Below are positions 1-64,000 of a stretch of 64,000 nucleotides of DNA, piece by piece. Made by a program: the position numbers and the translations under genes. How positions within the stretch are numbered: position 1 is the stretch's first letter; the number at the start of each line of letters is the position of its first letter. The stretch lies in sequence record KY000079.2. One strand, 5' to 3'. Below the pieces are notes generated by a model. The model had not been told where the DNA came from. It saw only the letters and a program-made list of their open reading frames with translations, and ran no database searches. This DNA is from Acinetobacter phage AM24.

Positions 1-387
1 GCTGAACAGGCTGATACACACCAACAAGCACTTCAAGCATTACAAGCTGACTTAGCACAAAAAGAAGTTGACTTACAAGCTTTAACTGAACGTGCACAAC
101 TAGCTGAACAAAGTTTAATTGATCTAAAACATGAAACTTTAATGGCTGACCGCAGAGAAAAACTTGAGAAAGTTCTTGCAGTTGACCAAGTAGAAGGTGC
201 AATGCAACTGGCTGCTACATTTAGTGATGAGCAATTCGAAGCTTATCATGCAACACTTTCAAGTGTTTACCAAAAATCAAAAGACAGTCTTAAAGAGAAG
301 GGTACAAAGGCAAATGATGAAGAGCCTACCAAAGATTATTCTTCTATTTTAGGTGCTGCAATTCAAAAACACAATCAATCTCGATAA
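1..387 (+). CDS. Scaffolding-like protein, C-terminal fragment (ORF enters the window from upstream)
   Basis: Frame 1 is open from position 1 and is in frame with the 142..387 ORF. The product is heptad-like and Ala/Gln/Leu-rich (AEQADTHQQALQALQADLAQKEVDLQAL...), typical of a coiled-coil scaffold lying just upstream of a capsid gene. Confidence 0.4.
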   Translation, partial: AEQADTHQQALQALQADLAQKEVDLQALTERAQLAEQSLIDLKHETLMADRREKLEKVLAVDQVEGAMQLAATFSDEQFEAYHATLSSVYQKSKDSLKEKGTKANDEEPTKDYSSILGAAIQKHNQSR

Positions 388-405
388 TTAGAGGAAGTTC
401 AACAT

Positions 406-870
406 ATGGCAACTTTAGATTTAAATGCATTGTTTAATCTTGGTCACACCGAGTTTTCTGATGTTTTCCAGACTGAAGCTGGTACAACTATTGGTTATGT
501 TCGTAAGAACATCACAGTAACAGGTACGGCTGGTACAACTTTACAAATCGGTCACATCTTACAAGATAATGGAGATGGTACTGCCACAATCCCTGCAACT
601 ACAGCTTCAATTACAAACCCTGTAATTTACTGTGGTGATGACCCTTACAAACAACAAGCTGATGGTAAGCGTGACTGGAATTCAAATACAACTGTATTCA
701 CAGCAGATAACCTTACACAAGATGTTGTAGTTGTTTATCGTGGTCGTGTTGGTGTAGGTACATCTTACCTAGTATTCCCTGCCGATGTAACTCCAACTAC
801 TCGTGCAGCAGTTTACAAAGCTCTTGACGACAAAGGCTTCAAGATCATCAGACAAATCGCTAAATACTAA
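406..870 (+). CDS. Capsid-associated protein, possibly a decoration or Ig-like protein
   Basis: RBS GAGGAAG precedes the ATG. The protein is Thr/Gly/Val-rich and beta-like, and sits between the scaffold and the putative major capsid gene. Confidence 0.3.
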   Translation: MATLDLNALFNLGHTEFSDVFQTEAGTTIGYVRKNITVTGTAGTTLQIGHILQDNGDGTATIPATTASITNPVIYCGDDPYKQQADGKRDWNSNTTVFTADNLTQDVVVVYRGRVGVGTSYLVFPADVTPTTRAAVYKALDDKGFKIIRQIAKY

Positions 871-975
871 TTTTAAGATATTTACGAAAAATAGTCAAAA
901 GGAATTGATGGTGGGTGGGATGAATTTGTTTCGCCACTCATCCCATAACACTTTCAAATATGAGGAATTTATAAT

Positions 976-2046
976 ATGCCAACTATTCGCAATCCATTAG
1001 ATTTCAGCACTACTCTTGATCTTACTGATGCTATTAATGAGATCGTACCAGAGTATGGTGCTTTTAACAACTCTGGATTATTTAATAAACGTGGTACAAC
1101 TCAGGAAGCTGTACTTTACGAAATCAACCAAGGCGCTCGTAGCTCAATGGTTGGTACAACTTCTCGTAGAGAACGTAACACTGTTAAAGACGCTCGTGGG
1201 CGTGTTAAACAACAAGCTCTCTACATTCCTTACATCAAACACAGCGCACAAATCGCTCGTGAAGATGTAGCGTATGTTGTACGTGACTGGAAAGAGCTTA
1301 CTGTTGAATCAGTAACAGAGTTATACGTAGACAAGCTTGCAAGCTTACGTAGAAACTTAGAGCAATCTCATGAATATATGGCTGTAACAGCTACACAAGG
1401 TATCACTCGTGATCCTCTAGATGGTTCTGTGATTGTTGACATGTTCGCTATCAATGGCGTTACACAAACAGTTCATACTTGGAACTTCACTGACCCTAAC
1501 TTCGACCTTATTGGTGCGATTCGTAAGTTAAAAACTGACTTAACTCGTGCTAACCTTTGGGGTGGTGTGATTCAGTCAGTGGACGTACCAGTAGGTGAAG
1601 CGTTGTTTAATGCTATCGTAACACACCCTCAATTAGCTGAACTTTATGTTCTTGCTATGACTGGTCGTGGTCAAGAGGCAATCAACAACTCTCGTCCTTG
1701 GGCGACAGAAACAATGACTCGTTACGGTATTGCTTCTACGTTTACATTTGATGGTGTACGTTTCATGACTTACCCTTCAACATTCCGTACAGAGCAAGGT
1801 GACTTGATTGAACCTATCGCTAATAACGAAGGTCACACAATTGTACGTGGTTTATCTGGTATGTATGAAGCTCGCTTCGCTCCAGACAACAACCTTGATA
1901 CAATTGGTCAAGTAGGTCAAGAGATTTTCGCATGGCGTACTCCATTGATCGAACGTCACCACTTCGAAATCATCACTGAAACAAGCCCAATCTACTTCGC
2001 TACACATCCTGAATTAATCTTCAAGATCGTAGGTACATTGGCTTAA
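976..2046 (+). CDS. Putative major capsid protein
   Basis: RBS GAGGAA. The 356-aa size fits an HK97-fold capsid protein. It sits after the scaffold and is followed by a hairpin, as expected for a highly expressed late gene. Confidence 0.45.
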   Translation: MPTIRNPLDFSTTLDLTDAINEIVPEYGAFNNSGLFNKRGTTQEAVLYEINQGARSSMVGTTSRRERNTVKDARGRVKQQALYIPYIKHSAQIAREDVAYVVRDWKELTVESVTELYVDKLASLRRNLEQSHEYMAVTATQGITRDPLDGSVIVDMFAINGVTQTVHTWNFTDPNFDLIGAIRKLKTDLTRANLWGGVIQSVDVPVGEALFNAIVTHPQLAELYVLAMTGRGQEAINNSRPWATETMTRYGIASTFTFDGVRFMTYPSTFRTEQGDLIEPIANNEGHTIVRGLSGMYEARFAPDNNLDTIGQVGQEIFAWRTPLIERHHFEIITETSPIYFATHPELIFKIVGTLA

Positions 2047-2066
2047 TCAGTCAAATGAATAACCTT

Positions 2067-2092
2067 CTAGGCTATCTTTCTAGGTAGCCTAG
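2067..2092 (+). terminator. Hairpin after the capsid gene (CTAGGCTA...TAGCCTAG) with only a weak T tract
   Basis: An 8-bp perfect inverted repeat is seen in the sequence, but no clear U-run follows. Confidence 0.3.
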
Positions 2093-2163
2093 ATAACTTT
2101 ATCTAAAGGCATTTCATAAGGTTTAGAGATGTTTTTACATAAAGTTATTTCTAGGAGAATGTA

Positions 2164-2712
2164 ATGACATTTACATATACAGGCGATCCATCAAACAACA
2201 AAATCGATGAGCTTAGATTACTCTTAGGTGACTTAGATGAAAGACAACCAATCTACCAAGATGAAGAGCTTCAATACTTTTTAGATCAAGCTGATGGTAA
2301 CGTGAAGGTAGCCTTCTACTTAGCTATTGGTGCTATGATTCCAAAGTTTACCCGAATGGCTAGAGAAAGGGCTGGACAAATCGAAGTCTATGCTGGTGAT
2401 TACTTCAACCACTACTTACAGTGGATTAAGATGTTAATGAAGCCAACTTCACCATCATTCCAGTTAAGAGAAGATGCTCTTTTCTATGGTGGTATTGAGA
2501 AGGCTCAGTCACAGCAATACTTCCTAGACCCTTCTATTGTTGCACAACCATTCTATAGAGGACAATTCTTCAGAATGCCAACTATGATGGGATATCGTAG
2601 ATTAACCCCTACGGGATTCGCTGAAGTTGATGAAAGTGGAAGACTTTTAGGTTTTGTGAGAGATGTAGCACTACCAGCAGTTATTGATGATTCTGATGTG
2701 CCAAATCCTTAA
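2164..2712 (+). CDS. Head-tail connector or adaptor-like structural protein
   Basis: RBS AGGAGA. Assigned by its position in the late operon. Confidence 0.3.
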   Translation: MTFTYTGDPSNNKIDELRLLLGDLDERQPIYQDEELQYFLDQADGNVKVAFYLAIGAMIPKFTRMARERAGQIEVYAGDYFNHYLQWIKMLMKPTSPSFQLREDALFYGGIEKAQSQQYFLDPSIVAQPFYRGQFFRMPTMMGYRRLTPTGFAEVDESGRLLGFVRDVALPAVIDDSDVPNP

Positions 2713-2721
2713 GGAGTAAGT

Positions 2722-3327
2722 ATGGCTAGGGGTGGATTACCTGAATGGCAAAAGGCCAGATACAGAACAACATATGCTGGAAAGAAAGCCTATACGGTTA
2801 GACATAAGAACCTAACCATGCATGTGAATACTGAAAAGTTAGAAGCCTTGAAAGGTGAACTTGTTAACCTATCTCTTCAACATGTACGTTACGGTATTGT
2901 GGATGATAATAGATATCCTACAAGTGACCCTAGAGGTAGAGGTGGGATGTATGTAGCAACCATTTGGAAGCGTCTTGAGTTTGGTTCAGTAGATGAGATC
3001 AATGGTAAAGCCAGAGTTATTCCACCACGACCAACATTTACACAACATGTGCACACTGGTGGTAAAGGTACAGCAAAACTTGTAATGATGGATATCATGC
3101 ACGATGTCTTTACAGGTAAATCTGTTAGGGATAAAGCATGGGTGAAGTTAGGTTTAGCAATGCAATCTCGTCTTAAATTTGATGTAATGACTCAGAAAGG
3201 TTTTGTTCCATTGAAGTTACCTAGTTGGTCCGATAGATCCCCAACAGACTTCTATAATGATACAGGTCATTTAATTAGAAGTATTTCTTATCGAATTATG
3301 CCTATAGGTTTAGATTTTAGCAAGTGA
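2722..3327 (+). CDS. Structural protein (head completion or neck)
   Basis: RBS AAGGAG. Assigned by position only. Confidence 0.3.
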   Translation: MARGGLPEWQKARYRTTYAGKKAYTVRHKNLTMHVNTEKLEALKGELVNLSLQHVRYGIVDDNRYPTSDPRGRGGMYVATIWKRLEFGSVDEINGKARVIPPRPTFTQHVHTGGKGTAKLVMMDIMHDVFTGKSVRDKAWVKLGLAMQSRLKFDVMTQKGFVPLKLPSWSDRSPTDFYNDTGHLIRSISYRIMPIGLDFSK

Positions 3328-3345
3328 TTTAGTGGAGATTAAAAT

Positions 3346-3756
3346 ATGGAAATTATGCCACTATCATCACCTACAGGGCGTGTCAATTTAAAAGTATTGA
3401 GACATGTTGGTGGGTATTACGATGAAGATGGGATGTGGGTTGGTGGTCAATATCAAGAGATTTCTGTTATTGCCAATGTTCAACCAGCTAACAGATGGAA
3501 CGTACAACAACAATTAAAAGAAGGGGACAGACAGAAAGATACAATCTTAGTTCTCTGTTACGACAATCTTGTCAAGGCAGATGATAGGGCTGATCCTTCA
3601 GGGAATCCTCAAGTTAAAACCAAAGCTGATATTGTTGTCTGGAAAGATAAATACTATGAGGTAAAAACAGCAGAACCTTATGAAATGGGTGTGCTCAATC
3701 ACTGTGAATGTATTTGTGTAAGGCTAGATGATGAATCACCATTTATTGGAGGTTAA
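3346..3756 (+). CDS. Structural protein (head-tail joining)
   Basis: RBS GGAG. Assigned by position only. Confidence 0.3.
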   Translation: MEIMPLSSPTGRVNLKVLRHVGGYYDEDGMWVGGQYQEISVIANVQPANRWNVQQQLKEGDRQKDTILVLCYDNLVKADDRADPSGNPQVKTKADIVVWKDKYYEVKTAEPYEMGVLNHCECICVRLDDESPFIGG

Positions 3757-3758
3757 TC

Positions 3759-4325
3759 ATGCAAGACAGAAGACAATTCTCAAGAGCATTTAGAGAGTTG
3801 ATGCCAGATGTACAGTTCTACTGGTCTGGACAAGAAGGTGTAAAACTAACTCCCCCAATGGTTCTATTTGATGTTTTAGCCGATGAAATTGTTGGTATGG
3901 GTGAAAAACCAACCTCAACCGCACCAAGAGATGTAGCTGGTGATACTGACTATGTTGGACGTTATGGGGAAACTAGAGAGGTAGTCGTTCGGGTTTCCTT
4001 TATAGGTAAATTTACTGATAGCACATATGCTAATTCCAGAAAGTTTATGGCAATCGTAAAAAGTTTTCAAGGAAGAAGTGCATTTTACCGACAGGGATTG
4101 TCTTTAGCAGGTGTCTCTCCGATGAGGCCAGTTGATGTTTCTACAGAGACTACAGCCTATACAAACAACTATGTGGATCTTACCCTTAGATATAAATCAA
4201 TCTTTGAATTTAATTTAGAGCCTATTGAAGAAGTAGAAGTGAGCCATGTTCTCACTATTGACGAAGATTTAGGGACTCCAGAACCTGACTACACAATAAC
4301 AGGTACAAACACTATCACCAGATAA
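3759..4325 (+). CDS. Tail completion or tail terminator-like protein
   Basis: RBS GGAGG. Lies immediately upstream of the sheath-like gene. Confidence 0.3.
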   Translation: MQDRRQFSRAFRELMPDVQFYWSGQEGVKLTPPMVLFDVLADEIVGMGEKPTSTAPRDVAGDTDYVGRYGETREVVVRVSFIGKFTDSTYANSRKFMAIVKSFQGRSAFYRQGLSLAGVSPMRPVDVSTETTAYTNNYVDLTLRYKSIFEFNLEPIEEVEVSHVLTIDEDLGTPEPDYTITGTNTITR

Positions 4326-4338
4326 AAGAGGAAGAAAA

Positions 4339-5367
4339 ATGGCTTCAAAACTTTCTGAAGTAGTGAATGTTGTTATTAGAAGAGAGACTAGTTTCATCCG
4401 TGAAGCTGATTTAAACACAATGGCTATTGTCTCAAATAACACAACATTTACAGATGCATACCGCATCTACACTAATATTGATCAAATTTTAGATGATGGC
4501 TTTGATACAGATTCTTATGTTTATAAAGCAGCAGCAATGGCTTTTGGACAAGAAATTAAACCAGCTAAGATTGTTGTTACAGGTGGTGCTGTTGCAACTG
4601 GCGAGTATGTTACAAAGCTTACAAGTACATTAAGTGCATATAACCAATTTTTATACGTTGTCACAGATGCTACAGCAGATGCAGATATTCTTGCAATTGC
4701 AGCTTATGTGGAAACACAAGAGTTATTTTATGGAGTTACTATGACTGATATTACAGCACAAGGCAACTTGATGACTCAGCTAAAAACTCTTGGCTACGAT
4801 CGTACACTTGTTTTATTCAATGAAAATACTACAGGAACTATCCCAGAAGCTGGATGGATTGCTAGATTTGGTTCTGAGCAAGCTGGAAGTATCACTTGGG
4901 TTCTTAAACCAGTTAAAGGTCTTTTACCATCAAAACTTTCTGAAACACAGAAAACATTCTTAGAGACCAACAACGTTTCATGGCTAGACAGTTATGAAAA
5001 CGATGCGGTTATCTCTAATCGTGGTGGTAAGGTTGCTTCTGGTGAGTGGATTGATGTAATGCTTGGGGTTCAGTGGATTATCACTCGCTTGAGAGAAGCA
5101 GTTTACAACGTTCTAAGAAACCAACGTAAAGTAGGTATGAGTAATGAAGGGGTTGCTTTAATTGAGGCACCGATTCGTAGAGTTTTAGAACAAGCTATCC
5201 TGTTTGGTATCTTGGCAAGAGAACCACAATATTCTCTTATCATGCCTGATGTTCTAGCATTGACACCAGCAGAACGTAACTCTCGTAAACTTAAAGGCAT
5301 CACTTTCAGAGCTAGACTTGAAGGTGCTATTCACTATGTTGACATTGAAGGTACTGTTTACCCTTAA
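4339..5367 (+). CDS. Putative tail sheath protein (short type)
   Basis: A 342-aa gene directly upstream of the tube-like paralogs and a P2/Mu-like baseplate. The assignment is by gene order. Confidence 0.4.
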   Translation: MASKLSEVVNVVIRRETSFIREADLNTMAIVSNNTTFTDAYRIYTNIDQILDDGFDTDSYVYKAAAMAFGQEIKPAKIVVTGGAVATGEYVTKLTSTLSAYNQFLYVVTDATADADILAIAAYVETQELFYGVTMTDITAQGNLMTQLKTLGYDRTLVLFNENTTGTIPEAGWIARFGSEQAGSITWVLKPVKGLLPSKLSETQKTFLETNNVSWLDSYENDAVISNRGGKVASGEWIDVMLGVQWIITRLREAVYNVLRNQRKVGMSNEGVALIEAPIRRVLEQAILFGILAREPQYSLIMPDVLALTPAERNSRKLKGITFRARLEGAIHYVDIEGTVYP

Positions 5368-5404
5368 TCTGAGGGTAAACTTACTTAAAATAAGGAGAGT
5401 TTAG

Positions 5405-5932
5405 ATGGCTGAACAAAACTTAGGTACATACAGTGCTGAAGAAGTTCAAGTAATTTTAGAGCAAGAAAGTACAGGTCTAGTTTATAGGGTTGTAGGTTTC
5501 ATGGAAGATTCTATGGTTACTATAACACCTTCAGTAGATACATACACACCATACAATGGTGCAGATAATACTGGTGCCCGTATTCACAATGGTAACAGAA
5601 GTGCAAACGTGGTTTTATCTCTACAACAAACTTCACCTTCGAACGATGTCTTAACAAGACTACTTCAAAAGGATGTTCGTTCACGTAGAAATGAAGGTCT
5701 CTTCTCAGTAATGATTAAGGATGCTTCTGGACGTACTGTTGCGACAGCACGACAAGCATACATTACAAGACTACCAGAAATCACTTACACAAACAACATG
5801 TCAGTGCGTGAATGGAATATTTATGCATACAACTCAGAAATCTTCGTTGGTGGTAACGCTATGTTAGAACCAGAAGTTGTAGATGCTTTAACAACACTTG
5901 AAGCGCCTATCGACAACACTTGGGTTGACTAA
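5405..5932 (+). CDS. Tail tube-like protein, paralog 1
   Basis: RBS AAGGAGAG. Shares the motif LSLQQTSPSNDVLTRLL with the next two genes. A strong terminator follows. Confidence 0.45.
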   Translation: MAEQNLGTYSAEEVQVILEQESTGLVYRVVGFMEDSMVTITPSVDTYTPYNGADNTGARIHNGNRSANVVLSLQQTSPSNDVLTRLLQKDVRSRRNEGLFSVMIKDASGRTVATARQAYITRLPEITYTNNMSVREWNIYAYNSEIFVGGNAMLEPEVVDALTTLEAPIDNTWVD

Positions 5933-5937
5933 TGCTT

Positions 5938-5975
5938 GGGAGGGTTGGGTTTTCCTTCCCTCCCTTTTTGTTTCT
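5938..5975 (+). terminator. Rho-independent terminator
   Basis: Stem GGGAGGG...CCCTCCC followed by TTTTTGTTT. Confidence 0.6.
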
Positions 5976-5988
5976 TTGAGAGGATATT

Positions 5989-6555
5989 ATGATCAATGAA
6001 TTGATGTATTACTCACCAATGGATGTGCAATTCACCATTCTTGGAAAAACTATTTCAGGTTATGCTGAAGACAACTTCATTGTGATTGAGCCTCAAAATG
6101 ACACATCAACCATGAAGGATTCTCTTGATGGTAGAGTGCAAATAACACAGAAACCTAATGCAATGTATACTGTAACTCTTTCATTGCAGCAGACATCACC
6201 AGATAACACCTTATTGAGTGCACTACATACAATCTACAAGAGATTTGGTTCAACATTAAAACTTCCATTGATTATTAAAGATCATAATACAGGGACCACA
6301 ATGTATGCAACTGATGTTTTCTTTAGAAGGGAACCTACAGTTACTTTTGGTTCAGGTATGAATGTACTTAACTGGGAGTTTAATGTAAAGAATCCTTCTT
6401 TTGTCATTAGTGGTAACCCTATAGGTGATAATGATGATATTGAAAGAATGATCAACCAAGCTATTCAAATAGCTGGTTATTTAGATATTGACCTATCTTC
6501 AATTTTAGGAACTGTTAATAATCTTTTTGAAGATGTTAGAGACATATTTGTCTAG
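5989..6555 (+). CDS. Tail tube-like protein, paralog 2
   Basis: Carries the motif TLSLQQTSPDNTLLSAL and an N-terminus similar to paralog 1. Confidence 0.4.
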   Translation: MINELMYYSPMDVQFTILGKTISGYAEDNFIVIEPQNDTSTMKDSLDGRVQITQKPNAMYTVTLSLQQTSPDNTLLSALHTIYKRFGSTLKLPLIIKDHNTGTTMYATDVFFRREPTVTFGSGMNVLNWEFNVKNPSFVISGNPIGDNDDIERMINQAIQIAGYLDIDLSSILGTVNNLFEDVRDIFV

Positions 6556-6567
6556 GGAGTGAATTAT

Positions 6568-7173
6568 ATGGCTGATCTTGATTTTGATCAATACATCAAA
6601 GAAAACCCCGACATCTTAGGTCAAACAGTTGATAGAGATTCCTTGCTAGGTCCACAAGCTACAAATACTGTTTTAAAGTCATCAACAAAGGCTTCTGAGA
6701 GCTTTGGTAACTTTGTTAAGCAAACCCAAAGTGTTCTTAACAGTAGAGTTTTTACAACCCTTAAGAGGATTGCTGGAAAGATTATCTCTAATGGTGAGGG
6801 TTCTTATGACCCTTCAAAGCATATCTTTTATGTTGGTGATTTAAAATTAGAGGGTGTTGTTGAATGTAGAATCAACTACCCAGATGTTTTCAAAACTTAC
6901 GAAAGTATGGCAATTGGTGGAAACCCTGTAACCAGAAAAAGAAATGGTGTCATTACTATGGAGATTGTACTGCAAAGAACCTCTCCTAGTTGTAATGCAC
7001 TTAATCAAGCATGGGATATCATGTATAGAACTGGTAGGGGAAAACTTAAAATCCACATTGTCGATAATGGTGGTATTGGCCTAGATGGTGATGCCATTAT
7101 TGTTAAAAAACCAGACAATACAATGGATATTGATGGTGCAGATTTTACATATACCTTTCAATTATTTAGATAA
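6568..7173 (+). CDS. Tail tube-like protein, paralog 3
   Basis: Carries the motif EIVLQRTSPSCNALNQAW. An ATG at 6568 lies 9 nt after GGGAG; a GTG at 6559 is also possible. Confidence 0.4.
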   Translation: MADLDFDQYIKENPDILGQTVDRDSLLGPQATNTVLKSSTKASESFGNFVKQTQSVLNSRVFTTLKRIAGKIISNGEGSYDPSKHIFYVGDLKLEGVVECRINYPDVFKTYESMAIGGNPVTRKRNGVITMEIVLQRTSPSCNALNQAWDIMYRTGRGKLKIHIVDNGGIGLDGDAIIVKKPDNTMDIDGADFTYTFQLFR

Positions 7174-7198
7174 TATCTTTGTTATATAAGGAGTGAAT

Positions 7199-7624
7199 AT
7201 GACACAAGAACTACAACGAGTTGTTACTGTTAACGACAAAGAATACACAATTCAAATCTTCAAGGGTGAAACCTCAATGGTTATCTTCCATGAGTTAAGC
7301 CGTGTAATCATCCCCTTCATTAAGGATTTACAGGATGCCTTCACAACTGAAGATGAAGCAGAAAAAAGTAAAATGATTTTAAGTGCTCTAGAGAAAGTAT
7401 TCACTACAGTGGATTATAACACAGCACTCAAACTCTTAAAAACTCTGGTAAGTCAAGTATATGGTGCCAATGGCCGTGTAATTGTTCCTAATGATGAATT
7501 CGCTAAGAACATTACTTCATGGTACTTGTTAGCTTGGGAAGTTATCTCATTCAACTACGCTGATGTTTTTTCCTTTCTCGGTTCAGGAGAGACAGCAGCA
7601 GACCTGAACCGAGACTTAATCTAA
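7199..7624 (+). CDS. Tail assembly chaperone (gpG/gpE-like)
   Basis: RBS AAGGAG followed by an ATG at 7199. Lies immediately upstream of the tape measure gene. Confidence 0.45.
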   Translation: MTQELQRVVTVNDKEYTIQIFKGETSMVIFHELSRVIIPFIKDLQDAFTTEDEAEKSKMILSALEKVFTTVDYNTALKLLKTLVSQVYGANGRVIVPNDEFAKNITSWYLLAWEVISFNYADVFSFLGSGETAADLNRDLI

Positions 7625-7834
7625 AATTAAGGGCTGAACTTGACAAATTAGATGAAGAGTTCAGCATGCCTCATGAATGGCTGCAAATACTTAGTGCTAA
7701 AAAACCTTTGGTTACCTATATGGAATTAAGGAATATGACATGCTCTGAAGTATACGACATTCTTGAGTTGCAAGATAGTTTAGACCTCTACAGGGATGTT
7801 GCTGAATATATCCAAGAGCAAAATAAAAAATAAT
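7565..7834 (+). other. Candidate -1 frameshift extension of the chaperone (gpGT/E'-like), with slippery site GTTTTTTC at 7565-7572
   Basis: The -1 frame is open from 7564 to the TAA at 7832-7834. A T6 run sits inside the chaperone ORF. The 224-bp gap before the tape measure gene is otherwise non-coding. Confidence 0.3.
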
Positions 7835-7848
7835 TGTGAGGTAATATA

Positions 7849-9963
7849 ATGGAAATTGCTAAGCTGTTTGCCTCTGTCGGCTTCCGAGTTGACACAACAA
7901 ACCTTGAAAAGTTCGAAAGCAAGTTAGGCCAAGTACAGACTAAGTTTGTAGGTTTTAGCCAAACAATTAGTGCTGTTGGTACACAAGCATCCACAGCAAT
8001 TGTCCCTGTAAATAATCTCCTAAAAGCTTTAGATTTCAAAGGAAAAAGCACAGGTATTACACCTTTAGTTACCGCTTTAGGTAAATTATCAACAACCGTG
8101 AACTCAATGAATACTTCTGAGTTCCACTCAAAGATTCAAAAAATTACATTAGCACTAGAAGAATCTAGACCTAGTATATGGAAAAGTAAAAATGCTTGGG
8201 AAGCATACGCTAAAGCTGTAGCAGAAGCAAGGGCTGCCTTAACAGGAAACTGGGGAAGAATGCCTCCTAGCCCAAGAACTGCTGCTAGTAGTGCTGCTGG
8301 GGTAGCTGGAGGTATGGCTTTAGGGTCAACTATGAGAGGAGGTGGTGGTTATGTATCATCACCCCACTACACACCAGCAAGTAGACTTTTAGCCCCTATG
8401 GTTGGCTCTCACTTAGCTTATTTAGGTTCTGGTGGTGTTATGGCTGGGGTTGGTGCTATCTATGCAACTAAAGCCACTCTAGATAGAGCACAAGAGAACG
8501 TAACAGCAGAAAACTTCGTAAAGATGGCCTCTAAAGATGATGCCGAGTTCAAACAAAACCGCGATTGGTTGTGGGAAAGATCACAGTACTATGGTACTGA
8601 CATCAATGCCAACATGGAAGGTTTTGGTAAGATTTATATGAACACCATTGATTCTCTAGGAAGAAAAGCTTCTTTAAATGTTATTGAAGACATTATGAAA
8701 TATAACACTGCTATGCACACCTCTAGGGAAGCTCAGAAGTTTATTAACAAGTCATTGTACCAAATGGCAGGTACAGCCCAAGTAAACGCTCAAGACTATA
8801 ACCAATGGGAAGAACACGTAGCTGGTGGTAACAAAGTGGCTTCTGCTGCTCTTGATATCTTAGCACGACAAGGTAAAGTCCAAAAAGATTGGCGTACATT
8901 AGGTAATGCTAAAAAAGCTATCTCTGAATTAAAACTTGAAGGTAAAGATTTAGTTCCAGCCTTGACACAAGCTATGGCTAATGCTTCTGCTAAAGGTCTT
9001 GAAACTGGTCGTACTGGTTACCAAGCCCAACAAACAAGATTCCAAAACCAAGTGACACAATTTGCTAGGGATCTTGCTGATGGTGGCTTGTTCGATATGG
9101 CTAAGAATTTCTTTAAGTTACTATCAACCATTATGGATGTCATGAAGGCAATGATGCCTGTATGGACTGGTTTAGCTAAGGTTATGGGATTCTTCTTTGA
9201 GAATTTAGCTTCTGGCATTGAAGCCATTAAGGAATTCTTGAAGTATAGCCTAGATTTTATATCATTCTTATACGAAACACGTACTGGTGCTCTTATTGCC
9301 AATGCTGGTATTGCTTTACTTCTTATTGGACTTTGGAGATTCTTCAGTGGCTTCAAGAAGTTTATGACTGCTGTTAAATTATTAATGGCTTCAAACCCAA
9401 TACTATTAGCATTAATGGCAATCATTACTGTTCTAGGTTTCCTATATGGTCAATGGAAAGCACAACAAGAAGGTTTAGATAACTGGTTAGATGTCTTTAC
9501 AGATGTTCTAACAATTGCCAAATATTCATTCTTAGAGTTTGTCTACAATGTACAATCATACTTCTTTATGATGATTTCGTCAATTGTCTCTAAAGGCATG
9601 GAAATCAAAACTTGGTTGTCTGATGTAATTGAAGAAATGAGGGAGATGAGTAAAGTTGATGACTTAATTGTTACTGGTTTTGAGAAAGTTGAAGAGTTGA
9701 GACAAAGAAACAAAAAGAACCGAGAGGAACTTGATGGAGTATTTGAAAAATATGGAATCAACAGAAATAGCTTCTGGTTACCAATGATGAAAATACCACA
9801 ACCACCAACACCATCTCAAAATGCATATGGTAATGGCTTAAGTGGCTTTACTGGTGCTGACTTCAGAATCAAAACTGAAGGTCAATTCACACTGGTTGAC
9901 CAAAAAGGAAAACCTCTGGGTAATGCTGAGAATATTAATTCTCAAGTTGCTTATGGTGTTTAG
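7849..9963 (+). CDS. Tail tape measure protein
   Basis: 704 aa, with a Gly/Ala-rich region, C-terminal hydrophobic helices and a coiled-coil N-terminus. It sits in the canonical position after the chaperone. Confidence 0.75.
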   Translation: MEIAKLFASVGFRVDTTNLEKFESKLGQVQTKFVGFSQTISAVGTQASTAIVPVNNLLKALDFKGKSTGITPLVTALGKLSTTVNSMNTSEFHSKIQKITLALEESRPSIWKSKNAWEAYAKAVAEARAALTGNWGRMPPSPRTAASSAAGVAGGMALGSTMRGGGGYVSSPHYTPASRLLAPMVGSHLAYLGSGGVMAGVGAIYATKATLDRAQENVTAENFVKMASKDDAEFKQNRDWLWERSQYYGTDINANMEGFGKIYMNTIDSLGRKASLNVIEDIMKYNTAMHTSREAQKFINKSLYQMAGTAQVNAQDYNQWEEHVAGGNKVASAALDILARQGKVQKDWRTLGNAKKAISELKLEGKDLVPALTQAMANASAKGLETGRTGYQAQQTRFQNQVTQFARDLADGGLFDMAKNFFKLLSTIMDVMKAMMPVWTGLAKVMGFFFENLASGIEAIKEFLKYSLDFISFLYETRTGALIANAGIALLLIGLWRFFSGFKKFMTAVKLLMASNPILLALMAIITVLGFLYGQWKAQQEGLDNWLDVFTDVLTIAKYSFLEFVYNVQSYFFMMISSIVSKGMEIKTWLSDVIEEMREMSKVDDLIVTGFEKVEELRQRNKKNREELDGVFEKYGINRNSFWLPMMKIPQPPTPSQNAYGNGLSGFTGADFRIKTEGQFTLVDQKGKPLGNAENINSQVAYGV

Positions 9964-10000
9964 GTAGCAGAATACAGGAGAATAAAATGAGGGATCATGA

Positions 10001-10894
10001 ATGAGATATCACCTATATTCAATAAACACGGGAGAGGTAATCTCTCTTGATGCTACTACAAGCTTTAGTGAAAGCCATAAGGCCAATGTCACAGAGCATC
10101 CTGTGGAAATGGGCACACCAATTAGTGACCATGTGTTCTTATCCAACCCAACACTTAACCTGAAGGGTATCGTGACAGATTATGATGTAGTTAATAGTCA
10201 ATATATTGACTTGTCAAGCTTCTCGGTATCCTCAGTAGTTCAAGATGTAATTAGTCTTTTTAAGGACCCTACAGATGTTGATAATATTTCAACACAGGAT
10301 GACACTAAGTTAGACTTTAGGTCAATTGCTGTTGCAAACGCCTTGAAGAAAGCTTTTTATGATCGCCATGTTTTCTCTTTGTTTGTTTTAGATGACACAG
10401 AAGATACACCACCTATTGATCACTACAACACAGTGGTAATCGATGGTCTAAACTTCACTAGAAGTGCTGACAATGGTGGTGAAATGATTGAGGTTGATAT
10501 TGCACTCAAGCAAATACGATTAGCCAAAATCAGAAGATCTGAAGTGACAAAAGCCGAGAAGGATGCCTTAGATAAAGCTGTTTCTCAGACAGCTAAATCA
10601 AACGCTACTAAAGATAGTACTAGTGGTTCATCTAAGAGTACTAAAGATGGTAAAGGGACTAAAACAAGTGGTGATGGTGCCTTTTCAGATCCTTCAGATA
10701 TTAGCAAACAATTTGATGTTGGTGCTAAAGAAGGTGAAGGTGCTGGAAGTTTAGTTGGTAAGGTTAGATCCAAGACAGCAGCTATGGCTAAACAAAAGAT
10801 GGTAGATGCAGAAGATGCTAGAAAGTTAGCCGAAAGAAACCGAGCAGGTATTTCTGAAGGTAAAACTTACGGAACTACTTATGGTGGTAGATAA
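10001..10894 (+). CDS. Tail protein with a Ser/Thr/Lys-rich low-complexity C-terminus
   Basis: Follows the tape measure gene. The C-terminus reads SGSSKSTKDGKGTKTSGDG. Confidence 0.3.
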   Translation: MRYHLYSINTGEVISLDATTSFSESHKANVTEHPVEMGTPISDHVFLSNPTLNLKGIVTDYDVVNSQYIDLSSFSVSSVVQDVISLFKDPTDVDNISTQDDTKLDFRSIAVANALKKAFYDRHVFSLFVLDDTEDTPPIDHYNTVVIDGLNFTRSADNGGEMIEVDIALKQIRLAKIRRSEVTKAEKDALDKAVSQTAKSNATKDSTSGSSKSTKDGKGTKTSGDGAFSDPSDISKQFDVGAKEGEGAGSLVGKVRSKTAAMAKQKMVDAEDARKLAERNRAGISEGKTYGTTYGGR

Positions 10895-10908
10895 TTTAAG
10901 GAGTATGT

Positions 10909-11256
10909 ATGGAGCAATTAAAATATTATGGTTGTAGGGTAGCACTTTATAACGATAAAAATTACACATGCTTTATCAAGCTCTCAGATTTTACCTACCA
11001 CTTAGCCTTTAGGTACAACACCTTTGCTGGTGCATATATGTTAACTGTATATGATGCCAATGGTAATACCCTAATATCAAACAAAATGGTCAAACCTGAC
11101 AGGATGTTTGATATTAGACCTAGAGAGAATTCTGTAGAATCTTTGAACTTGGTATTTAACAAAATATTCCCAAATGCTGATATAAATTATGACAAATGGG
11201 ATGACAACATGATGTGCACAGCCTATCTTACACGATGGGAGAATGTAGAGCAATAG
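10909..11256 (+). CDS. Hypothetical tail protein
   Basis: RBS AAGGAG. Confidence 0.3.
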   Translation: MEQLKYYGCRVALYNDKNYTCFIKLSDFTYHLAFRYNTFAGAYMLTVYDANGNTLISNKMVKPDRMFDIRPRENSVESLNLVFNKIFPNADINYDKWDDNMMCTAYLTRWENVEQ

Positions 11257-11268
11257 GAAGGAGGGTTT

Positions 11269-12465
11269 ATGTCTGAATATTTATGGGACAGGAAGATCAG
11301 GGTTACAGTTTACAAACAAGGCTTGACAACTGATGAAATCACCAAAATCCTTGCAAGCACAGATGATGGTCTTGAAGAGGGTTTCGATAGAAGCCCAACT
11401 CAGACAGGTATTTTAAAGTTTGAAATTGATCAAGAGTTACCTATTGAATTTGAGATTACAAAAACTCTAGACAATAGTGGAAAGAATAACTCTGCAAGTT
11501 TAAGAATATACAATATTAGTGAAGATACTGCAAAAACTATGGGCCACCAAATGCTCACAGTTAAAATTGAAGTAGCTTATAGAGGTATGCCTCTTACACC
11601 AATCTTCTTAGGGGATGTTATTAGTGCATCCTACAAAAGAGGTAAAGAAGGAAACTATGCTGACTTTGAAATGAGTCAATCATACCTAATACAAAATACA
11701 GGAATCAAGTTCTCTGCTACATTCCCTGCTGGGATGACCTATGCGGAAGCTGTGTTTTTTGTTTTAGATTTTTATAGTTTTGCTGGTGAGTTTTACTCTG
11801 CCAAAGAAGATGAAATTGCCATGTTCCAAAAGCCATTACCTTATGGGTTAAGCTTAGAGGGAAACATGGCTGAATGTTTAGCAAAGCTTTTAAAGCCTAT
11901 AGGTATGAATTGGCACATTACTCAAGCTAACACTATTCAAATTTTTACTGATAGGGTTTTTGAGGAAGGTGGCACTAGTGGAACAATCTCAAAACAAGGT
12001 CTAGTTCCAAATAAAACACAATCAAGTGATGTTACAACAAGCACTGGTTTAACAATATACTCATTCGATGCTGATAGTGGTTTGATTGAAAAACCATACC
12101 TAAAAACTGAAACAGTTACAAAAAGAATGGGTGAGGTAGCTAACAACGAAACATTCATTGCAGTAAAACCTACAAAGTCAAAAGCTAAATCTACAAGTGA
12201 AGCGGTTGGTACAAATAAAAAGAAAACCAAAAAAGCTGTAAAGACACCAAACAAACCGAAGATCACTGTAGCTCGACAAGTTGTTGAGTTTAAAACCCTA
12301 CTATTACCTCAAATAGAACCAAAAACGGTTGTTGATATTGTTTCCAAAACACAGGAAAACATTAGTGGTCGTTATGGAATCTTAGAGGTTAAGTATACAG
12401 GTGCCAGCTATGATGATAAATGGTACTGTGAATGCATCGGAGTTGCAACCAGTAAGATAGATTAA
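11269..12465 (+). CDS. Baseplate hub-like protein (Mu gpP / P2 gpD-like position)
   Basis: RBS GGAAGGAGGG. Contains an internal Lys-rich stretch (KSKAKSTSEAVGTNKKKTKKAVKTPNKPK). Confidence 0.35.
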   Translation: MSEYLWDRKIRVTVYKQGLTTDEITKILASTDDGLEEGFDRSPTQTGILKFEIDQELPIEFEITKTLDNSGKNNSASLRIYNISEDTAKTMGHQMLTVKIEVAYRGMPLTPIFLGDVISASYKRGKEGNYADFEMSQSYLIQNTGIKFSATFPAGMTYAEAVFFVLDFYSFAGEFYSAKEDEIAMFQKPLPYGLSLEGNMAECLAKLLKPIGMNWHITQANTIQIFTDRVFEEGGTSGTISKQGLVPNKTQSSDVTTSTGLTIYSFDADSGLIEKPYLKTETVTKRMGEVANNETFIAVKPTKSKAKSTSEAVGTNKKKTKKAVKTPNKPKITVARQVVEFKTLLLPQIEPKTVVDIVSKTQENISGRYGILEVKYTGASYDDKWYCECIGVATSKID

Positions 12466-12475
12466 AGGAGTGAAC

Positions 12476-13219
12476 ATGAACACAGATTTTATCACAGCAC
12501 TAAAGAAAGGTGCACAAACTCAGACTGAGAACAGGTACTATTGTTTACCAGCCGAGGTTGTTGGTGTTGCCAATCTTGATAAGGGTGTAATTGATGTAAA
12601 ACCAATTATTGAACGAGTGTATGATGATGGATCTGTAAATGAAGTTCCTACCATATTATCTGTGCCAATAGCACACCCACACACAAGAAATAGTGCCATA
12701 ATGTTGCCAGTAAATCAAGGTGACAGTGTACTTTTAGTTTTCTCTCAAAGGGATATTTCTGCATTTAAAGGTGGAGCAAGAAGTTCCCATGAACCAGAAA
12801 CAAGAAGAGTTCATGATCTAAATGATGCCTTTGCCATTCTTGGAATTAGCCCCCTAGAGGAAAGCCCTTATGCATCACAGCAGCATTCCTTGCCACACTC
12901 CACAAGTGATGTTGTTGTGGTGCATAATTTAGGTTCTTCAAATGAAAATGAAGTAAGACTAAAACGCAATGGAGACATTGAGTTAACTACACCAAATAAT
13001 TTCGTAGTTAATGCAAAAACAGCACAATTTAATGTTGACAAATTGATAAATACGGGTGATAATATTGTAGAGGGAGACTCTACTGTAAATAGCAACCAGA
13101 CAGTTAATGGAATGACTAATCTTGTTGGTGGTGGTGTTGCCAAGGGAATCTCTCTAGAACAACATAGACACCATTACACCGATGATGGTAACGATATGAT
13201 TACAGACCCTCCACAATAG
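12476..13219 (+). CDS. Baseplate spike protein (gpV-like)
   Basis: N-terminal OB-fold-like pattern (LPAEVVGV...VDVKPI...LPVNQGDSVLLVFSQRD). An ATG at 12476 follows AAGGAG. Confidence 0.5.
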   Translation: MNTDFITALKKGAQTQTENRYYCLPAEVVGVANLDKGVIDVKPIIERVYDDGSVNEVPTILSVPIAHPHTRNSAIMLPVNQGDSVLLVFSQRDISAFKGGARSSHEPETRRVHDLNDAFAILGISPLEESPYASQQHSLPHSTSDVVVVHNLGSSNENEVRLKRNGDIELTTPNNFVVNAKTAQFNVDKLINTGDNIVEGDSTVNSNQTVNGMTNLVGGGVAKGISLEQHRHHYTDDGNDMITDPPQ

Positions 13220-13245
13220 TGAGGGTTTATTTTTAAGGGGTGTAT

Positions 13246-13656
13246 ATGGACATACTATTAGTAAATGGGAAGGTTTCCATTACAGGAAATCAACTCCATC
13301 CAACAACAGACCTTGCCAGTAAAGTTTCCCAAAGAATCTACGTAAGACTTAAAAGCAACAAAGGTTACTGGTTTCTTGACACTACCTTTGGGGTTGCTTG
13401 GCTTGATGAAATCTTTGGAAAAAGAAGAACTAAAGCTGCAATCGATACTCGACTTCAACAAGAAATCTTAAAAGACACTTATATTGAAAGAATTAGTTCT
13501 TGGTCATCTAACATTGATGGTCGTTCCTATAGTTGTCAATTTACCATACAGGTTATAAGAAGTCAAGATGAGGATAACACAATTACCATGAGGTTAGTTG
13601 GTAACGAATCTGGTCTTATCCTTCAAGATAGTCTAGGTAATGTATATGAAATATAG
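13246..13656 (+). CDS. Baseplate wedge protein (gpW/gp25-like)
   Basis: Size and position fit gpW/gp25. An ATG lies 7 nt after AAGGGG. Confidence 0.45.
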   Translation: MDILLVNGKVSITGNQLHPTTDLASKVSQRIYVRLKSNKGYWFLDTTFGVAWLDEIFGKRRTKAAIDTRLQQEILKDTYIERISSWSSNIDGRSYSCQFTIQVIRSQDEDNTITMRLVGNESGLILQDSLGNVYEI

Positions 13657-13665
13657 GAGGCTTAA

Positions 13666-15129
13666 ATGGCTAGAACTGTAAATGGAGTTTTACAAAGAGA
13701 TTCTTTATCAGATATTAGAACAAAGCTAAGAACCAAAGCTGTTGAGATTTTCCAAGAAGTTACACCTTATGGTCAATCAGTTGATACAGACCCAGCTTCT
13801 ATTTTAGGTAGATGGATTGATATTAATGCTGAAGCAAAATACGACCTTGAAGAAATAACTGAGTATCTTATTAATATGGCTGACTTAGACACAGCCGAAG
13901 GTAACAAACTTGAAGACATTACCAGTTTAGGTGGTATTGATAGATTACAGTCAACAGCTTCTCAGGTTTTACTTGTTGTTGTAGCTAAACCATATACAGT
14001 TATCCCAGCAGGTTCATTCATTAAGAGTGCTTACACTAACGACACTTTCTCAACCGACTATGAAATTCAAATCCAATCGACACAAGGAGAAGGCGGTGTT
14101 TTTGGTTATGACCTCAATGTTGCTGACTCTAGTGATCCAAACTTTAACTACGTCTTCACATGGCAACGAGATTCATCTCCGAGCACAAACATTAATGTTA
14201 ATGTACAACGTGGCACTGGTTCTTTTGACTCTTTTCTACAACTGCTTGTAGATACAATCAATCAAACAACCGATGATGTATTTGCTGAGATATCTTCAGA
14301 TGGATACCTTAAGATCACTACAACAGATTACAATGAAACAATATCACTAAAATTAACAGCAAGTCAAGTTGTTAATGTTTACCAAGGTGTTGAAGCAACC
14401 TGTACTAACTTAGGTGCTGTATCGGCTGATGCTGGTACTTTAACTTCAATTCAAAGTCCTGTTAATGGTTGGTTATCAGTTAATAACCCTTTTGATGCTT
14501 CTATTGGTTCAGAAATTCAAACCGATGAAGAATTGAGAGATTACTACAAAGCAGCTAAAAACTTTGGTGGGTCAAGTACTTTGAATGCTCTTCAAGCTTC
14601 CTTGTACAGAGTCTCAGGCGTTAAATACGTTTATATCAGTGAGAACACATCTAACATTACTACCACAATGCCTTCACACTCATTCAGTGCTGTAGTTCTT
14701 GGTGGAAGAAGAGATGATATCGCACAGGTTATCTTCGAAAATAAACCTCTAGGTATTAACTCTTTTGGTTCTTCTGAAGGTAATGCTGTTGATATCAATG
14801 GAAACAACTACACTGTTAATTTTAGTCGGCCTGAGTTTGTTCCTATTGCTATCAGAATCAGTCTTACACAACAAGCTGGTTTCGAAAATAGTAACTACGA
14901 TCAAATTAGACAGAATATTATCAATTATCTAAACAGTATGCAATATGGTGGAGGGGTTGTTTCAATATCAAGACTTTATACACCAATTAATGCGGTGCCA
15001 AACCACTATATTAATAGTTTGGAAATTGGTCGAATAGTGAATGGTGTACCTGAATATGGAACATCAAACATTACTCTTCAATATAATGAGATACCAACAA
15101 TCAATCCAGAAAACATCCAATTCTACTAG
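13666..15129 (+). CDS. Baseplate J-like protein
   Basis: A 487-aa gene lying after the W-like gene and before the I-like gene. Confidence 0.5.
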   Translation: MARTVNGVLQRDSLSDIRTKLRTKAVEIFQEVTPYGQSVDTDPASILGRWIDINAEAKYDLEEITEYLINMADLDTAEGNKLEDITSLGGIDRLQSTASQVLLVVVAKPYTVIPAGSFIKSAYTNDTFSTDYEIQIQSTQGEGGVFGYDLNVADSSDPNFNYVFTWQRDSSPSTNINVNVQRGTGSFDSFLQLLVDTINQTTDDVFAEISSDGYLKITTTDYNETISLKLTASQVVNVYQGVEATCTNLGAVSADAGTLTSIQSPVNGWLSVNNPFDASIGSEIQTDEELRDYYKAAKNFGGSSTLNALQASLYRVSGVKYVYISENTSNITTTMPSHSFSAVVLGGRRDDIAQVIFENKPLGINSFGSSEGNAVDINGNNYTVNFSRPEFVPIAIRISLTQQAGFENSNYDQIRQNIINYLNSMQYGGGVVSISRLYTPINAVPNHYINSLEIGRIVNGVPEYGTSNITLQYNEIPTINPENIQFY

Positions 15130-15137
15130 GAGGTTAT

Positions 15138-15764
15138 ATGATAGATCATAGCTTCACAGAAAAAGCTCGATCAAGATATACAGGAACTTTTAAGGGTGAT
15201 GGTGTTTTTGATTGTGCAGTTAGAACTGGTATTGCATATGAACAAGATTGCTTAGATCAGTTTGATGACTTTGTTGATAAGCTTTTCAACATTGAAAAAT
15301 CTTCTGGTTTGATGTTGGACCTTATAGGGAAAATTGTAGGTCAGGATAGGGTTTTAATTTCTTACACTGACCAAAAGAATTTTGGTTTCTTAGGTCACCC
15401 CTTGGCAGAATCCTTTGGTACAAAAGCAAATCCAAATATTGGTGGTTATTGGAAGAGTTCTTCGTCTTCCAGCACTATTTATAGGAAGATGGCTGATGAT
15501 ACTTACAGGACTGTCTTGAGGGCAAGAATTGCATCAAATATCTCTAGAGGAACTATCAATGACTTCCTCAGAGTTATAAATATTCTTACTGGTCACACCA
15601 GATCTCAAATTATTGAGGGTCCTGAAAGTGGTAGTGTAACTTTGGTAATCCCTTCGGGTAATGCAACATTAGTTCAATATTATTATACACGTATAGGACA
15701 ACCAGATCAAATTCTGCCAATTCCTGTAGGTGTTAGTTTAAAAGTTATTATTGTAGAGGAATAA
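15138..15764 (+). CDS. Baseplate/tail protein I-like
   Basis: RBS AGGAGG. Assigned by position. Confidence 0.4.
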   Translation: MIDHSFTEKARSRYTGTFKGDGVFDCAVRTGIAYEQDCLDQFDDFVDKLFNIEKSSGLMLDLIGKIVGQDRVLISYTDQKNFGFLGHPLAESFGTKANPNIGGYWKSSSSSSTIYRKMADDTYRTVLRARIASNISRGTINDFLRVINILTGHTRSQIIEGPESGSVTLVIPSGNATLVQYYYTRIGQPDQILPIPVGVSLKVIIVEE

Positions 15765-15765
15765 A

Positions 15766-16854
15766 ATGGCAAGAATTAACAAGCCCAACGACTACAATGT
15801 TATTTGGGCACAATCAGGTGGTAAATCTGATATTACAGCTAAGATTCCTGAAGGTTGGGTTGTTGAGATTCCTGACTTTGAAGATATGAACGCCCTTCAG
15901 TACAGACAAGATAGAGCCATTGCTTATCTTCTACAAGCTGGTGTTCCTGAGTGGGGTTCTAGTAGTGTTTACTATGTAAACCAAATTACAAACAGAAGCG
16001 GTGTATTGTATAGAGCTATTCAAGAAAACCAAGGAAGAGACCCTTCAACCTCAGTTGCTAATGGTTATTGGGAAAAATTATCACCTTCTTATGCTGAGTT
16101 CACAACACTTCAAAATAGGATAAACTCAACAGATCCATTCTCACAATACATCCTTAAAACTCAACCAGTAGTTTCTGTATCTATAGGTGCTACTGGTTAT
16201 CGGTCCAACATTGAGCCAACGACAGGTATGTTCTTTAATGGAACCGAGATGGAGTTTAGAAAATCAGGAACAACAACAGCAGTTATCCCTCCAGAAACAT
16301 TGAGTATTGAGGATAATAGCAGAAACTTAGCAACAACTGCTTGGGTAAAATCTTTAATTGCAGACGAGATTTCTAAAGTTACAACTAAGTTCCAGATTGG
16401 TATCGGTGAATCAATTATCAGTAATAACCCACAAAACCCAGCAACAACTAAAGGTTATGGTGTTTGGGCTTTAGATTGCCAAGGTAGAACAATTGTAGGT
16501 GTTTCACAAAATACACCAGACCCTACTTGGACGAAAACTGTAAATAGTTTGTTTGGTGCTTACACAAACACATTAACTACAGATAATATCCCACCACATA
16601 GACACTTTGCCGTAAGAATTGGTAACCCTATTGGCGATATGTCTTTAACTAATAATGTCTTTGTGAATGCACACAGAACCAACTCTGATTATAACGGATA
16701 TATTGCTGGTTCAACAAACCCAAGTGAGATTCCAAATACAGGTGTGACATCAAATCCAATTGGAACTGATGGTCAACCTATCGGTGGGACAGCAGCGTCT
16801 TTTAGTAATGTTCAGCCATCACAAACCAAGTATATCTGGACAAGAATCGCTTAA
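15766..16854 (+). CDS. Tail fiber or receptor-binding protein
   Basis: Follows the J/I pair. Rich in Thr/Asn/Gly. Confidence 0.4.
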   Translation: MARINKPNDYNVIWAQSGGKSDITAKIPEGWVVEIPDFEDMNALQYRQDRAIAYLLQAGVPEWGSSSVYYVNQITNRSGVLYRAIQENQGRDPSTSVANGYWEKLSPSYAEFTTLQNRINSTDPFSQYILKTQPVVSVSIGATGYRSNIEPTTGMFFNGTEMEFRKSGTTTAVIPPETLSIEDNSRNLATTAWVKSLIADEISKVTTKFQIGIGESIISNNPQNPATTKGYGVWALDCQGRTIVGVSQNTPDPTWTKTVNSLFGAYTNTLTTDNIPPHRHFAVRIGNPIGDMSLTNNVFVNAHRTNSDYNGYIAGSTNPSEIPNTGVTSNPIGTDGQPIGGTAASFSNVQPSQTKYIWTRIA

Positions 16855-16869
16855 TTAGGAGTAGGAGTG

Positions 16870-17253
16870 ATGGAGATATTTTCAATTAGTACAGCTATTG
16901 CCTTCATCAAACCTATAATTCCAAATATCATCGGTGGTGCTTTATCCATTAAGGATGAGATAACAAGTGGTGCTAAAGAACAATCTTTCAAGAGGTACTT
17001 TGTTCTTTTCATTATGTTTATCTTGGCAGTATCTTTTGGGTACTACCTTGGTGGCTTTATTATTGAGTATTTGAAGATAGAGAAATGGAGTGGTGACTTG
17101 CCCACATTCTCTTATGCAATGATCATGATATTAGCCACAGCATCGAGTCTAAGGTTTATTAAGAAATTCACAAGCCGTATCGAAGAAGTATTGGATTTAA
17201 TCTTTGATGGTTTTATCGGCTTGATCAAAACCATATTTAAGATGGATAAGTGA
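16870..17253 (+). CDS. Small three-TM membrane protein (holin-like)
   Basis: Three hydrophobic segments, for example YFVLFIMFILAVSFGYYLGGFII. Confidence 0.35.
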   Translation: MEIFSISTAIAFIKPIIPNIIGGALSIKDEITSGAKEQSFKRYFVLFIMFILAVSFGYYLGGFIIEYLKIEKWSGDLPTFSYAMIMILATASSLRFIKKFTSRIEEVLDLIFDGFIGLIKTIFKMDK

Positions 17254-17274
17254 TAGCCATGAAGGAGTTATCGA

Positions 17275-17601
17275 ATGAATAACATTATCGACAGTATTAC
17301 TGCATCTTTTGTTGGAATAGCTTTGTTGCTAACCCCAACAGTTGTATTCCAAGGGGTGATGGTTGCACTTGTCGCCTTTTTCATTTGGATTGAGTATTTC
17401 TCAAAGAAATTTGATAAGAATGGTTTTATGTATGTGATGTTCACATTTATAGGAATGTCAGCATCCATACTCTATTACTATGCCCCTAGTATTCAGACCG
17501 ATTTTGGTTGGACTATAGCGTTAATTACATTTAGTTTATACACAATATACTTCTTAAAGTATATTTGGAGAATGAGAAAAGATAATCGCACAGGAGATTA
17601 G
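17275..17601 (+). CDS. Small three-TM membrane protein (holin/antiholin-like)
   Basis: RBS AAGGAG. Three hydrophobic segments. Confidence 0.35.
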   Translation: MNNIIDSITASFVGIALLLTPTVVFQGVMVALVAFFIWIEYFSKKFDKNGFMYVMFTFIGMSASILYYYAPSIQTDFGWTIALITFSLYTIYFLKYIWRMRKDNRTGD

Positions 17602-17602
17602 A

Positions 17603-18847
17603 ATGGAACAACTTGTTTTAAATATTAATAAAGTCCCTGTTGTGGAAGCCTCTCAATTTAAATACTCAGACCATATTTTTGTTTCAGTTAATGGTCAATT
17701 TAAAAGAATGAAAAGAACTGATCTCCTTACCTTATTGAGTGCTGATGTTAAAGGTGAAAAAGGTGATAGAGGTCCGATTGGTTTACAAGGTAGGACTGGA
17801 GCTACAGGTGCAACTGGGGCCACAGGAGCTACAGGTGCAACTGGAGATAAAGGTGTTAAGGGAGATCGTGGAGATGCTGGTTTCCGAGGATGGTCACCAG
17901 TCTTCAAATCTGTAGCTGACTCTGGATCTATCTACCTATACCTAAGTGATTGGGTTGGTGGTGAAAATACAAAACCTGATGTTCTAGGTTATATCTCACC
18001 TACAGGGATTGTAAACTATATCTCTGAGGGCGCAACTGCAATCAACACTGACTTTGCACCACAAATCAATGACCTTCAAACAAGTAAACTAGATGTTGGC
18101 TCTACAACTAGTGCTATCCCTGAAGGTTCAAACTTATATTATACAGATGCACGAGTTCGTGCTGCAACCCTTACAGGTCTCTCTACTGCGACCTCTACAG
18201 CTATTGCAGCGACTGATACTGTATTAAGTGCATTTGGCAAGGCACAGGCTCAACTTAACCTTAAACAGAACAGTGCAAGCTTAGGAACAGATGTACAAGC
18301 TACAGTTCTATCTACTTACACTGTTGGTGGTAATACAGCAATTGCCAACACTGATACCATAGCAGCAGCTTTTGGTAAAGCTCAAGGGCAAATTAATGCT
18401 AGACAACTTTCAGCCAATCTTTCATCTGATGTTCAGGCGTTAGTACTTTCAAGTTATGTTGTTGGTTCTAACACAGCTTTAGCCAATACAGATACTTTCA
18501 TTGCTGCTCTTGGCAAGTTGCAAGGTCAGATCAATGCTAGAGAGGTAGCTGCCAATGTACCAGCAGATGTTAGGGCAACAGTTCTTACAGGTCTCTCTAC
18601 AGCGACCTCTACAGCAATTACTGCTACAGATACTGTCTTGTCAGCCTTCGGGAAATTACAAGCCCAAGTCAACTTGAAACAAGACTCATCTACCCTAGCT
18701 GCAAATGTAAGATCAACAACCCTTACAGGTTTCTCTGCAACACCAAACTCAGCAGTAGTTGCAGCAGATACACTATTGGCAGCAATAGGAAAATTACAGG
18801 CTCAAGTTGATAGTTTATCTTCTAGAGTAACAGCACTAGGAGGATAA
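17603..18847 (+). CDS. Collagen-like tail fiber protein with internal tandem repeats
   Basis: Gly-X-Y tract (KGEKGDRGPIGLQGRTGATGATGATGATGATGDKGVKGDRGDAGFRG), followed by about five ~47-aa repeats (..NTAxANTDT..A.GK.QGQINAR..). Confidence 0.6.
   Translation: MEQLVLNINKVPVVEASQFKYSDHIFVSVNGQFKRMKRTDLLTLLSADVKGEKGDRGPIGLQGRTGATGATGATGATGATGDKGVKGDRGDAGFRGWSPVFKSVADSGSIYLYLSDWVGGENTKPDVLGYISPTGIVNYISEGATAINTDFAPQINDLQTSKLDVGSTTSAIPEGSNLYYTDARVRAATLTGLSTATSTAIAATDTVLSAFGKAQAQLNLKQNSASLGTDVQATVLSTYTVGGNTAIANTDTIAAAFGKAQGQINARQLSANLSSDVQALVLSSYVVGSNTALANTDTFIAALGKLQGQINAREVAANVPADVRATVLTGLSTATSTAITATDTVLSAFGKLQAQVNLKQDSSTLAANVRSTTLTGFSATPNSAVVAADTLLAAIGKLQAQVDSLSSRVTALGG
17750..17890 (+). repeat. 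Gly-X-Y collagen-like triplet repeat
   Basis: Repeated ggagctacaggtgcaact units; the antisense strand gives the spurious Pro/Val/Ala ORF. Confidence 0.7.
18168..18690 (+). repeat. Internal direct repeats within the fiber gene; copies of about 100 bp at ~18170 and ~18585 are nearly identical
   Basis: cccttacaggtctctctac(t/a)gcgacctctacagc... appears twice, about 415 bp apart. Confidence 0.6.
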
Positions 18848-18848
18848 T

Positions 18849-19415
18849 ATGGCAACAACTTTTCTAGAGGAAACTGTGGAAGTTTCAATTTCTCGTGAAG
18901 AGGCACCAACAACCTCTTCAGGAGTTGACCTAAGAAATATTTTAATTGTTAGTGACAACCCTAGATATTCAGATAGTCATCGAGTTTACTCATCTGTTTC
19001 TGAAATGAAAATGGATGGTTTCACCAGTGATGACTTCGCTTTAAAATTTGCTGCTCTTTACTTCCCAAACACAACAATACCCTACGATAGACCAAAGCTT
19101 ATTGTATCTGGTGGTGCTCTTCTAACAGACTACCATGAATATATTAACAAGATATCTCAAGTATTGCAATCAACAGATAACTTTGGATTGATTATTACTG
19201 ATGGTTTATATAGGGGCTTGACTGAGGAACAGGGTGCCAACTTTGTAATTAATGTTGCCCAGTATGTTGAAACTACTGAGAAGTTTTATGCAGTTTTTCT
19301 CGACAATAGATTTATGCCTGAATACAAAAAATTCATCCACACAGCTAGTGACGATGTTGTACTAACAGAATCACCTGAAGGATTATTGACAGAGAGTTCT
19401 TTTGTCAAAGAGTAA
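18849..19415 (+). CDS. Hypothetical, possibly a tail fiber assembly or accessory protein
   Basis: RBS GGAGG. Assigned by position. Confidence 0.3.
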   Translation: MATTFLEETVEVSISREEAPTTSSGVDLRNILIVSDNPRYSDSHRVYSSVSEMKMDGFTSDDFALKFAALYFPNTTIPYDRPKLIVSGGALLTDYHEYINKISQVLQSTDNFGLIITDGLYRGLTEEQGANFVINVAQYVETTEKFYAVFLDNRFMPEYKKFIHTASDDVVLTESPEGLLTESSFVKE

Positions 19416-19441
19416 TTCAAGGCAGTTAAAAGGAGTTTAAC

Positions 19442-20116
19442 ATGGACATTTTAAAATTTAACTCTCGTGGTGATTTAGTAGTTCACCTACAGAAAAAACT
19501 TGCATCATTAGGCTATAAGTTAAACCCAGATGGGATCTTTGGAAAGGCCACTCAAGAAGCTGTTATTCATTTCCAAAGACAAAATGGTTTAACTTCTGAT
19601 GGTATCGTTGGCAAGTTAACTTGGTCTATGTTGGACTCTAAAACTTCATCAATAGGTAAAACTAGAACAATTAGCCAAAACGGTATTAACTTTATAAAAA
19701 GTTTTGAGGGTTTAAGACTACGTGCTTATGACGATGGTGTTGGGGTGATCACTATTGGTTATGGCACAACTCGTTATCCAAATGGTCATAAAGTTCAATT
19801 AGGCGATACCTGCACTGAAAAACAGGCAGAACAGTACTTATCCAATGATTTAGTCAAGTTTGAAAAGGCTGTTAATGAACTAGTCAAAGTTCCAGTCAAT
19901 CAAAACCAATATGATGCACTTGTTAGCTTCACATACAATGTTGGAGTAGGTGCACTATCAACAAGTAAGGCTTTAAAGCTTCTAAATGCTGGTGATTACA
20001 CTGGTTGTGCTAAAGCAATGCTTTCTTGGAATAAGGGTCGTGTTGGTGGAAAACTTGTTGAAATCGGTGGTCTAACCAGAAGAAGAAATGCAGAAAAGGA
20101 TTTATTTTTAAAATAA
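19442..20116 (+). CDS. Endolysin with an N-terminal peptidoglycan-binding domain and a GH24 (T4-type) lysozyme domain
   Basis: PG_binding_1-like N-terminus (LQKKLASLGY...DGIFG..T..AV..FQ). Lysozyme motifs GLRLRAYDD..ITIGYG and QYDALVSFTYNVG. Confidence 0.8.
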   Translation: MDILKFNSRGDLVVHLQKKLASLGYKLNPDGIFGKATQEAVIHFQRQNGLTSDGIVGKLTWSMLDSKTSSIGKTRTISQNGINFIKSFEGLRLRAYDDGVGVITIGYGTTRYPNGHKVQLGDTCTEKQAEQYLSNDLVKFEKAVNELVKVPVNQNQYDALVSFTYNVGVGALSTSKALKLLNAGDYTGCAKAMLSWNKGRVGGKLVEIGGLTRRRNAEKDLFLK

Positions 20117-20130
20117 TCAAGGAGTGATTT

Positions 20131-20412
20131 ATGGCTGATGTTTTAGTATCAGGTATCAAAATTTCAGAAATGGACCTTGTTAATGAAGTTCAAGGTTCAG
20201 AAAAGGTCCCTACAGACCAAGTTGGTGATAAAGCTATTAGTATTGATCAAATACTTACTTATGTCAACAACAAAGTAAAACCAACTTGGGGAAACATCCA
20301 AGGTGATATTAATACACAGACTGATTTAATCAACCTTATAACTAACCAAAATGCAGCCTTGATGAATGAGGTCGAACAACTTAAAATCAGGGTTTCACAA
20401 CTAGAAACCTAA
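20131..20412 (+). CDS. Hypothetical protein, last gene of the late operon
   Basis: RBS AAGGAG. A terminator follows. Confidence 0.4.
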   Translation: MADVLVSGIKISEMDLVNEVQGSEKVPTDQVGDKAISIDQILTYVNNKVKPTWGNIQGDINTQTDLINLITNQNAALMNEVEQLKIRVSQLET

Positions 20413-20418
20413 AACAAA

Positions 20419-20449
20419 CCCCTGAAGGAATTCCTTCAGGGGTTTTTCT
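20419..20449. terminator. Strong bidirectional rho-independent terminator between convergent operons
   Basis: CCCCTGAAGGAATTCCTTCAGGGG followed by TTTTT; the complement is also U-rich. Confidence 0.8.
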
Positions 20450-20468
20450 ATGGTATATAATTCAAACT

Positions 20469-23240
20469 TTATTGACAGTTTTCACATTCTTCATATCTCT
20501 TAATATCACCAGATCCTCGCATAGAGTAAATGTAATAAAGAGCTAAAATACCATCATTTATTAAAGCATACTTATGAACCTTCATAATATACTCTGGGGT
20601 GTCATTGCTTGTAAAGTACAAGTTGATTGATTGTTGTTGGTCAATATATTGTTGACGCTGAGCACACAAATCAAGATGCTTTAGCATATCAATTTCAAAG
20701 GCAGTTCGGAAAACATCTTTCTCATGTTGAGTCAGCCAGTGTACATGTTGTACAGAACCCTTATGTTTATTGATGTCGTTTACTACATCTTCATTATAAA
20801 CACCACGCTCCTTCATGATCTCCAGAAGGACTTTATTCACCCTCCAGATATCACCTCCAGCACTTTGCTTCACAAACACCATAGCAACATCTAGGCCAAT
20901 ACCTTCGGAAGCCCCTGCCATAATCTCTGCTGTTGACTTTGTAGGTGGCATCATCATGGTTGTTGCATTACGGATACCTAGGTGAGCACAACCTTCAGGC
21001 ATTCCTAATTCACGTGCTAACCACTTAGAAGCTGCTAAGGTTTGATCTCGCATACCCTTAAAGATTTCTTCATTAAGCCAGAAACTCTCAAGGCTCCCTA
21101 CAACAATTCTACGTTTTTGTAGTAGTGTGTGGAAACCTAATACACCTGTACCAACTGCACGGAATCTCTTGGTGAAGGCTAAGATTTTTCTAAATGCCAA
21201 GGCATCCTCTTTATCTTGAACCATTCTCTTTTCCATAAACTCAATGTAGTCACTCACATTACAGTCTTGCATAATATGTGCAATAAATGCTAAGTGAGGA
21301 CATCTTGATTTCCACTCATCGTATAAGTCAAGGTTTAAGTTTAGAATTACACAAGAGAATGTATGCTTCTCATCACTACCAAGTAACACTTCTTGGCAAT
21401 TCATTGTATTCAAACCATTGAACATCAACATGTTACGTTTTGGCTCAAGTGCACAATATGTATCATCAAATCTTCCTTGGTCGATCACTTCATCAACACA
21501 TACAAATCTTTCAGCAGAACGTTGAGGTTTTCTTTCACTCCATTTTAGGCGGTGTGTTTTTAAACCTAACTGACTCAACTTAAAGAGACCTGTACTCGAT
21601 ACAAGAAGACGATAAGCATCTTGGCATTCATACAGTCCTTTATCACCTGTACCATTATTGAGAGGTAATTCTTTTAGACCACCTACATCCCTCAAGACAA
21701 CCTTTGAAGAAACACCAAGTGTTTGTAACATCAATTGCACATCTTGTAAGAATGTCTTGTGAATGCTTACCACTTGGATAGATTCATTTTCACCATTACG
21801 AGCAATAGTTCCATCTGAATCTAGGAGTCCAGCAAACCATTCCAATCGGCTTTCAATAGTGTACTCAGATGTTGGTACAAAGAATTTATCCTTAAGCCCT
21901 TCACTGTGAGTAAGCTTAATACGATCACCACCTTGAAGTCCTGACACTGAAGAAACGCAAGTTATATTTTCAAGTAACTCCTTCTTCTTACCATACAAGT
22001 ATGTGTGTTTTTTACCTTTGTATTCAAAACCATCACCAGTGAAGAATCCATTAGTGTAAGCATGTTCGAGGGCCTTGTCACCTAAAATAACTGGTAGATC
22101 AAATTTAGATAGTCGATCACCAGACTTCAACTCGTAGGCACGTTTAATGACCTCATTGCCATCCTCACCAACAACCTTAAAGCGGTGATACTCTGTGCAA
22201 TCTAATTCATACCCTGAATCAGTTACCACTTTAACTAACTTCTGATTTTCACCAGTTTTGATAATTGTCACTTCAGACCATTCAAAACCATTCCACACCT
22301 CGATCTGCTGTCCCTCAAGGTCAGAAATCGTTTGATATCCACTTTTAGTTAAGATTAACGTCTCAGGTGAAACACATAAGTTTGATGCCTTAGCAGTCAT
22401 ACCTGCATCTTTAAATGCCTGAGCTAAGTGGCGGTTCATTTCATCAATCTTAGTGAAGTAACCCTTACCACGCTGCATCTTGATAGCAATAGCTTTAGCT
22501 AATAGAGCAACTGCTTCTGGGTCATCCTTGACTAACTTCTCAATGTACTCGTCCTTACATAACCATGCTGGGTTATTACTTTCAGGTCGTTTGAATAGGT
22601 ACTTTAAAACTTCCTCAAACTCAGGATGTTCAATACTAACAGCATAAGATAAACTACCTCTACGGCTACCTTGAACAACCTCATCCATACAATTAATCAA
22701 GTCACGAATGACAGGCATCACCCCACCACCATAACCACCCCTAGGTAGTTTCTTACCTTTATAGGCCCAGTCATCAACTGAGTAAGATGTACCATGCGAA
22801 TGTTTAGTCAAGATACCTGCTTCAGTCACACAATCGTAACGAGAGAACAAGTTGTCACCAACATAACCACCAGCACAACTTACTGTTGATCCCCTTTCAG
22901 GTAAACCACTGTTCGCCAATAAAGGAGTTGAACAAGACACATAACCATCCCAAAGTACGTCAAAAAACACTTCCTCCCAAGTTTTACCAGCCGTATAAGT
23001 ATCCACATTCCACCAAGAAGGGTACTTATCTGGTGCATGTTTAGCTAAAGTCTTAGCAATCATTTTATAGCGAGCTTTTACAGTCTCACCATTCCAAGAA
23101 TACTTTTCAAAGAACAACTGAGTCCCACCAGTAGTAAACCATTTAGGGATCTCTCCATGTTCTTGTAGTTTTTTTCGAAGTTGACTGTAACTATCAACCC
23201 CGTATAATTCTAATGTTTCTAAAAAAGACAAAACAGCCAC
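20469..23240 (-). CDS. nrdA: Class I ribonucleotide reductase large subunit containing an intein; GTG start
   Basis: The SNL|C...HN|CQEV junction recreates the SNLCxE active-site motif. RBS AAGGAG. No ATP-cone is visible. Confidence 0.8.
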   Translation of the reverse strand: MAVLSFLETLELYGVDSYSQLRKKLQEHGEIPKWFTTGGTQLFFEKYSWNGETVKARYKMIAKTLAKHAPDKYPSWWNVDTYTAGKTWEEVFFDVLWDGYVSCSTPLLANSGLPERGSTVSCAGGYVGDNLFSRYDCVTEAGILTKHSHGTSYSVDDWAYKGKKLPRGGYGGGVMPVIRDLINCMDEVVQGSRRGSLSYAVSIEHPEFEEVLKYLFKRPESNNPAWLCKDEYIEKLVKDDPEAVALLAKAIAIKMQRGKGYFTKIDEMNRHLAQAFKDAGMTAKASNLCVSPETLILTKSGYQTISDLEGQQIEVWNGFEWSEVTIIKTGENQKLVKVVTDSGYELDCTEYHRFKVVGEDGNEVIKRAYELKSGDRLSKFDLPVILGDKALEHAYTNGFFTGDGFEYKGKKHTYLYGKKKELLENITCVSSVSGLQGGDRIKLTHSEGLKDKFFVPTSEYTIESRLEWFAGLLDSDGTIARNGENESIQVVSIHKTFLQDVQLMLQTLGVSSKVVLRDVGGLKELPLNNGTGDKGLYECQDAYRLLVSSTGLFKLSQLGLKTHRLKWSERKPQRSAERFVCVDEVIDQGRFDDTYCALEPKRNMLMFNGLNTMNCQEVLLGSDEKHTFSCVILNLNLDLYDEWKSRCPHLAFIAHIMQDCNVSDYIEFMEKRMVQDKEDALAFRKILAFTKRFRAVGTGVLGFHTLLQKRRIVVGSLESFWLNEEIFKGMRDQTLAASKWLARELGMPEGCAHLGIRNATTMMMPPTKSTAEIMAGASEGIGLDVAMVFVKQSAGGDIWRVNKVLLEIMKERGVYNEDVVNDINKHKGSVQHVHWLTQHEKDVFRTAFEIDMLKHLDLCAQRQQYIDQQQSINLYFTSNDTPEYIMKVHKYALINDGILALYYIYSMRGSGDIKRYEECENCQ
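21399..22376 (-). mobile_element. Intein (326 aa) with a LAGLIDADG homing endonuclease domain inside nrdA
   Basis: Begins CVSPETLIL and ends FNGLNTMN followed by Cys. Contains the motif LEWFAGLLDSDGTI. Confidence 0.75.
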
Positions 23241-23250
23241 AAATATCTCC

Positions 23251-24522
23251 TTACTTACTTCCTTGTAATCCTTTATTATCTTCTGAATCTTCCATGATCA
23301 GATTCAAGAGTTCTTCTTGTTCCTCTTGTTCTTTCTTCCTCATATTATTCCAAGCTTCTACAAACATAGCCTCAGACCAGTTACTTTCATACTCTCGGTT
23401 TTGACCCTTAGTGAAGAAATCTGGCATCTGGTAACCGTATGTATTTAAGTTAAACATCTTAGCCACTTTGGAATCCTTCTGAGTAACTTGGAACTCTTTA
23501 GGGATTTTATCTACAGGAACCTGCAAACGAGTCAAGAAAGTAAAGATTCGGAAGCGCACAAAATCAATGTACTCGGCTGTTGTATACCCATTGAGTGAAC
23601 CTGAAGGGATTGCCATATCAATGATTCGCTTCTCATGCTCTAACACGTAGTGGCAAGCTTGTAGTAACTTTCCAAACATTTCTTCATGCTCATGTAGAGG
23701 TTTTCCTACTTCATGGAAATAGGTGTTAAAATGTTCTGCTGCATAAATACCATGAAGGTCTTCATCTAGTGCACTTTGGTTAGCAATTTGTGCAATAACT
23801 TTAATTAAGTTAAAACCGTTTGTCTGGAAGCTTTTAAGGATGGCAAAGCTAGAGAACAACAAAGCTGTCTCTGTTAAAGAGAAGCACAAGCATGCAAGCA
23901 TCTTGTTTTCATCTCGCATTAACCCATCTAACCATTCCATACGTTCATTGAGCACAGGGTCATCAATGTAGGATGTGTAGTAATCATCGGTATCTAGGCC
24001 AAGTACAATGTTAATTTCATTGTATGTTCGTGCATGGACCATCAACTCAATCATTGCTAAAGCAGAAGCACCAGCACGGGATTCATGTCGAGGGAATACT
24101 TTAATGAATAATCCATTCCAGAATTCATCACCAACAATTAGTTCATACTGTAAGAATAAGTGTAGAACTGTTTTTACTGCATGTAGTTGCTCTTTAGTAA
24201 GCACATACTCAAGTTCCATCTGGTCATTCTTGACTTCCATTTCACTCTTGAACCACATCTGCTCTTCAAGCTGCTGGTCAGCAATCTCAAGAATCTTTGG
24301 GTACTTAATTTCATAGCCACTATTGGGTGATGTAATACGGGTTTGCACTAACCCAGTTTTCTCTGAATTTAGTGTTTTGTTTATTGTCACATAAACGAAT
24401 TTCCCTTCAGGGTTTTTCTCATCCTTGACATTGATAATAACCTTTCCAGTTGGTGGTGGTAAAAATCCAATCTTCTCAACCTGGCCTTCGGTTAAATCTA
24501 CCTCAATATTGATTTTAGACAT
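23251..24522 (-). CDS. nrdB: Ribonucleotide reductase small subunit (R2) with an ~80-aa N-terminal extension
   Basis: Di-iron ligand motifs ELMVH and DEDLHG. RBS AAGGAG. Confidence 0.75.
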   Translation of the reverse strand: MSKINIEVDLTEGQVEKIGFLPPPTGKVIINVKDEKNPEGKFVYVTINKTLNSEKTGLVQTRITSPNSGYEIKYPKILEIADQQLEEQMWFKSEMEVKNDQMELEYVLTKEQLHAVKTVLHLFLQYELIVGDEFWNGLFIKVFPRHESRAGASALAMIELMVHARTYNEINIVLGLDTDDYYTSYIDDPVLNERMEWLDGLMRDENKMLACLCFSLTETALLFSSFAILKSFQTNGFNLIKVIAQIANQSALDEDLHGIYAAEHFNTYFHEVGKPLHEHEEMFGKLLQACHYVLEHEKRIIDMAIPSGSLNGYTTAEYIDFVRFRIFTFLTRLQVPVDKIPKEFQVTQKDSKVAKMFNLNTYGYQMPDFFTKGQNREYESNWSEAMFVEAWNNMRKKEQEEQEELLNLIMEDSEDNKGLQGSK

Positions 24523-24601
24523 CTTAACTCCTTTTAATTTATAAAATTATAAATCATAAACTCCATGTAAAAGTAAGGCCACTCAATGGTGGCCTCTTCT
24601 G

Positions 24602-25078
24602 TTATTTACGTTTAATTCTTGCACTGGTAATTCGAGGTTTATCTGAAGAGCGATGATACTCAATTTCAAAACCCAACTCATTTAAGATGTCTGAAAATTC
24701 ACGAGAGGTTAAATTGGAGTCAAACAATGGTACATCCTCACCATAATTCTTGACAACTTTAATACCTTGAATTTCCTTACGAGATACCTTTTCCAAGATT
24801 TCTTCACAAAATAACTTAGCGAATAAGTCACACAGTGTTTGTACTGCTGGTCGTTTCTCTGGGGTTCGAAAACCGTTCTGGTCCTCTAATGAGTGCCAAC
24901 CCCACCAACGACCTTCACCAATGTCAGTCTGTGCAAATAAACTTCGAGTATTTCTTTTGTGATCCTGATAATGCCCAAGTCGCACAATAAAGTTATCTAG
25001 AGTATTCCCTGTCATGTCTACATAATTAGGACGTTTGGTAGGGTCTTTCTCTTGGACTTGGTTTACTGTTTCAATCAT
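24602..25078 (-). CDS. Hypothetical protein, first gene of the leftward nrd operon
   Basis: RBS AAGGAG on the minus strand. Confidence 0.45.
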   Translation of the reverse strand: MIETVNQVQEKDPTKRPNYVDMTGNTLDNFIVRLGHYQDHKRNTRSLFAQTDIGEGRWWGWHSLEDQNGFRTPEKRPAVQTLCDLFAKLFCEEILEKVSRKEIQGIKVVKNYGEDVPLFDSNLTSREFSDILNELGFEIEYHRSSDKPRITSARIKRK

Positions 25079-25500
25079 ATAGTCTCCTTATGAATTGTTT
25101 ACATAATATGTAGGGATGTTATCTGGCACCACTACAAGTTGAAGGTATTGTAGTATGAATTAAATTTATAAAACACCCCACACCTTTAGAAATTCTTAAA
25201 AGTTTACCTTGTTTGGTTGTTTGTTAAACACAACACAAAATAAAGGTAGAACCTAGAGGTTATCTTTAAATTTGTCCCTAGGGGAAAATCCTTCAGGGAA
25301 TAAAAAAGGACACCACTTAAAGTAGTGCCCTAAAAAGTACCCTAGGAAATATTACTATAATAACCCTGAGTCAAATTTTTTAAGTATCCCTTATATTTAT
25401 AATACCCCAAAAAGTAATTTTGTCAAGCTAAAACCATGCCAACTAATCATTGGAAATTTCGATTAAAAATTAAATATTAGTAAATTCTGTAAAAATACAT

Positions 25501-25583
25501 CAGACCGATTTGATCAAATGCATTTTTTAAAAGTGAAAATAACCAGTTCAAAATGGTTTTAACCAGACCGATTTGATCAAATG
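25501..25583. repeat. Two copies of the 20-bp direct repeat CAGACCGATTTGATCAAATG, 63 bp apart, each containing the palindrome TTGATCAA
   Basis: Exact copies at 25501-25520 and 25564-25583 in the divergent intergenic region. Confidence 0.7.
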
Positions 25584-25630
25584 TTCTAATAAGGTAATAA
25601 ATAGGGTTTTAAATATGTTTCTTTTTTAAG

Positions 25631-25659
25631 TTGACAGAGAAAAAATTTTTTTATAAAGT
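25631..25659 (+). promoter_or_regulatory. Sigma70-like promoter (TTGACA, 17-nt spacer, TAAAGT)
   Basis: Seen in the sequence upstream of the RBS-supported ATG at 25706. Confidence 0.45.
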
Positions 25660-25705
25660 TATCCACATCCAAAGATGGTTGATTGGTATAAGTAAGGAGA
25701 ATTTC

Positions 25706-26422
25706 ATGTTTAAAGGTTTTTTAACAGATGTTGCAAAAGAAGCTGGTGTTGGTCCTGCAATTCTTTTAAATCAGTTGCACCAATGGGTTAAGTCTACTGG
25801 AAACCAGAAGATTTACCGTTCTAATGCTCAATTATCTGAAGACCTTGATGGAGTTCTTTCAGTAGCAGCTATTCAACGTCATAAGGTAAAACTGATTGAA
25901 TGTGGATACATTATCGTTTCTCACGATAAAGGAACTATTCGTACCACTACTTACCAATTAACTGAGAAAGCTTTGAAATCTTTAGGTGCTTTCTTTGACA
26001 AAGCTAAAGACAAAGTTAAACAAGCCTTCCAACCTAAAAAACCTAAACAACAAGTTCCAGCACAACCTAAAGAGGAACCAGTAAAGCAAAGCACTGAGAA
26101 ACCAACCTCTATGGAAGAAGAGTTTAAGAAAGCTGGTCAAGAACGTAAGGACCGCCCTAGAGGTTGCCCTAAAGAACTTCTTAAAGGTATCTTTATGAGT
26201 GCTAAGAAAGAAGAGGAAAAACAAGAAGATGTTGTTTATGAGGACAATTCTGAAGAGTTATTTGGAAAGAAATTCGAAAGTGAAGACTTGAGTGATGAAG
26301 AAATCTTTGATAAAATGAGTAAAACTCTTGGTGGTTTATTTAAGACTATCCCTAATGTGGATAAAAGAAATTCAAACCTTCAAGCTATAAATAACTTTGG
26401 TAACTTTCGAGAAGAGTACTAA
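25706..26422 (+). CDS. Putative DNA-binding (winged-helix) protein with a Lys/Glu-rich C-terminus
   Basis: RBS AAGGAG 6 nt upstream. The track start at 25631 overlaps the promoter and is rejected. Confidence 0.45.
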   Translation: MFKGFLTDVAKEAGVGPAILLNQLHQWVKSTGNQKIYRSNAQLSEDLDGVLSVAAIQRHKVKLIECGYIIVSHDKGTIRTTTYQLTEKALKSLGAFFDKAKDKVKQAFQPKKPKQQVPAQPKEEPVKQSTEKPTSMEEEFKKAGQERKDRPRGCPKELLKGIFMSAKKEEEKQEDVVYEDNSEELFGKKFESEDLSDEEIFDKMSKTLGGLFKTIPNVDKRNSNLQAINNFGNFREEY

Positions 26423-26454
26423 GGTTTGTTGATTAATAATCGGAGAAATCGATA

Positions 26455-27075
26455 ATGACTAAACATAAAATCGGAAAAGTTGCGTGTCAAAACTACCCAG
26501 AACTGAATGCACTATTCGAACAAGAATTACAAGATTTATTTCAGGAAAGATCTGAAGAAGAGTCTCGTATTCATGAAGCATTTAATAAATTCAAACCATT
26601 TCTGACCAAAGCTGTATATGGGACAACTGAATGTGTTGATCCTCAAGTTCGTGTGTGGGCACATGCTGGATATGGTTTTGGTACTAAAAACTGGCGTTTT
26701 TATTATAAAGATATTTTAGAAAATGCTCTTGAGTATGCCCGTGAAAAGCTGAGTGCTGATGAGTATGAAGGTGTTCGTGCAATGAAGAAAACTTTCTTAG
26801 GTGAGGACTTGATAGAGCAGCACTGTCAAGATATGCTAAAAGAATTTTACGGGTATGATTACAAAGTTTATTGTTCAGAGTTTTATCGCTACTTTATACG
26901 AGATATGAGTTTGTTTGAAGAAATGTGGTTTTTCAGCTTTGCAAATGTTGCTGGTTGGAAGGCATGGTTATTAATTAAAATTCTTGTTGGTATTCCTTGG
27001 GCAATATTTATGTTTGTACTAGTGTTTATTCTCTCTGGCTTGGAAAGAATTTATAATATTCTTTTTAAAAAGTAG
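26455..27075 (+). CDS. Hypothetical protein with a C-terminal transmembrane anchor
   Basis: C-terminal WKAWLLIKILVGIPWAIFMFVLVFIL. Confidence 0.45.
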   Translation: MTKHKIGKVACQNYPELNALFEQELQDLFQERSEEESRIHEAFNKFKPFLTKAVYGTTECVDPQVRVWAHAGYGFGTKNWRFYYKDILENALEYAREKLSADEYEGVRAMKKTFLGEDLIEQHCQDMLKEFYGYDYKVYCSEFYRYFIRDMSLFEEMWFFSFANVAGWKAWLLIKILVGIPWAIFMFVLVFILSGLERIYNILFKK

Positions 27076-27104
27076 TTGACATTATTTTCTACCTGATCTA
27101 ATAT
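27076..27104 (+). promoter_or_regulatory. Strong sigma70-like promoter with extended -35 AAAGTAGTTGACA, 17-nt spacer and TAATAT
   Basis: Perfect -35 TTGACA and a 17-nt spacer. Confidence 0.6.
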
Positions 27105-27165
27105 ACACACATCAGGTAGAGATACCTAAAAATTAATAAACGAGATATCCTAAGAGGAAACTTAA

Positions 27166-27657
27166 ATGAAAGCGATTGTTAGTTCATCTTTAAAAGCACA
27201 AGAAGTTAGTTCTAAGCGTGAAAACTTAGAGTTTAAATCAAATGGGACTAAGTTGTATCGTTCACTTGAAAAAATGTTCAAGGTTCGTGATGCACTTGCT
27301 GATGCTAAAGCAACTATTGCTGAAGTAACTGGTGAGAAATACATGATCGTTACAGCCGATGAAGCGATCCGCATTTATGAAAATAACAAATCATCATTTA
27401 CAAGTTTTACTTTTGTAAAGATTTCTGATTGCACATTACGTACAATTTCTACTCGACAAACTGATATTGGTGTGTCTGGCACTGCTCGTCCAAGTAAAAA
27501 CAAAGATCAATATAATGTCTTTGATACCAACTTGGCTAAGAAAATGATCAAAGAAGGTCGTAAAGAAGAAGTTGAAAGTGGTGGTGCATGGCGTTCATTT
27601 AACAAGAAATCACTTGTTAGTATGCGACACAATGGTATAACTTATTTGATTGCATAA
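27166..27657 (+). CDS. Hypothetical early protein
   Basis: RBS AAGAGGAA. Confidence 0.45.
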   Translation: MKAIVSSSLKAQEVSSKRENLEFKSNGTKLYRSLEKMFKVRDALADAKATIAEVTGEKYMIVTADEAIRIYENNKSSFTSFTFVKISDCTLRTISTRQTDIGVSGTARPSKNKDQYNVFDTNLAKKMIKEGRKEEVESGGAWRSFNKKSLVSMRHNGITYLIA

Positions 27658-27749
27658 GTTAAAGAACCAATTAAAACTTAGAAATTAATTTAACAAGAGT
27701 CATCCAAAAGGGTGATCTTGTTTTTCGTCTTTATAAAATGGAGAAAAAG

Positions 27750-28037
27750 ATGGTATTTGAAATTGGAATTCTTAGAGAAGCTTTGCAAGGTATCAGGAAG
27801 GCCAAAATGAAAGTGAGACTTGATCCGTATATTAGCGAGGAAGAGTGCATCGAAATTCTTGAGGAACTTAATCTTGCAGAGATGGTGCACATGTCTCTCA
27901 TTGCAACAATGCATGAGCAGCAACAAGTTGTGTCTGGAAAAGTAATTATAAAAGGGACTAAGACACCAAAAGAAATTTTAGATCAACTTCGAGAGAAATC
28001 ACCAGAGGATTCTAAAGTAATTTTACCAGATAATTAA
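27750..28037 (+). CDS. Hypothetical protein
   Basis: An ATG at 27750 follows GGAG; the track start at 27738 is also possible. Confidence 0.4.
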   Translation: MVFEIGILREALQGIRKAKMKVRLDPYISEEECIEILEELNLAEMVHMSLIATMHEQQQVVSGKVIIKGTKTPKEILDQLREKSPEDSKVILPDN

Positions 28038-28050
28038 AAGGAGTAAAACT

Positions 28051-30087
28051 GTGCAATATGAAGGATTCAAAATAAAAGGTGGAACTTACCAAAATTTTGA
28101 TGTGAGCGATTTAGATTTTAGCCATGAACACAAAACAACCTGCCCTAAATGTAAATCTAAAGGTAAGGACCGTTCTGGGAATAACTTTCATATTTACTCT
28201 CCAGATGAATTAGGTAGACCGAGTGGTGGTAAGTGTTGGGCTGCTGGTTGTGGATTCCGTATCTTAAGCGCTGAAATTATCGGTGAGTTAGAAGCTACAG
28301 GAAATGGTCATGGTAAATATGAGTTAACAGAAGAGGAAAAAGCTGAATTAAAAACACAACAGCTTTTAAGGAAATCTCAAAGGAATAAGGAGAAGGCATT
28401 GGAAAAGGCATTATCTAGGGAAGATTTTTTGTCGATTTGGCAAAGCACTGGACCTGACCCTAAAGGTTGGAGAGGTTTGACAAAAGAAACCTGTGATGAT
28501 TTAAAAATCCGATTCCGATATAATGAGGATGATGGTAAGCCAAACTCAATGTTGGTCCCAACCTTTATGCCTATGGAGGATGGCGCTAAGGCTGTACCAG
28601 TGGGTTATAAGATTCGAGTATTTCCTAAAGACTTCTCTCATTCAGTTGGTGCTTTTGGTAAAGCTACTGATTTAATTGGTATGGCAAAATTCCACAGCCA
28701 TAACAAAACTTTAGTGATTACTGCTGGTGAAGTTGACTGGGCTTCAGCTTATCAGATGTATAAGGCTAAGAAACCTGAACGTTATATTCCAGCTATTGTA
28801 ACCTCACCACTGGGTGAAGAGGGAACCTTGCAGCACTTCTTGGAGAATCCTAGAAACTATGAGTTCTTCATGCAATTTGATAAGGTTATCTTGTGCTTAG
28901 ACTCTGATGATGCTGGCTTAAAGGCTATGGAATCATTTGCCGAGAAGATGCCTAGAGAGAAGCTTTGGAAGGTTCAACTACGATACAAAGATGTGAATGA
29001 GTATCTCGTACAGGGCAAATATCAAGAGTTTGTCGATGATGTTGAGTTTAAGGCCAAACCATGTCATGATTCCTTGATCATTGGTTCTGGTGGTTGGCAA
29101 GTTGCCATTAAGCGTGAAATTAGTGTTGAGAAGTTGCAATTGCCTCCAATGTTGTGTAGACTAGAGAAATCTATAAAAGGTGGTTTCCCAATGGGTCGTA
29201 TTGTAACCATTGGTGCAGCAAGTTCTGCTGGTAAAACCACCTTAGTAAACTCAATGATTTATTACTGGTTGGGTTTAAGAACACATAAAATCGGTATTGT
29301 ATCTTTGGAGTTAACCTTCGGTCAATACTGTATGGATATGCTGTCACGACATGTTGGTAGAAAAATTGATGCATTTGAGACAGTTAAGGAACAACAAGAT
29401 TTCTTAAATCGTCCAGATGTGATTGATGCTGCAAATGATTTCTTCTACAATGAAGATGGAAGTGATAGATTCTGGGTGGTTGATAACCGAGATTCAAACA
29501 TTGCAGAGATTCAACGCCTGTGTGAACAGATGGTTATCCAACATGGAATTAATGTTCTTATCTTAGACCCAGTTTCAGACTTAACACAAAAACTTGATAA
29601 GGAAAAACAAGTTGAGTTTGCTTCTTGGCAAAAGAGCTTTGTTAAGAAACACAATGTCTTGATGATTCAAATTTCACACGTTCGTAAAACAGGAAATGGT
29701 CAAAAGAGTTATGCTGAAGGTGCTGTCCCTACAGAAGATGACTTGATTGGTTCATATGCTGTTGGTTCATCTAGTGCGTGTACCATTATGCTTGCACGTA
29801 ATAAGATGAGTGATAACCCGCGTGTACGTAATACCACAGGTGTCTATGTTCCGAAGTGTCGTTGGAGTCCAGTTACAGGTCACTTAGATGATATTTACTA
29901 CGATCTAGAGACACACCGATTGCACAATCTAGAGCAATGGGATTTGGGTATTGTTGATACTGGACAGAAGCTCTTGTTAGATGAAGACCTAGATACAAAA
30001 GGTGATGATCAAGATCATGTTTGTGCTGATGAACAGGAATCTGTATATGCATCATCAAGTGATGTAACTCAATTGTTTAGTGAGTAA
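28051..30087 (+). CDS. Bifunctional primase-helicase (T7 gp4-like: zinc ribbon, TOPRIM, DnaB-like helicase); GTG start
   Basis: CPKCKSKG...CWAAGCGF zinc site. TOPRIM acidic motifs LVITAGEVD and LDSDDAG. Walker A GAASSAGKTT and Walker B LILDPVSD. Confidence 0.85.
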   Translation: MQYEGFKIKGGTYQNFDVSDLDFSHEHKTTCPKCKSKGKDRSGNNFHIYSPDELGRPSGGKCWAAGCGFRILSAEIIGELEATGNGHGKYELTEEEKAELKTQQLLRKSQRNKEKALEKALSREDFLSIWQSTGPDPKGWRGLTKETCDDLKIRFRYNEDDGKPNSMLVPTFMPMEDGAKAVPVGYKIRVFPKDFSHSVGAFGKATDLIGMAKFHSHNKTLVITAGEVDWASAYQMYKAKKPERYIPAIVTSPLGEEGTLQHFLENPRNYEFFMQFDKVILCLDSDDAGLKAMESFAEKMPREKLWKVQLRYKDVNEYLVQGKYQEFVDDVEFKAKPCHDSLIIGSGGWQVAIKREISVEKLQLPPMLCRLEKSIKGGFPMGRIVTIGAASSAGKTTLVNSMIYYWLGLRTHKIGIVSLELTFGQYCMDMLSRHVGRKIDAFETVKEQQDFLNRPDVIDAANDFFYNEDGSDRFWVVDNRDSNIAEIQRLCEQMVIQHGINVLILDPVSDLTQKLDKEKQVEFASWQKSFVKKHNVLMIQISHVRKTGNGQKSYAEGAVPTEDDLIGSYAVGSSSACTIMLARNKMSDNPRVRNTTGVYVPKCRWSPVTGHLDDIYYDLETHRLHNLEQWDLGIVDTGQKLLLDEDLDTKGDDQDHVCADEQESVYASSSDVTQLFSE

Positions 30088-30127
30088 TTGAATGCATATT
30101 TATTAAAGGATTAATTAGGAGGTAATT

Positions 30128-32635
30128 TTGACAGACCAAAAGAAATATCACGTTTTTGCAGCAGACTTAGAAAGTACAGGTTTGCTTCATCATCTTGAAG
30201 AACAGGGTGAGAATGCCCGATTACACAACTTTGGTCTGTTATCTACCAAAAGTGATTCTTATGCCATTCTACATCCAATGAAACAAGGTGACCGTGAGAA
30301 ACTTCAAAAGGTTTTAGATCGTGAAGATACTGTTTTGGTTATCCATAATGGTATCTGCTATGATATAGAAGCTTTAAAACATTTTAAATTTGATACTTCA
30401 AAAGTTAAAGTAATTGATACTTTATATCTTGCTTGGTACTTAGATTTCTTTAAGGAAGGTCGTTATGGCTTAGAGGCTTATGGTGAGTTGTTAGGCTTTC
30501 CGAAGCCACCTATTGAAGACTGGGAGAATCTAACCCAAGAGGATTATGACCACCGTGTTTATGGGGATATTAAAATCCAGAAAGCACTTTGGTTAAAGCT
30601 TTGTAAGCAGTTTGCAGAACTGTACAACATTCCAAATGATGAGTACATGGAGTCCCGTGTCATTGATCATTATGCAATGAAGTATATTATGTGGAAGGGT
30701 GAACAGATGCGTATTCAACAAGAGAATATGTGGAAGTTCGACTATGAAAAAGCTGCACCAATGCTTAAGAAGATTGAGTTTCAAATCAATGAAAAGATTG
30801 AAGCTCTCACAAGTGTAATGCCGAAGGTTCCAGTCTATGCAACAAGAAAGCGTCCAGCTAAACCTTTCAAGCAAAATGGTGAGTTAAGCTCTACAGGTTT
30901 AAAATGGAAGGAACTCACAGAGGAAATGAACCTGCCTTTTGAACATGCAGATGAAATCCGAGTGATTACTAAGTATAATCCACCAAACCCAGCTTCACCA
31001 GCACAGGTTAAGGATTGGCTGTTTGATTTAGGGTGGGTGCCACAAACCTACGAGTTTAAGAAAGATGATAGTGGTGAAAGGAAAATCCCTCAGATTTATG
31101 TAAAAGGATCTGGTGGTGAGGTTTGCCCATCTGTACAAGAGCTTGCAGAGCGATACCCAGAGGTTGGTCACTTGGTTGGCCTTGGTGTGTTAAAGCACCG
31201 AAAAGGAATGGTAGCTAACTGGCTCAACAACCATAGAAATGGATACCTAACAGCCCGTGCTGCTGGGTTCACTAACACATTACGCTTGAAACATGCGGAG
31301 CTAGTAAATATCCCTTCAGGTCGTGTTTTCTTGGGTTCACAAGTACGTGCACTATTAACGGTGCGTGATGATGCTAACATTTTGTTAGGTTCAGACTTGA
31401 GTTCTTTAGAAAACCGATTGAAGTTCCACTTTCAGATGCCTCTTGACCCTGACTATGTTAAGGCCCAGATGTCTAAAGACTTCGACCCTCACTTATCCCT
31501 AGCTCTTCTTGCTGGACTACTCACAGAGGATGAAGTCAACTTCTACAAGATAGAAGAAAAAGGCTTTGAGATGCCTGATGAAGTGTACACTGATGATCTC
31601 AAGGAGATGCTTGCTAAGAGTGATGATTGGAAACACACTGAATTAGCTCGTATTGAGAAGATACGTGGTATGGGTAAAGCTGGTAACTACGCTTGTTTGC
31701 CAATGGACACAAAGGTGGCTGTATTTGATGACAAGTATTTGGGTCCAGTAAGATATGTAGATTTTAAAAACCTTAAGGATACAGACCAAATTGTCCAGTA
31801 TTGCTCTGAAATTGGAGAATATACTGCAAGTCCTTATAAGTACAAACACTTCTATAAGGATGCAGAGGTTGTGACTGTAAAAATTAAACCTGATGGGATT
31901 GTGACATTTAAGTGCACTTTGAACCACCGTTGGTTGGTGAGGTTTGATAATGGTCGTGAAGGTTTTGCTGAACTTTCAGATATCATTTCAAATAACTACG
32001 AAATGAATTATGCTGGCGTGTGGGTAAAGGGTTCCGACTTAGAAATTATAGAAGTTACAAAAGAGGACGTTTTTTGTTTAACTACTGAAAGTTCATCATT
32101 CTTGATTAAACAGGGTAGGTATTATTCGATTACTGGTAACTGTCAGTATGGCGCTGGGGCTAAAACTGTGGCACGTACAGCAAAGGTATCCTTAGATGTT
32201 GGTCAACAGATTGTTGAAGGTTATCGAATGATGAACTGGTCCATTGATGTTATTGCTTCTAATACATCAATTAAAAAGACATCTTTTGGTGATTTCCAGT
32301 TAAACCCAATCAATAAGATGTACTATCCTCTCAAGACAGCTAAGGATAGATTTTCAACATTAATTCAAGGTAGCGGTTCTTATGTATTTGACTTATGGTT
32401 GATGTTTATTTTCAAGAGATTGAAACTTGCGATGGATGCAGGGAAGTTGCAATTTAAACCTAAACTACTTGCCACTTTTCACGATGAGTGTACCTTTGAA
32501 TGCCACAAAGATGATGAGGATTTTATGCAAGTCTTAATGAAAGATGCAATTGCTGATGTTAATAAGGCTTTGAAATTAAATGTTGATCTGGATTGCGATA
32601 TAAAAACAGGTAGTAACTATTCAGAAATTCACTAA
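30128..32635 (+). CDS. Family A DNA polymerase with a 3'-5' exonuclease domain, interrupted by a mini-intein; TTG start
   Basis: Exonuclease motifs AADLEST and HNGICYD. Motif A is SDLSSLENR. Motif B (KAGNYA|C...N|CQYGAGAK) is split by the intein. RBS AGGAGG. Confidence 0.85.
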   Translation: MTDQKKYHVFAADLESTGLLHHLEEQGENARLHNFGLLSTKSDSYAILHPMKQGDREKLQKVLDREDTVLVIHNGICYDIEALKHFKFDTSKVKVIDTLYLAWYLDFFKEGRYGLEAYGELLGFPKPPIEDWENLTQEDYDHRVYGDIKIQKALWLKLCKQFAELYNIPNDEYMESRVIDHYAMKYIMWKGEQMRIQQENMWKFDYEKAAPMLKKIEFQINEKIEALTSVMPKVPVYATRKRPAKPFKQNGELSSTGLKWKELTEEMNLPFEHADEIRVITKYNPPNPASPAQVKDWLFDLGWVPQTYEFKKDDSGERKIPQIYVKGSGGEVCPSVQELAERYPEVGHLVGLGVLKHRKGMVANWLNNHRNGYLTARAAGFTNTLRLKHAELVNIPSGRVFLGSQVRALLTVRDDANILLGSDLSSLENRLKFHFQMPLDPDYVKAQMSKDFDPHLSLALLAGLLTEDEVNFYKIEEKGFEMPDEVYTDDLKEMLAKSDDWKHTELARIEKIRGMGKAGNYACLPMDTKVAVFDDKYLGPVRYVDFKNLKDTDQIVQYCSEIGEYTASPYKYKHFYKDAEVVTVKIKPDGIVTFKCTLNHRWLVRFDNGREGFAELSDIISNNYEMNYAGVWVKGSDLEIIEVTKEDVFCLTTESSSFLIKQGRYYSITGNCQYGAGAKTVARTAKVSLDVGQQIVEGYRMMNWSIDVIASNTSIKKTSFGDFQLNPINKMYYPLKTAKDRFSTLIQGSGSYVFDLWLMFIFKRLKLAMDAGKLQFKPKLLATFHDECTFECHKDDEDFMQVLMKDAIADVNKALKLNVDLDCDIKTGSNYSEIH
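31694..32140 (+). mobile_element. Mini-intein (149 aa, no endonuclease domain) in polymerase motif B
   Basis: Begins CLPMDTKV. Has a TLNH block-B-like motif. Ends ...YYSITGN with a +1 Cys. Removing it restores the ...NYACQYGAG motif B. Confidence 0.6.
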
Positions 32636-32644
32636 GGAGTTGAA

Positions 32645-33166
32645 ATGGATTTTGAAATATGGAAACCAATAATGGTTGACAAGGATTCTGGTGCTCATCT
32701 GCTGGTGTCCAATTTTGGAAACGTAAAAGGTGTAGATTGGAGTGATCGTAGTAAATTAAACCACTCAGGGGGTTATCTAAAAGCATCACACTATGTTGGT
32801 GGGAATAGAACTAGGATGTGGTTTATACACAGATTAGTGGCAACTTTATTCTGTAAAAAACCTACAGAAGCGCACTCTCAAGTAAATCATATCGATGGTG
32901 ATAAACAAAACAATCACTATAAAAATTTAGAGTGGGTGACACCTTCAAGGAATATTAGACATGCTCACACCGAGGGTTTGATGGATAGTCGTAAGAATGT
33001 TAAAACATTGAAAATGCATCACGATGATGTTATTTTGAAGGCTTATCTTGAAGTTATGTTGGAATTTGGTACAATAACGAAAGTGGCTGAGAAATACGGT
33101 ATGCCAAGGACAACTTTATCGTCTATTGTAAATGGTCGGTGTAAGAGGAAAATTACAGGTTTGTAG
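32645..33166 (+). CDS. HNH homing endonuclease (NUMOD4 plus HNH_3-like)
   Basis: IWKPI...LVSNFGNVK and VNHIDGDKQNNHYKNLEWVTPSRN. Lies immediately downstream of the polymerase gene. Confidence 0.7.
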   Translation: MDFEIWKPIMVDKDSGAHLLVSNFGNVKGVDWSDRSKLNHSGGYLKASHYVGGNRTRMWFIHRLVATLFCKKPTEAHSQVNHIDGDKQNNHYKNLEWVTPSRNIRHAHTEGLMDSRKNVKTLKMHHDDVILKAYLEVMLEFGTITKVAEKYGMPRTTLSSIVNGRCKRKITGL

Positions 33167-33174
33167 GAGGTTGT

Positions 33175-33420
33175 ATGAGAGATTTCTTAGGAGTTTTACT
33201 TGAGGTTGATGACGATGTTGTTTTGTTAAAAACACCAATTGTTGGTGAGCACACATTTAAAATTGGAAAAGTTAAAAAGATTTCTTCTAAAAAAGTTTTG
33301 GTGGAAATCAAAGGTCGTCCTTATCGTTGGAGTGATGAGGAATGTATTCATGAGGTTTGGAGATACCCAGAGCAATTAATTCAAGTAGATATTGAGGTAC
33401 ATAGAAATGAAGAGCATTAA
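33175..33420 (+). CDS. Small beta-rich protein (KOW/SH3-like), a distant relative of the late paralog family
   Basis: RBS AGGAGG. Confidence 0.4.
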   Translation: MRDFLGVLLEVDDDVVLLKTPIVGEHTFKIGKVKKISSKKVLVEIKGRPYRWSDEECIHEVWRYPEQLIQVDIEVHRNEEH

Positions 33421-33646
33421 TGGTTATGAACTGAAGGTTGGTCAATTGGTTATCTGTGCAGAACAGAAGACAGCAGACTTCTTTCATGGTAAAATTACAC
33501 AGATTAACGAAAAGACTGTTATTGTAGAAACACATCGGGAAAACTACAAGTACCACAAATACTCTAAGCCAGTGACTGGCTATGTAACTCACCCAAGACG
33601 ACCTGAACAAGTATTTGTTTTAGGAAGCCCTAAAGAATTAAATTAA
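33407..33646 (+). CDS. Small protein (LKVGQLV... motif)
   Basis: Overlaps the previous gene. The start is uncertain (33392 or 33407). Confidence 0.35.
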   Translation: MKSINGYELKVGQLVICAEQKTADFFHGKITQINEKTVIVETHRENYKYHKYSKPVTGYVTHPRRPEQVFVLGSPKELN

Positions 33647-33675
33647 AAATTCTTTAAAATATTTTATAAAAGTAG

Positions 33676-33704
33676 TTGACATGGTGTTTTAATTATGATT
33701 TAAT
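33676..33704 (+). promoter_or_regulatory. Candidate promoter with AAAGTAGTTGACA extended -35 and a weak -10
   Basis: The -35 context is identical to that of the 27076 promoter. A TATAAT also occurs at 33833-33838. Confidence 0.35.
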
Positions 33705-33902
33705 TAGCACCATAAATTAATAATCAATATATTACCTACCTTAGATGTGCAACACATCATATTTTTAGGAAGCCTCTAGGCAAGCCAGAAAGAAAAATGG
33801 AGAAGACAAGTTTTATTTAAGTCGGGACGACTATAATTAAGCGACTTTACGTCTTTTTCGCAAAACATATCTTAAAAGTATTTACTAAAAGGAGTTTACT
33901 AA

Positions 33903-34562
33903 ATGGCTAATACAAGTTTAATCGATGGTGTTGTTTTATTTAATGCACTTAAAAACCCAAAGTTTAAATTCGAAAGTCAAACTCGCCGAGAGTTTACAAT
34001 CGATTTGATTGTGAGTAAGAAAGATGCTATTGCTTGGAATAAACGTTTCAAGAAACAGCAAGCTGAAATTATTGACAACCAAGACTTTGTGGCAAAGTTT
34101 GAGATGGAAGTACCGTTCCCTGAGCAAGATGAACAGTATAAAATCAAAGTAAAACGCCCAGCAGATTATGAAGAAAAGGATCCAACAACCCTTCAGAAAA
34201 CTGGTCGAATCTTACCAATTCCAGATAAGTATCGCCCTCGTGTTCTACAGTTGGTTGACCCAGAAACACGTAAATGTGTTGATATCACCTTCAAGGATTT
34301 TGGTGTAGGTCGTGGATCTAAAGTAACCGTTCAGTATGAAGAACGTGATAATGGTTCTTTCGGGACTACAGCACGTCTATCTAACGTTCGTGTTAACGAG
34401 TTGGTGAAGTTTGAGACAGGAAACTCATTTGATCAACTTGGTGAGGTGGAAGAGGTTATGGAAAACCCTTACGCACAAAAAGCAACTCCAGCGCCAGCAG
34501 CTAATGAGGGCGGTGCCACTGGTGGTGACCCAAGCCAAGCAGAAGTTGAAGATCTCTTTTAA
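33903..34562 (+). CDS. Single-stranded DNA-binding protein (T7 gp2.5-like) with an acidic C-terminal tail ending in Phe
   Basis: C-terminus ...DPSQAEVEDLF. The size and the neighbouring T7-like replication genes fit this call. RBS AAAGGAG. Confidence 0.5.
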   Translation: MANTSLIDGVVLFNALKNPKFKFESQTRREFTIDLIVSKKDAIAWNKRFKKQQAEIIDNQDFVAKFEMEVPFPEQDEQYKIKVKRPADYEEKDPTTLQKTGRILPIPDKYRPRVLQLVDPETRKCVDITFKDFGVGRGSKVTVQYEERDNGSFGTTARLSNVRVNELVKFETGNSFDQLGEVEEVMENPYAQKATPAPAANEGGATGGDPSQAEVEDLF

Positions 34563-34576
34563 TTGGTGAGGTAGAT

Positions 34577-35122
34577 ATGAGTGCAAGAAATCCGAAAAGG
34601 AAAGTTTATAAAACAAACCCAAAAATAACAATTTCTGTAGAGAAGGACCTTCGTTGGAGAGATGTTAAGGATATGGTTTTTGATTCGATAGAACAGGGAG
34701 TTCCTTCGGATTTTGAATCTAAAAAACTTGCACAACTATCTATCAAGTTATTAGCCGAGAAACAAGGACGTTCTCAGTTAAACTTGAGTTTTTATCCAGT
34801 TGTTCGTAGTACCCTTGAACATTTAACCCCTGATGAACTTAGAAAGATAGCTATTCAGTGTATTGTGAAATGTACTGAGACAGAAGAAACCAGTGAGAAC
34901 ATTGTACCTATTGCTAATAAGGTTGGTGTTATTTATGGTCGATTCTTTGATTATCGCTATAAGGGCAAACCTTATGTGGTATCTAAGCAAGCTGATCTTT
35001 TAGAAGAAGAAATGGGTGTTGCAAATTTACCTAAAGATGGTGATCTGGAAGAAAACCAACTGGAGGAAGATGAGCAGTATGACATCATGGGGGCATTAGG
35101 ACATATCCCTATAGATTTGTAG
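34577..35122 (+). CDS. Hypothetical acidic protein
   Basis: RBS GGTGAGG. Confidence 0.45.
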   Translation: MSARNPKRKVYKTNPKITISVEKDLRWRDVKDMVFDSIEQGVPSDFESKKLAQLSIKLLAEKQGRSQLNLSFYPVVRSTLEHLTPDELRKIAIQCIVKCTETEETSENIVPIANKVGVIYGRFFDYRYKGKPYVVSKQADLLEEEMGVANLPKDGDLEENQLEEDEQYDIMGALGHIPIDL

Positions 35123-35162
35123 TTCGTAGGTTTTTACAAGGAATTTGCATAAGGAGTTGTGC

Positions 35163-36398
35163 ATGAGTAAGTATGATGGAATTGGTGAGAAGTTGCCAAT
35201 TGTCACTGACTTAGGTGTTATTGAATATGAATTACCAGTTTATAGCTCTAAGGATGTTGTTGCAGTTTTTGACTTAGACTTTATTGTGTACTCTTCTGCA
35301 TGTATGGCTGATCACACATCAATTAAGGTGACATCGAAAAAGAAAGGTGTTGTCAAGTACTTCAAAAGTAGGACTGAATTTAATGAATTGCTGAGAGGTT
35401 TTAATGAAAAAAACCCTGAAGGTAAACTCACTAAAGCGGATTTTATTATTGAAGATATTGTTGTTCCCCAGCCTGTATCACATGCCTTAAGAAGTATTAA
35501 AGCACGAATTCAAGGTATTATGGAAGTCCTTGGTGCAAATAAGGCTGAGTATTATGTTGGTGGTGAGAATAATTTCAGGATGAGATTGCCATTGCCAGTA
35601 CCATACAAAGGCAACCGAAAGGAAATGCGGAAGCCTACTCATTTAGCAGAAAGTAAAAAATATGCTATTGAGGTTATTGGTGCCAAAAGTGTCTATGGTA
35701 GGGAAGCTGACGATGTGGTAACACAACGGGCCGTTCAGATTAGAAAGCAAGGAGCTAAAGCTATTCTGATTGGTGAGGATAAAGATGCTTATGGTACATT
35801 TAATATCTACACATATAACCCTAAAAAGGATTTTGAGCCTTTCTTCATAGGTGAATCCCCTTCTGTTTGGAGTACAAGTTTCATTGGTCACATAGACACA
35901 ATTGAAAAGGTATCCATAGATAAGAATACAGGGAAAGAAAAAGTCACTTATGATTATAAAGGTTGTGGCCTAGCATGGAAATGCTATCAGATTGCCACAG
36001 GGGATGATGCAGATGGTTACCACTTCTTAGATATTGCCAAGAGATTGTATTGTGATAAACATGGAGTCAGTCTGATGGCAGCAGCTAAGAAGATTCAACT
36101 CGATAGGGTAGGTTTGGTGGAAAAATTAAACAATGCCAAGGAAGAAAAAGAGTTGTGGGAAATTCTCTTAGAGCATTCAAAAAAATATTATGGGGAAGAA
36201 CCTTTCGAATATACAGACCATAATGGTATTAAACACACAACAGATTATATAGGTGTTCTTAACTTATACTATCACTGTGTGCATATGAGATTGTCAGTCG
36301 CTGATGACAATACCTTCTACACCATCTTGAGAAAACATGGATTGTATGATGGTCCGTTTAATCCAGAAGTTGAATATTGTTATTTGTTCGAAAAGTAA
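35163..36398 (+). CDS. 5'-3' exonuclease / flap endonuclease (FEN/PIN family)
   Basis: N-terminus VAVFDLDFIVYSSA plus the hallmark GREADDVV motif. An ATG at 35163 follows AAGGAG. Confidence 0.65.
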   Translation: MSKYDGIGEKLPIVTDLGVIEYELPVYSSKDVVAVFDLDFIVYSSACMADHTSIKVTSKKKGVVKYFKSRTEFNELLRGFNEKNPEGKLTKADFIIEDIVVPQPVSHALRSIKARIQGIMEVLGANKAEYYVGGENNFRMRLPLPVPYKGNRKEMRKPTHLAESKKYAIEVIGAKSVYGREADDVVTQRAVQIRKQGAKAILIGEDKDAYGTFNIYTYNPKKDFEPFFIGESPSVWSTSFIGHIDTIEKVSIDKNTGKEKVTYDYKGCGLAWKCYQIATGDDADGYHFLDIAKRLYCDKHGVSLMAAAKKIQLDRVGLVEKLNNAKEEKELWEILLEHSKKYYGEEPFEYTDHNGIKHTTDYIGVLNLYYHCVHMRLSVADDNTFYTILRKHGLYDGPFNPEVEYCYLFEK

Positions 36399-36437
36399 TC
36401 TTTCAGTAATTATTCAGTTCAAATTAACAAAAATTTG

Positions 36438-36466
36438 TTGACTTGGTGTTTGCATAGTTCTAATAT
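36438..36466 (+). promoter_or_regulatory. Sigma70-like promoter (TTGACT, 17-nt spacer, TAATAT)
   Basis: Seen in the sequence 14 nt upstream of the 36480 ATG. Confidence 0.55.
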
Positions 36467-36479
36467 ACAAGGAATAGTT

Positions 36480-37154
36480 ATGGTTGCAAGACATTCAAGA
36501 ACTAAGTTAAATATATCTAACATTGATACATCAAATATGAAACCTTCGGAGAAAGTTCAGCATATACTTGAACTTAATCCAGAGGTTTTCCCTTCTAAGG
36601 CTTCTTATATTGATCTCTTGAGGAAGTGTATTCGTGCAGGTTGGGTAAAACACCCAGTCAAGCAAGCCTACAAGGAGTCAAAAAAGAAGAAGATCAAAAA
36701 CCCAAACCCATATCATCAGAAAAGATTTGAGTATGTTTGGGGTTACACCTGTGAAATTTGTGGTGAAGATTATGTCGAAAAGGATATCGAAGTAGACCAC
36801 AAAGTAGGAAACATTAGGTTTACCGAAATAGAGGACTTTGAGAGTTATGCTCTTGCAATTTTACATATTGCACCAGAGGACTTGCAAATACTTTGTGCTT
36901 ATCGGGACACTGATGTTAGATCAAGGAAGAAACATTCCTGTCACCATATCAAAACACTAGCAGAAAAGAATGGAATATCTTTTGAAGAGGCTAAAGTTTT
37001 GAAAAAGGTTATTCAGGTAGAGAAGTCTGGCGAAGGTGCTGTTGTAAAGATGTTGACTAGTTTGGGTGTATCTGCTAAGGATATTCCAAAAACAAAGTCA
37101 GGTAAAAATAAATTATTAAGGGAGGTTGCTCTAAGTCAAGTTAAGGCTAAGTAA
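36480..37154 (+). CDS. Putative HNH-type endonuclease / DNA-binding protein
   Basis: CEICGEDYVEKDIEVDHKVGN is HNH-like. Confidence 0.4.
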   Translation: MVARHSRTKLNISNIDTSNMKPSEKVQHILELNPEVFPSKASYIDLLRKCIRAGWVKHPVKQAYKESKKKKIKNPNPYHQKRFEYVWGYTCEICGEDYVEKDIEVDHKVGNIRFTEIEDFESYALAILHIAPEDLQILCAYRDTDVRSRKKHSCHHIKTLAEKNGISFEEAKVLKKVIQVEKSGEGAVVKMLTSLGVSAKDIPKTKSGKNKLLREVALSQVKAK

Positions 37155-37167
37155 CCTTGGAGGTAAA

Positions 37168-38139
37168 ATGTCAAAACAAAATTTAGAGTATAATCTCGAA
37201 ATGGTTGAGCCTAGAGCTTGGCATGCTAAAGCTGTAGAAATGAGTCTACAAGGTAAATCCTCAAGTGATATTGCTGAGGCTTTACTAGGCAGACGCACTC
37301 AAGGAAGTACGGTTCGAGATTTTCTTCGAAAGGTTAGTATCAGCAAGGCTGCTATTGAAGAGGTTGAGCCTGTAGAGATTCAGGAAAAGAACCCAACTAT
37401 TTTAATCATTGCTGATACACAGTGTAAACCAGATGAGAGCCTTGAATATATGTTGTGGGTTGGGCACTATATTGCCGAGACAAAACCTGATGTTATTGTG
37501 CATATTGGTGACCATTTTGACTTCCCAAGTTTATCAAGTTACGATAAAGGGAAAGCAAGTTCCGAGGGTCGTAGACTCTCTGATGACATTGAGGCTGGTT
37601 GTTTAGGGTTTGAGTATTTAAATTTACCAATGAAGAAGTACCCTGAATATAAACCACGCAAGATATTTTGTCTAGGTAATCATGAAGAGCGTCTTGATCG
37701 TTATGTGAATGATAACCCTGAGTTGGTTGGGACACTGGGTACAGACAAGTTACCATTCAAGGAACATGGTTGGGAGGTGCACCCTTTCTTGAAACCTGTA
37801 GAGGTTAATGGGATTCACTTTGTACACTACTTGGCAAACCCTTTCACAAGTAAACCTTATGGTGGTACGGCTGCAAGCATCCTTAAGACTGTTGGGAGAT
37901 CTTTCGTAGTTGGTCATAAACAATGCTTAGATATTGCTATCAGACCTATTATTGATGGGACACAACAGGTTGGTATTATTAATGGTGCATGTTACCCTTT
38001 TGATGAAGAATATAAAGGTTATCAAGGGAACAATCACTTTAGAGGTATTACAGTTCTAACTGAGGTAGAGAATGGTTTTGGTTGCCCTTCTTTTATTTCA
38101 CTAGATCATATGAAAAAGCTATATTATTCGGAAAATTAG
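37168..38139 (+). CDS. Calcineurin-like metallophosphoesterase
   Basis: Motifs IIADTQ, IGDHFD, GNHE and IHFVHY (metallophosphatase signature). Confidence 0.65.
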   Translation: MSKQNLEYNLEMVEPRAWHAKAVEMSLQGKSSSDIAEALLGRRTQGSTVRDFLRKVSISKAAIEEVEPVEIQEKNPTILIIADTQCKPDESLEYMLWVGHYIAETKPDVIVHIGDHFDFPSLSSYDKGKASSEGRRLSDDIEAGCLGFEYLNLPMKKYPEYKPRKIFCLGNHEERLDRYVNDNPELVGTLGTDKLPFKEHGWEVHPFLKPVEVNGIHFVHYLANPFTSKPYGGTAASILKTVGRSFVVGHKQCLDIAIRPIIDGTQQVGIINGACYPFDEEYKGYQGNNHFRGITVLTEVENGFGCPSFISLDHMKKLYYSEN

Positions 38140-38148
38140 GAGAAAACT

Positions 38149-39063
38149 ATGGAAGATAAAGAATTACAAGGGATTAAAGAAACTTTACAGGAAGTGAGCA
38201 CACAAATTCAGAACGTATCAAATGATGCTCAGAGTGCTGCTATTGAGTTGGCCCATAGCGAGGTTGAGCAGCCAGAGATTTCACCTGAAGAACAAGCTCG
38301 ACAGGATCGTGTTGTAGCTTGTGTTCGTAAGATTGTACTTTTGAATACAATCATGGGCAACAACCCTGTGTACGGTGTTTTACCAAGTGAACATTTGAAA
38401 ATCTTATCTGCTCAAGAAAAAGTATTCTTGGAAGAACGTAATGAAGCCTTAGCTGCAATCCATTCTAAATACCTTATTGAAGTATTGGATGGCTTAGCTG
38501 ATATGTTTGTTGTACAGACTGGCTACCAACATTTAAACGCACCAATTCCAGAAGAATTAATTGCTGAAGGTCGTTTCCCAGAACAATTTGCAGGACATGT
38601 TGGCTCAGCTTTAATGGGTCCAGAGATTGGTGCTCTATCAAATAGTGTATTTGCAGGTATGGCTGATGCATTCCATATTGCACGTATTGCCTCAGAGCAG
38701 CTTTTTATTGATAAGCTTGGGGTTAGCCAAGAACGATACCTTGAGGGTTGTATTCGAGCGTTAGAACTTATCTGTGATAACAATTTAGCTAAAGCTACAA
38801 AAGACAAAGATGTGGCTGCACGTTGGTACAAGAAACTTGGTAAAAAGTTAGTCGAGAAAGAAGGATGGCATATCCGTGCAGTTGAAGTTAATGGTGAAAC
38901 TTGGTATTCACTCTTTGATGGTAATGGTAAATTCCGTAAACACAAGGACTTTGTTGGTGTAGATTTGCAACCTGTTTTAGATTATATGCTTGAGGGTATT
39001 GACAAAGAGTTAATTCCAGATCAAGATAATGCTAAGTTACTATTCGAACAAGCGAGAGGTTAG
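38149..39063 (+). CDS. Hypothetical protein
   Basis: RBS AGGAGAAAA. Confidence 0.5.
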   Translation: MEDKELQGIKETLQEVSTQIQNVSNDAQSAAIELAHSEVEQPEISPEEQARQDRVVACVRKIVLLNTIMGNNPVYGVLPSEHLKILSAQEKVFLEERNEALAAIHSKYLIEVLDGLADMFVVQTGYQHLNAPIPEELIAEGRFPEQFAGHVGSALMGPEIGALSNSVFAGMADAFHIARIASEQLFIDKLGVSQERYLEGCIRALELICDNNLAKATKDKDVAARWYKKLGKKLVEKEGWHIRAVEVNGETWYSLFDGNGKFRKHKDFVGVDLQPVLDYMLEGIDKELIPDQDNAKLLFEQARG

Positions 39064-39064
39064 T

Positions 39065-39232
39065 ATGGCTGAAAATACTGAAACAGTTACAATTTCAAAA
39101 GAACGGTATCAGAAACTTTTAAAAAATGAAAGTTGGTTGGCTGCACTAGGAGATGCTGGTGTGGATAACTGGTCTGGTTATGATGAAGCACGTGAAATTC
39201 AACGTGAGTGGGAAGAAGAAGATGAAGATTAA
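39065..39232 (+). CDS. Small acidic protein
   Basis: An ATG follows GAGAGG; the track start at 39029 overlaps the upstream gene. Confidence 0.4.
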   Translation: MAENTETVTISKERYQKLLKNESWLAALGDAGVDNWSGYDEAREIQREWEEEDED

Positions 39233-39404
39233 GTATGCCGTACATCATTATGTAGATGGTTGCTATGAAGGTGTTCGTGGCATCTTTGATAAAGTTGAAG
39301 AAGCAATTGAAAGACATAAGCAATTATCAGAAACAGAGGCTACCTCAGATTTTGATTTTACAATTGAGGTTGTCTATGATGGGGGAGGTGATGAAGATGA
39401 GTAA
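39222..39404 (+). CDS. Small protein
   Basis: An ATG follows GGGAAGAAGAAG. Confidence 0.3.
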   Translation: MKIKYAVHHYVDGCYEGVRGIFDKVEEAIERHKQLSETEATSDFDFTIEVVYDGGGDEDE

Positions 39405-39816
39405 AGACTATTTCGAAGAAGTACTTTATTGCCTAGATGGTTATGTAGCAAGCCATAATGAAAGAAATTTCGGTGATGCTGATGAGTGGTTGCGTCATGT
39501 TAGAAATGACTGGGAAAAGTTTACTGACAATCATGATTCAAGTTTAAATCCACTTGAGCATTACCGTGAAGAGTTGAATGCAAATAAAGTTTTTGCTGCT
39601 GTCCATGTAATTACTGAATCCTGTGATCATTACAACTACCTTCTAGAAGTTCAAGATTGTAGTGATTTAATTGAGCAGTTGATATCAAGTCTTGGTCATG
39701 AGTTTGCGCATATATGTGATGTTTACGTGACAATGCCAGATGATTTTGATACAAACGCAGTAGAGGCAAGTATTATGTGTCGAAGTGCTAAGTATTTGGA
39801 AGGAGGTGATGATTGA
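39397..39816 (+). CDS. Hypothetical protein
   Basis: An ATG follows GGGGGAGGTG. Confidence 0.4.
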   Translation: MSKDYFEEVLYCLDGYVASHNERNFGDADEWLRHVRNDWEKFTDNHDSSLNPLEHYREELNANKVFAAVHVITESCDHYNYLLEVQDCSDLIEQLISSLGHEFAHICDVYVTMPDDFDTNAVEASIMCRSAKYLEGGDD

Positions 39817-40847
39817 GTTTAACAAAAGAGTTTTTTGAAAGAGATACAAACATCACCGCTAAGGTTATTGCTGACAGTATTTCTCCTTCGGGACAACGTA
39901 TCACGACCTTTGAGGTTGAATATCCACGTTTTATTCTTGCTGAGTTGAACACTCATAAGATGTTGGAAAAGAATTCATCAAGTTCTCGTGCTATTCCCAT
40001 CATTAAAATGATTGAACAAATTGAAACTAATGGTGCAACTCCTCTATACTGGGGTAAAACTAAGTCAGGGATGCAAGCTGGGGAAGAGGTGGTTGGAAAT
40101 GACCTAAGTGTTATACAATACTTGTGGGACTTGGCACGATCAAATGCTGTAGCATCAGCAGATATTTTATCTCAAATGGGGTTGCATAAACAAACATCTA
40201 ATCGTTTGCTTGAACCTTTTCAGATGATGAAGACTGTCATAACTGGTACTGACTGGGATAACTTCTTTAACTTACGGATTCATCCAGATTCTCAGCCAGA
40301 GTTCTGTATGTTGGCTTACAAGATGTATATGGCTATGAAAGAGAGTACTCCTGTAAAATTAGTTGCTGGTCAATGGCATTTACCATTTGTTCACACTTTT
40401 ATTAGTAAAGAGGGTGTTCAATATTATAGCGATGGTATTAATCCTCTGAGTGGTGGTAAACAACTTTCACTTGAAGAAGCTATTCGTGTATCTGCATCGT
40501 GTTGTGCTCAAACATCATACCGTAAGAGTGATGATTCATTAGAGAAAGCTGATAAGATTTTCGACATGTTGATCAAGGCAGATGTGCTTCATGCTTCACC
40601 TTTTGGTCACTTGGCTACTCCTGTGCGTGAGTACTGGCAGAACCCGAAACCTTATTTGGATGATGTAAACTCTATGGATTATAGCACTTGGGAGAAAGGT
40701 ATTACTCATATGAACCGTAAAGGTGTTCTATGTTCAGGCAACTTGACTGGTTGGATTTCATATCGACATCTTATTCCAAACAATACATGTTATGAATTTG
40801 ATTTTGAAGAACGTATGAAGCTCTTCTCAGATGGAAGTGTTTCTTAA
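39813..40847 (+). CDS. ThyX-like flavin-dependent thymidylate synthase (tentative); TTG start
   Basis: HK-x7-SSR resembles the ThyX RHRx7SxR signature. RBS GGAGGTG. Confidence 0.4.
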   Translation: MSLTKEFFERDTNITAKVIADSISPSGQRITTFEVEYPRFILAELNTHKMLEKNSSSSRAIPIIKMIEQIETNGATPLYWGKTKSGMQAGEEVVGNDLSVIQYLWDLARSNAVASADILSQMGLHKQTSNRLLEPFQMMKTVITGTDWDNFFNLRIHPDSQPEFCMLAYKMYMAMKESTPVKLVAGQWHLPFVHTFISKEGVQYYSDGINPLSGGKQLSLEEAIRVSASCCAQTSYRKSDDSLEKADKIFDMLIKADVLHASPFGHLATPVREYWQNPKPYLDDVNSMDYSTWEKGITHMNRKGVLCSGNLTGWISYRHLIPNNTCYEFDFEERMKLFSDGSVS

Positions 40848-40857
40848 GGAGGTGTAC

Positions 40858-41247
40858 ATGGCTTATGTACGAGCAAGCCACAAGGATGTGGTAGAGTTAC
40901 TTACACAGGGAAACTATGAAGTAACCAAGGAAAATATTTATAAAGCATTACATTTGGTTTTTGGTTTTGATAGAACTCGTAGGGGTGAGTTTGGAATTGA
41001 AGATTCTGAAACGGCTTTATCGGAGAATGATATTGGCAAAAAGCGTTGGTTTAGTGTAGATGCATACCAACATAAAACCTTGGATGGTGAAGTGGTGGTT
41101 GGGTTAATGTACATTGGCTATGAACGTAAGGATGAGGATTGGATTCAAAATGGACGACCTTCAGAGGAAGTTAAAATGGAAATTCGAAATGATCCATCTT
41201 ACAATGCTTTAATTGCTGGTTTAAGTCGAAGACGACCTGTTAGTTAA
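40858..41247 (+). CDS. Hypothetical protein
   Basis: RBS AAGGAGG. Confidence 0.45.
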   Translation: MAYVRASHKDVVELLTQGNYEVTKENIYKALHLVFGFDRTRRGEFGIEDSETALSENDIGKKRWFSVDAYQHKTLDGEVVVGLMYIGYERKDEDWIQNGRPSEEVKMEIRNDPSYNALIAGLSRRRPVS

Positions 41248-41369
41248 CGATTAAAATTTGAAGTGTTTCTTTATAGAGGCAAACCTAAAGGCTCACCTCT
41301 GGTGGGCTTTATTTGTATGTAGTTTTAATATACATAGGTTTTTGAAATAAAAGTGTAAAGGAGTTTTAA

Positions 41370-43139
41370 ATGGGAAAAAATATTACCCGTAAAAGAGAGG
41401 ATGGCCGTAACACCCGTAACCGTGACTACAGACAAGAAATTGGAGAAAGAGATTTATACATCAGTGAGAAGCACAAACAACAACGTGAAGAGTATATTAA
41501 ACAAAACCCAATTGTTCCATTAAACCCCAAACAACGTAGATATATGGAACTCTTAGATGAGAAGAAGTGTATCATTGCTACAGGCTTTGCAGGTTGTGTT
41601 GATGCTGATACAGAATTCTTAAGTGAATCTGGCTGGAAGCGCATGGCAGATTATGTTGTTGGTGATAAAGTCATGCAAGTCAGTCAAGAAGGTTTATTGG
41701 GAAGTTTTGTTGATCCAGTTCAATATATTAAACGTGAGTGTGATTGGTTCTACCACTTCAAGACGCATCGTGGTATTGATCAAGTTTTATCCGAAGAGCA
41801 CCACGTCGCGTATACGATAAAAGATCGATTACGGCTGAACAAAGTGTTAGTTGCTGATCTTGTAGAAAGTTTGGATTACAAACCTAATGGCTTCCTAGGT
41901 AAAATTCCTTGTATCTATAGATTTAATGGCAATAGTTTGGGTTTAAGTGATTGGGATATTAGACTTGGTGTTGCTATCAAAGCGGATGCACATCTCGCTT
42001 CTGAGACAACAGGACGATATGTCTTTCGGCTAAAGAAAGAGCGTAAGGTTGAAAGACTTAAGTGGATTTTGGAAAATATGGGGCGTGATTATAAACTACG
42101 GCACTTAGAAGGTGGGTATACTGAAATCCAAGTCTATGCGCCAGAACACACAAAAAACCTTGCAGATTGGATGTTTTGCTCAAAAGAAGATGCAGAAATA
42201 ATTATGAGTGAATATCAATACTGGGATGGGGATTCAAAACCATCTGGGTCTAGGTTGCCTAGATTTTCGACATCTAGGAAGACAGAAGCTGACGCCATGC
42301 AGTACTTTGCAAACATTTGTGGGTATCGTGCAAGTATTACTGAGGTGACTTCAGATTGTGCGTTTAAGCATGTAAAAAAGGTTTACAAATATGAAGGTCG
42401 TGTGATGTACACAGTTAATTTAACGAAACAAACGCACATACGCTTGACACCAAAAAATCGTGTTACAGGAGAGATTGTGAAACCAGATAAAATCCCAAGT
42501 GTTGATGGGTATAAATATTGTTTTGAAGTTCCATCTGGTTTCTTGTTACTTAGAAGAAACGGCAAGGTGTTTGTAACAGGTAATACATCTAAAACATATA
42601 TCCCCACAGCTATCTTTGCAGATTTATACCGTACAGGAAAGCTTAAGAAAATTGTTTTAATTAGACCAGCCGTGTCTAATTCTAAGAGTTTAGGTTATTT
42701 TGCAGGGACTATTGAGCAAAAGAGTTCTGTTTGGTTGGCACCTGTTATTGATGTGCTATACAAGCGTCTAGGTCGTCCAGCAGCCCTACAAGCTATCGCT
42801 AATGGTGACATTGAGTTTGTTCCTATGGAAACAGTTAAAGGTCGAAGCTTTGATGAAGACACAGCAGTTATTGTTACGGAAGCTGAAGATTGTACCAAAG
42901 AGGAAATCATGTCTCTACTAACCCGACAAAATGGTTGTAAGATGGTCATTGAAGGTGATGTTCGACAAAGTGCACTTCGAGAGGAAAGTGGTTTGAAGAT
43001 GGCTATTGATCTTTACTCTAAGCACAAATCATTACAGGAAACTATGGGGTTAATCAGCTTTGATGATGTTCAAGATATTGTCCGAAGCCCTGAATGTAAA
43101 ATTTGGATTAAGGTATTCGTTAAAGAGGGTTTGATGTGA
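41370..43139 (+). CDS. phoH: PhoH-like ATPase interrupted by an intein within the Walker A P-loop
   Basis: ATGFAG|C...GN|TSKTY restores GFAGTSKTY, which matches GPAGTGKTY. Downstream, IVLIRPAVSNSKSLGYFAGT is PhoH-like. RBS AAGGAG. Confidence 0.8.
   Translation: MGKNITRKREDGRNTRNRDYRQEIGERDLYISEKHKQQREEYIKQNPIVPLNPKQRRYMELLDEKKCIIATGFAGCVDADTEFLSESGWKRMADYVVGDKVMQVSQEGLLGSFVDPVQYIKRECDWFYHFKTHRGIDQVLSEEHHVAYTIKDRLRLNKVLVADLVESLDYKPNGFLGKIPCIYRFNGNSLGLSDWDIRLGVAIKADAHLASETTGRYVFRLKKERKVERLKWILENMGRDYKLRHLEGGYTEIQVYAPEHTKNLADWMFCSKEDAEIIMSEYQYWDGDSKPSGSRLPRFSTSRKTEADAMQYFANICGYRASITEVTSDCAFKHVKKVYKYEGRVMYTVNLTKQTHIRLTPKNRVTGEIVKPDKIPSVDGYKYCFEVPSGFLLLRRNGKVFVTGNTSKTYIPTAIFADLYRTGKLKKIVLIRPAVSNSKSLGYFAGTIEQKSSVWLAPVIDVLYKRLGRPAALQAIANGDIEFVPMETVKGRSFDEDTAVIVTEAEDCTKEEIMSLLTRQNGCKMVIEGDVRQSALREESGLKMAIDLYSKHKSLQETMGLISFDDVQDIVRSPECKIWIKVFVKEGLM
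41595..42584 (+). mobile_element. Intein (330 aa) with a LAGLIDADG-like endonuclease domain in phoH
   Basis: Begins CVDADTEFL. Contains LGVAIKADAHL. Ends KVFVTGN followed by Thr. Confidence 0.7.
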
Positions 43140-43741
43140 GTGGAAAAGGAATGGTTTGTGGTCATGGTATAAATGACTTTAAAGACCGTGTAAACATCAA
43201 TGGCAAGATTGTCAGAGAGTATTGTCTATGGAAATCTATGTTGGCTAGATGTTATTCACCTATCTTCCACAAGCAAAACCCAACCTACAAGGGATGCGAA
43301 GTGGAACCATTTCTCCTATCCTTCACAAACTTCTATAATTTCGTAAGAAGTTTAAAGGGTTTTGGTGAGGTTGATGAGAAAGGTAGACCCTTCCAGATGG
43401 ATAAAGACTTGTTGGTTAAGGGGAATAAAACTTATAGTGTTGATACTATTTGTTTTGTTCCTTGGGAAGTTAATGCGTTTTTAACAAACAATACTGCGGT
43501 TCGTGGTGATTTGCCAGTTGGTGTTGTCTATCATAAAAGAGATGATGTATACCAAGCAACCTTGAGGTTATATGGGAAGACAACTTATCTAGGATCTTTT
43601 GAGACACCTGAAGCGGCTTTTGTTGCCTACAAAAACGCTAAAGAAGCTCAAGCTAAAGTTTTAGCTGAAAAGTGGAAAGATAAGATTGACCCTAGAGTGT
43701 ATGATGCGCTAATAAATTATGAGGTTAATATAGATGACTGA
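43136..43741 (+). CDS. Free-standing homing-endonuclease-like protein with a C-terminal AP2 DNA-binding domain
   Basis: GVVYHKRDDVYQATLRLYGKTTYLGSFETPEAAFVAYKNAK is AP2-like. Overlaps the phoH stop; GTG start. Confidence 0.55.
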   Translation: MSGKGMVCGHGINDFKDRVNINGKIVREYCLWKSMLARCYSPIFHKQNPTYKGCEVEPFLLSFTNFYNFVRSLKGFGEVDEKGRPFQMDKDLLVKGNKTYSVDTICFVPWEVNAFLTNNTAVRGDLPVGVVYHKRDDVYQATLRLYGKTTYLGSFETPEAAFVAYKNAKEAQAKVLAEKWKDKIDPRVYDALINYEVNIDD

Positions 43742-44099
43742 AGGCTTTACAAATGCTGTTGAAAACATGAGGTTATGTGAAAATAATCTGTTAGAGGCTA
43801 TCAATCGAGTATTTGAAGAGTATGCTAAGATGGATTATTTCAATGATTGTTATTTGAATATGACAGAGGCAATCGATGATATAATTTTGAATTTCAACAA
43901 CTTAATTGATAAAATTAATAATTTTAATTTTTCTTATGAAAAAGTGTTGACAAAAAATTTTTCTGTTGGTAAGATATGCTACATATTAAGAGCAGAATTA
44001 AAAGTTAACGATGAAACTGGCATGGTTTATATTAAAAATTATGAAGTTTCAAAAATTAACTTTGATGGTTCTGAAAGTATTGTTATATCTGGAGAATAG
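43734..44099 (+). CDS. Hypothetical protein
   Basis: ATGA start/stop overlap with the upstream gene. Confidence 0.45.
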   Translation: MTEGFTNAVENMRLCENNLLEAINRVFEEYAKMDYFNDCYLNMTEAIDDIILNFNNLIDKINNFNFSYEKVLTKNFSVGKICYILRAELKVNDETGMVYIKNYEVSKINFDGSESIVISGE

Positions 44100-44127
44100 A
44101 TTATGAAAGACTTTTAAGGAGAAAACT

Positions 44128-44367
44128 TTGAAAATTACGCAAGCACAGTTAGACCATCTTTGTACTCTTCATACTTTAATGGTATCCTCTAAGGAATCCT
44201 ATGATGAAGCTGTTAAGAAAGTTGCAGAAGACAATGGTGTTGACAGTTCTGTATTAAAGTCCTTCATTGGTAAATATGAAGGGGATCGTGAAAAATTAAA
44301 TAAAGAAGTGGAGAAAAAGCAACAATTTATTGATCTTGTTGAAAGCTTCACTGTGGAGGGTAATTAA
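44128..44367 (+). CDS. Hypothetical protein; TTG start
   Basis: RBS AAGGAG. Confidence 0.45.
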   Translation: MKITQAQLDHLCTLHTLMVSSKESYDEAVKKVAEDNGVDSSVLKSFIGKYEGDREKLNKEVEKKQQFIDLVESFTVEGN

Positions 44368-44792
44368 TGGGTTTGGAAAGTGTAGAGGATTTACTAAAAC
44401 TTTTGGCTAAAGTTAAGATGCATGCAGCAATGGTACGTCTTGCTGAAGTTCAAGCTGGGAAGTCAGACTTAGAAGTTGCACGAGCTTGGTTCTCTGTTTG
44501 TCGTGGACATTATGTAGTGCCAAAACCAACAGAAGAATATGAGCCAGATTTTGAAGAAGACCGACTTAAAATTGTTGGTTTGGTTGAGGACGGTGAAAAA
44601 TTTAAGTTTGAATTTGAAACATCCACTGGTTCAACAGTTCAATTAGGTGGTCGATTACATGCTGACTACATCTTAGTTGATAGCCAAGATGTGGACCCTT
44701 TTGAAATCATCGAACAATTAACAAATGTTCTTGGTGGGGAAGACTTGAAGAAGTCTGATGGTGATTCACCAATTAAACACTTGCTAAGTTAA
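44367..44792 (+). CDS. Hypothetical protein
   Basis: TAATG start/stop overlap with the upstream gene. Confidence 0.45.
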   Translation: MGLESVEDLLKLLAKVKMHAAMVRLAEVQAGKSDLEVARAWFSVCRGHYVVPKPTEEYEPDFEEDRLKIVGLVEDGEKFKFEFETSTGSTVQLGGRLHADYILVDSQDVDPFEIIEQLTNVLGGEDLKKSDGDSPIKHLLS

Positions 44793-44812
44793 TTTAAATA
44801 AGGTAATATTCA

Positions 44813-44836
44813 GGTAGTACTAAAGGTTGTACTACC
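44813..44836 (+). other. Perfect 8-bp hairpin (GGTAGTAC...GTACTACC) in an intergenic region
   Basis: Seen in the sequence; no U-run follows. Confidence 0.3.
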
Positions 44837-44869
44837 ACTACTAAACAAAAATTTTTGGAGAAAATATTT

Positions 44870-45442
44870 ATGACACGTTTAAATACTCAATATGTTGAAA
44901 CTCAAAACACTGGCAAGTTAAAAGTTGGTGATGTTGTTGAAATCTTAAATACAGAAGAATTCCATGATGGTGTAAAAGTTGGGGATCGTGCTGTTGTTTT
45001 ACAAATTCGCACTATTTCAATCCTCGCATTACACTTCGCTGTATTAGGTTATGAAGTGGAAGGTAGTGATCACCTTGTATTCCGAAACATTGATTTTGAA
45101 GACTTTGAAGATGAAGTTAAATTCTTAGGTCGACAAACAGATGCACATGAATTCCAAACCAAATACCTTGAAAAGTTAGGTTCTACAAATATCCGTGTTC
45201 TTGATCTTGCACGTTTTGACGAAGATTATGTAGAGCAAAATGCTGTTTACCCTCTAGTTGGTGCTGCATTGAAACCTAAAATCAAGTGGGTTGAAAGCGA
45301 AGATGAAGGTCTGGTCGATGCTGTAACTGGTTGGGAAGCTGATACTGATGAAAATGGTGATGTTCTTGTGTTCCAACTTGAAGATGGTCACATCCAGTAC
45401 ACTCCGTTAGATGGAGGTGTTGAGTTAGCTTTAGCTAGTTAA
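44870..45442 (+). CDS. Hypothetical protein with two VGD motifs (LKVGDVVEI, VKVGDRAVV)
   Basis: An ATG lies 10 nt after GGAG. Confidence 0.45.
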   Translation: MTRLNTQYVETQNTGKLKVGDVVEILNTEEFHDGVKVGDRAVVLQIRTISILALHFAVLGYEVEGSDHLVFRNIDFEDFEDEVKFLGRQTDAHEFQTKYLEKLGSTNIRVLDLARFDEDYVEQNAVYPLVGAALKPKIKWVESEDEGLVDAVTGWEADTDENGDVLVFQLEDGHIQYTPLDGGVELALAS

Positions 45443-45470
45443 TTCAATTAAATAACTGAGTTAAAGAATG

Positions 45471-45495
45471 CCCCAACATTGTTTGGGGTTTTCTT
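45471..45495 (+). terminator. Rho-independent terminator
   Basis: CCCCAACATTGTTTGGGG followed by TTTTCTT. Confidence 0.5.
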
Positions 45496-45521
45496 GTAGT
45501 TTAACTTGACAGGAGGTCATT

Positions 45522-45914
45522 ATGGGAGAGCATATAATTCGTGCTCAGGCAATTGCGGAATTTAAAAGTAAAGACACAAGTAGGTTTGTTGGTTGTTCTG
45601 AAGTCCAATCAAAAACTGGTGCAATTAAATCTGATGGGGGTTCTTCAACATATTACGATATTGCTATCCCCACAAGCTTACTTGAAGAGATGGCTGAACG
45701 AAGAAATGAAGATGGTTTATCTTACATTAAAACTGAAGAGATCATCGAACTAGGTCTTGGAAATGATTTTGATGCTGGAAATATCTTCAAGTGTTTAATT
45801 CGAATGCAATCCTTAAAGAATGGTAAAGGTAAGGCTGGAAATGACTTAGAGTACGATGCTAACAAAGTTGTTTATTCTGCCAAAAAAATAGCAAAACGCT
45901 ATTCTAAAAAATAG
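45522..45914 (+). CDS. Hypothetical protein
   Basis: RBS AGGAGG. Confidence 0.45.
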   Translation: MGEHIIRAQAIAEFKSKDTSRFVGCSEVQSKTGAIKSDGGSSTYYDIAIPTSLLEEMAERRNEDGLSYIKTEEIIELGLGNDFDAGNIFKCLIRMQSLKNGKGKAGNDLEYDANKVVYSAKKIAKRYSKK

Positions 45915-45930
45915 GTTTACATGTTATTAT

Positions 45931-45961
45931 CCCTCAAAGGTTGTCTTTTGAGGGATTTTTT
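45931..45961 (+). terminator. Rho-independent terminator
   Basis: CCCTCAAAGGTTGTCTTTTGAGGG followed by ATTTTTT. Confidence 0.65.
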
Positions 45962-46264
45962 ATGACTATGCGAAAAGAAGATGGTGGGATTGACTACCTA
46001 CTTGCCTCCTTATTTTTATTATTGGGGTTTGTTTTAGGTGCTCTATTTCTTGCCTACCAAAACACTCAGTTTATGAAGAATGAAATGTATACAGATTGTG
46101 CTAAGCTAGGATTTTATGAGATCTATCCAGATGAGGGTAAAGGTGTCTACTGTACCATAGCAAAGTATGAGAAGGAGCACACTGAATACAATACTTACAA
46201 GGTTTTTAAAGATGATGGTGAGTTGTTTACCACCCTTCGTGAAGATTTAGGAGAGAAGAAATAA
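45962..46264 (+). CDS. Small membrane protein (one TM)
   Basis: An ATG lies after the terminator. The track start at 45941 falls inside the hairpin. TM segment LLASLFLLLGFVLGALFLAY. Confidence 0.4.
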   Translation: MTMRKEDGGIDYLLASLFLLLGFVLGALFLAYQNTQFMKNEMYTDCAKLGFYEIYPDEGKGVYCTIAKYEKEHTEYNTYKVFKDDGELFTTLREDLGEKK

Positions 46265-46779
46265 TGCACATTCAAAAAGGTCAACTTCGCTTTAATAAGA
46301 GAGAGTTGTGGAACTTAGATAAACACCTTGCTAAAGTTATTGTTCAGGGGTTACAACAGTTCAAGAGTGTCCACAAGAACACCATCCCACCTCACTTAGT
46401 CACTGAGGATATTAACCCTGAAACTGGTAGAGAGGTTTATTGGGATTATTCTAGTGAGTATTGTGAACAACAATGGCAAGAGTTATTAGATAAGATGATC
46501 TTTGCGTTTACAGAGCATCCCACATACTTTGATATTGAACCTTATGATTTTCATTATGATGATTTAACACACCCTGAAAAGTTTCCTGAGCAAGTGTGGG
46601 AAGAGCATCCTGTTTATGGTAAGATAACAGAGTGGAGGCAAGTGTTAAAAGAAGGTGTTACACAAGAAGATGTAGATGCTTGGTGGGAACGTAGTCGAGC
46701 TTATGATGCTGAGATTAAACGCAAAGTTGATGAAGGGCGAGAGTTATTCATTAAACATTTTGATAACTTATGGGACTGA
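46264..46779 (+). CDS. Hypothetical protein
   Basis: TAATG start/stop overlap with the upstream gene. Confidence 0.45.
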   Translation: MHIQKGQLRFNKRELWNLDKHLAKVIVQGLQQFKSVHKNTIPPHLVTEDINPETGREVYWDYSSEYCEQQWQELLDKMIFAFTEHPTYFDIEPYDFHYDDLTHPEKFPEQVWEEHPVYGKITEWRQVLKEGVTQEDVDAWWERSRAYDAEIKRKVDEGRELFIKHFDNLWD

Positions 46780-46808
46780 GATATACAGCATTATCGAGGA
46801 GGGTATAG

Positions 46809-47015
46809 ATGAGTAATATTAAAGTGGGTGATAAAGTAGAGGTTGTGAATACAGGTCTATTTGGATGGAATGTCCACATAGGACATGTTGGTACAGTGAA
46901 AAACATAGTGGGTGATTTTGAAATAGAGGTGTATTTTGATAGTATTGGGGATGGACTAACCCAATGGGTTCACTACCCAACTTGGGAACGTTGGGTAAAA
47001 GTTATTAGGGAGTAA
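46809..47015 (+). CDS. Small paralog-family protein (IKVGDKVEVVN...HVGTVK)
   Basis: RBS GAGGAGGG. Carries the family motif. Confidence 0.55.
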   Translation: MSNIKVGDKVEVVNTGLFGWNVHIGHVGTVKNIVGDFEIEVYFDSIGDGLTQWVHYPTWERWVKVIRE

Positions 47016-47018
47016 TTC

Positions 47019-47279
47019 ATGGGTAGACCAAATATAAGGGTTGGTGATACTGTGAGGATTTGTAAAAAAGATATCTTTGCACCTTTTGTTAGAAAAGGTG
47101 ATCTTGCAATAGTGAAAGATATGCAGTTTGATGAGGATTGTGTTGACCTATGGTTAGACAGTTTTGGTTGGCACCACGAGCAAGTTGTAACAATTAGCAG
47201 GAATAGATCATATCCACCAAATAAATATATAACTTTTCTCCATCAATCTCAAAAACTTGTTGACAAACCTTCCGAATAA
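47019..47279 (+). CDS. Small paralog-family protein (IRVGDTVRI...KGDLAIVK)
   Basis: RBS AGGGAG. Confidence 0.5.
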   Translation: MGRPNIRVGDTVRICKKDIFAPFVRKGDLAIVKDMQFDEDCVDLWLDSFGWHHEQVVTISRNRSYPPNKYITFLHQSQKLVDKPSE

Positions 47280-47288
47280 CCTTAATAT
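47260..47288 (+). promoter_or_regulatory. Sigma70-like promoter (AAAAACTTGTTGACA, 17-nt spacer, TAATAT)
   Basis: Perfect -35 and good -10. Confidence 0.55.
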
Positions 47289-47323
47289 TCAACCATAAGA
47301 TAAACACTTAGTTTGGAGTTAAA

Positions 47324-48151
47324 ATGTTAAAAAAGATTGCTTTAGTTGGTGCGTTAGTTGCTTCGGCAGTTTCATTCACAGGTTGTACACGAGTTACTGA
47401 TGCAGAGGTTGGTGTGAAGACTAGCTTCACTGGTAAGATTTCTGATTCACCACAATATCAAGGCTTGTATTTCCCTTGGGTATATAGCTTAGATAAATTC
47501 TCTACACGTAACCTGATTATTGATGTTTCTGGTCAGCCTATTGTTGAGAATGTGCAGATGGATGGTATGACCATTCGGGTAAACTACTCAATTAAACCTG
47601 AACTTGCACCTGAAATGTGGAAAACACAGAAGGCACAACACATGGTTCGTGGAGGTGGAGAGGGTGATGAAAAACGTGAGATATTCCTCATGGGTTTATA
47701 TGTTGAGACAATCTCTCGTAATGTCATGATGGATGTGGTTAAGAACTACAAAGCCTTGGAGGTAAACTCTAAGCGTACAGAGATTGAGCCAATCTTAAAA
47801 GCTCAGATTGTGAAGACAATCAATGCCAACGGTCGTGGTAAGTATGTGAATATTAATGAGGTGGTTATTATTAATTCACAACCACCGAAATCTGTTATGG
47901 ATTCCGCTAAGCGTTACTTGACATCACTAAACGACTTACGCACAAAGCAGAATGAAGTAGAGATTGCTAAGCAAGAATCTGAGCGATTAAAAGCTTTGGC
48001 TTCACAGGCAAATGAAACTACTTTAGACTACATGAGAGCACAAGCCCAATTGAATAACTCAGAAGCAATGATGGAAATGGCTCGTAATAAGAGTGTAAAT
48101 AAGTTGATCATTGCACCAATGAATATTACTTCATTAGGTAAGTTGGACTAG
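47324..48151 (+). CDS. Lipoprotein with an SPFH/band-7-like domain and a C-terminal coiled coil
   Basis: Signal peptide plus lipobox (LVGALVASAVSFTGC). QPIVENVQMDGMTIRVNYSI is SPFH-like. Confidence 0.45.
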   Translation: MLKKIALVGALVASAVSFTGCTRVTDAEVGVKTSFTGKISDSPQYQGLYFPWVYSLDKFSTRNLIIDVSGQPIVENVQMDGMTIRVNYSIKPELAPEMWKTQKAQHMVRGGGEGDEKREIFLMGLYVETISRNVMMDVVKNYKALEVNSKRTEIEPILKAQIVKTINANGRGKYVNINEVVIINSQPPKSVMDSAKRYLTSLNDLRTKQNEVEIAKQESERLKALASQANETTLDYMRAQAQLNNSEAMMEMARNKSVNKLIIAPMNITSLGKLD

Positions 48152-48164
48152 TACTAAATATACT

Positions 48165-48191
48165 GGGGAGTTATCCTCCCCAAATCTTTTT
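48165..48191 (+). terminator. Hairpin terminator candidate
   Basis: GGGGAGTTATCCTCCCC followed by AAATCTTTTT. Confidence 0.4.
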
Positions 48192-48201
48192 GGAGATTTA
48201 T

Positions 48202-48672
48202 ATGTCTTGGTTTAGTAAGATATTTGGTGGTAAAGTTGTACAACAGCAAAATATAATGTCTAGTGGATCAGTAGTTGCTGGAGATTATGTTGGAAGAAAT
48301 AACAATGGTAGTAATTCAGTAGGTTTTGATGTGACATTATCTGGTGGGTCTGTAAATATTAATGGCAGAAAATACACAGGGCGAAACATCCAAATTAATG
48401 GTGATCAAGTTATTGTTGATGGTGTAGTGAAAAGTACAGTGCAGTCAGGTCCAATAAATGTCGCTGTGAATGGTCATGTTGAAGATCTCAAAACAGTATC
48501 TGGTGATGTTACTGTCCAGAGTGGAACTGTTGGGAATATTCAAACAACCTCTGGAAATATCAATGTAAATGGTGATGTTCAAGGAAACATTAAAACAGTA
48601 TCGGGAAATGTTAAGGGCCATAAGCTTGAAGGGGATGCACGTACAGTATCTGGCGATATAAAAACCCGTTAA
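48202..48672 (+). CDS. Repeat protein with (T)VSG(D/N)(V/I) hexapeptide-like repeats (bactofilin or beta-helix-like)
   Basis: TVSGDVTVQSGTVGNIQTTSGNINVNGDVQGNIKTVSGNVKG...TVSGDIKT. Confidence 0.45.
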   Translation: MSWFSKIFGGKVVQQQNIMSSGSVVAGDYVGRNNNGSNSVGFDVTLSGGSVNINGRKYTGRNIQINGDQVIVDGVVKSTVQSGPINVAVNGHVEDLKTVSGDVTVQSGTVGNIQTTSGNINVNGDVQGNIKTVSGNVKGHKLEGDARTVSGDIKTR

Positions 48673-48683
48673 GGAGTTGTTAA

Positions 48684-48851
48684 GTGAATGCATTTATCTT
48701 ATGGTTTATGGTATTTATGCTTTACCTTTTGGTATGGCGTGTGGTAAAATTATATAAAGAAGATAAGGTTGGGGAGTTCTTTACAATGATGTGTATTGTA
48801 ATGCTGCCAATACTAACAACTGCTATCTCTAAAGCTGTATTAAGTAGTTAA
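48684..48851 (+). CDS. Small 2-TM membrane peptide (55 aa) not in the ORF track; GTG start
   Basis: RBS AAGGAG 7 nt upstream of the GTG. MNAFILWFMVFMLYLLVWRVV...MMCIVMLPILTTAI. Confidence 0.4.
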   Translation: MNAFILWFMVFMLYLLVWRVVKLYKEDKVGEFFTMMCIVMLPILTTAISKAVLSS

Positions 48852-48864
48852 TTAGGAGAAATAT

Positions 48865-49212
48865 ATGTCAAAGAATTCACATGTAAATACATTGGAAGTT
48901 GTGAATGGTGGTAATCCTGTAGTTAGTATTCAAGATTTGAACACTGCACGTAAAAACAAGTTGTTCCATGATGGTTTACAACGTGTATATGAAAAGATGT
49001 ACCGTAGTGGTTTTATGAAAGATACCACACCAAAACAACAAAAGATGATTGAGGAAGAACCAATCATGATGTTATCTCGTGAGTTATATCCATCACGACA
49101 AGCATACCGACATGCGCTTCGCAGTTGGGCTAAACAGAAAGAGCGATTTGAAAAGGCTGCATCTCGTGGATTGCTTGCAGAGCACTTGAAGGTTCACTTA
49201 TATGGTCTTTAA
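48865..49212 (+). CDS. Hypothetical protein
   Basis: RBS AGGAGAAA. Confidence 0.45.
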   Translation: MSKNSHVNTLEVVNGGNPVVSIQDLNTARKNKLFHDGLQRVYEKMYRSGFMKDTTPKQQKMIEEEPIMMLSRELYPSRQAYRHALRSWAKQKERFEKAASRGLLAEHLKVHLYGL

Positions 49213-49224
49213 TTACTAAGATAA

Positions 49225-49246
49225 GCCCCGAAAGGGGTTTTCTTGT
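49225..49246 (+). terminator. Short hairpin terminator (CCCCGAAAGGGG followed by TTTTCTTGTTT)
   Basis: Seen in the sequence. Confidence 0.45.
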
Positions 49247-49259
49247 TTAGGAGGTTTGT

Positions 49260-49457
49260 GTGGATAAATTTAAAGTTGGAGATGCTGTTAAGGTGGTTGC
49301 AACGAAGTCTGAATTAAATTCAATTTTTGCACCACTACACCTAAAAGGTTTTGTTGGTGTCATAACAAACATAAATTTTGATGGTTTCTACAGAGTTAGG
49401 TTTGAGGATGATTGGTGGAATCTAAGAGAGTGTGATATCGATAAGGTGGTAGGATGA
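49260..49457 (+). CDS. Small paralog-family protein (FKVGDAVKVV...KGFVGVIT); GTG start
   Basis: RBS TAGGAGG. Confidence 0.55.
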   Translation: MDKFKVGDAVKVVATKSELNSIFAPLHLKGFVGVITNINFDGFYRVRFEDDWWNLRECDIDKVVG

Positions 49458-49666
49458 GTATAAATACACAAAACATTAAAATGGGAGATAAAGTTAAAGT
49501 TATCTCCACTGAACGTCAACTTTCTGAGATTGGTGCATCTGGAGATAACCTCAAAGGAAAGATTGGTGTGGTAACTAGCATCTTTAGTTATGGTTTTGCT
49601 GTTGAATTTGATAAAAGTGGGTGTTGGTGTTTGAGGTTTAAAGATGTCCATAAAGTTTTAGAATGA
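49454..49666 (+). CDS. Small paralog-family protein (IKMGDKVKVI...KGKIGVVT)
   Basis: ATGA overlap indicates translational coupling. Confidence 0.55.
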   Translation: MSINTQNIKMGDKVKVISTERQLSEIGASGDNLKGKIGVVTSIFSYGFAVEFDKSGCWCLRFKDVHKVLE

Positions 49667-49689
49667 TTGTTGTGCAAGTGTAAATTAAT

Positions 49690-49718
49690 TTGACAAGTTT
49701 AACTTTTGATGATATACA
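49690..49718 (+). promoter_or_regulatory. Sigma70-like promoter candidate (TTGACA, 17-nt spacer, TATACA)
   Basis: Seen in the sequence. Confidence 0.4.
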
Positions 49719-49752
49719 TAAGGAACTATTAAACTTTTAAGAGGAATATTTT

Positions 49753-50184
49753 ATGGATCATCAAGAAAAATTTGATCAAAATCAACCAGAAACTTCAAAA
49801 CACAAGGGAACACCTTGGTTAGATTGGCTTCGTGGTACTATTGGCACCCTGTTAATTGTTATTGCAGTTGGTGCTTTTGTTGCGAATAATCAACAACAAC
49901 AATCGCACTCTATTGTAACTGCTATTCAAGCTTTGAACAAGGATAAAATTCGAGAAACATACTCTTCAAGTAACTATAATATTGCCATGACATGTGGCAT
50001 GGATGGTAACTACCAAACTGCCTCTAATGTTTTAGAGCTAAGTGATGTCAAAGTTAAAACCCTTAATAGTATTGTGCTGTACGACACTGGTATTGTAATG
50101 GCAAACTTTAGTGACAATACAAAGTTTATCACAGATATTAAAAACTGCACAATCAATGTTCAGAAACTAACTAAGGAGTCGTAA
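49753..50184 (+). CDS. Membrane protein (N-terminal TM)
   Basis: RBS AAGAGGAA. TM segment LIVIAVGAFVA. Confidence 0.45.
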   Translation: MDHQEKFDQNQPETSKHKGTPWLDWLRGTIGTLLIVIAVGAFVANNQQQQSHSIVTAIQALNKDKIRETYSSSNYNIAMTCGMDGNYQTASNVLELSDVKVKTLNSIVLYDTGIVMANFSDNTKFITDIKNCTINVQKLTKES

Positions 50185-50185
50185 T

Positions 50186-50320
50186 ATGAGGGAAATTTCT
50201 AAAGAGGGTATCAAAAGAAAAATTAAAGATTGGTACAACCTAGCAGTAACACATCCAAGGATTTCCTATGCGATATTCTTGGTGGTTGTTTTTTCTTTAA
50301 TACTTTTAAATACTGAATAA
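50186..50320 (+). CDS. Tiny tail-anchored membrane peptide (44 aa) not in the ORF track
   Basis: RBS AAGGAG. Ends ...ISYAIFLVVVFSLILLNTE. Confidence 0.4.
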   Translation: MREISKEGIKRKIKDWYNLAVTHPRISYAIFLVVVFSLILLNTE

Positions 50321-50334
50321 TAACAGGAGGTTAT

Positions 50335-50901
50335 ATGGGAATCAAAGGAGTTGGTGACTATATCCGCGTGACTGTTTCAAATGAAGCAAAAGCTGCACTT
50401 GCTCGGAAGTTATTACCTTTAGAGAATGTCAAAGATAAATATAGCGCATCAGCACAAACACAGCTAGGTTTTCCTTTTGGTGGTAACCTAGGGATTCCCT
50501 ACACCTTAGAAACCATGAAGAGACGCTATGTCGATTTCCTTGGTGAGAATGAGATTAAAATTCTTAGGTACATGATGCGGATATCTTTATCCTCAATTAA
50601 GTATGGAATGTACACCAAGCAAGATTACGCTATGGTGAACTTTACAAGCTCTATTGTATCGCCTTATCTTTGGGATGTTTATAAAGATTGGTTACTGTCT
50701 TGTGGTTTTACCTTAAGGGAAGACATCAGGGAAACTGTTTTAATTCAAGATTCTTACAATCAAGGGTCTGGAAGGTTTAAACTAATGTATGGTGCAAAAA
50801 TCTTTTGGTCAAAAAAATCTGAAGAAAATGTTGACTTGTTAGCTAAAATAGGTGTAGGATTAGGTATCAAAAATGGTTATGACCTAGAGGAAATCTTATG
50901 A
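50335..50901 (+). CDS. Hypothetical protein
   Basis: RBS AGGAGG. Confidence 0.45.
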   Translation: MGIKGVGDYIRVTVSNEAKAALARKLLPLENVKDKYSASAQTQLGFPFGGNLGIPYTLETMKRRYVDFLGENEIKILRYMMRISLSSIKYGMYTKQDYAMVNFTSSIVSPYLWDVYKDWLLSCGFTLREDIRETVLIQDSYNQGSGRFKLMYGAKIFWSKKSEENVDLLAKIGVGLGIKNGYDLEEIL

Positions 50902-51287
50902 CCGAATTAGTTGAACAAGCAGAAACTAAAGTAACCGATGATGAAGTTATTAAAGTTCGTAAAAGTGTGGTTGTTGATTTTATTATTAAAGATCGAAACA
51001 GTTATCTAAGAGCACAACAAGCACGCTATAAGAACATGAGATTGATTGATGGAATTTATATGAGATCGCTGTTCATATATGGTGCTTTGTCAATTTTATT
51101 AGTGTTATCATTACTGTGGACAATTGTTCGAATCATACTATTGAAAGAATTCTCTGATGTTTTATTAGGAGCTTTTGATGTAATACTGCTATTCATGTTT
51201 GCGACTCGAATCGATGGTGCATTACACTGGTGGGATGAGGAGGAAGAAAGATCTGGAGGTTATCTTGCCAACACAGAAACAGACTGA
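50898..51287 (+). CDS. Membrane protein
   Basis: ATGA overlap with the upstream gene. TM segment LFIYGALSILLVLSLLWTIVRIILL. Confidence 0.45.
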   Translation: MTELVEQAETKVTDDEVIKVRKSVVVDFIIKDRNSYLRAQQARYKNMRLIDGIYMRSLFIYGALSILLVLSLLWTIVRIILLKEFSDVLLGAFDVILLFMFATRIDGALHWWDEEEERSGGYLANTETD

Positions 51288-51735
51288 TTCACTTTACATT
51301 GAAATGCTGGAGCCTCTGAAGAAGAGGTCCCATGCAGTTCGAGCAAAGGTAGGAGCTATTCTGGTTACTCAACAGGGTAACCTTTTAGTAGGAATTAATG
51401 GTTTACCTAAACAACTTGGAAACAAGTTAGAAATTGAAGAGGTGGTACTTGAGAGTGTTTTCAATGAACCGCCAAGATGGGTACTTACAGGAGAACTCAT
51501 AACTAAACCTACAGTTATCCATGCAGAGATGAATTGTATATTAAAAGCCGCACGTGAAGGAGTGAGCACGGTTAATTCTACTGTCTATGTAACGCTATCA
51601 CCATGTGCTCACTGTGCCTCTATGCTTGTCTCTGCTGGTGTTAAGCGGTTGGTTTATGTTGAGGATTATCGTGATCCTTCAGGGTTAGATGTTTTGAGAC
51701 GATGCGATGTGGAGGTGATTAAGTATGAGCATTGA
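51235..51735 (+). CDS. dCMP deaminase (CDA fold, zinc-dependent)
   Basis: HAEMN...SPCAHC zinc motif. The start is uncertain (51199, 51235 or 51304) and overlaps the upstream gene. Confidence 0.65.
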   Translation: MRRKKDLEVILPTQKQTDSLYIEMLEPLKKRSHAVRAKVGAILVTQQGNLLVGINGLPKQLGNKLEIEEVVLESVFNEPPRWVLTGELITKPTVIHAEMNCILKAAREGVSTVNSTVYVTLSPCAHCASMLVSAGVKRLVYVEDYRDPSGLDVLRRCDVEVIKYEH

Positions 51736-51916
51736 AGATAAGAAATGTGAAAAATGTCCAACAGGCACATATATTCGAAGAGAGTGGAAAGAAAGTCTTG
51801 GAGAATTTGGTGATGTGAATGTTATTGAAGATATTTGTGATACGTGCGGTCATGACTATTGGAAAGAGCAAGCAGAGAAAATACAAGAAGCCTATTTAAA
51901 TGGGGAGATTGATTGA
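51725..51916 (+). CDS. Small zinc-ribbon protein
   Basis: CEKCPTG...CDTCGH. Confidence 0.45.
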   Translation: MSIEDKKCEKCPTGTYIRREWKESLGEFGDVNVIEDICDTCGHDYWKEQAEKIQEAYLNGEID

Positions 51917-52245
51917 TGGATATGTTGAAAGTTTATTTAAAAAAGAGAATGCTTGGGTGTGCTTTTAAAGGTATTATCCACCAAGGTCCTGACAAGGAAA
52001 AATTTCAGGATGCTGAATTCTTACTTACAAGAATTTCACATCGTTATGTTTGGGGTCATCCTGTAGGTCATCCAAATAAGAAATTCTGCTTCAAGTTTGC
52101 AGATGTTAGATTTTACTTTGATGATCAACAATCGGAACCTCACCAGCCATTTATGTATAAGTTGTTAGATGCACTATGTGATGTTGAAGATGACATCAAA
52201 AGTGGATATATTGGGTATTTAATAACTGACCAAAATAAAGCATAA
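51913..52245 (+). CDS. Hypothetical protein
   Basis: ATGA overlap with the upstream gene. Confidence 0.45.
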   Translation: MMDMLKVYLKKRMLGCAFKGIIHQGPDKEKFQDAEFLLTRISHRYVWGHPVGHPNKKFCFKFADVRFYFDDQQSEPHQPFMYKLLDALCDVEDDIKSGYIGYLITDQNKA

Positions 52246-52257
52246 GAAATTTAAATT

Positions 52258-52286
52258 AACCTCCTAGTTGACAGGAGGTTTTTTAT
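52258..52286 (+). terminator. Terminator hairpin (AACCTCCT...AGGAGGTT followed by TTTTT) that overlaps the next promoter
   Basis: Seen in the sequence. Confidence 0.5.
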
Positions 52287-52296
52287 TGCCTAAAAT
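52268..52296 (+). promoter_or_regulatory. Sigma70-like promoter (TTGACA, 17-nt spacer, TAAAAT) embedded in the terminator loop
   Basis: Seen in the sequence. Confidence 0.45.
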
Positions 52297-52333
52297 TTAG
52301 TTAATTTAATAGGTAACCAAAAGGTTAATTTTT

Positions 52334-52774
52334 ATGACAACTTATGTATATGTTGAAATGTCGGAAGGCTCAAAGAGTCCATCAGGAAAACTCCATGAGG
52401 TTGACACCTCAATGATTTGTATCCAGAAAGATACACTATTTAAGGGATTTCCAGAAGTAAACTTCGACATGTTGATGGAAACCTTGAAAGAACACCTCAA
52501 TGAATTCGAAGAGTCAACTTTCCTAAAAAACTGGCAGGGTGTTGGTTATATGAAAAATATACCACAACATCAATTTGCACTCAGAATGGTTGAAAAATAT
52601 AAACTGTTCTCAGCCCTTGATGAAATGGATCTTGAAGATGTAGAATATGATGAGTATGCCAATGGGGTTGTTCAAAGTATGCTGGCACTGTTAGATGACT
52701 TGTTTCATGGTGGGGATACCATTGAAGTGATTAAGATTATTTATGCTGGTGAAGTTAACAACTTGTTTGGGTGA
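52334..52774 (+). CDS. Hypothetical protein
   Basis: Codon usage is consistent with the surrounding genes. Confidence 0.45.
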   Translation: MTTYVYVEMSEGSKSPSGKLHEVDTSMICIQKDTLFKGFPEVNFDMLMETLKEHLNEFEESTFLKNWQGVGYMKNIPQHQFALRMVEKYKLFSALDEMDLEDVEYDEYANGVVQSMLALLDDLFHGGDTIEVIKIIYAGEVNNLFG

Positions 52775-52785
52775 GGGATTTTTAA

Positions 52786-52992
52786 ATGAAAGAGAAATGG
52801 ACTGTTGTTGCTGCTATAGTTTGTAGCATCTTAATCCTGTACTTCTGTGCACTATCACAAAATAAAGCTAAAGAGGCTCAGTGTGATGGAGAAACGCGAT
52901 TTTATGCAAGTGGTGGGAGAATTTATGCTTGTGACAACTATAAAAAGCCGAAAGCTCAACAACAGGAAACACAGGAATGGACAAACAATTAG
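52786..52992 (+). CDS. Small membrane or secreted protein
   Basis: N-terminal TM segment VVAAIVCSILILYFCAL. Confidence 0.4.
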   Translation: MKEKWTVVAAIVCSILILYFCALSQNKAKEAQCDGETRFYASGGRIYACDNYKKPKAQQQETQEWTNN

Positions 52993-53180
52993 TTTTGAAC
53001 TATTTAAGGACCTACAGTTTTTCTTACATACGACCTATGTATCGATCCCTACGAGTTAGATCTAAAGGTATGTCTTTAAACAAGTTTAGGAAGTTTTTAA
53101 AAGATATGGAAAAGGAAGGGTTAATTGAAGAGGTTAAAATACTTCCTTACCATGATTTTCCTTGCTGGAGATTGAAATGA
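52977..53180 (+). CDS. Small basic protein (winged-helix-like)
   Basis: Overlaps the upstream gene. Confidence 0.4.
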   Translation: MDKQLVLNYLRTYSFSYIRPMYRSLRVRSKGMSLNKFRKFLKDMEKEGLIEEVKILPYHDFPCWRLK

Positions 53181-53401
53181 CATTCTTTAATGAAGAGCGT
53201 ATTGGTGGTAAAGATGAAGTTGATCTAGATTCAAAAATTATATCAAGCTTAAATGTGCACGGTTTCAATAGAGTCACATACGAGTTTTCCTTCTTGATTT
53301 TTGGTGAGGATTTTGATAAAACTATCTACACACGATTTGATATAGATTTTAATATCGAAGACCATGAAGAATTTATCTGGAGAGATGATGATGACACCTA
53401 G
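53177..53401 (+). CDS. Small acidic protein
   Basis: ATGA overlap with the upstream gene. Confidence 0.4.
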   Translation: MTFFNEERIGGKDEVDLDSKIISSLNVHGFNRVTYEFSFLIFGEDFDKTIYTRFDIDFNIEDHEEFIWRDDDDT

Positions 53402-53585
53402 AGAAGAGTTTGAGAATTTACCACAGGTAAAAGAAATACTAAAGTGTGGTGCTATATACTTTTGCCCTGTACGTAAACACTACGAAACCACTAAAAGTAG
53501 TTTGATAATGTGTGTTTACTTCATTAATGGTGCGTGGTATTCTTATCAACATGTACTGGATATTATGAATAAGTCTGAGGATTAA
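53385..53585 (+). CDS. Small protein
   Basis: An ATG follows CTGGAGAG. Confidence 0.4.
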   Translation: MMMTPREEFENLPQVKEILKCGAIYFCPVRKHYETTKSSLIMCVYFINGAWYSYQHVLDIMNKSED

Positions 53586-53588
53586 ATA

Positions 53589-53771
53589 ATGGTTAAACAA
53601 CAAACTTTTGATGAATGGTATGCTGAGTGGACTGGTTCCAGTATTAAGTGTGAGAACACTGATGTACGTGCTGCATGGGATCATCAACAGAAACGTATTC
53701 AGTTTCTGGAAAAGGCATTTGAAAACTTAAAACTCCAGTTGGAAGACAAAGAGATTGATTCCAAGGTGTGA
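53589..53771 (+). CDS. Small protein
   Basis: Tightly packed against the upstream gene. Confidence 0.4.
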   Translation: MVKQQTFDEWYAEWTGSSIKCENTDVRAAWDHQQKRIQFLEKAFENLKLQLEDKEIDSKV

Positions 53772-53861
53772 TTTTCTACCGAGTCAGTAATCCTGAATGG
53801 GAACTTGGCGTAAGAAGTTTTAAAGCGATGTCATTAACAAAATTTTAATAGGTAGGTAACT

Positions 53862-53966
53862 ATGAGTGTTATTTCAAAAAGTTTTGACTTTATTATAACA
53901 GTTGTAGCTGTGGGTTTGTTTTTCTTTATGTTTGGATTTTGGTCAGCGTACTTTATTTTTACCTAA
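53862..53966 (+). CDS. Tiny hydrophobic peptide (34 aa, MSVISKSFDFIITVVAVGLFFFMFGFWSAYFIFT) not in the ORF track
   Basis: RBS GGTAGG 6 nt upstream. Single TM segment. Confidence 0.35.
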   Translation: MSVISKSFDFIITVVAVGLFFFMFGFWSAYFIFT

Positions 53967-53976
53967 TAGGATCACT

Positions 53977-54348
53977 ATGAAACAAATTATTTTTCTAGAC
54001 GATGAAAGAGTTATCCAAGACGTAACTTGGATAGATTACTCTCAATGGTCGGGTGCTTACGTTATTTCTCAAAGTTCAGCTTCTCGTTTAATCTCATACA
54101 TTAAACATTATGGGAAATACTTTGACTGGGAAAATACTTTGTTTTCCTTAGACCATGACCTTCAGGATTTTGATGGGGAGGAAGAGTCTACAGGCTACAC
54201 CTTCATTAAATGGTTGATTGAATTCATGGTTGAGAATGAGATTTCCTTAGAATATCTCAATGTAGTTGTGCACTCCCAAAACCCTATTGGCAAAGAAAAC
54301 ATTGAAAAATATATCAGTAATGCTAAACTACATTATTTGGAATTCTAG
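53977..54348 (+). CDS. Hypothetical protein
   Basis: An ATG follows AGGA; the track start at 53932 is an alternative. Confidence 0.4.
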   Translation: MKQIIFLDDERVIQDVTWIDYSQWSGAYVISQSSASRLISYIKHYGKYFDWENTLFSLDHDLQDFDGEEESTGYTFIKWLIEFMVENEISLEYLNVVVHSQNPIGKENIEKYISNAKLHYLEF

Positions 54349-54357
54349 GAGAGTAAC

Positions 54358-54567
54358 TTGTCAGGTCAAAAGTGGTACGTTAGCCATGCCGAAGCACTAA
54401 CACAGAACATCGCAGGGTTGCTCATAGCATTTATAGTGATGATGGTATTAGGAATACCTTTACATACCACATTAAAGATCCAAGTGATTTTATTCTTTAC
54501 ATCGTACATCAGAAGTTATACTATCAGACGTATATTTAATTGGTTAAGCTTGAGGAAAAATACATGA
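54358..54567 (+). CDS. Small membrane protein; TTG start
   Basis: RBS AGGAGAG. TM segment IAGLLIAFIVMMVLGI. Confidence 0.4.
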   Translation: MSGQKWYVSHAEALTQNIAGLLIAFIVMMVLGIPLHTTLKIQVILFFTSYIRSYTIRRIFNWLSLRKNT

Positions 54568-54725
54568 TCAACATCGTTTATTTGGTTTTAGTTATTACGT
54601 GGAATAGTGGAACAGCAACAGTACAAGTTCCACAAGCAAATATAAAACAATGTGAGATTAACAAACAAGCACTAATTCCTGATGAGAGTGTTAAACGAGC
54701 TTATTGTATTGTTGGGGTGAAGTGA
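54564..54725 (+). CDS. Small signal-peptide-like protein (53 aa)
   Basis: ATGA overlap with the upstream gene. N-terminus MINIVYLVLVITW. Confidence 0.35.
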   Translation: MINIVYLVLVITWNSGTATVQVPQANIKQCEINKQALIPDESVKRAYCIVGVK

Positions 54726-54943
54726 TGCAATACTATCAACTTGGTGACGTTGTGGAAGTTGTAGAATTAGTGGCACTTGATAGTAAATTTGGTATCCAAA
54801 TTGGTGATGTTGCTAAAGTTGTTACAGTCAAGAATTTCCCTGATGGATCTCAGATGGTTGATTGTTACAATCCAAAGTGGGATCATGAAAATCTCAATGG
54901 TATTAGAGAAATGACTCGTTCTCAGTTGAAAAAGGTGAAGTAA
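54725..54943 (+). CDS. Small paralog-family protein (LGDVVEVV...IGDVAKVV...YNPKW)
   Basis: Carries the family motif. Confidence 0.55.
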   Translation: MQYYQLGDVVEVVELVALDSKFGIQIGDVAKVVTVKNFPDGSQMVDCYNPKWDHENLNGIREMTRSQLKKVK

Positions 54944-55173
54944 TGGCAGCAAGAGATTATGAAGATTACCCTTTAGTTGTGGGTGATAGAATTATTGTCA
55001 AGTACACTATAGAGGTCGATGAAAATAATGGTGTGAAGGCTGGTGATGTAGCCAAGGTTGTTTATGTGGATTTAGATCACGATGTTTGGTGCTTCAACCC
55101 TAACTGGAAACTTGGCAATGTTGAACTTGGTGGTAACTTCATGAGAAGTGATCAAATTGGGAGATTAAAATGA
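54943..55173 (+). CDS. Small paralog-family protein (VGDRIIV...AGDVAKVV...FNPNW)
   Basis: TAATG overlap with the upstream gene. Confidence 0.55.
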   Translation: MAARDYEDYPLVVGDRIIVKYTIEVDENNGVKAGDVAKVVYVDLDHDVWCFNPNWKLGNVELGGNFMRSDQIGRLK

Positions 55174-55562
55174 GTTTATCTGAAGATCAAGATAAAGGTG
55201 AAGGTTTAACGATTGAGGAAATTCGTTCTCGTGCACCAAAAGATGCTACTCTATATGGTTTTGAAGACCAAGAAGATGGACGTTATGTATATTACTTAAA
55301 GGTTATAGATGGTCAAGTGTATATTCAACTATCTTGGATGGATGATTGGATTGAGTCAACGCCAAATAAACTATTTAATAGTGACTTACCACTTAATCCA
55401 CCAAAATATGCTACACATTATGAAATTCAAGGAAATGAGGTAGTATATTATGCTAAGGACCAAATAGGTCGTTGGTGCTATGTTGATGATGACAGTGGTG
55501 GTGGTTGGCCTACGCACTTAGATGAATGGGATCGCTTAGATAATGAACTGAAGCCACTTTAA
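55170..55562 (+). CDS. Hypothetical protein
   Basis: ATGA overlap with the upstream gene. Confidence 0.45.
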   Translation: MSLSEDQDKGEGLTIEEIRSRAPKDATLYGFEDQEDGRYVYYLKVIDGQVYIQLSWMDDWIESTPNKLFNSDLPLNPPKYATHYEIQGNEVVYYAKDQIGRWCYVDDDSGGGWPTHLDEWDRLDNELKPL

Positions 55563-55590
55563 TGTGGTTTTATTTTTTGGAGATTTATAA

Positions 55591-55785
55591 ATGAGTTATT
55601 TTAAAGTAGGTGACAAAGTAGAGGTGATAGAGGTTTTAGCTGCCGATGAGGAAGCTAATATTAAAGTGGGTGATGTTGCAAAAGTCACTGTGGTGAGAGG
55701 GCCTTTGTGGATTCAATGTGAAAATCCTGAATGGGAAGAAGGCTTCATGCCTATGAGAGAGTTCCAAATCAAGAGGGTGGGTTGA
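55591..55785 (+). CDS. Small paralog-family protein (FKVGDKVEVI...VGDVAKVT...ENPEW)
   Basis: RBS GGAG. Confidence 0.55.
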   Translation: MSYFKVGDKVEVIEVLAADEEANIKVGDVAKVTVVRGPLWIQCENPEWEEGFMPMREFQIKRVG

Positions 55786-55787
55786 TT

Positions 55788-55982
55788 ATGAAGTTTCAGG
55801 TAGGTGATAAAGTAGTTATCACAAAGGTTACAGTAACAGATATTAGATTTGGGGTGAAGGTTGGAGATGTAGCCAAGGTGGTTGAACAAGGTGACTGGGA
55901 TCCAAATTGGTACTATTGTAGAAACCCTGATTGGAAACAAGATACAGTCAATATGAAAAATGACCAAATTAAAAAACTCTGA
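55788..55982 (+). CDS. Small paralog-family protein (FQVGDKVVI...VGDVAKVV...RNPDW)
   Basis: An ATG at 55788 follows GAGGGTGGG; the track start at 55731 overlaps the upstream gene. Confidence 0.55.
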   Translation: MKFQVGDKVVITKVTVTDIRFGVKVGDVAKVVEQGDWDPNWYYCRNPDWKQDTVNMKNDQIKKL

Positions 55983-56001
55983 AAATAATTTTAAAAAGTT
56001 G

Positions 56002-56030
56002 TTGACAGGAAAATTAAAACCCACTAACAT
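56002..56030 (+). promoter_or_regulatory. Sigma70-like promoter (AAAAAGTTGTTGACA, 17-nt spacer, TAACAT)
   Basis: Seen in the sequence. Confidence 0.5.
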
Positions 56031-56118
56031 AAGCCTCATAGAGAACAAGCAAACAAAGTTCTTAATGAAATACTTGAATAAACAGCACATTGGTGCACAA
56101 ACTATCTAGGAGATATTA

Positions 56119-57312
56119 ATGGATTTACTTATTGGTCATTCTTACCAGTTAATCAACACTAAAGACCCAGCTTTCATGTTCACAACTGGTTTTAGTGACC
56201 CTAAGACAAATAAAGTCATTAAAGATGCTGTTATTAAACCTTACAGCAAAGATGATGATGGTGATGTTTTTGCTTATGCATACTTCCCAGATCGTCAAGA
56301 CACTATTATCAATCCAGATCATAATGTGTTGATCATTCGAAGTGAATTTGATTTGTTTAAAGAAGTTGGTGCTGGTGATCAATCTCAACCAGAAGTGGAT
56401 GGAATTGAAGAAAGTGAAGTATTCTCTCACAATCTTAAGAAGATGTTCCAAGAGATGGTTGATAAGAACCTAAGCTCTGAAGAGATGCAAGCGAAGATCA
56501 CTGAAACTATCCGTGAAACTGTGCTAGAGCAAGCTCCACGACCACTTGAAGTGAAGTTTGGTGAGAAGACAACTGTAATTGGTACTGCTCACGTAATGCT
56601 TGAAGAAGCTTTAAAACGCTTAAATGCAACAAAGAACATCATGTTAGTTGGTCCTGCTGGTTCTGGTAAGACTTACCTTGCAGCACAACTTGCAGAGTCT
56701 TTAGAGCTTGACTTCTCATCAATTTCTTGTAGCTCTGGTATGTCTGAATCAGTAATTACTGGTTGGTTGTTACCTGTTGATGGTGGTGCATTTGAATATC
56801 ATGAAAGTGACTTTATTCGAATTTACGAAAATGGTGGTGTGTTCTTGTTCGATGAAATGGATGCTGCTGACCCATCTATCCTATTGATCATCAACCAAGC
56901 ATTAGCAAACGGTAAAATTACTGTTCCGCAACGTAAAGGTAATACCGAAGTTAAACGACATAAAGATTTCATTTGCGTTGGTGCATGTAACACATTTGGT
57001 CGTGGTTCTAACTTGATGTACTCTGGTCGTGAACGTCTTGATGAATCAACACTTGACCGTTTCCGTTTAGGTTTGATGGAAATGGACTACGATAAGCTTC
57101 TTGAAGAAAGAGTTGTTGATAAAGCTGTTCGTGATTGGGCTTGGCAAGTACGTGCTCGAATTCAGGAAAGTGGTTTACGCCGAGTGATGTCAACACGTTT
57201 CATGATCGATGCAACTAAGTTATTACAAAACACTGATGCAACAATGCAGAAAGTAAAAGATATCTTCTTTGTTGGTTGGAAGGAAGATGAACGCCGAAAA
57301 GTTGACCACTAA
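56119..57312 (+). CDS. AAA+ ATPase (MoxR/AAA_5-like) with an N-terminal extension
   Basis: Walker A LVGPAGSGKTYLA and Walker B VFLFDEMD. RBS AGGAGA. Confidence 0.65.
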   Translation: MDLLIGHSYQLINTKDPAFMFTTGFSDPKTNKVIKDAVIKPYSKDDDGDVFAYAYFPDRQDTIINPDHNVLIIRSEFDLFKEVGAGDQSQPEVDGIEESEVFSHNLKKMFQEMVDKNLSSEEMQAKITETIRETVLEQAPRPLEVKFGEKTTVIGTAHVMLEEALKRLNATKNIMLVGPAGSGKTYLAAQLAESLELDFSSISCSSGMSESVITGWLLPVDGGAFEYHESDFIRIYENGGVFLFDEMDAADPSILLIINQALANGKITVPQRKGNTEVKRHKDFICVGACNTFGRGSNLMYSGRERLDESTLDRFRLGLMEMDYDKLLEERVVDKAVRDWAWQVRARIQESGLRRVMSTRFMIDATKLLQNTDATMQKVKDIFFVGWKEDERRKVDH

Positions 57313-57328
57313 AAGTCAACTGAAGTTA

Positions 57329-57360
57329 GCCTCTAGAGATTACTCTAGGGGTTTTCTTTT
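57329..57360 (+). terminator. Rho-independent terminator (CCTCTAGAG...CTCTAGGGG followed by TTTTCTTTT)
   Basis: Seen in the sequence. Confidence 0.5.
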
Positions 57361-57373
57361 GCATAAATTTTAC

Positions 57374-57402
57374 TTGATTTAAAAATAGAATTTGTTTAGA
57401 AT
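57374..57402 (+). promoter_or_regulatory. Sigma70-like promoter (TTGATT, 17-nt spacer, TAGAAT)
   Basis: Seen in the sequence. Confidence 0.45.
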
Positions 57403-57438
57403 CTACTTAGTTATTAAACTCAATAAGAGGATATCTCA

Positions 57439-58332
57439 ATGTATAAAGCTGTTGAAAATGTTAAAGGTTTGCGCGGTAAAGTGGCGATCGTTAAATATAG
57501 AAATGTTTCTGATGCTATGGACCACTATAAGAAATATGATGTGGACATCCCTTTCAAGCACAATAAAGGTCAGGTTTCAGAGTATCGTGGTGGTCATCAT
57601 AGTACTGATTGGACAGGTTTTAGTGATCAACGTCACTTTGAACAAACTATGCTTCATGGTGATAAAATCAAAGCGATTGAGATTGAAGAAATTCAAGCAC
57701 CAGAAGTTAAGGTTGAGTCACGTAAACGTAAACGCCACAAAGGACCTATCGGTGATACTTTAGATATTCATGCAGTATATCGTGGTGAATTAGATCGTGC
57801 ATGGACCTATACCAAACGTGATATGCATGATGGTGGCATGAAAAACATTACCCTCCTAATTAACATTGGTGATAACTGTGGTATTTCCTCACAGGCATTA
57901 GGGTGGCGTGGTGCAGTGGCATTGAAAGTCTGTGATGTGATGACTGAAGCTGGCTACAATGTTCGAATCATTGCTAACCAAATGACTGAAAATGTAACCC
58001 GTGATGATGATGGTTATGGTTACAATTGCACAACTGTTAAAGACTTTGATGAATACTTGGATGTTCCTAAGCTTGCTGCTATCTTCTGTCGTGCAGGTTT
58101 CTTCCGTTCAGTAATCTTCACCACAATTGTTTATGAAGCTGAATTACTAGGGAAACGTGTAGATTATGGTTTAGGTCGATCTATCAAGTCACAGAGTGAG
58201 GAAGGTAAGAAGCTCATCGAACATGTGCACCAAGACGAAGGATATATGGTGGTATTCCCTTCAGTGAATGGTAAAGAAGATGCTTTAAATGCCATGAAGG
58301 AGATCTTAAAGCCTTATTTAATTGAGGAATAA
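57439..58332 (+). CDS. Hypothetical protein, possibly a partner of the AAA+ ATPase
   Basis: RBS AAGAGGA. No recognizable motif was found. Confidence 0.45.
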   Translation: MYKAVENVKGLRGKVAIVKYRNVSDAMDHYKKYDVDIPFKHNKGQVSEYRGGHHSTDWTGFSDQRHFEQTMLHGDKIKAIEIEEIQAPEVKVESRKRKRHKGPIGDTLDIHAVYRGELDRAWTYTKRDMHDGGMKNITLLINIGDNCGISSQALGWRGAVALKVCDVMTEAGYNVRIIANQMTENVTRDDDGYGYNCTTVKDFDEYLDVPKLAAIFCRAGFFRSVIFTTIVYEAELLGKRVDYGLGRSIKSQSEEGKKLIEHVHQDEGYMVVFPSVNGKEDALNAMKEILKPYLIEE

Positions 58333-58334
58333 TC

Positions 58335-58616
58335 ATGGATCGTCAAGAGATGATTAAAAAGTACCCTATCGGCTCTAAGCTGGTAGGGAGGTATCTAGGA
58401 CACAAACAGTCTTCAAGTGAAATGATTTGTAAGGTTGTTGGTTATTCTGCTTTCAGAACTTCGATGTTAGTCTATAATCCAGAAATAATTGGTCATACTG
58501 GTACTGGAAGATGTGTAGATCAAACAGGATCTAGGATTTCTGGGGAAAAGATAAAAGATCTTTATGGTAACCATTGTTGGTATGTTAAATATGAAGATTT
58601 GCGAGGTAATCAATGA
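58335..58616 (+). CDS. Small paralog-family protein, subtype B (YPIGSKLV...CKVVGYS...YNPEIIGH)
   Basis: RBS GAGGAA. Confidence 0.55.
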   Translation: MDRQEMIKKYPIGSKLVGRYLGHKQSSSEMICKVVGYSAFRTSMLVYNPEIIGHTGTGRCVDQTGSRISGEKIKDLYGNHCWYVKYEDLRGNQ

Positions 58617-58906
58617 TTTTAGAAGAGTTAGAAGACATTGCTAGAGAATATCCAATAGGTTCGAAGGTTATATGCAATGGTAATCATCTTGGTTATGGGA
58701 GTAATGAGAAAGACTTAGTTTGTAAAGTTCTTGGCTATAGTCGATTGGGCTATGGTTTGTTATTATACAACCCTGACATTACAGGACACTCAGGGAATGA
58801 CTATTGTTTAAATGGTTTGCATGAAGAAGTTGATCAAAGCTACCTTGAGAGAAACTACCGAGAGAGTTGCTGGTATATTAGCTACAACATGGTTAAGAAG
58901 GTGTAG
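58613..58906 (+). CDS. Small paralog-family protein, subtype B
   Basis: ATGA overlap with the upstream gene. Confidence 0.55.
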   Translation: MILEELEDIAREYPIGSKVICNGNHLGYGSNEKDLVCKVLGYSRLGYGLLLYNPDITGHSGNDYCLNGLHEEVDQSYLERNYRESCWYISYNMVKKV

Positions 58907-58936
58907 TATACCTATAGATAAAATGTGGAGGTATAA

Positions 58937-59209
58937 ATGGTTGCTATTCCAAAAGATAAATTCCCTATTGGATGTAAAGTAAGGGTGATTAGTGGAGATT
59001 GTTGCTGGAAAACTGGAGATATTGGCAAGGTTATAGGTTATAGTGATACAGATGATGTTGTTGTATATAATCCACGTATAGAAGGCCATAATGCAGAAAT
59101 TTCTTGTTTTGATGAGAATGGTTGTAGGGTCAAAGATGAAGTAAGGTTAAAATATGCAGGTCATTTATGGTACTTCTCTATAAGAAGTATAGAAAGAATT
59201 GGAGGTTAG
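58937..59209 (+). CDS. Small paralog-family protein, subtype B
   Basis: RBS GGAGG. Confidence 0.55.
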   Translation: MVAIPKDKFPIGCKVRVISGDCCWKTGDIGKVIGYSDTDDVVVYNPRIEGHNAEISCFDENGCRVKDEVRLKYAGHLWYFSIRSIERIGG

Positions 59210-59212
59210 GTT

Positions 59213-59674
59213 ATGAGTAAGCAAGTAGAAAACCCTAAGTACAAAGCCTTAAAACAACCTACAGGTAATGGTTCATGTCGCCCTAAAGGTTATGGCTGGG
59301 TACAAGTTGATAGGTTGGTTGGCTCTGACAATCAGTATGGTATTGTAGAAAATGGTATCTATAAGGTTGTGGTGTATAATCCTTTAGGTGTAATTATTAT
59401 TACTCCAGATGCCCCGTATGGTGACAACACAAGAGAGCTAATTAAAGACCAATACCATTGGGTTTCATTTGATGATGTCTTTAACCCAATACCTGAAGAT
59501 GAAGAACTGAAGGTGGGTGATAGGGTGATGCTTAATCAAGACTACAACAACTATAAAAAAGGTTATGTTATGAAAGTAAAAGAAATCAGAAAAGATGGTG
59601 ACGATTTGCTTGTAAAACTTTGTAATCCGAGTACATCCTTCTGGGCTTATTCTTATAGAATACGTAAATTCTAA
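59213..59674 (+). CDS. Paralog-family protein with an N-terminal extension
   Basis: RBS GGAGG. Contains LKVGDRVML. Confidence 0.5.
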   Translation: MSKQVENPKYKALKQPTGNGSCRPKGYGWVQVDRLVGSDNQYGIVENGIYKVVVYNPLGVIIITPDAPYGDNTRELIKDQYHWVSFDDVFNPIPEDEELKVGDRVMLNQDYNNYKKGYVMKVKEIRKDGDDLLVKLCNPSTSFWAYSYRIRKF

Positions 59675-59693
59675 TTAAGTTTCCCTTGAAAAC

Positions 59694-59722
59694 TTGCACA
59701 AACACTCAAGAAATGGTAATAT
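59694..59722 (+). promoter_or_regulatory. Sigma70-like promoter (TTGCAC, 17-nt spacer, TAATAT)
   Basis: Seen in the sequence. Confidence 0.45.
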
Positions 59723-59758
59723 GCACCTATCAATCAACCAAGCATTATAGGTGCTAAA

Positions 59759-60223
59759 ATGGATAAACTTTTTAAGTATACCAAACTTCAACAATCTCAA
59801 AAAACTTCAAAATTATCATCTACTTACAATAAAGTGACTACTTATGTAGCTCGCTTTTTTCGTGTTGCCTTTAAAAACTTCTTAAGTATGTTTGATGGTG
59901 GAAGTCCTCAAGATATCATGCGAGATAGATTTAAAGAGTGGCACGAAGAGGTAAGTCTTGCAAATAAGAAGGTGGCTTATCAAGTTGGTCAGAGAGTAAC
60001 CATTAATGATGTTTCTTATTTTGAGAAATACAGAGGTTTTCATGCTGGTGATGTTGCAAAAATTACCAAATTGATTAATGAGGATGGTGTTGAGAAGTTA
60101 GCACTGTTCAATCCTAAATGGATTACTGCTAAAGATGAACTTGATTTGGGTTGTGTAATTGTTGACCCTAAGAAATGTATGGTGGAGATTGTTGGTGTTA
60201 AATCTGGGGGTGTAAATGTATAA
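59759..60223 (+). CDS. Paralog-family protein with an N-terminal extension (..AGDVAKIT..FNPKW)
   Basis: Carries the family motif in its C-terminal half. Confidence 0.5.
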   Translation: MDKLFKYTKLQQSQKTSKLSSTYNKVTTYVARFFRVAFKNFLSMFDGGSPQDIMRDRFKEWHEEVSLANKKVAYQVGQRVTINDVSYFEKYRGFHAGDVAKITKLINEDGVEKLALFNPKWITAKDELDLGCVIVDPKKCMVEIVGVKSGGVNV

Positions 60224-60425
60224 TGAAGGTCTGCCTGTAGATGGTGCTAAAATAGTGGTACATAGCCCTGATGACATATCTAGAAACACCCACAACGTAA
60301 GAGAAAACGATGTTGGTAAAGTGGTTGGTAGATATAACGGTCAAGGAAATGGAATTGTTGCCAAGAACCCTAACTGGAAAGATGGTACACTGTGCTTAGG
60401 TCCTAATAAGTACGAGGTAATTTAA
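60216..60425 (+). CDS. Small paralog-family protein
   Basis: 8-nt overlap with the upstream gene. Confidence 0.55.
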   Translation: MYNEGLPVDGAKIVVHSPDDISRNTHNVRENDVGKVVGRYNGQGNGIVAKNPNWKDGTLCLGPNKYEVI

Positions 60426-60426
60426 C

Positions 60427-60627
60427 ATGAAAGCTAAAATTGGTGATATTATAGAAATCACCACACCTGATGAAGAAAGTTTAAAAAGAGGTGTGAAATT
60501 AGGACAAATTGGAAAAGTTACTGAAGAGTATGAGTTCGGTTGTTTTGCCAAGAATCCTTTATGGGGTGAAAAAATTGTAGGTTTCTGGAATGACGAATTT
60601 GAAGTCTTAAATGAAGTGCAGAGGTAG
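60427..60627 (+). CDS. Small paralog-family protein
   Basis: Tightly packed against the upstream gene. Confidence 0.5.
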   Translation: MKAKIGDIIEITTPDEESLKRGVKLGQIGKVTEEYEFGCFAKNPLWGEKIVGFWNDEFEVLNEVQR

Positions 60628-60636
60628 GAATAAGTT

Positions 60637-60951
60637 ATGGAAAGTTGGGATGGTTATTTAGAAACATACCCTATTGGGGGTAGTTATAAGGAACATAGTA
60701 GTGGTACGGGTCAATCTAAAAATATTAAAGTTGGATCTAGGATTATTGTAACAAACCCTGACGCTGTTTCCCAAAGAGTTGGTAAGATTAAAGCTGGCGA
60801 TGTTGGTAAGGTTGTATGTGTGGATGCAGTTAATGGTATACTGGCATATAACCCCAACTGGAATAATCGAGATCGTAGTGTTGATGATGACTATGATTAC
60901 AATGGGACAGCTTGTTTTTTACTCCCGTATGAATTTGAGATCATATCTTAG
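60637..60951 (+). CDS. Small paralog-family protein
   Basis: RBS GAGGTAGG. Confidence 0.55.
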   Translation: MESWDGYLETYPIGGSYKEHSSGTGQSKNIKVGSRIIVTNPDAVSQRVGKIKAGDVGKVVCVDAVNGILAYNPNWNNRDRSVDDDYDYNGTACFLLPYEFEIIS

Positions 60952-60959
60952 GTGACAAT

Positions 60960-61145
60960 ATGGTGAAGATAGGCACTAAAGTTATTGTAAAGTATGTATA
61001 TTTAATGTCTACTAGTGGTGCAAAAGTTGGTGATGTTGCCAAAGTTATTGGTCGTTATAATGGCAATGGGGTTGTTGTAAAGAACCCTAATTGGTTGTGT
61101 GGTACACTATCACTAAAATTTGGTGAATTTGAGCTAATAAAGTGA
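60960..61145 (+). CDS. Small paralog-family protein
   Basis: Carries the family motif. Confidence 0.55.
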   Translation: MVKIGTKVIVKYVYLMSTSGAKVGDVAKVIGRYNGNGVVVKNPNWLCGTLSLKFGEFELIK

Positions 61146-61152
61146 GGATGTT

Positions 61153-61413
61153 ATGACTGAGTGTTACGGCTGGTATGTTCCAACATCACAAAAAGAGTAT
61201 GTTATACGAGTTGGCGATAAAGTTGAAATTATCGATGCTTGGGGGATGGATAAAGAAAAGGGGATTCAAAATGATCACATTGCCAAGGTTACTCAAGTCG
61301 GAGATAAATACATTTTATGTAGGAATCCAATTTGGAAAATTAGGGGTGATAGAGCTATGGGATTTGAACAAGTGAAGTTGATAGACTTATCAGATAAGGA
61401 GGAATTGCTATGA
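61153..61413 (+). CDS. Small paralog-family protein
   Basis: RBS GTGAGGA. Confidence 0.5.
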   Translation: MTECYGWYVPTSQKEYVIRVGDKVEIIDAWGMDKEKGIQNDHIAKVTQVGDKYILCRNPIWKIRGDRAMGFEQVKLIDLSDKEELL

Positions 61414-61667
61414 AAGAACCAGAAATTGGCACAAAAGTTGTAATTGTTAATCCTGATGATCATTCTCGTGGAGAGGGTATTGTGGAGGGAGATGTTGCGA
61501 AGGTTGTTGGGGTGGATACTTGCATAAAAGATTGTGATTTACTACTTCTCTTGCACAATCCTAAGTGGGAAAACATGCAAGAAGGTGTTCTAAGTTGCAA
61601 CACACCTTGTCATCTTGTATACTTATCTGAATGTGATATTTACGAAGAATGCCTTAAGGGGACTTAG
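61410..61667 (+). CDS. Small paralog-family protein
   Basis: ATGA overlap with the upstream gene. Confidence 0.55.
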   Translation: MKEPEIGTKVVIVNPDDHSRGEGIVEGDVAKVVGVDTCIKDCDLLLLLHNPKWENMQEGVLSCNTPCHLVYLSECDIYEECLKGT

Positions 61668-61669
61668 TT

Positions 61670-61960
61670 ATGAGTTGGAGAGTACCTGAAATTGGTGAGA
61701 GGGTTGTGATGTCACACCCTGATTATGAATCAAAAATACACAAGATTAAATCGGGAGATGTTGGAAAAGTAGTGGGAATAATACCTGATGATGACCCAAG
61801 CCTAGTATTACTATTCTTGTACAATCCAAACTGGGACCTTGATGAATACTATCCTCATGATATTGGGGATGAGTTTATAGGCGACCCTGAAGAAGCTTGT
61901 CTGGTGTATATTCGTGAATGTGATCTTCATGGAATAAATGAGAGTGAGGCAAAATTGTAA
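61670..61960 (+). CDS. Small paralog-family protein
   Basis: RBS AAGGGG. Confidence 0.55.
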   Translation: MSWRVPEIGERVVMSHPDYESKIHKIKSGDVGKVVGIIPDDDPSLVLLFLYNPNWDLDEYYPHDIGDEFIGDPEEACLVYIRECDLHGINESEAKL

Positions 61961-62060
61961 TGGAAATTGGACAAAAATTGTTGTAAAGCACCTAGATTTC
62001 TAGTCTAAACAGGATGTGATTAAATATGGTAATGTTGGTAAGGTATTTGGAGGTTGATTA

Positions 62061-62411
62061 ATGGCTCAGAAATTAGAGTTTCATGAAGGTTATGTCCTGA
62101 TGGATGGGGTCAAAATGAATGTTGATTTGGATTATACTGACCAAACAACAGGCTGGAGCACAAAAGATGTAATAGAAGCATTCCCATATGGTTGCAAGGT
62201 CAGCCTTGATGTAGAAGGTTTGGTTGGTAGAAAGGGTGTAGGTAAGGTTGTGGGATATTGGGATGACTGTGTTCTTGTTTATAATCCACAGAATACAGGA
62301 CACTCTGGAGGGTCATTTTTTGAGGAAAACAGGCATTTATGGAAAGAGATTTATAGTGGAAAATGTTGGTGGATTCATTTTACTAGAGTTAGAGATGTGA
62401 GAAAGATATGA
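62061..62411 (+). CDS. Paralog-family protein, subtype B
   Basis: RBS GGAGG. Confidence 0.55.
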   Translation: MAQKLEFHEGYVLMDGVKMNVDLDYTDQTTGWSTKDVIEAFPYGCKVSLDVEGLVGRKGVGKVVGYWDDCVLVYNPQNTGHSGGSFFEENRHLWKEIYSGKCWWIHFTRVRDVRKI

Positions 62412-62752
62412 GTGCTAAGATACCAGAAATACCACCTATACCAGAGCCAGAAAAACCTTATGAAATTTCCCAGACTGTATATAGTCGATTTAATCAGCAA
62501 AAGTGTAAGTATGAAGTATTTTCTGTGGGTGAGAGGGTAAGAATATTCCTTTATGGATCTCAATTCCTGAATAATTATGGAATTTACGATGGTCAAGTAG
62601 GGAAGATTGTGGAGATAAAAAAGGTTGATATGGGGAATGGAAGTGTTGTTGCTAAGATTTACATAAAAAACCCACTATGGCACTATAAATTACCTGACAA
62701 AGACCCTACAATAATGGAGTTTTTGGATCATGAAGTTTCCATATTGGAGTAG
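62408..62752 (+). CDS. Paralog-family protein
   Basis: ATGA overlap with the upstream gene. Confidence 0.5.
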   Translation: MSAKIPEIPPIPEPEKPYEISQTVYSRFNQQKCKYEVFSVGERVRIFLYGSQFLNNYGIYDGQVGKIVEIKKVDMGNGSVVAKIYIKNPLWHYKLPDKDPTIMEFLDHEVSILE

Positions 62753-62826
62753 GGAGTAGGGGTAGAGTAGTAATTAAAGTGTTAACTAGAGTAGCTATTA
62801 GAAATTATAAGTTTTAGGAGGATTTT

Positions 62827-63147
62827 ATGCCTAGTGTAGATTTTGAGAGTTTATTCAGTCTTAGTTCTGAGGATAGACCAGTAGGTTATCGCACAAAGGA
62901 TGTTAAAATTATTATATCAGTACCACAAAAAGAAAAGGTTATCTTTAAAGGTTGGGACATGAGTAGGCGAGATGGTGTCTGGAGAAAGATACCTGTAGGT
63001 ACAGTGTTTAAAGTTATGCATGTGACCAAGGATGGGAAATTTCTTGGATGTACAAATCCAGATTACACCTTAAGTGATATTGTTTTTTATAACACTGAGG
63101 TGGAATATGCCATGATTCCTGTAGAGTTGGTTGGAATGGAGGTTTAA
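62827..63147 (+). CDS. Paralog-family-like protein, the last gene before the terminal non-coding region
   Basis: RBS AGGAGG. Confidence 0.5.
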   Translation: MPSVDFESLFSLSSEDRPVGYRTKDVKIIISVPQKEKVIFKGWDMSRRDGVWRKIPVGTVFKVMHVTKDGKFLGCTNPDYTLSDIVFYNTEVEYAMIPVELVGMEV

Positions 63148-64000
63148 GTGATTATTTAAATATTACCTTAAATACTACCTTTGAGGATACCTCTAGCATT
63201 GCCTACTTGGTATCTTTGTTGTTTGTGGGTGGTAAACATGAAAATTGAAGTGACTACTTCTAGGGATTCCCTCAAGGTATATCCTTTGTGCTTAAGTTAA
63301 AACTATACCACATAAGGGTTTATTTGTCAATATTTAAAAACCTTGTCAATAGTTCGTTTGTTCATTATTTAAACTAAAATTAACTAAGGTATTGTCTTCT
63401 AAGGTAATAAAGTTTGTGTGCTAATATTACAACTATATTACTACTTATATGGCATATTTGTGTATTTCTTAAACAATTAGCTAAATATTTAAAATTATTT
63501 TGTAAATTGTTTGTAAATCTCACAATAATTTCCTATATGGTTCATAAATATAAGAAAACCTTAATTTTTGTGTGTTTTTAAAATATATTATTTATCAAGT
63601 AGTTAATAAACCTTGAAGGCTATGCTTAATTTATCCTTCAATCTTATCCTTCACAATCTATTAAAAGGTGAGGGTTATTTTTGAGAGTATCCTTAAGGGA
63701 ATCCTTCAAGGTAGGTTTCACTTTGTAGATTATATTTGTAGTTTCTCTTGTCTTTTCTTTTGTTAGTTTTAGCACTCTCTCAAAGGTTGTAATGTTGTTG
63801 TAATCCTTTGTAGGCCAATGTTGTATGCTTGTTTGTGGGATTCCTTGTGAAATAGTGAGGCATTCGCCGAACGGCTCATTAGTGGGGGAGGATTTTTAGA
63901 GGGTAGAAGGAGGTTCTGTGGCGAGTTTTTATGGTTAACTTCTAGGGGTTCTTTAGGGGCTAACTTCTAGGTCTAACTTCTGGAGACAACCTCTAGGTTT
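63148..64000. repeat. About 850 bp of non-coding, AT-rich, repeat-dense DNA, possibly a genome terminus or origin
   Basis: No ORF of 60 aa or more. Repeats of TTGTCAATA (x2) and of the near-palindrome CCTTCAAGG / CCTTGAAGG / CCCTCAAGG (x5). Confidence 0.5.
63936..63997. repeat. Tandem direct repeats of TAACTTCTAGG-like units (four copies including variants)
   Basis: Copies at 63936, 63961, 63973 (variant) and 63987 (variant). Confidence 0.6.

Follow-up and report, generated by a model that had tools for sequence, protein, structure and literature searches.

The nrdA locus and its interrupted reading frame

The window analysed here, a stretch of 64,000 nucleotides from Acinetobacter phage AM24 (record KY000079.2), carries on its minus strand the genes for both subunits of a ribonucleotide reductase (RNR). 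The reading frame of the large subunit, nrdA, is divided into an N-extein, a predicted intein and a C-extein, as follows:

23251..24522, minus strand: nrdB, RNR small subunit, 423 aa, directly upstream of nrdA in the same orientation
23247..23252, minus strand: AAGGAG, the ribosome-binding site (Shine-Dalgarno) of nrdA, read from the sequence; it overlaps the nrdB stop codon
20469..23240, minus strand: nrdA precursor open reading frame, 923 aa, 104.7 kDa, GTG start (N-extein, intein and C-extein)
22377..23240, minus strand: N-extein, aa 1-288, with the C-terminal end ...TAKASNL
21399..22376, minus strand: predicted intein, 978 nt, 326 aa, 36.7 kDa; its Hint splicing domain is interrupted by a LAGLIDADG homing endonuclease with two motifs
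20469..21398, minus strand: C-extein, aa 615-923 and the stop codon; its first residue is Cys+1

The precursor is a class I RNR alpha subunit (Pfam Ribonuc_red_lgC, 3e-49; Ribonuc_red_lgN, 5e-8), and the nrdB product is the partner of the spliced NrdA. Excision of the insert in silico gives a protein of 597 aa with contiguous ...AKASNLCQEVLL..., in which Cys+1 is the thiyl-radical cysteine of the SNLCQE loop (PMC2677866). A sequence-only reading of the window had claimed that excision regenerates this loop and that the mature 597-aa protein lacks an N-terminal ATP-cone. Both claims hold: a domain search of NrdA with a limit as loose as E<=10 found no ATP-cone, and residue 35 already lies at the start of the RNR all-alpha domain. 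The host protein also has the barrel domain and the N-C-E loop, and its NrdB partner is encoded next to it. The solved structures closest to the extein are 6DQW and 6DQX (1e-69), which we take to be class Id alpha subunits and in which ASNLCSE is uninterrupted. Among NCBIfam models, TIGR02510 (NrdE-prime) scores highest, with 405 bits, under its equivalog cut-off of 602. The extein is nearest to the short NrdE-prime type among class I alpha subunits.

The insert reads CVSPETLIL...FNGLNTMN, with SNL before it and CQEV after it, and the codons at its borders can be fixed on the minus strand as TGT for Cys1 (22376-22374), AAT for Asn326 (21401-21399) and TGC for Cys+1 (21398-21396). The earlier reading had placed a 326-aa insert with exactly these ends at 21399-22376, and the intein-less sister phage Mithridates, also from Acinetobacter, bears this out: its orthologue has 597 aa, is 98% identical over the exteins, and shows a sole gap against the window protein, at residues 289-614. 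Given that this gap equals the proposed insert exactly, the insert is not a chance pattern. The extein alignment that had been proposed as a check likewise identifies the segment as an insertion, missing from Mithridates, 6DQW, 6DQX and 29 of the 32 relatives of this NrdA clade in IMG/VR, the other three being occupied.

In this phage group, the neighbouring nrdB also carries a group I intron, with an HNH gene that is intact, decayed or absent. For the nrdA insert, we considered such an RNA-level element instead of an intein and rejected it: a search for RNA families, including group I introns, gave zero Rfam matches in 20000..25000, and all 978 nt of the insert stay open and in frame.

Splicing blocks, endonuclease motifs and relatives of the insert

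The splicing blocks and endonuclease motifs of the insert are the following:

22347..22376, minus strand: block A, CVSPETLILT; C1, T6, L9 and T10 are invariant in the family alignment
22179..22202, minus strand: block B, DCTEYHRF; TxxH with Thr61 (B:7) and His64 (B:10), both invariant
22026..22061, minus strand: first LAGLIDADG motif, AYTNGFFTGDGF, intein residues 106-117, acidic D115; it aligns with WLAGFIAGDG of PI-PfuI
21804..21845, minus strand: second LAGLIDADG motif, LEWFAGLLDSDGTI, intein residues 178-191, acidic D188; matched by Pfam LAGLIDADG_3
21441..21467, minus strand: block F, DDTYCALEP; D305 is invariant, and C308 stands at position F:4
21399..21422, minus strand: block G, FNGLNTMN; N326 is the predicted cyclising residue, and M325 is penultimate

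The Hint blocks whose absence the sequence-only reading had named as a refutation are all present, namely A (C1), B (T61-x-x-H64), F (D305...C308) and G (N326 followed by Cys+1). Residues C1, T61, H64, D305, F319 and G321, a terminal Asn or Gln, and the G/D of both LAGLIDADG motifs are conserved across the family alignment. Profile models agree with this in part. Block A scores 36.9 bits with TIGR01445 (intein_Nterm, cut-off 24.5), the C-terminal intein model TIGR01443 has no match, and of the Pfam searches that had been proposed for the insert, LAGLIDADG_3 lies well over its cut-off (44.6 bits against 22.5, E 1.8e-11), whereas Intein_splicing reaches 27.1, under its gathering score of 35.8. 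The claim of a LAGLIDADG domain was therefore sound but incomplete, as it had rested on the second motif, and there are two, each ending in an acidic G-D/E-G and both aligning to PI-PfuI.

Three positions depart from the usual pattern. F:4, usually Asp, is Cys308 in the window intein and Asp in the SPbeta-type member, and F:13, usually His, is Asn315, where RP15, C3PO and phi3Ts have His. Both positions are described as more variable than others, and only one residue is commoner than Cys at F:4 among inteins (PMC4031507), so we read the block F mismatch as a variant rather than as grounds for exclusion. The third is the penultimate residue (G:6), canonically His, which is Met325 here and Gly in 31 other inspected family members; within the RNR intein clade, Met at this position is unique to the Acinetobacter phage group. 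Around 5% of functional inteins have no His at G:6 (PMC4031507).

In a comparison with solved inteins, the family profile matches PI-PfuI (1DQ3) at 1.7e-12, 6RPQ at 1.3e-5 and Npu DnaE at 2e-4, as well as the Pho CDC21 and V-ATPase inteins and PI-SceI; the LAGLIDADG enzymes I-CvuI, I-MsoI and I-DmoI are also matched. Of the solved structures, PI-PfuI, the endonuclease of an intein in the RNR of Pyrococcus furiosus, matches best, with block B and both LAGLIDADG motifs aligned. Its similarity is nevertheless distant: it has 454 aa and extra DNA-binding parts, and the C-terminal splicing blocks do not align. A single-sequence AlphaFold model of the intein alone was unusable (pLDDT 35.6, pTM 0.24), and hence it is the sequence profiles that argue for the Hint fold.

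The intein is far from alone at this site. A tblastn search found it in 339 phage records, and the family is carried by ICP1, T5-like, phiCbK-like and SPbeta-like phages and by many bacteria; each of the matches listed lies in a gene annotated as RNR large subunit or in an unnamed open reading frame. With the junctions marked by a slash, the insertion lies at NL/C...[NQ]/C.E in 10 of 10 phage and 21 of 21 bacterial loci inspected, the terminal residue before Cys+1 being Asn here and Asn or Gln in relatives. Matches to ICP1, SelmaRatti and Karma range from E 1e-107 to 1e-24, and the records of ICP1, SelmaRatti and CcrKarma are annotated as intein-containing. GenBank already contains near-identical copies (98-99% aa), one of whose records mentions intein and LAGLIDADG domains. 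Across 185,579 representative bacterial genomes, exact peptide words revealed no close relatives, and a search with the family alignment recovered relatives only at <=52% identity. On sequence grounds, then, the window intein is a member of a very large family of allelic RNR inteins that occupy the thiyl-radical cysteine site. The position directly N-terminal to this cysteine is the most frequent intein site in RNRs (PMC2677866), and since the site is the best known and commonest and the family is well populated, the finding is correct but ordinary.

The closest of the named systems are the inteins of ICP1 NrdA (gp203), Vibrio phages PG07, eugene and helene, the Rheinheimera Barba phages and the Staphylococcus Silviavirus phages, which share with the window intein the insertion point SNL/C, the order Hint-N, two-motif LAGLIDADG, Hint-C over about 325 aa, Cys at F:4 and Thr at G:5, with 47-55% identity over the full length (E about 1e-90 to 1e-107). 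They differ in ending with Gly-Gln rather than Met-Asn and in residing in long, class Ia-type NrdA proteins of about 750 aa when mature, unlike the window protein. In ICP1, gp203 has been described as an intein-encoded LAGLIDADG homing endonuclease that is spliced out of NrdA (PMC10448857). Far more divergent, although homologous over the whole length, are the inteins of SelmaRatti (T5-like, 42% identity), CcrKarma (31%) and the SPbeta-like phi3Ts (25%), which occupy the same site, start with Cys1 and have Gly-Asn as their last two residues before Cys+1; the SelmaRatti and CcrKarma records label the intein a mat_peptide. The first LAGLIDADG motif of CcrKarma is degenerate, in contrast to that of the window intein, and in Burkholderia phage SURPRISE13 the site is occupied by a mini-intein. 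The SPbeta-type intein (the SPbeta nrdE intein is credited to Lazarevic 1998 in PMC3653736) has, unlike the window intein, the canonical Asp at F:4 and His in block F. The Chilo iridescent virus RNR intein is described as having a terminal state that recurs in many members of the family; the window intein differs from it by keeping Asn.

Class 3 (WCT) inteins, such as those of mycobacteriophage Bethlehem DnaB and M. smegmatis DnaBi1, share Cys F:4 and Thr G:5 with the window intein, but they have no N-terminal nucleophile and carry Trp at B:12, whereas the window intein has Phe66 at B:12 and a Cys1 that is invariant in its family (PMC2807308). As only those two shared residues fit, a class 3 assignment was rejected. 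We consider it very probable that the insert is a class 1 intein (Cys1, Cys+1 and C-terminal Asn) with a two-motif LAGLIDADG endonuclease, lying N-terminal to the thiyl-radical cysteine in the nrdA of an A. baumannii phage.

Divergence, mobility and alternative readings

Six of the seven sequenced members of the Acinetobacter phage group carry the intein, Mithridates being the empty one, and these genomes can be compared gene part by gene part. For the same genome pairs, pS is 0.009-0.024 in the intein, 0.07-0.20 in the N-extein and 0.06-0.40 in the C-extein, so that synonymous divergence in the intein is roughly 3-40x below that of the flanking exteins (Fisher p 0.013 to 1e-22). The intein is young relative to its host gene. 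At the protein level, the exteins hardly change: pN/pS among intein-bearing alleles is 0.00-0.16, and the N-extein has zero amino-acid differences from that of either Bestia or Mithridates. The pN/pS of the intein ranges from 0.0 to 0.8, a noisier and higher figure than that of the exteins, drawn from just 2-11 differences per pair, and there may be some relaxed constraint on the intein.

A second signal lies at the junction itself:

22377..22397, minus strand: seven N-extein codons, ACT GCT AAG GCA TCA AAC TTA, which abut the insertion point; a candidate co-conversion tract and putative part of the homing site

All seven codons differ synonymously from those of YMC13/03/R2096, P577, Herod, Ab15 and the intein-less Mithridates, and two further synonymous differences mark the empty allele of Mithridates. 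This patch (version A) is present in just two of the six intein-bearing alleles, for which reason we regard it as a recombination event beside the intein and not as proof of endonuclease cleavage. At the nine synonymous sites, the outgroup phage Ab1-TPeters (about 70% aa identity) has mixed states; the sites are thus saturated, and their polarisation was abandoned. No donor for the patch was found among 31 family members, none of which encodes TAKASNL or resembles version A. In IMG/VR, an exact-pattern scan gave no match to the version A flank and only YMC13/03/R2096 itself for the version B flank, and a search with the C-extein for further close alleles returned just YMC13/03/R2096 and relatives at <=61% identity. 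Taken together, the low synonymous divergence of the intein, the run of seven changes at the insertion point and the sporadic occupancy of the site point to recent homing of the intein.

An alternative that deserves consideration, although we think it unlikely, is that splicing has been retained while the endonuclease is inactive, the intein being inherited vertically or by ordinary recombination at a late stage of the homing cycle. Such a stage could explain why pN/pS in the intein is 0.2-0.8 in most pairs, well above the exteins, and it would suit both the degeneration seen in CcrKarma and SURPRISE13 and the occupancy of the group, in which few targets remain now that six of seven members carry the intein. 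Nevertheless, the six alleles have intact, identical copies of both LAGLIDADG motifs, with D115 and D188, the short patch of saturated synonymous change stops exactly at the insertion point, and the divergence of the intein is so far below that of the flanking gene that recent horizontal spread among already diverged phages is required.

Considerably more doubtful is the idea of non-standard or conditional splicing, in which the near-invariant C308 would serve either as the branch-point nucleophile, much as in class 3, or in a redox pair with Cys1 or Cys+1. The class 3 F:4 Cys sits where the catalytic Asp of class 1 does, and a regulatory disulfide is possible (PMC6195587, PMC2807308); moreover, with Cys F:4 and Thr G:5, the family conserves two of the three residues of the WCT signature, and His G:6 is missing. 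However, B:12 is Phe or Tyr in the family and never Trp, the frequency of Cys at F:4 among inteins generally makes its presence here less telling (PMC4031507), and the invariant Cys1 leaves the defining feature of class 3, the lack of an N-terminal nucleophile, without a counterpart. If C308 did play such a role, RNR maturation would depend on the thiol redox state inside the infected cell.

Finally, we give very little credence to the view that the insert does not splice, that nrdA is inactivated with the phage using the host RNR, and that the frame is open only since the insertion is recent, because although the penultimate His is missing, the C-terminal intein model finds no match, and phage RNR genes can be dispensable, as with the degenerating intein-interrupted nrdA of Campylobacter phages (PMC3653736), the exteins of intein-bearing alleles are rich in synonymous and nearly without non-synonymous changes, so NrdA is still under selection and, with the insert splitting its active-site loop, requires splicing; C1, N326, C+1 and TxxH are likewise intact in six alleles, and His G:6 is missing in every inspected family member, three of which are annotated as spliced inteins in phage records.

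Proposed cycle and significance

With the intein reading supported in this way, we infer a cycle of splicing and homing. Co-expression of nrdB and nrdA would yield a 105-kDa NrdA precursor, which should be inactive before splicing, as the insert splits the N-C-E active-site loop. Splicing would begin with an N-S acyl shift at Cys1, in which Thr61 and His64 assist, and proceed by transesterification onto Cys+1, cyclisation of Asn326 and a final S-N shift, setting the 37-kDa intein free and leaving a 68-kDa NrdA whose SNLCQE loop is intact. On co-infection with Mithridates or another relative that lacks the intein, the freed intein would be expected to cut the empty site, ...GCTTCTAATTTG/TGTCAGGAA... 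(also written, in Mithridates nrdA, GCTTCTAATTTG/TGTCAGGAAGTG), and repair off the intein-bearing genome would then copy the intein together with a short flank.

For biology at large, the finding carries little weight, as RNRs are among the most intein-rich proteins and this is their commonest site. What is new here is the contrast in divergence between intein and exteins, the seven-codon patch at the junction and the sporadic occupancy of the site among relatives. There is also a practical consequence: most near-identical GenBank records label the 923-aa product simply as ribonucleotide reductase, and annotation for this phage group should show an intein-containing precursor and a 597-aa mature NrdA. 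The penultimate Met is a natural variant that could interest intein engineers. For the phages themselves, the six intein-bearing members and Mithridates form a natural pair of occupied and empty alleles, and with the group I intron of nrdB beside the intein, they offer a compact setting in which to follow the dynamics of homing elements in therapeutic A. baumannii phages.

The insert in nrdA

Codon-by-codon reading of the DNA places the insert in nrdA, the gene for the large subunit of ribonucleotide reductase (RNR), at exactly 21399..22376 (978 nt, 326 aa); without it, 597 aa remain and AKASNLCQEVLL is contiguous. The sequence-only reading, which had proposed a 326-aa intein at the SNLC motif, was right in its coordinates, end sequences and lengths. 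The features are as follows:

20469..23240, minus strand: nrdA, 923 aa, GTG start, a single long ORF
23247..23252, minus strand: AAGGAG ribosome-binding site of nrdA, which overlaps the stop codon of nrdB
22376-22374, minus strand: Cys codon TGT, intein start, directly after ...TCA AAC TTA (S-N-L)
21401-21399, minus strand: Asn codon AAT, intein end, followed by TGC CAA GAA (C-Q-E)
23251..24522, minus strand: nrdB, RNR small subunit, upstream of nrdA (Pfam Ribonuc_red_sm, 4e-31)

Searching phage genomes with the ORF by megablast returned 7 records, all from A. baumannii phages of about 97-102 kb. Those of Bestia, YMC13/03/R2096 (YMC, two records), P577, Herod and Ab15 match it end to end at 94.7-96.1% identity, and that of Mithridates matches in two parts that cover 65% of the query. 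The annotated nrdA CDS of Mithridates has 1794 nt, and the sole gap in its protein alignment with the window corresponds to residues 289-614, coinciding residue for residue with the insert. Furthermore, the solved structures closest to the spliced protein, the RNR alpha chains 6DQW and 6DQX (574-585 aa, E 1e-69), which we take to be class Id subunits, align with it unbroken (ASNLCSEIML vs ASNLCQEVLL in the window), and 29 of 32 IMG/VR relatives of the window NrdA clade are uninterrupted at [ST][NQ]L-C, so that occupancy of the site (3/32) is sporadic. Thus, the segment is an insertion and not a conserved part of NrdA. An RNA-level intron is ruled out because the insert is open and in frame over its 978 nt and Rfam gave no match in 20000..25000. 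The GC content of the insert is not distinct from that of the rest of the gene.

Pfam matches in the exteins, the NrdA parts before (N-) and after (C-) the intein, are confined to the RNR all-alpha domain (residues 35-115) and the barrel domain, and the proposed lack of an ATP-cone is borne out by a search in which none was found even at E<=10. These domains support the assignment to class I, as do the expected alpha-subunit residues, which we equate with E. coli N437/C439/E441 and so on: SNLCQE (the N-C-E loop), the downstream Cys in HTFSC, YY in LYYIY and the C-terminal CxxC in CENCQ. Among NCBIfam models, TIGR02510 'NrdE-prime' scores best, with 405 bits, under its equivalog cut-off. NrdB carries a ~70-aa N-terminal extension (window ~24315..24522, minus strand) before its Ribonuc_red_sm domain, in which Pfam found no match even at E<=10 and which is not an ATP-cone.

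An intein family before the thiyl-radical cysteine

The insert matches NCBIfam TIGR01445 intein_Nterm (36.9 bits vs a cut-off of 24.5) and Pfam LAGLIDADG_3 (44.6 vs 22.5), and Pfam Intein_splicing scores 27.1 bits, under its cut-off of 35.8. Against solved structures, the single intein sequence matches PI-PfuI (1DQ3) at E 1.6e-4 and a ten-member family profile does so at 1.7e-12; this profile also matches the Pho CDC21, Npu DnaE, V-ATPase, Pab PolC and PI-SceI inteins, as well as the free-standing LAGLIDADG enzymes I-CvuI, I-MsoI and I-DmoI. The blocks were defined from the ten-member alignment, to which the invariant residues refer:

Block A: CVSPETLILT, C1 invariant
Block B: DCTEYHRF, T61 and H64 invariant
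LAGLIDADG motif 1: AYTNGFFTGDGF, intein residues 106-117
LAGLIDADG motif 2: LEWFAGLLDSDGTI, intein residues 178-191
Block F: DDTYCALEP, D305 invariant
Block G: FNGLNTMN, then Cys+1, the first C-extein residue

With the intein_Nterm match, the profile matches to solved inteins and blocks A, B, F and G all located, the insert is an intein. Its LAGLIDADG homing endonuclease domain also stands, on the LAGLIDADG_3 and PI-PfuI matches, but with two motifs rather than the one first described, AYTNGFFTGDGF having been overlooked; the G-D-G acidic residue is intact in both. Structure prediction from the single intein sequence gave a pLDDT of 35.6, so there was no usable fold.

A tblastn search with the window intein found the family in 339 phage records, from phages of hosts including Rheinheimera, Vibrio, Caulobacter, Bacillus, Corynebacterium, Staphylococcus, Brevundimonas, Ralstonia, Pectobacterium, Escherichia and Bacteroides; all of the matches listed lie under an RNR large-subunit annotation or in an unnamed ORF. 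When the family alignment was run against bacterial genomes, one for each species, it added 44 bacterial members, in cyanobacteria (Crocosphaera, Microcystis and others), Bacillota, Leptotrichia, Corynebacterium, Bacteroidota, CPR and others. With the junction marked by a slash, the intein lies at ...NL/CV... and ends ...G[NQ]/C.E in 10/10 phage records inspected, and the NL/C site is found in 21/21 bacterial members inspected, the cyanobacterial context GYIPGxNL/C...CxESxSNV being presumably that of a class II RNR. In many members, including some from Vibrio, Rheinheimera and Staphylococcus phages, from cyanobacteria and from Bacillota, the intein closes with Gly-Gln instead of Asn, an atypical C-terminal residue for which the Chilo iridescent virus RNR intein is known.

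Apart from those of its own phage group, members are at most 55% identical to the window intein, and copies with little or no annotation, 98-99% identical to it, are already present in GenBank. For instance, that of YMC is 98.2% identical, and its 2014 GenBank note already reads 'TIGRFAM intein_Nterm; Pfam LAGLIDADG-like domain'. The records of ICP1, SelmaRatti (T5-like) and CcrKarma already carry 'intein-containing ... precursor', and that of phi3Ts (SPbeta-like) is annotated 'intein-containing'. The window intein is a further member of a well-populated LAGLIDADG intein family inserted directly before the RNR thiyl-radical cysteine, the intein site best known in this enzyme. Among bacterial proteins that carry inteins, RNR takes second place (PMC4760082).

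Spread of the intein and its variable surroundings

Between pairs of five alleles, synonymous divergence is 0.009-0.024 in the intein; in the same genome pairs the N-extein reaches 0.07-0.20 and the C-extein 0.06-0.40. The window differs from Herod at 4 synonymous sites in the intein vs 32 in the N-extein (Fisher p 6e-8), and from Bestia at 4 vs 71 in the C-extein (Fisher p 1e-22). The host gene is far older than the intein it carries, and since protein-level selection is unable to keep synonymous sites unchanged, the intein must have spread among already diverged phages.

Around the insertion point, from -19 to +5, the third positions of nine codons in a row differ between the window and the intein-less Mithridates allele, vs 7/845 positions in the remaining N-extein. 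The seven N-side codons read ACT GCT AAG GCA TCA AAC TTA in the window and Bestia (version A) and ACA GCG AAA GCT TCT AAT TTG in YMC, P577, Herod, Ab15 and the empty Mithridates allele (version B); the two C-side changes are TGC CAA in all intein-bearing alleles vs TGT CAG in Mithridates. Such a 7/7 synonymous run, ending exactly at the junction, is a recombination tract from a divergent source. It has the pattern expected of co-conversion during homing, which it does not prove, because both N-flank versions co-occur with the intein; IMG/VR scans yielded no further alleles, and the intein family members inspected yielded no donor.

The NrdA of Burkholderia phage SURPRISE13 holds at SNL/C (locus L012, 2501-~2905) a ~134-aa mini-intein of the same family, alike in its Hint N-terminal part (46% identity over 100 aa) and C-terminal FCFNEPLRHKAMFNGIVTGQ but without an endonuclease domain, and the first LAGLIDADG motif of the CcrKarma intein has decayed. 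Together with sporadic occupancy, these are usual stages of the homing cycle. Taken together, the alleles offer evidence that the element is mobile now or was until very recently. That it still splices while its endonuclease is now inactive seems to us rather unlikely, although intein pN/pS, which rests on very few changes and is 0.2-0.8 in most pairs, lies above that of the exteins (0.00-0.16, with dozens of synonymous changes in intein-bearing alleles) and speaks for it.

Other variation surrounds the intein. The nrdB gene is unbroken in the window, Bestia and Mithridates, and carries inserts of 856 nt with an HNH endonuclease ORF in YMC and P577, 448 nt in Ab15 and 322 nt in Herod, all at one point after nrdB nt 765 that splits ALDED/LHGIY (window 23757/23758; L013 1631-2486, L015, L016). 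Since the insert varies among relatives and resembles the Rfam group I intron model (RF00028; 43.6 bits, E 2.9e-9, under the gathering score of 50), nrdB harbours a second homing element, which some phages of the group have intact, some in decayed form and some not at all. Upstream of the RNR operon, window 25440..26240 matches Mithridates at 97-98% and neither Bestia nor Herod, whose counterparts hold an annotated HNH homing endonuclease / DNA-binding gene (L002 159-767; L015 1-454). The RNR region resembles a variable island of genes for homing endonucleases. A mosaic patch unique to the window's phage, ~20200..21300 (the nrdA 3' third, the intergenic region and a small ORF at 20131..20412), starts ~100 nt downstream of the intein and is 79-90% identical to all six sequenced relatives, with both flanks at 97-100%. 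Just downstream of nrdA, on the opposite strand, the endolysin ORF (19442..20116, plus strand), annotated in relatives with a peptidoglycan-binding domain and a lysozyme domain, is ordinary phage content and bears out that the window is phage DNA.

Probable splicing and unusual residues

In the catalytic loop, the insert parts N287 from C+1 and E+3; therefore, unspliced NrdA is expected to be inactive. Yet extein pN/pS in intein-bearing alleles is 0.00-0.16, and the nucleophiles and TxxH motif are intact in 6/6 of these alleles; both observations argue indirectly that the intein splices. A dead insertion in a decaying nrdA gene is unlikely because the exteins are under purifying selection.

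The penultimate residue, His in most inteins, is Met325 in the window and Gly in 31/31 other family members inspected; a Met there was seen in no group but the Acinetobacter phages. Position F:4 is Cys308, with Asp in an SPbeta-type relative and, in a weak alignment (-0.9 bits), VYD of the Pho CDC21 intein placed over tyC; block F also has Asn315 where three relatives carry His. All three are known kinds of variation. Cys F:4 is paired with Thr G:5, as in class 3 inteins, but these are defined by the absence of the N-terminal nucleophile plus Trp B:12 (PMC2807308), and since neither feature holds in the window intein, it does not belong to class 3.

The intein family and its site were already known, and the general interest of the window intein is low; what is added here is a natural empty-site allele in Mithridates, population-genetic evidence for recent homing and an unusual penultimate Met.

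Follow-up and report, generated by a model that had tools for sequence, protein, structure and literature searches.

The SH3-like repeats of the eukaryotic E3 ubiquitin ligases Mind bomb and HERC2 (Pfam SH3_15, PF18346, and Mib_herc2, PF06701) are arranged in tandem, inside RING or HECT ligases. In the 97-kb genome of the AM24-type Acinetobacter baumannii phage, about 24 genes (~7% of the DNA) are copies of one tiny protein with the same SH3-like β-barrel, and the two groups have a common sequence pattern, h-VGD-+V-+V, then G-x-VG-x-V, then [FN]P..W. In contrast to the ligase repeats, the phage proteins consist of one free-standing domain, K30 and N46 are conserved residues of their own, and the phage host is a bacterium without ubiquitin. 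The KOW-type barrels, including the KOW domains of NusG/Spt5, OapB, ribosomal L24/L14, PsaE, and the N-terminal domain of Hpy99I, resemble the phage family in the glycine/hydrophobic pattern of strands 1 and 2, but sequence identity is just 6–20%. Where KOW motifs form a tight hairpin, the AlphaFold models of the phage proteins have strands 1 and 2 joined by a 10–14-residue loop that includes a short helix. The stretch analyzed here (the window) comprises the last 64 kb of the AM24 genome.

Family membership and relationship to named domains

All family genes lie on the + strand between 44870 and 63147 and encode products of 61–190 aa (Table 1; genes are named by their first position). An all-versus-all phmmer comparison of all 315 window ORFs of at least 40 aa gave, at E ≤ 1e-3, a core cluster of 12 members, a separate cluster of four (58335, 58613, 58937, and 62061) that corresponds to the subtype B proposed in the first-pass annotation, and two further pairs, 49260/49454 and 46809/47019. 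At E ≤ 1e-2 these groups fuse into a single cluster of 18 members. The iterative family HMM converges on 23 paralogs, in agreement with the initial claim of a dense array of at least 23 small paralogous genes; with 47019 the family numbers 24. The score drops sharply after the family, from E 3.5e-9 for the weakest of the 23 members to 0.017 for the next ORF, 47019. When each member was left out in turn, 21 of the 24 were regained at E ≤ 3e-4, the three weaker ones being 62061, 62827, and 47019, and the best score of any non-member was never better than 0.027. By these sequence comparisons the array genes are demonstrably paralogous. Every example listed earlier, including 44870, belongs to the family except 33175 and 33407, for which neither the family HMM nor the leave-one-out searches gave significant membership (E 0.05–1.4) and which have only sub-threshold KOW and Phage_ProQ_C_like matches. 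The genes are tightly packed, as had been noted, with eight junctions overlapping by 1–8 nt and six others spaced by 1–3 nt.

The family ORFs are hypothetical proteins in every deposited genome. The depositors of YMC13/03/R2096 flagged a small nearby gene as Pfam Mib_herc2. No Pfam or NCBIfam model scored above its threshold for any member; for SH3_15/Mib_herc2, with a cut-off of 24, the best score was 15.1 bits. Among named domains, the Mind bomb/HERC2 SH3 repeats come closest: a PDB profile search matched HERC2 at E 2.4e-6, hhalign against the SH3_15 repeats gave 94.3% probability (E 1e-7), and the top matches among 1.84 billion representatives searched were tandem SH3_15 proteins. The PHROGs phrog_5785 (matched by 17 of 24 members, best E 3e-24) and phrog_16588 (matched by all four subtype B members) are automatic clusters labelled "unknown function" that break up the family and come without any description. 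The initial statement that the signature belongs to no named family thus holds for curated models above cut-off, only these unnamed PHROGs being matched, but not for the profile link to Mind bomb/HERC2.

Barrel fold, conserved core, and variable loops

The AlphaFold models show the SH3-like fold for both subtypes modelled, as the first-pass annotation had supposed in proposing a small SH3/KOW-like barrel. The core-type protein 55788 is predicted with confidence as a five-stranded SH3-like barrel (pLDDT 96.8), and subtype B protein 58937 as a barrel of the same kind into which a loop and a helix are inserted (pLDDT 85.7). The bipartite motif described earlier is found as conserved columns across 151 distinct sequences (G6, G26, V28, K30, V31, N46, P47, and W49), and the kept barrel core consists of VGDkV and GDVaKVv, in strands 1 and 2 respectively, and of NPxW, which follows strand 3. 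Conservation is limited to core positions; positions 12–21, 33–41, and 50–55 are variable, indel-bearing loops. In canonical SH3 domains the RT-like and n-Src-like loops form the ligand-binding face. In the phage family these loops are free to differ in sequence, length, and charge, as are the termini and the stretch that follows NPxW. Predicted pI ranges from 4.4 to 9.8 across the family. The polar positions D7, D27, K30, N46, and W49 are kept across all paralogs, which could indicate one common ligand rather than many.

The SH3-like barrel is a functionally promiscuous fold, and the best structural matches include KOW domains tied to nucleic acid or the ribosome and the RNA-binding OapB. The proteins might act as KOW/Tudor-like barrels that dock on RNA, DNA, RNA polymerase, Rho, or the ribosome and tune phage versus host transcription or translation, with the KOW domains of NusG/Spt5, OapB, and ribosomal L14, L24, and L21e as models. 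Weak profile matches to ribosomal L14, L21e, and S17 and to the Pfam KOW model point in this direction, as do the basic members (pI 9.1–9.8) and the conserved Lys-aromatic set K30, Y45, and W49, which could touch nucleic acid. However, acidic or neutral members predominate, with pI below 6.2 in 14 of 24, the Pfam KOW threshold is never reached, and the significant sequence-level links are solely to peptide-binding MIB/HERC2-type repeats. Variable copies numbering 18–29 per phage are also hard to explain for targets as conserved as RNA polymerase or the ribosome. We consider this reading unlikely, and infer that the ligands would be protein rather than nucleic acid.

Promoters, neighboring genes, and array boundary

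Each block of the array had been described as headed by a promoter with an AAAGTwGTTGACA element, which does not agree with the distribution of this element. With 0–1 mismatch and a –10 box it occurs at four sites in the whole window (27069, 33669, 47253, and 55995), and the two inside the array region precede the Band_7 and AAA ATPase genes rather than family genes. Two further candidates, at 55603 and 55809, were rejected, being codons for K-V-G-D-K. Promoter-like sites in the region show no excess over shuffled sequence (63 observed versus 72.5), and no strong promoter was found directly 5' of most family blocks. Each family gene has its own GGAG/GAGG-type ribosome-binding site.

The ATPase/DUF7192 pair embedded in the array is kept in all relatives, always with subtype B genes following it. 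A conserved face of the barrels might dock one common machine, for example this AAA_5 ATPase/DUF7192 pair or a host protease, while the variable loops bring clients, an arrangement that would be analogous to expanded E3 ligase substrate adaptors. The family-wide polar and aromatic positions alongside hypervariable loops, and the nearest relatives being substrate-binding modules of E3 ligases, are consistent with such a scheme. Its basis is limited to synteny, however; many phages with CobS-like ATPases are without the SH3-like family, no solved relative of DUF7192 was found, and the role of the conserved residues may be structural alone. We regard this scheme as quite improbable.

The array follows the replication genes and has the same orientation as these and as the dCMP deaminase and PhoH genes, and is adjoined by the gene for cREC, a predicted counter-defense protein (PMC7824862). 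It ends, as first described, at a repeat-bearing non-coding stretch, which is 850 bp long. Nothing was found that ties the array to terminal repeats, and the analogy drawn with pre-early regions beside such repeats was not upheld.

Table 1. Positions of family genes and associated features in the window
Feature	Position	Strand	Length (aa)	Leave-one-out E	Remarks
Family member	44870..45442	+	190	4.8e-6	N-terminal SH3-like domain, acidic C-terminal extension; ortholog group 0, in 6/6 relatives
Family member	46809..47015	+	68	1.1e-5	Variant, HYPTW replaces NPxW; sub-threshold Pfam SH3_15 E 0.028
Probable member, weakest	47019..47279	+	86	0.017	phmmer E ≤ 1e-3 vs 46809
Sigma-70-like promoter	47253..47288	+			AAACTTGTTGACA, 17 nt, TAATAT; within 3' end of 47019, ahead of Band_7 gene
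Family member	49260..49457	+	65	3.1e-4	Without NPxW; divergent pair with 49454
Family member	49454..49666	+	70	6.7e-5	Start overlaps 49260 stop by 4 nt
Core member	54725..54943	+	72	3e-11	Ortholog group in all relatives
Core member	54943..55173	+	76	8e-14	
Core member	55591..55785	+	64	1.4e-16	In all relatives
Core member	55788..55982	+	64		Identical to AM24_149; modelled
Sigma-70-like promoter	55995..56030	+			AAAGTTGTTGACA, 17 nt, TAACAT; ahead of ATPase/DUF7192/subtype B block
AAA_5 (CobS/MoxR-like) ATPase and DUF7192 pair	56119..58332	+			Non-family; Pfam; phrog_249
Subtype B	58335..58616	+	93	8.2e-5	Directly 3' of DUF7192 gene; phrog_16588
Subtype B	58613..58906	+	97	3.8e-7	
Subtype B	58937..59209	+	90		Modelled
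Family member	59213..59674	+	153	1.9e-5	C-terminal domain and degenerate N-terminal copy (with VYNP); two HMM stretches, E 0.57 and 3.6e-13
Family member	59759..60223	+	154	5.4e-10	85-aa N-terminal extension; first gene of densest block; in 6/7 phages compared (window, all five complete relatives), missing in Logan contig L007
Core member	60216..60425	+	69	7.3e-10	
Core member	60427..60627	+	66	6.4e-9	
Core member	60637..60951	+	104	8.6e-15	Mithridates is the only relative sharing the ortholog
Core member	60960..61145	+	61	2.2e-11	Group 17, window only; no ortholog of ≥55% identity in six relatives
Core member	61153..61413	+	86	2.9e-12	
Core member	61410..61667	+	85	6.7e-13	In all relatives
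Core member	61670..61960	+	96	4.4e-12	In cassette absent from four relatives
Intergenic relic of family gene	61961..62060	+			Frame 2 translation ..VIKYGNVGKVFGG, then stop
Subtype B	62061..62411	+	116	1.2e-3	Clusters with 58335, 58613, 58937
Family member	62408..62752	+	114	1.6e-6	N-terminal extension
Last family member	62827..63147	+	106	2e-3	Identical to AM24_166; in all relatives

Turnover among related phages and proposed function

Essentially, the family is restricted to AM24-like Acinetobacter myoviruses; no relatives were found in representative bacterial genomes. Copy number in related phages is variable, with 18–29 copies per phage among six relatives. The 159 genes of seven phages (the window, five complete relatives, and the Logan contig L007) form 51 ortholog groups, of which 8–9 are universal. 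No other part of the genome diverges as much as the array, which has 65–76% coverage and 92–94% identity to relatives, compared with 99% coverage and ~97.7% identity for the structural genes. AM24 and R2096 have been reported to differ in their early and replication modules (PMC8878043). In Bestia, Herod, YMC13, and Ab15 a clean indel of two genes joins window position 61675 straight to ~62404. The relic at 61961 matches the interior of a family gene, L007:16314-16619, at 78% by blastn, and contains a copy of repeat D2 (62018-62044).

Pooled dN/dS is 0.34 for the family versus 0.18 for neighboring genes, and two members have values near or above 1. Selection on the family genes is purifying but relaxed, and the raised values may reflect relaxed constraint, not positive selection. 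The small size of the ORFs, their hypothetical status in all deposits, and the relic could suggest spurious ORFs or decaying, functionless duplicates. This reading is disfavored to the point of being nearly negligible, as the pooled dN/dS is below 1, each of the genes comes with a ribosome-binding site, the folds are predicted with confidence, and the same ORFs are kept across seven phages.

The 8–9 universal members are more in keeping with a core phage function than with an arms race. Together with the position of the array downstream of, and on the same strand as, the replication genes, and a small SH3-fold protein of jumbo phages that adjoins DNA polymerase (PMC7824862), they could indicate a role in the phage's own life cycle, for instance in assisting the replisome, chaperoning assembly, or forming minor parts of the virion, with neutral copy-number differences. 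Most of the 51 groups are patchy, however, although the structural genes of the same phages are ~98% identical, and TaPaz, a Cluster 14 relative with a similar virion and replication apparatus, has no member at E ≤ 1e-3. We give this explanation little credence.

Judging from the sequence evidence, we tentatively favor a reading of the array as a repertoire of single-domain binders undergoing diversification, which would serve host takeover or counter-defense early in infection. The array holds one free-standing SH3-fold domain, distantly related to the Mind bomb/HERC2 repeats, that has expanded in this phage lineage, each gene giving a cytoplasmic protein of 60–190 aa that is hardly more than one five-stranded barrel. 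The genes would be transcribed rightward with those for replication and nucleotide metabolism, presumably in early or middle infection. Each paralog would be a small stoichiometric binder with its own host protein or peptide target, through which the phage may inhibit or redirect host factors, defense proteins among them. Different host strains would offer different targets, and the repertoire would therefore evolve by birth and death, with cassettes gained or lost at gene boundaries and at conserved motif-coding DNA. The turnover pattern and neighborhood are compatible with a host-takeover or anti-defense role, and we infer such a purpose. The reading draws further on the diversified surfaces, the link to peptide-binding SH3 modules of E3 ligases, the DUF3310 fusions described below, and the absence of relatives from the bacterial genomes searched.

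YorP of the Bacillus subtilis prophage SPbeta (PDB ID 2heq) is present in a single copy, with 18% identity and no sequence-level match to the family. DUF3310 occurs in T7 gp1.7, in lactococcal SaV, which is early and toxic, and in the cytotoxic mycobacteriophage protein Hammy gp54; proteins carrying it are early proteins with toxicity toward the host (PMC10700055, PMC8306868). In a profile search, one or two copies of the family domain precede DUF3310 in 12 metagenomic protein clusters from other uncultivated phages, and one such gene adjoins primase and DNA polymerase genes. These fused domains resemble the 49260/49454 subtype, which is without NPxW. No family gene in the window is fused to DUF3310, and the neighboring gene 45522 does not encode DUF3310. 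Bacillus phage G has a zinc ribbon in ~35 copies (PMC7824862), likewise an example of many tandem copies of one small domain in a single phage lineage. The phage G domain has a different fold. The AM24-type phage is mid-sized (97 kb), so that ~7% of its DNA goes to the family, and turnover of the family is documented here between near-identical phages.

Membership, gene anatomy and fold of the family

Translation of the window in both strands gave 315 ORFs of ≥40 aa, which were compared by all-versus-all phmmer. At E ≤ 1e-3 the comparison gave a cluster of 12 members (54704, 54943, 55591, 55731, 59759, 60216, 60427, 60637, 60960, 61153, 61410, and 61670), a cluster of four (58335, 58613, 58937, and 62061), which are the same four genes that the first-pass annotation had set apart as subtype B, and the pairs 49260/49454 and 46809/47019; relaxing the limit to E ≤ 1e-2 resulted in one 18-member cluster. 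An iterated HMM seeded with the core converged in four rounds on 23 members, the weakest at 3.5e-9, with ORF 47019 next at 0.017. Because iterated models contain their own hits, the HMM test was repeated in leave-one-out form: 21 of 24 members were regained at E ≤ 3e-4, the others scoring 1.2e-3 (62061), 2e-3 (62827), and 0.017 (47019), and the best non-member was never better than 0.027. Every member lies on the plus strand between 44870 and 63147, and their summed length of 6,807 nt makes up 37% of this interval, 64% of 54725–63147, and 7% of the 97-kb genome. Of the distant copies proposed earlier, 44870 is a member (4.8e-6), but 33175 and 33407 are not significant (E 0.05–1.4). The plus-strand ORFs 33175–33420 and 33392–33646 have only sub-threshold matches to KOW (E 0.009) and Phage_ProQ_C_like (E 0.0006) and may be unrelated SH3/Tudor-like barrels.

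A GGAG/GAGG-type ribosome-binding site precedes every family gene at the expected spacing. The tight packing described previously holds, as eight gene junctions in the array overlap by 1–8 nt (ATGA or TAATG types) and six have gaps of 1–3 nt, and this arrangement suggests translational coupling. The products are single-domain proteins, with a degenerate second copy in 59213; they share 17–44% identity as paralogs and range in pI from 4.4 to 9.8. The DNA repeats in the region consist solely of motif-coding stretches of 24–47 nt with 62–88% identity, indicating that the duplications are old or fast-diverging. The columns conserved across 151 distinct sequences from seven phages (numbered as in the 64-aa protein) are G6, K8, V9, I11, G26, V28, A/G29, K30, V31, N46, P47, and W49, and most insertions fall in the variable positions 12–21, 33–41, and 50–55. 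Judging from the strand pattern, the conserved polar residues may form one exposed patch. All family genes are annotated "hypothetical protein" in the deposited genomes; the products of 55788–55982 and 62827–63147 are 100% identical to AM24_149 and AM24_166, respectively, and the structure matches in BFVD are AM24 and R2096 proteins.

The predicted fold is an SH3-like β-barrel, small and partly open, with five antiparallel strands. The structural matches are the N-terminal domain of Hpy99I (score 9.1), NusG and Xrn1 (both 8.5), the Spt5 KOW domains (8.2–8.4), OapB (8.3), PsaE (about 8), MIB1 (7.7), YorP (7.2), and HERC2 (7.1). The top matches would suit a KOW/Tudor-like binder of nucleic acid or machinery, the main rival to the protein-binding role considered below, but the family is mostly acidic and so many variable copies would hardly be needed for such a role, which we regard as unlikely. 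The 22.3-bit limit for KOW (PF00467) was missed, with one member at E 0.061; the KOW likeness is structural only.

None of the family members scanned reached a Pfam or NCBIfam threshold. For SH3_15, the Mind bomb SH3 repeat, two of 24 members appeared at all, the best at 15.1 bits (E 0.028) against a cut-off of 24 bits, and for MIB_HERC2 (PF06701; cut-off 33.5 bits) no window member was listed in the Pfam scan. Two unnamed PHROGs cover much of the family: phrog_5785 matches 17 of 24 members (best 3e-24), and phrog_16588 matches the four of subtype B (best 5.4e-41). A profile search of all PDB sequences returned one significant match, HERC2 (9l8y, E 2.4e-6), followed by noise. Among 1.84 billion representative proteins there were 412 matches at E ≤ 1e-3, headed by long tandem-repeat proteins from Cafeteria and a fish that carry Pfam Mind bomb SH3 repeats, some with RING fingers. 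Aligned to the repeats of these Cafeteria, fish, and RING-finger proteins by hhalign, the family gave 94.3% probability (E 1e-7), with VGDkVeV, GDVgKV, and NP of the family paired with VGdrVrV, g.VG.V, and FP of the SH3_15 repeats. Homology to bona fide Mind bomb repeats is therefore found at the profile level, although those repeats stand in tandem in a multidomain E3 ligase and the window members stand alone. Based on the HERC2 match, the tandem SH3_15 proteins, and the hhalign result, the family is best described as a divergent, stand-alone viral branch of the MIB/HERC2-SH3_15 assemblage, lying below those Pfam thresholds. The initial view that no named family bears this signature is correct for Pfam and NCBIfam thresholds but not for this profile link. 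Nothing relevant was found in the literature describing the family or Mib-Herc2 domains in phages, and no curated description of the family or paper on it was found. The literature searched likewise yielded no experiments on binding or inhibition of a host protein or defense system by family members, and no transcriptome was found. The present result is that a domain otherwise known from eukaryotic E3 ligases has a stand-alone relative in phages.

Distribution and turnover among related phages

Megablast of 54000–63200 matched seven records only, all A. baumannii myoviruses of about 97–102 kb (Mithridates, Bestia, Herod, YMC13/03/R2096 in two records, P577, and Ab15), at 92–94% identity and 65–76% coverage. 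AM24-like phages have been placed in the unclassified lytic myovirus "cluster 13" (PMC11126041), and a genus has been proposed for AM24 and R2096, whose early and replication modules differ (PMC8878043). Of the small proteins (≤160 aa) returned, 59 of 68 share 50% identity or more with a gene from one of the seven AM24-like genomes, and the contigs bearing more distant matches are again AM24-like. A pattern scan of IMG/VR found the YMC13/03/R2096 genome only, and one real member, run by tblastn against 50,697 phage records, matched only the six AM24-like ones; the HMM consensus gave no match by tblastn against the same records, probably as a result of the low-complexity filter. No members were found in TaPaz, representative of the related cluster 14 (whole-genome HMM scan, E ≤ 1e-3), in the representative bacterial genomes scanned, or in the PLSDB plasmids searched. 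The TaPaz annotation contains three tail tube and two tail sheath paralogs, and because of these the other paralog sets that phmmer detected in the window, 5405/5989/6559 and 4339/18849 (within 4339–7173 and 18849–19415, plus strand), are probably duplicated tail genes. P0152, a family member with 90% identity to the product of 60637, appears in the annotation of an A. baumannii "plasmid" of 97,154 bp (ACT414_18650). This "plasmid" is absent from PLSDB and probably represents either the genome of an AM24-like phage that was deposited under that label or a carrier state.

Copy number varies among the related phages. With the same HMM applied to the equivalent regions, 23 members were counted in the window, 22 in Bestia, 29 in Mithridates, 18 in Herod, 20 each in YMC13 and Ab15, and 26 in a Logan contig (L007). 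Grouping these 159 genes at ≥55% identity gave 51 groups, with only eight or nine common to all seven genomes (44855, 54704, 55591, 58335, 58937, 59213, 59759, 61410, and 62827), and 60960 has no ortholog at this identity in the other six. Window position 1 aligns to Bestia 34272. Positions 1–25000, with the structural and ribonucleotide reductase genes, align to the relatives with 99% coverage (Mithridates 86%) and 97.4–97.9% identity, 25001–46800 with 77–90% coverage and 95–96% identity, and the array with 65–76% coverage and 92–94% identity. The family is thus patchy among near-identical phages and occupies the most plastic region of the genome, as expected of accessory genes for host takeover or counter-defense. 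The end of 61410 runs straight into the start of 62408 in Bestia, Herod, YMC13, and Ab15, identifying 61670 and 62061 as a cassette whose breakpoints coincide with gene boundaries. The 100-nt "intergenic" stretch 61961–62060 is a gene relic, since its translation ends in VIKYGNVGKVFGG and a stop codon and its sequence matches an internal part of an L007 family gene.

The pooled dN/dS (Nei-Gojobori, against orthologs) is 0.34 in the family and 0.18 in the 30-odd other genes of the region, indicating that the family is functional yet less constrained than its neighbors or partly positively selected. Values of 1.21 and 0.99 were obtained for 58937 and 55788; the sample is too small to separate relaxed constraint from partial positive selection, and either may apply. 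Absence of function fits the data poorly and is scarcely credible. These results establish a lineage-specific expansion of a stand-alone SH3-fold domain that has undergone birth-and-death evolution in the most plastic part of the genome.

Transcription signals and neighboring genes

The first-pass annotation had placed a conserved promoter at the head of each block, which was not borne out. Exact copies of the element AAAGTWGTTGACA lie at 27069, 33669, and 55995, and a copy with one mismatch lies at 47253; all four are followed after 17 nt by a TAAnAT-like box, and the two sites within the region precede the Band_7 and AAA ATPase genes and no family gene. Further pattern matches, at 55603 and 55809, are the K-V-G-D-K codons of two family members. 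Promoter-like sites overall are not enriched (63 versus 72.5 expected), and terminator-like hairpins are (21 versus 9.4). The region is therefore split into transcription blocks, but otherwise than first described. Given its position on the rightward replication strand and the four sigma-70-like promoters at 27069, 33669, 47253, and 55995, the family may be expressed early. A second candidate promoter motif, TGGTAATRT, before 59759 and 62061, was rejected as it occurs at chance level (3 matches versus 1.9 expected); its copy at 62027 falls within the gene relic.

The record ends in 850 bp of non-coding DNA with direct and inverted repeats; candidate roles for it are those of origin, packaging region, and regulatory hub. 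A minus-strand promoter there points back into the last family gene. Rfam gave no matches in 44–64 kb, this end included, and no tRNAs were found. The far flank of this non-coding end lies, in AM24, outside the window. In YMC13/03/R2096, three consecutive small genes past the non-coding region match the HMM weakly (E 0.005, 0.023, and 0.12), so more divergent SH3-like genes may flank its other side; the first scores 26.7 bits on Pfam MIB_HERC2, below 33.5, and was so annotated by the depositors.

Several other genes are interspersed in the array. In the jumbo-phage literature, the cREC receiver-like domain is predicted to hydrolyze cyclic phosphate or cyclic nucleotide signals in counter-defense (PMC7824862). 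Between the ATPase and DUF7192 genes, Bestia and Mithridates carry a minus-strand gene of 873–876 nt that looks like an inserted mobile gene; the same gap in the window, Herod, YMC13, and Ab15 is about 126 nt and holds a terminator-like hairpin. An adenine/DNA methyltransferase and a DprA-like gene are present in this region of Herod and Ab15, as are HNH endonucleases in several relatives, all absent from the window; these extra genes mark the stretch as an accessory-gene zone.

Features in and around the array (window coordinates unless a relative is named)
Feature	Position	Strand	Remarks
Band_7/SPFH lipoprotein	47324		interspersed in array
Repeat protein	48202–48672	+	156 aa; repeated SG[DN][VI]-type units, 102-nt internal periodicity (repeat D9); phrog_3163 match, no Pfam match; by eye like polymer-forming bactofilin-like repeats
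dCMP deaminase	51199		interspersed in array
cREC receiver-like gene	53932–54348	+	138 aa; Pfam cREC_REC PF20274, E 2.3e-16; directly upstream of family block starting 54725
AAA_5 CobS/MoxR-like ATPase	56119		interspersed in array
DUF7192 protein	57439		interspersed in array
ATPase–DUF7192 gap	57313–57438
Terminator-like hairpins (examples)	45470, 45929, 48164, 49223, 52258, 55549, 57328
Non-coding end	63148–64000
AACTTCTAGG-like direct repeats	63920–64000; 63256		several, clustered; also at 63256
Inverted repeat	63254–63277 / 63691–63714		24 nt
Near-consensus promoter	63330–63302	−	TTGACA, 17 nt, TATAGT with TG
Inserted gene, Bestia (L001)	14774–15646	−
Inserted gene, Mithridates (L002)	15811–16686	−
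Three small genes, YMC13/03/R2096 (L004)	26921–27633	−
Accessory genes absent from the window, Mithridates (L002)	9944–10573
Same listing, Herod (L003)	2577–3059; 7107–7736
Same listing, Ab15 (L005)	2403–2885; 6933–7562

Possible functions and significance

When the nine most distant of the small matches served as seeds, the search returned mainly metagenomic proteins of 210–250 aa in which one or two copies of the domain are followed by DUF3310, as also in P0162 and P0163, and one such fusion gene adjoins genes for primase and DNA polymerase. T7 gp1.7, lactococcal SaV, and Hammy gp54 are DUF3310 proteins; SaV is early and toxic and sets sensitivity to AbiV, and Hammy gp54 is strongly cytotoxic (PMC10700055, PMC8306868). 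A Rosetta-stone link through DUF3310 between the family and its neighbor gene 45522 was tested and rejected.

Judged from sequence, the family may be a set of small proteins that bind proteins or peptides and target host factors, defenses included, a reading that we favor tentatively. It is suggested by the fact that the only significant sequence relatives are peptide-binding modules, by variation located in the canonical SH3 ligand-binding loops around a fixed core, by diversified charge, by content that differs among phages with about 98% identical virions, and by fusion of the domain elsewhere to an early toxic domain. A role internal to the phage fits these data poorly and is very improbable. 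The ATPase/DUF7192 pair followed by the subtype B genes keeps its order in all relatives, and no solved relative of the DUF7192 protein was found. A model in which the embedded pair is a hub and the family members its adaptors would explain the polar residues conserved throughout the family, but this synteny is its whole basis and we consider it improbable. Extending the host-directed binder reading, the family might be a rapidly exchanging library of single-domain SH3 binders (at least 51 types in seven genomes, 18–29 per phage), each type neutralizing a different host defense or factor, perhaps through a common docking face that passes targets on to the embedded AAA+ ATPase/DUF7192 machine; this fuller version is possible but doubtful. 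If true, it would define a new fold-unified class of phage proteins, for counter-defense or as adaptors, with an evolutionary relationship to the substrate-recognition modules of the eukaryotic Mind bomb/HERC2 ligases.

Development of AM24 and its relatives for phage therapy of A. baumannii is under way, with tests of AM24 in mouse models of sepsis and burns (PMC11768871). One uncharacterized family accounts for 24 AM24 genes and 7% of the DNA, and is the greatest difference between otherwise near-identical phages. If its members bind host proteins, they probably help to set which strains are permissive, beyond capsule recognition, and would provide small, stable inhibitors of Acinetobacter proteins ready for use. 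More broadly, one small fold evolves here by birth and death in a phage of medium size, which makes for a clean and tractable example. The SH3-like fold is already known, as are lineage-specific expansions in phages, such as the ~35-copy zinc ribbon of Bacillus phage G (PMC7824862); new are the scale of the family in relation to a genome of 97 kb, the turnover documented for it, and the connection with Mind bomb/HERC2 repeats.
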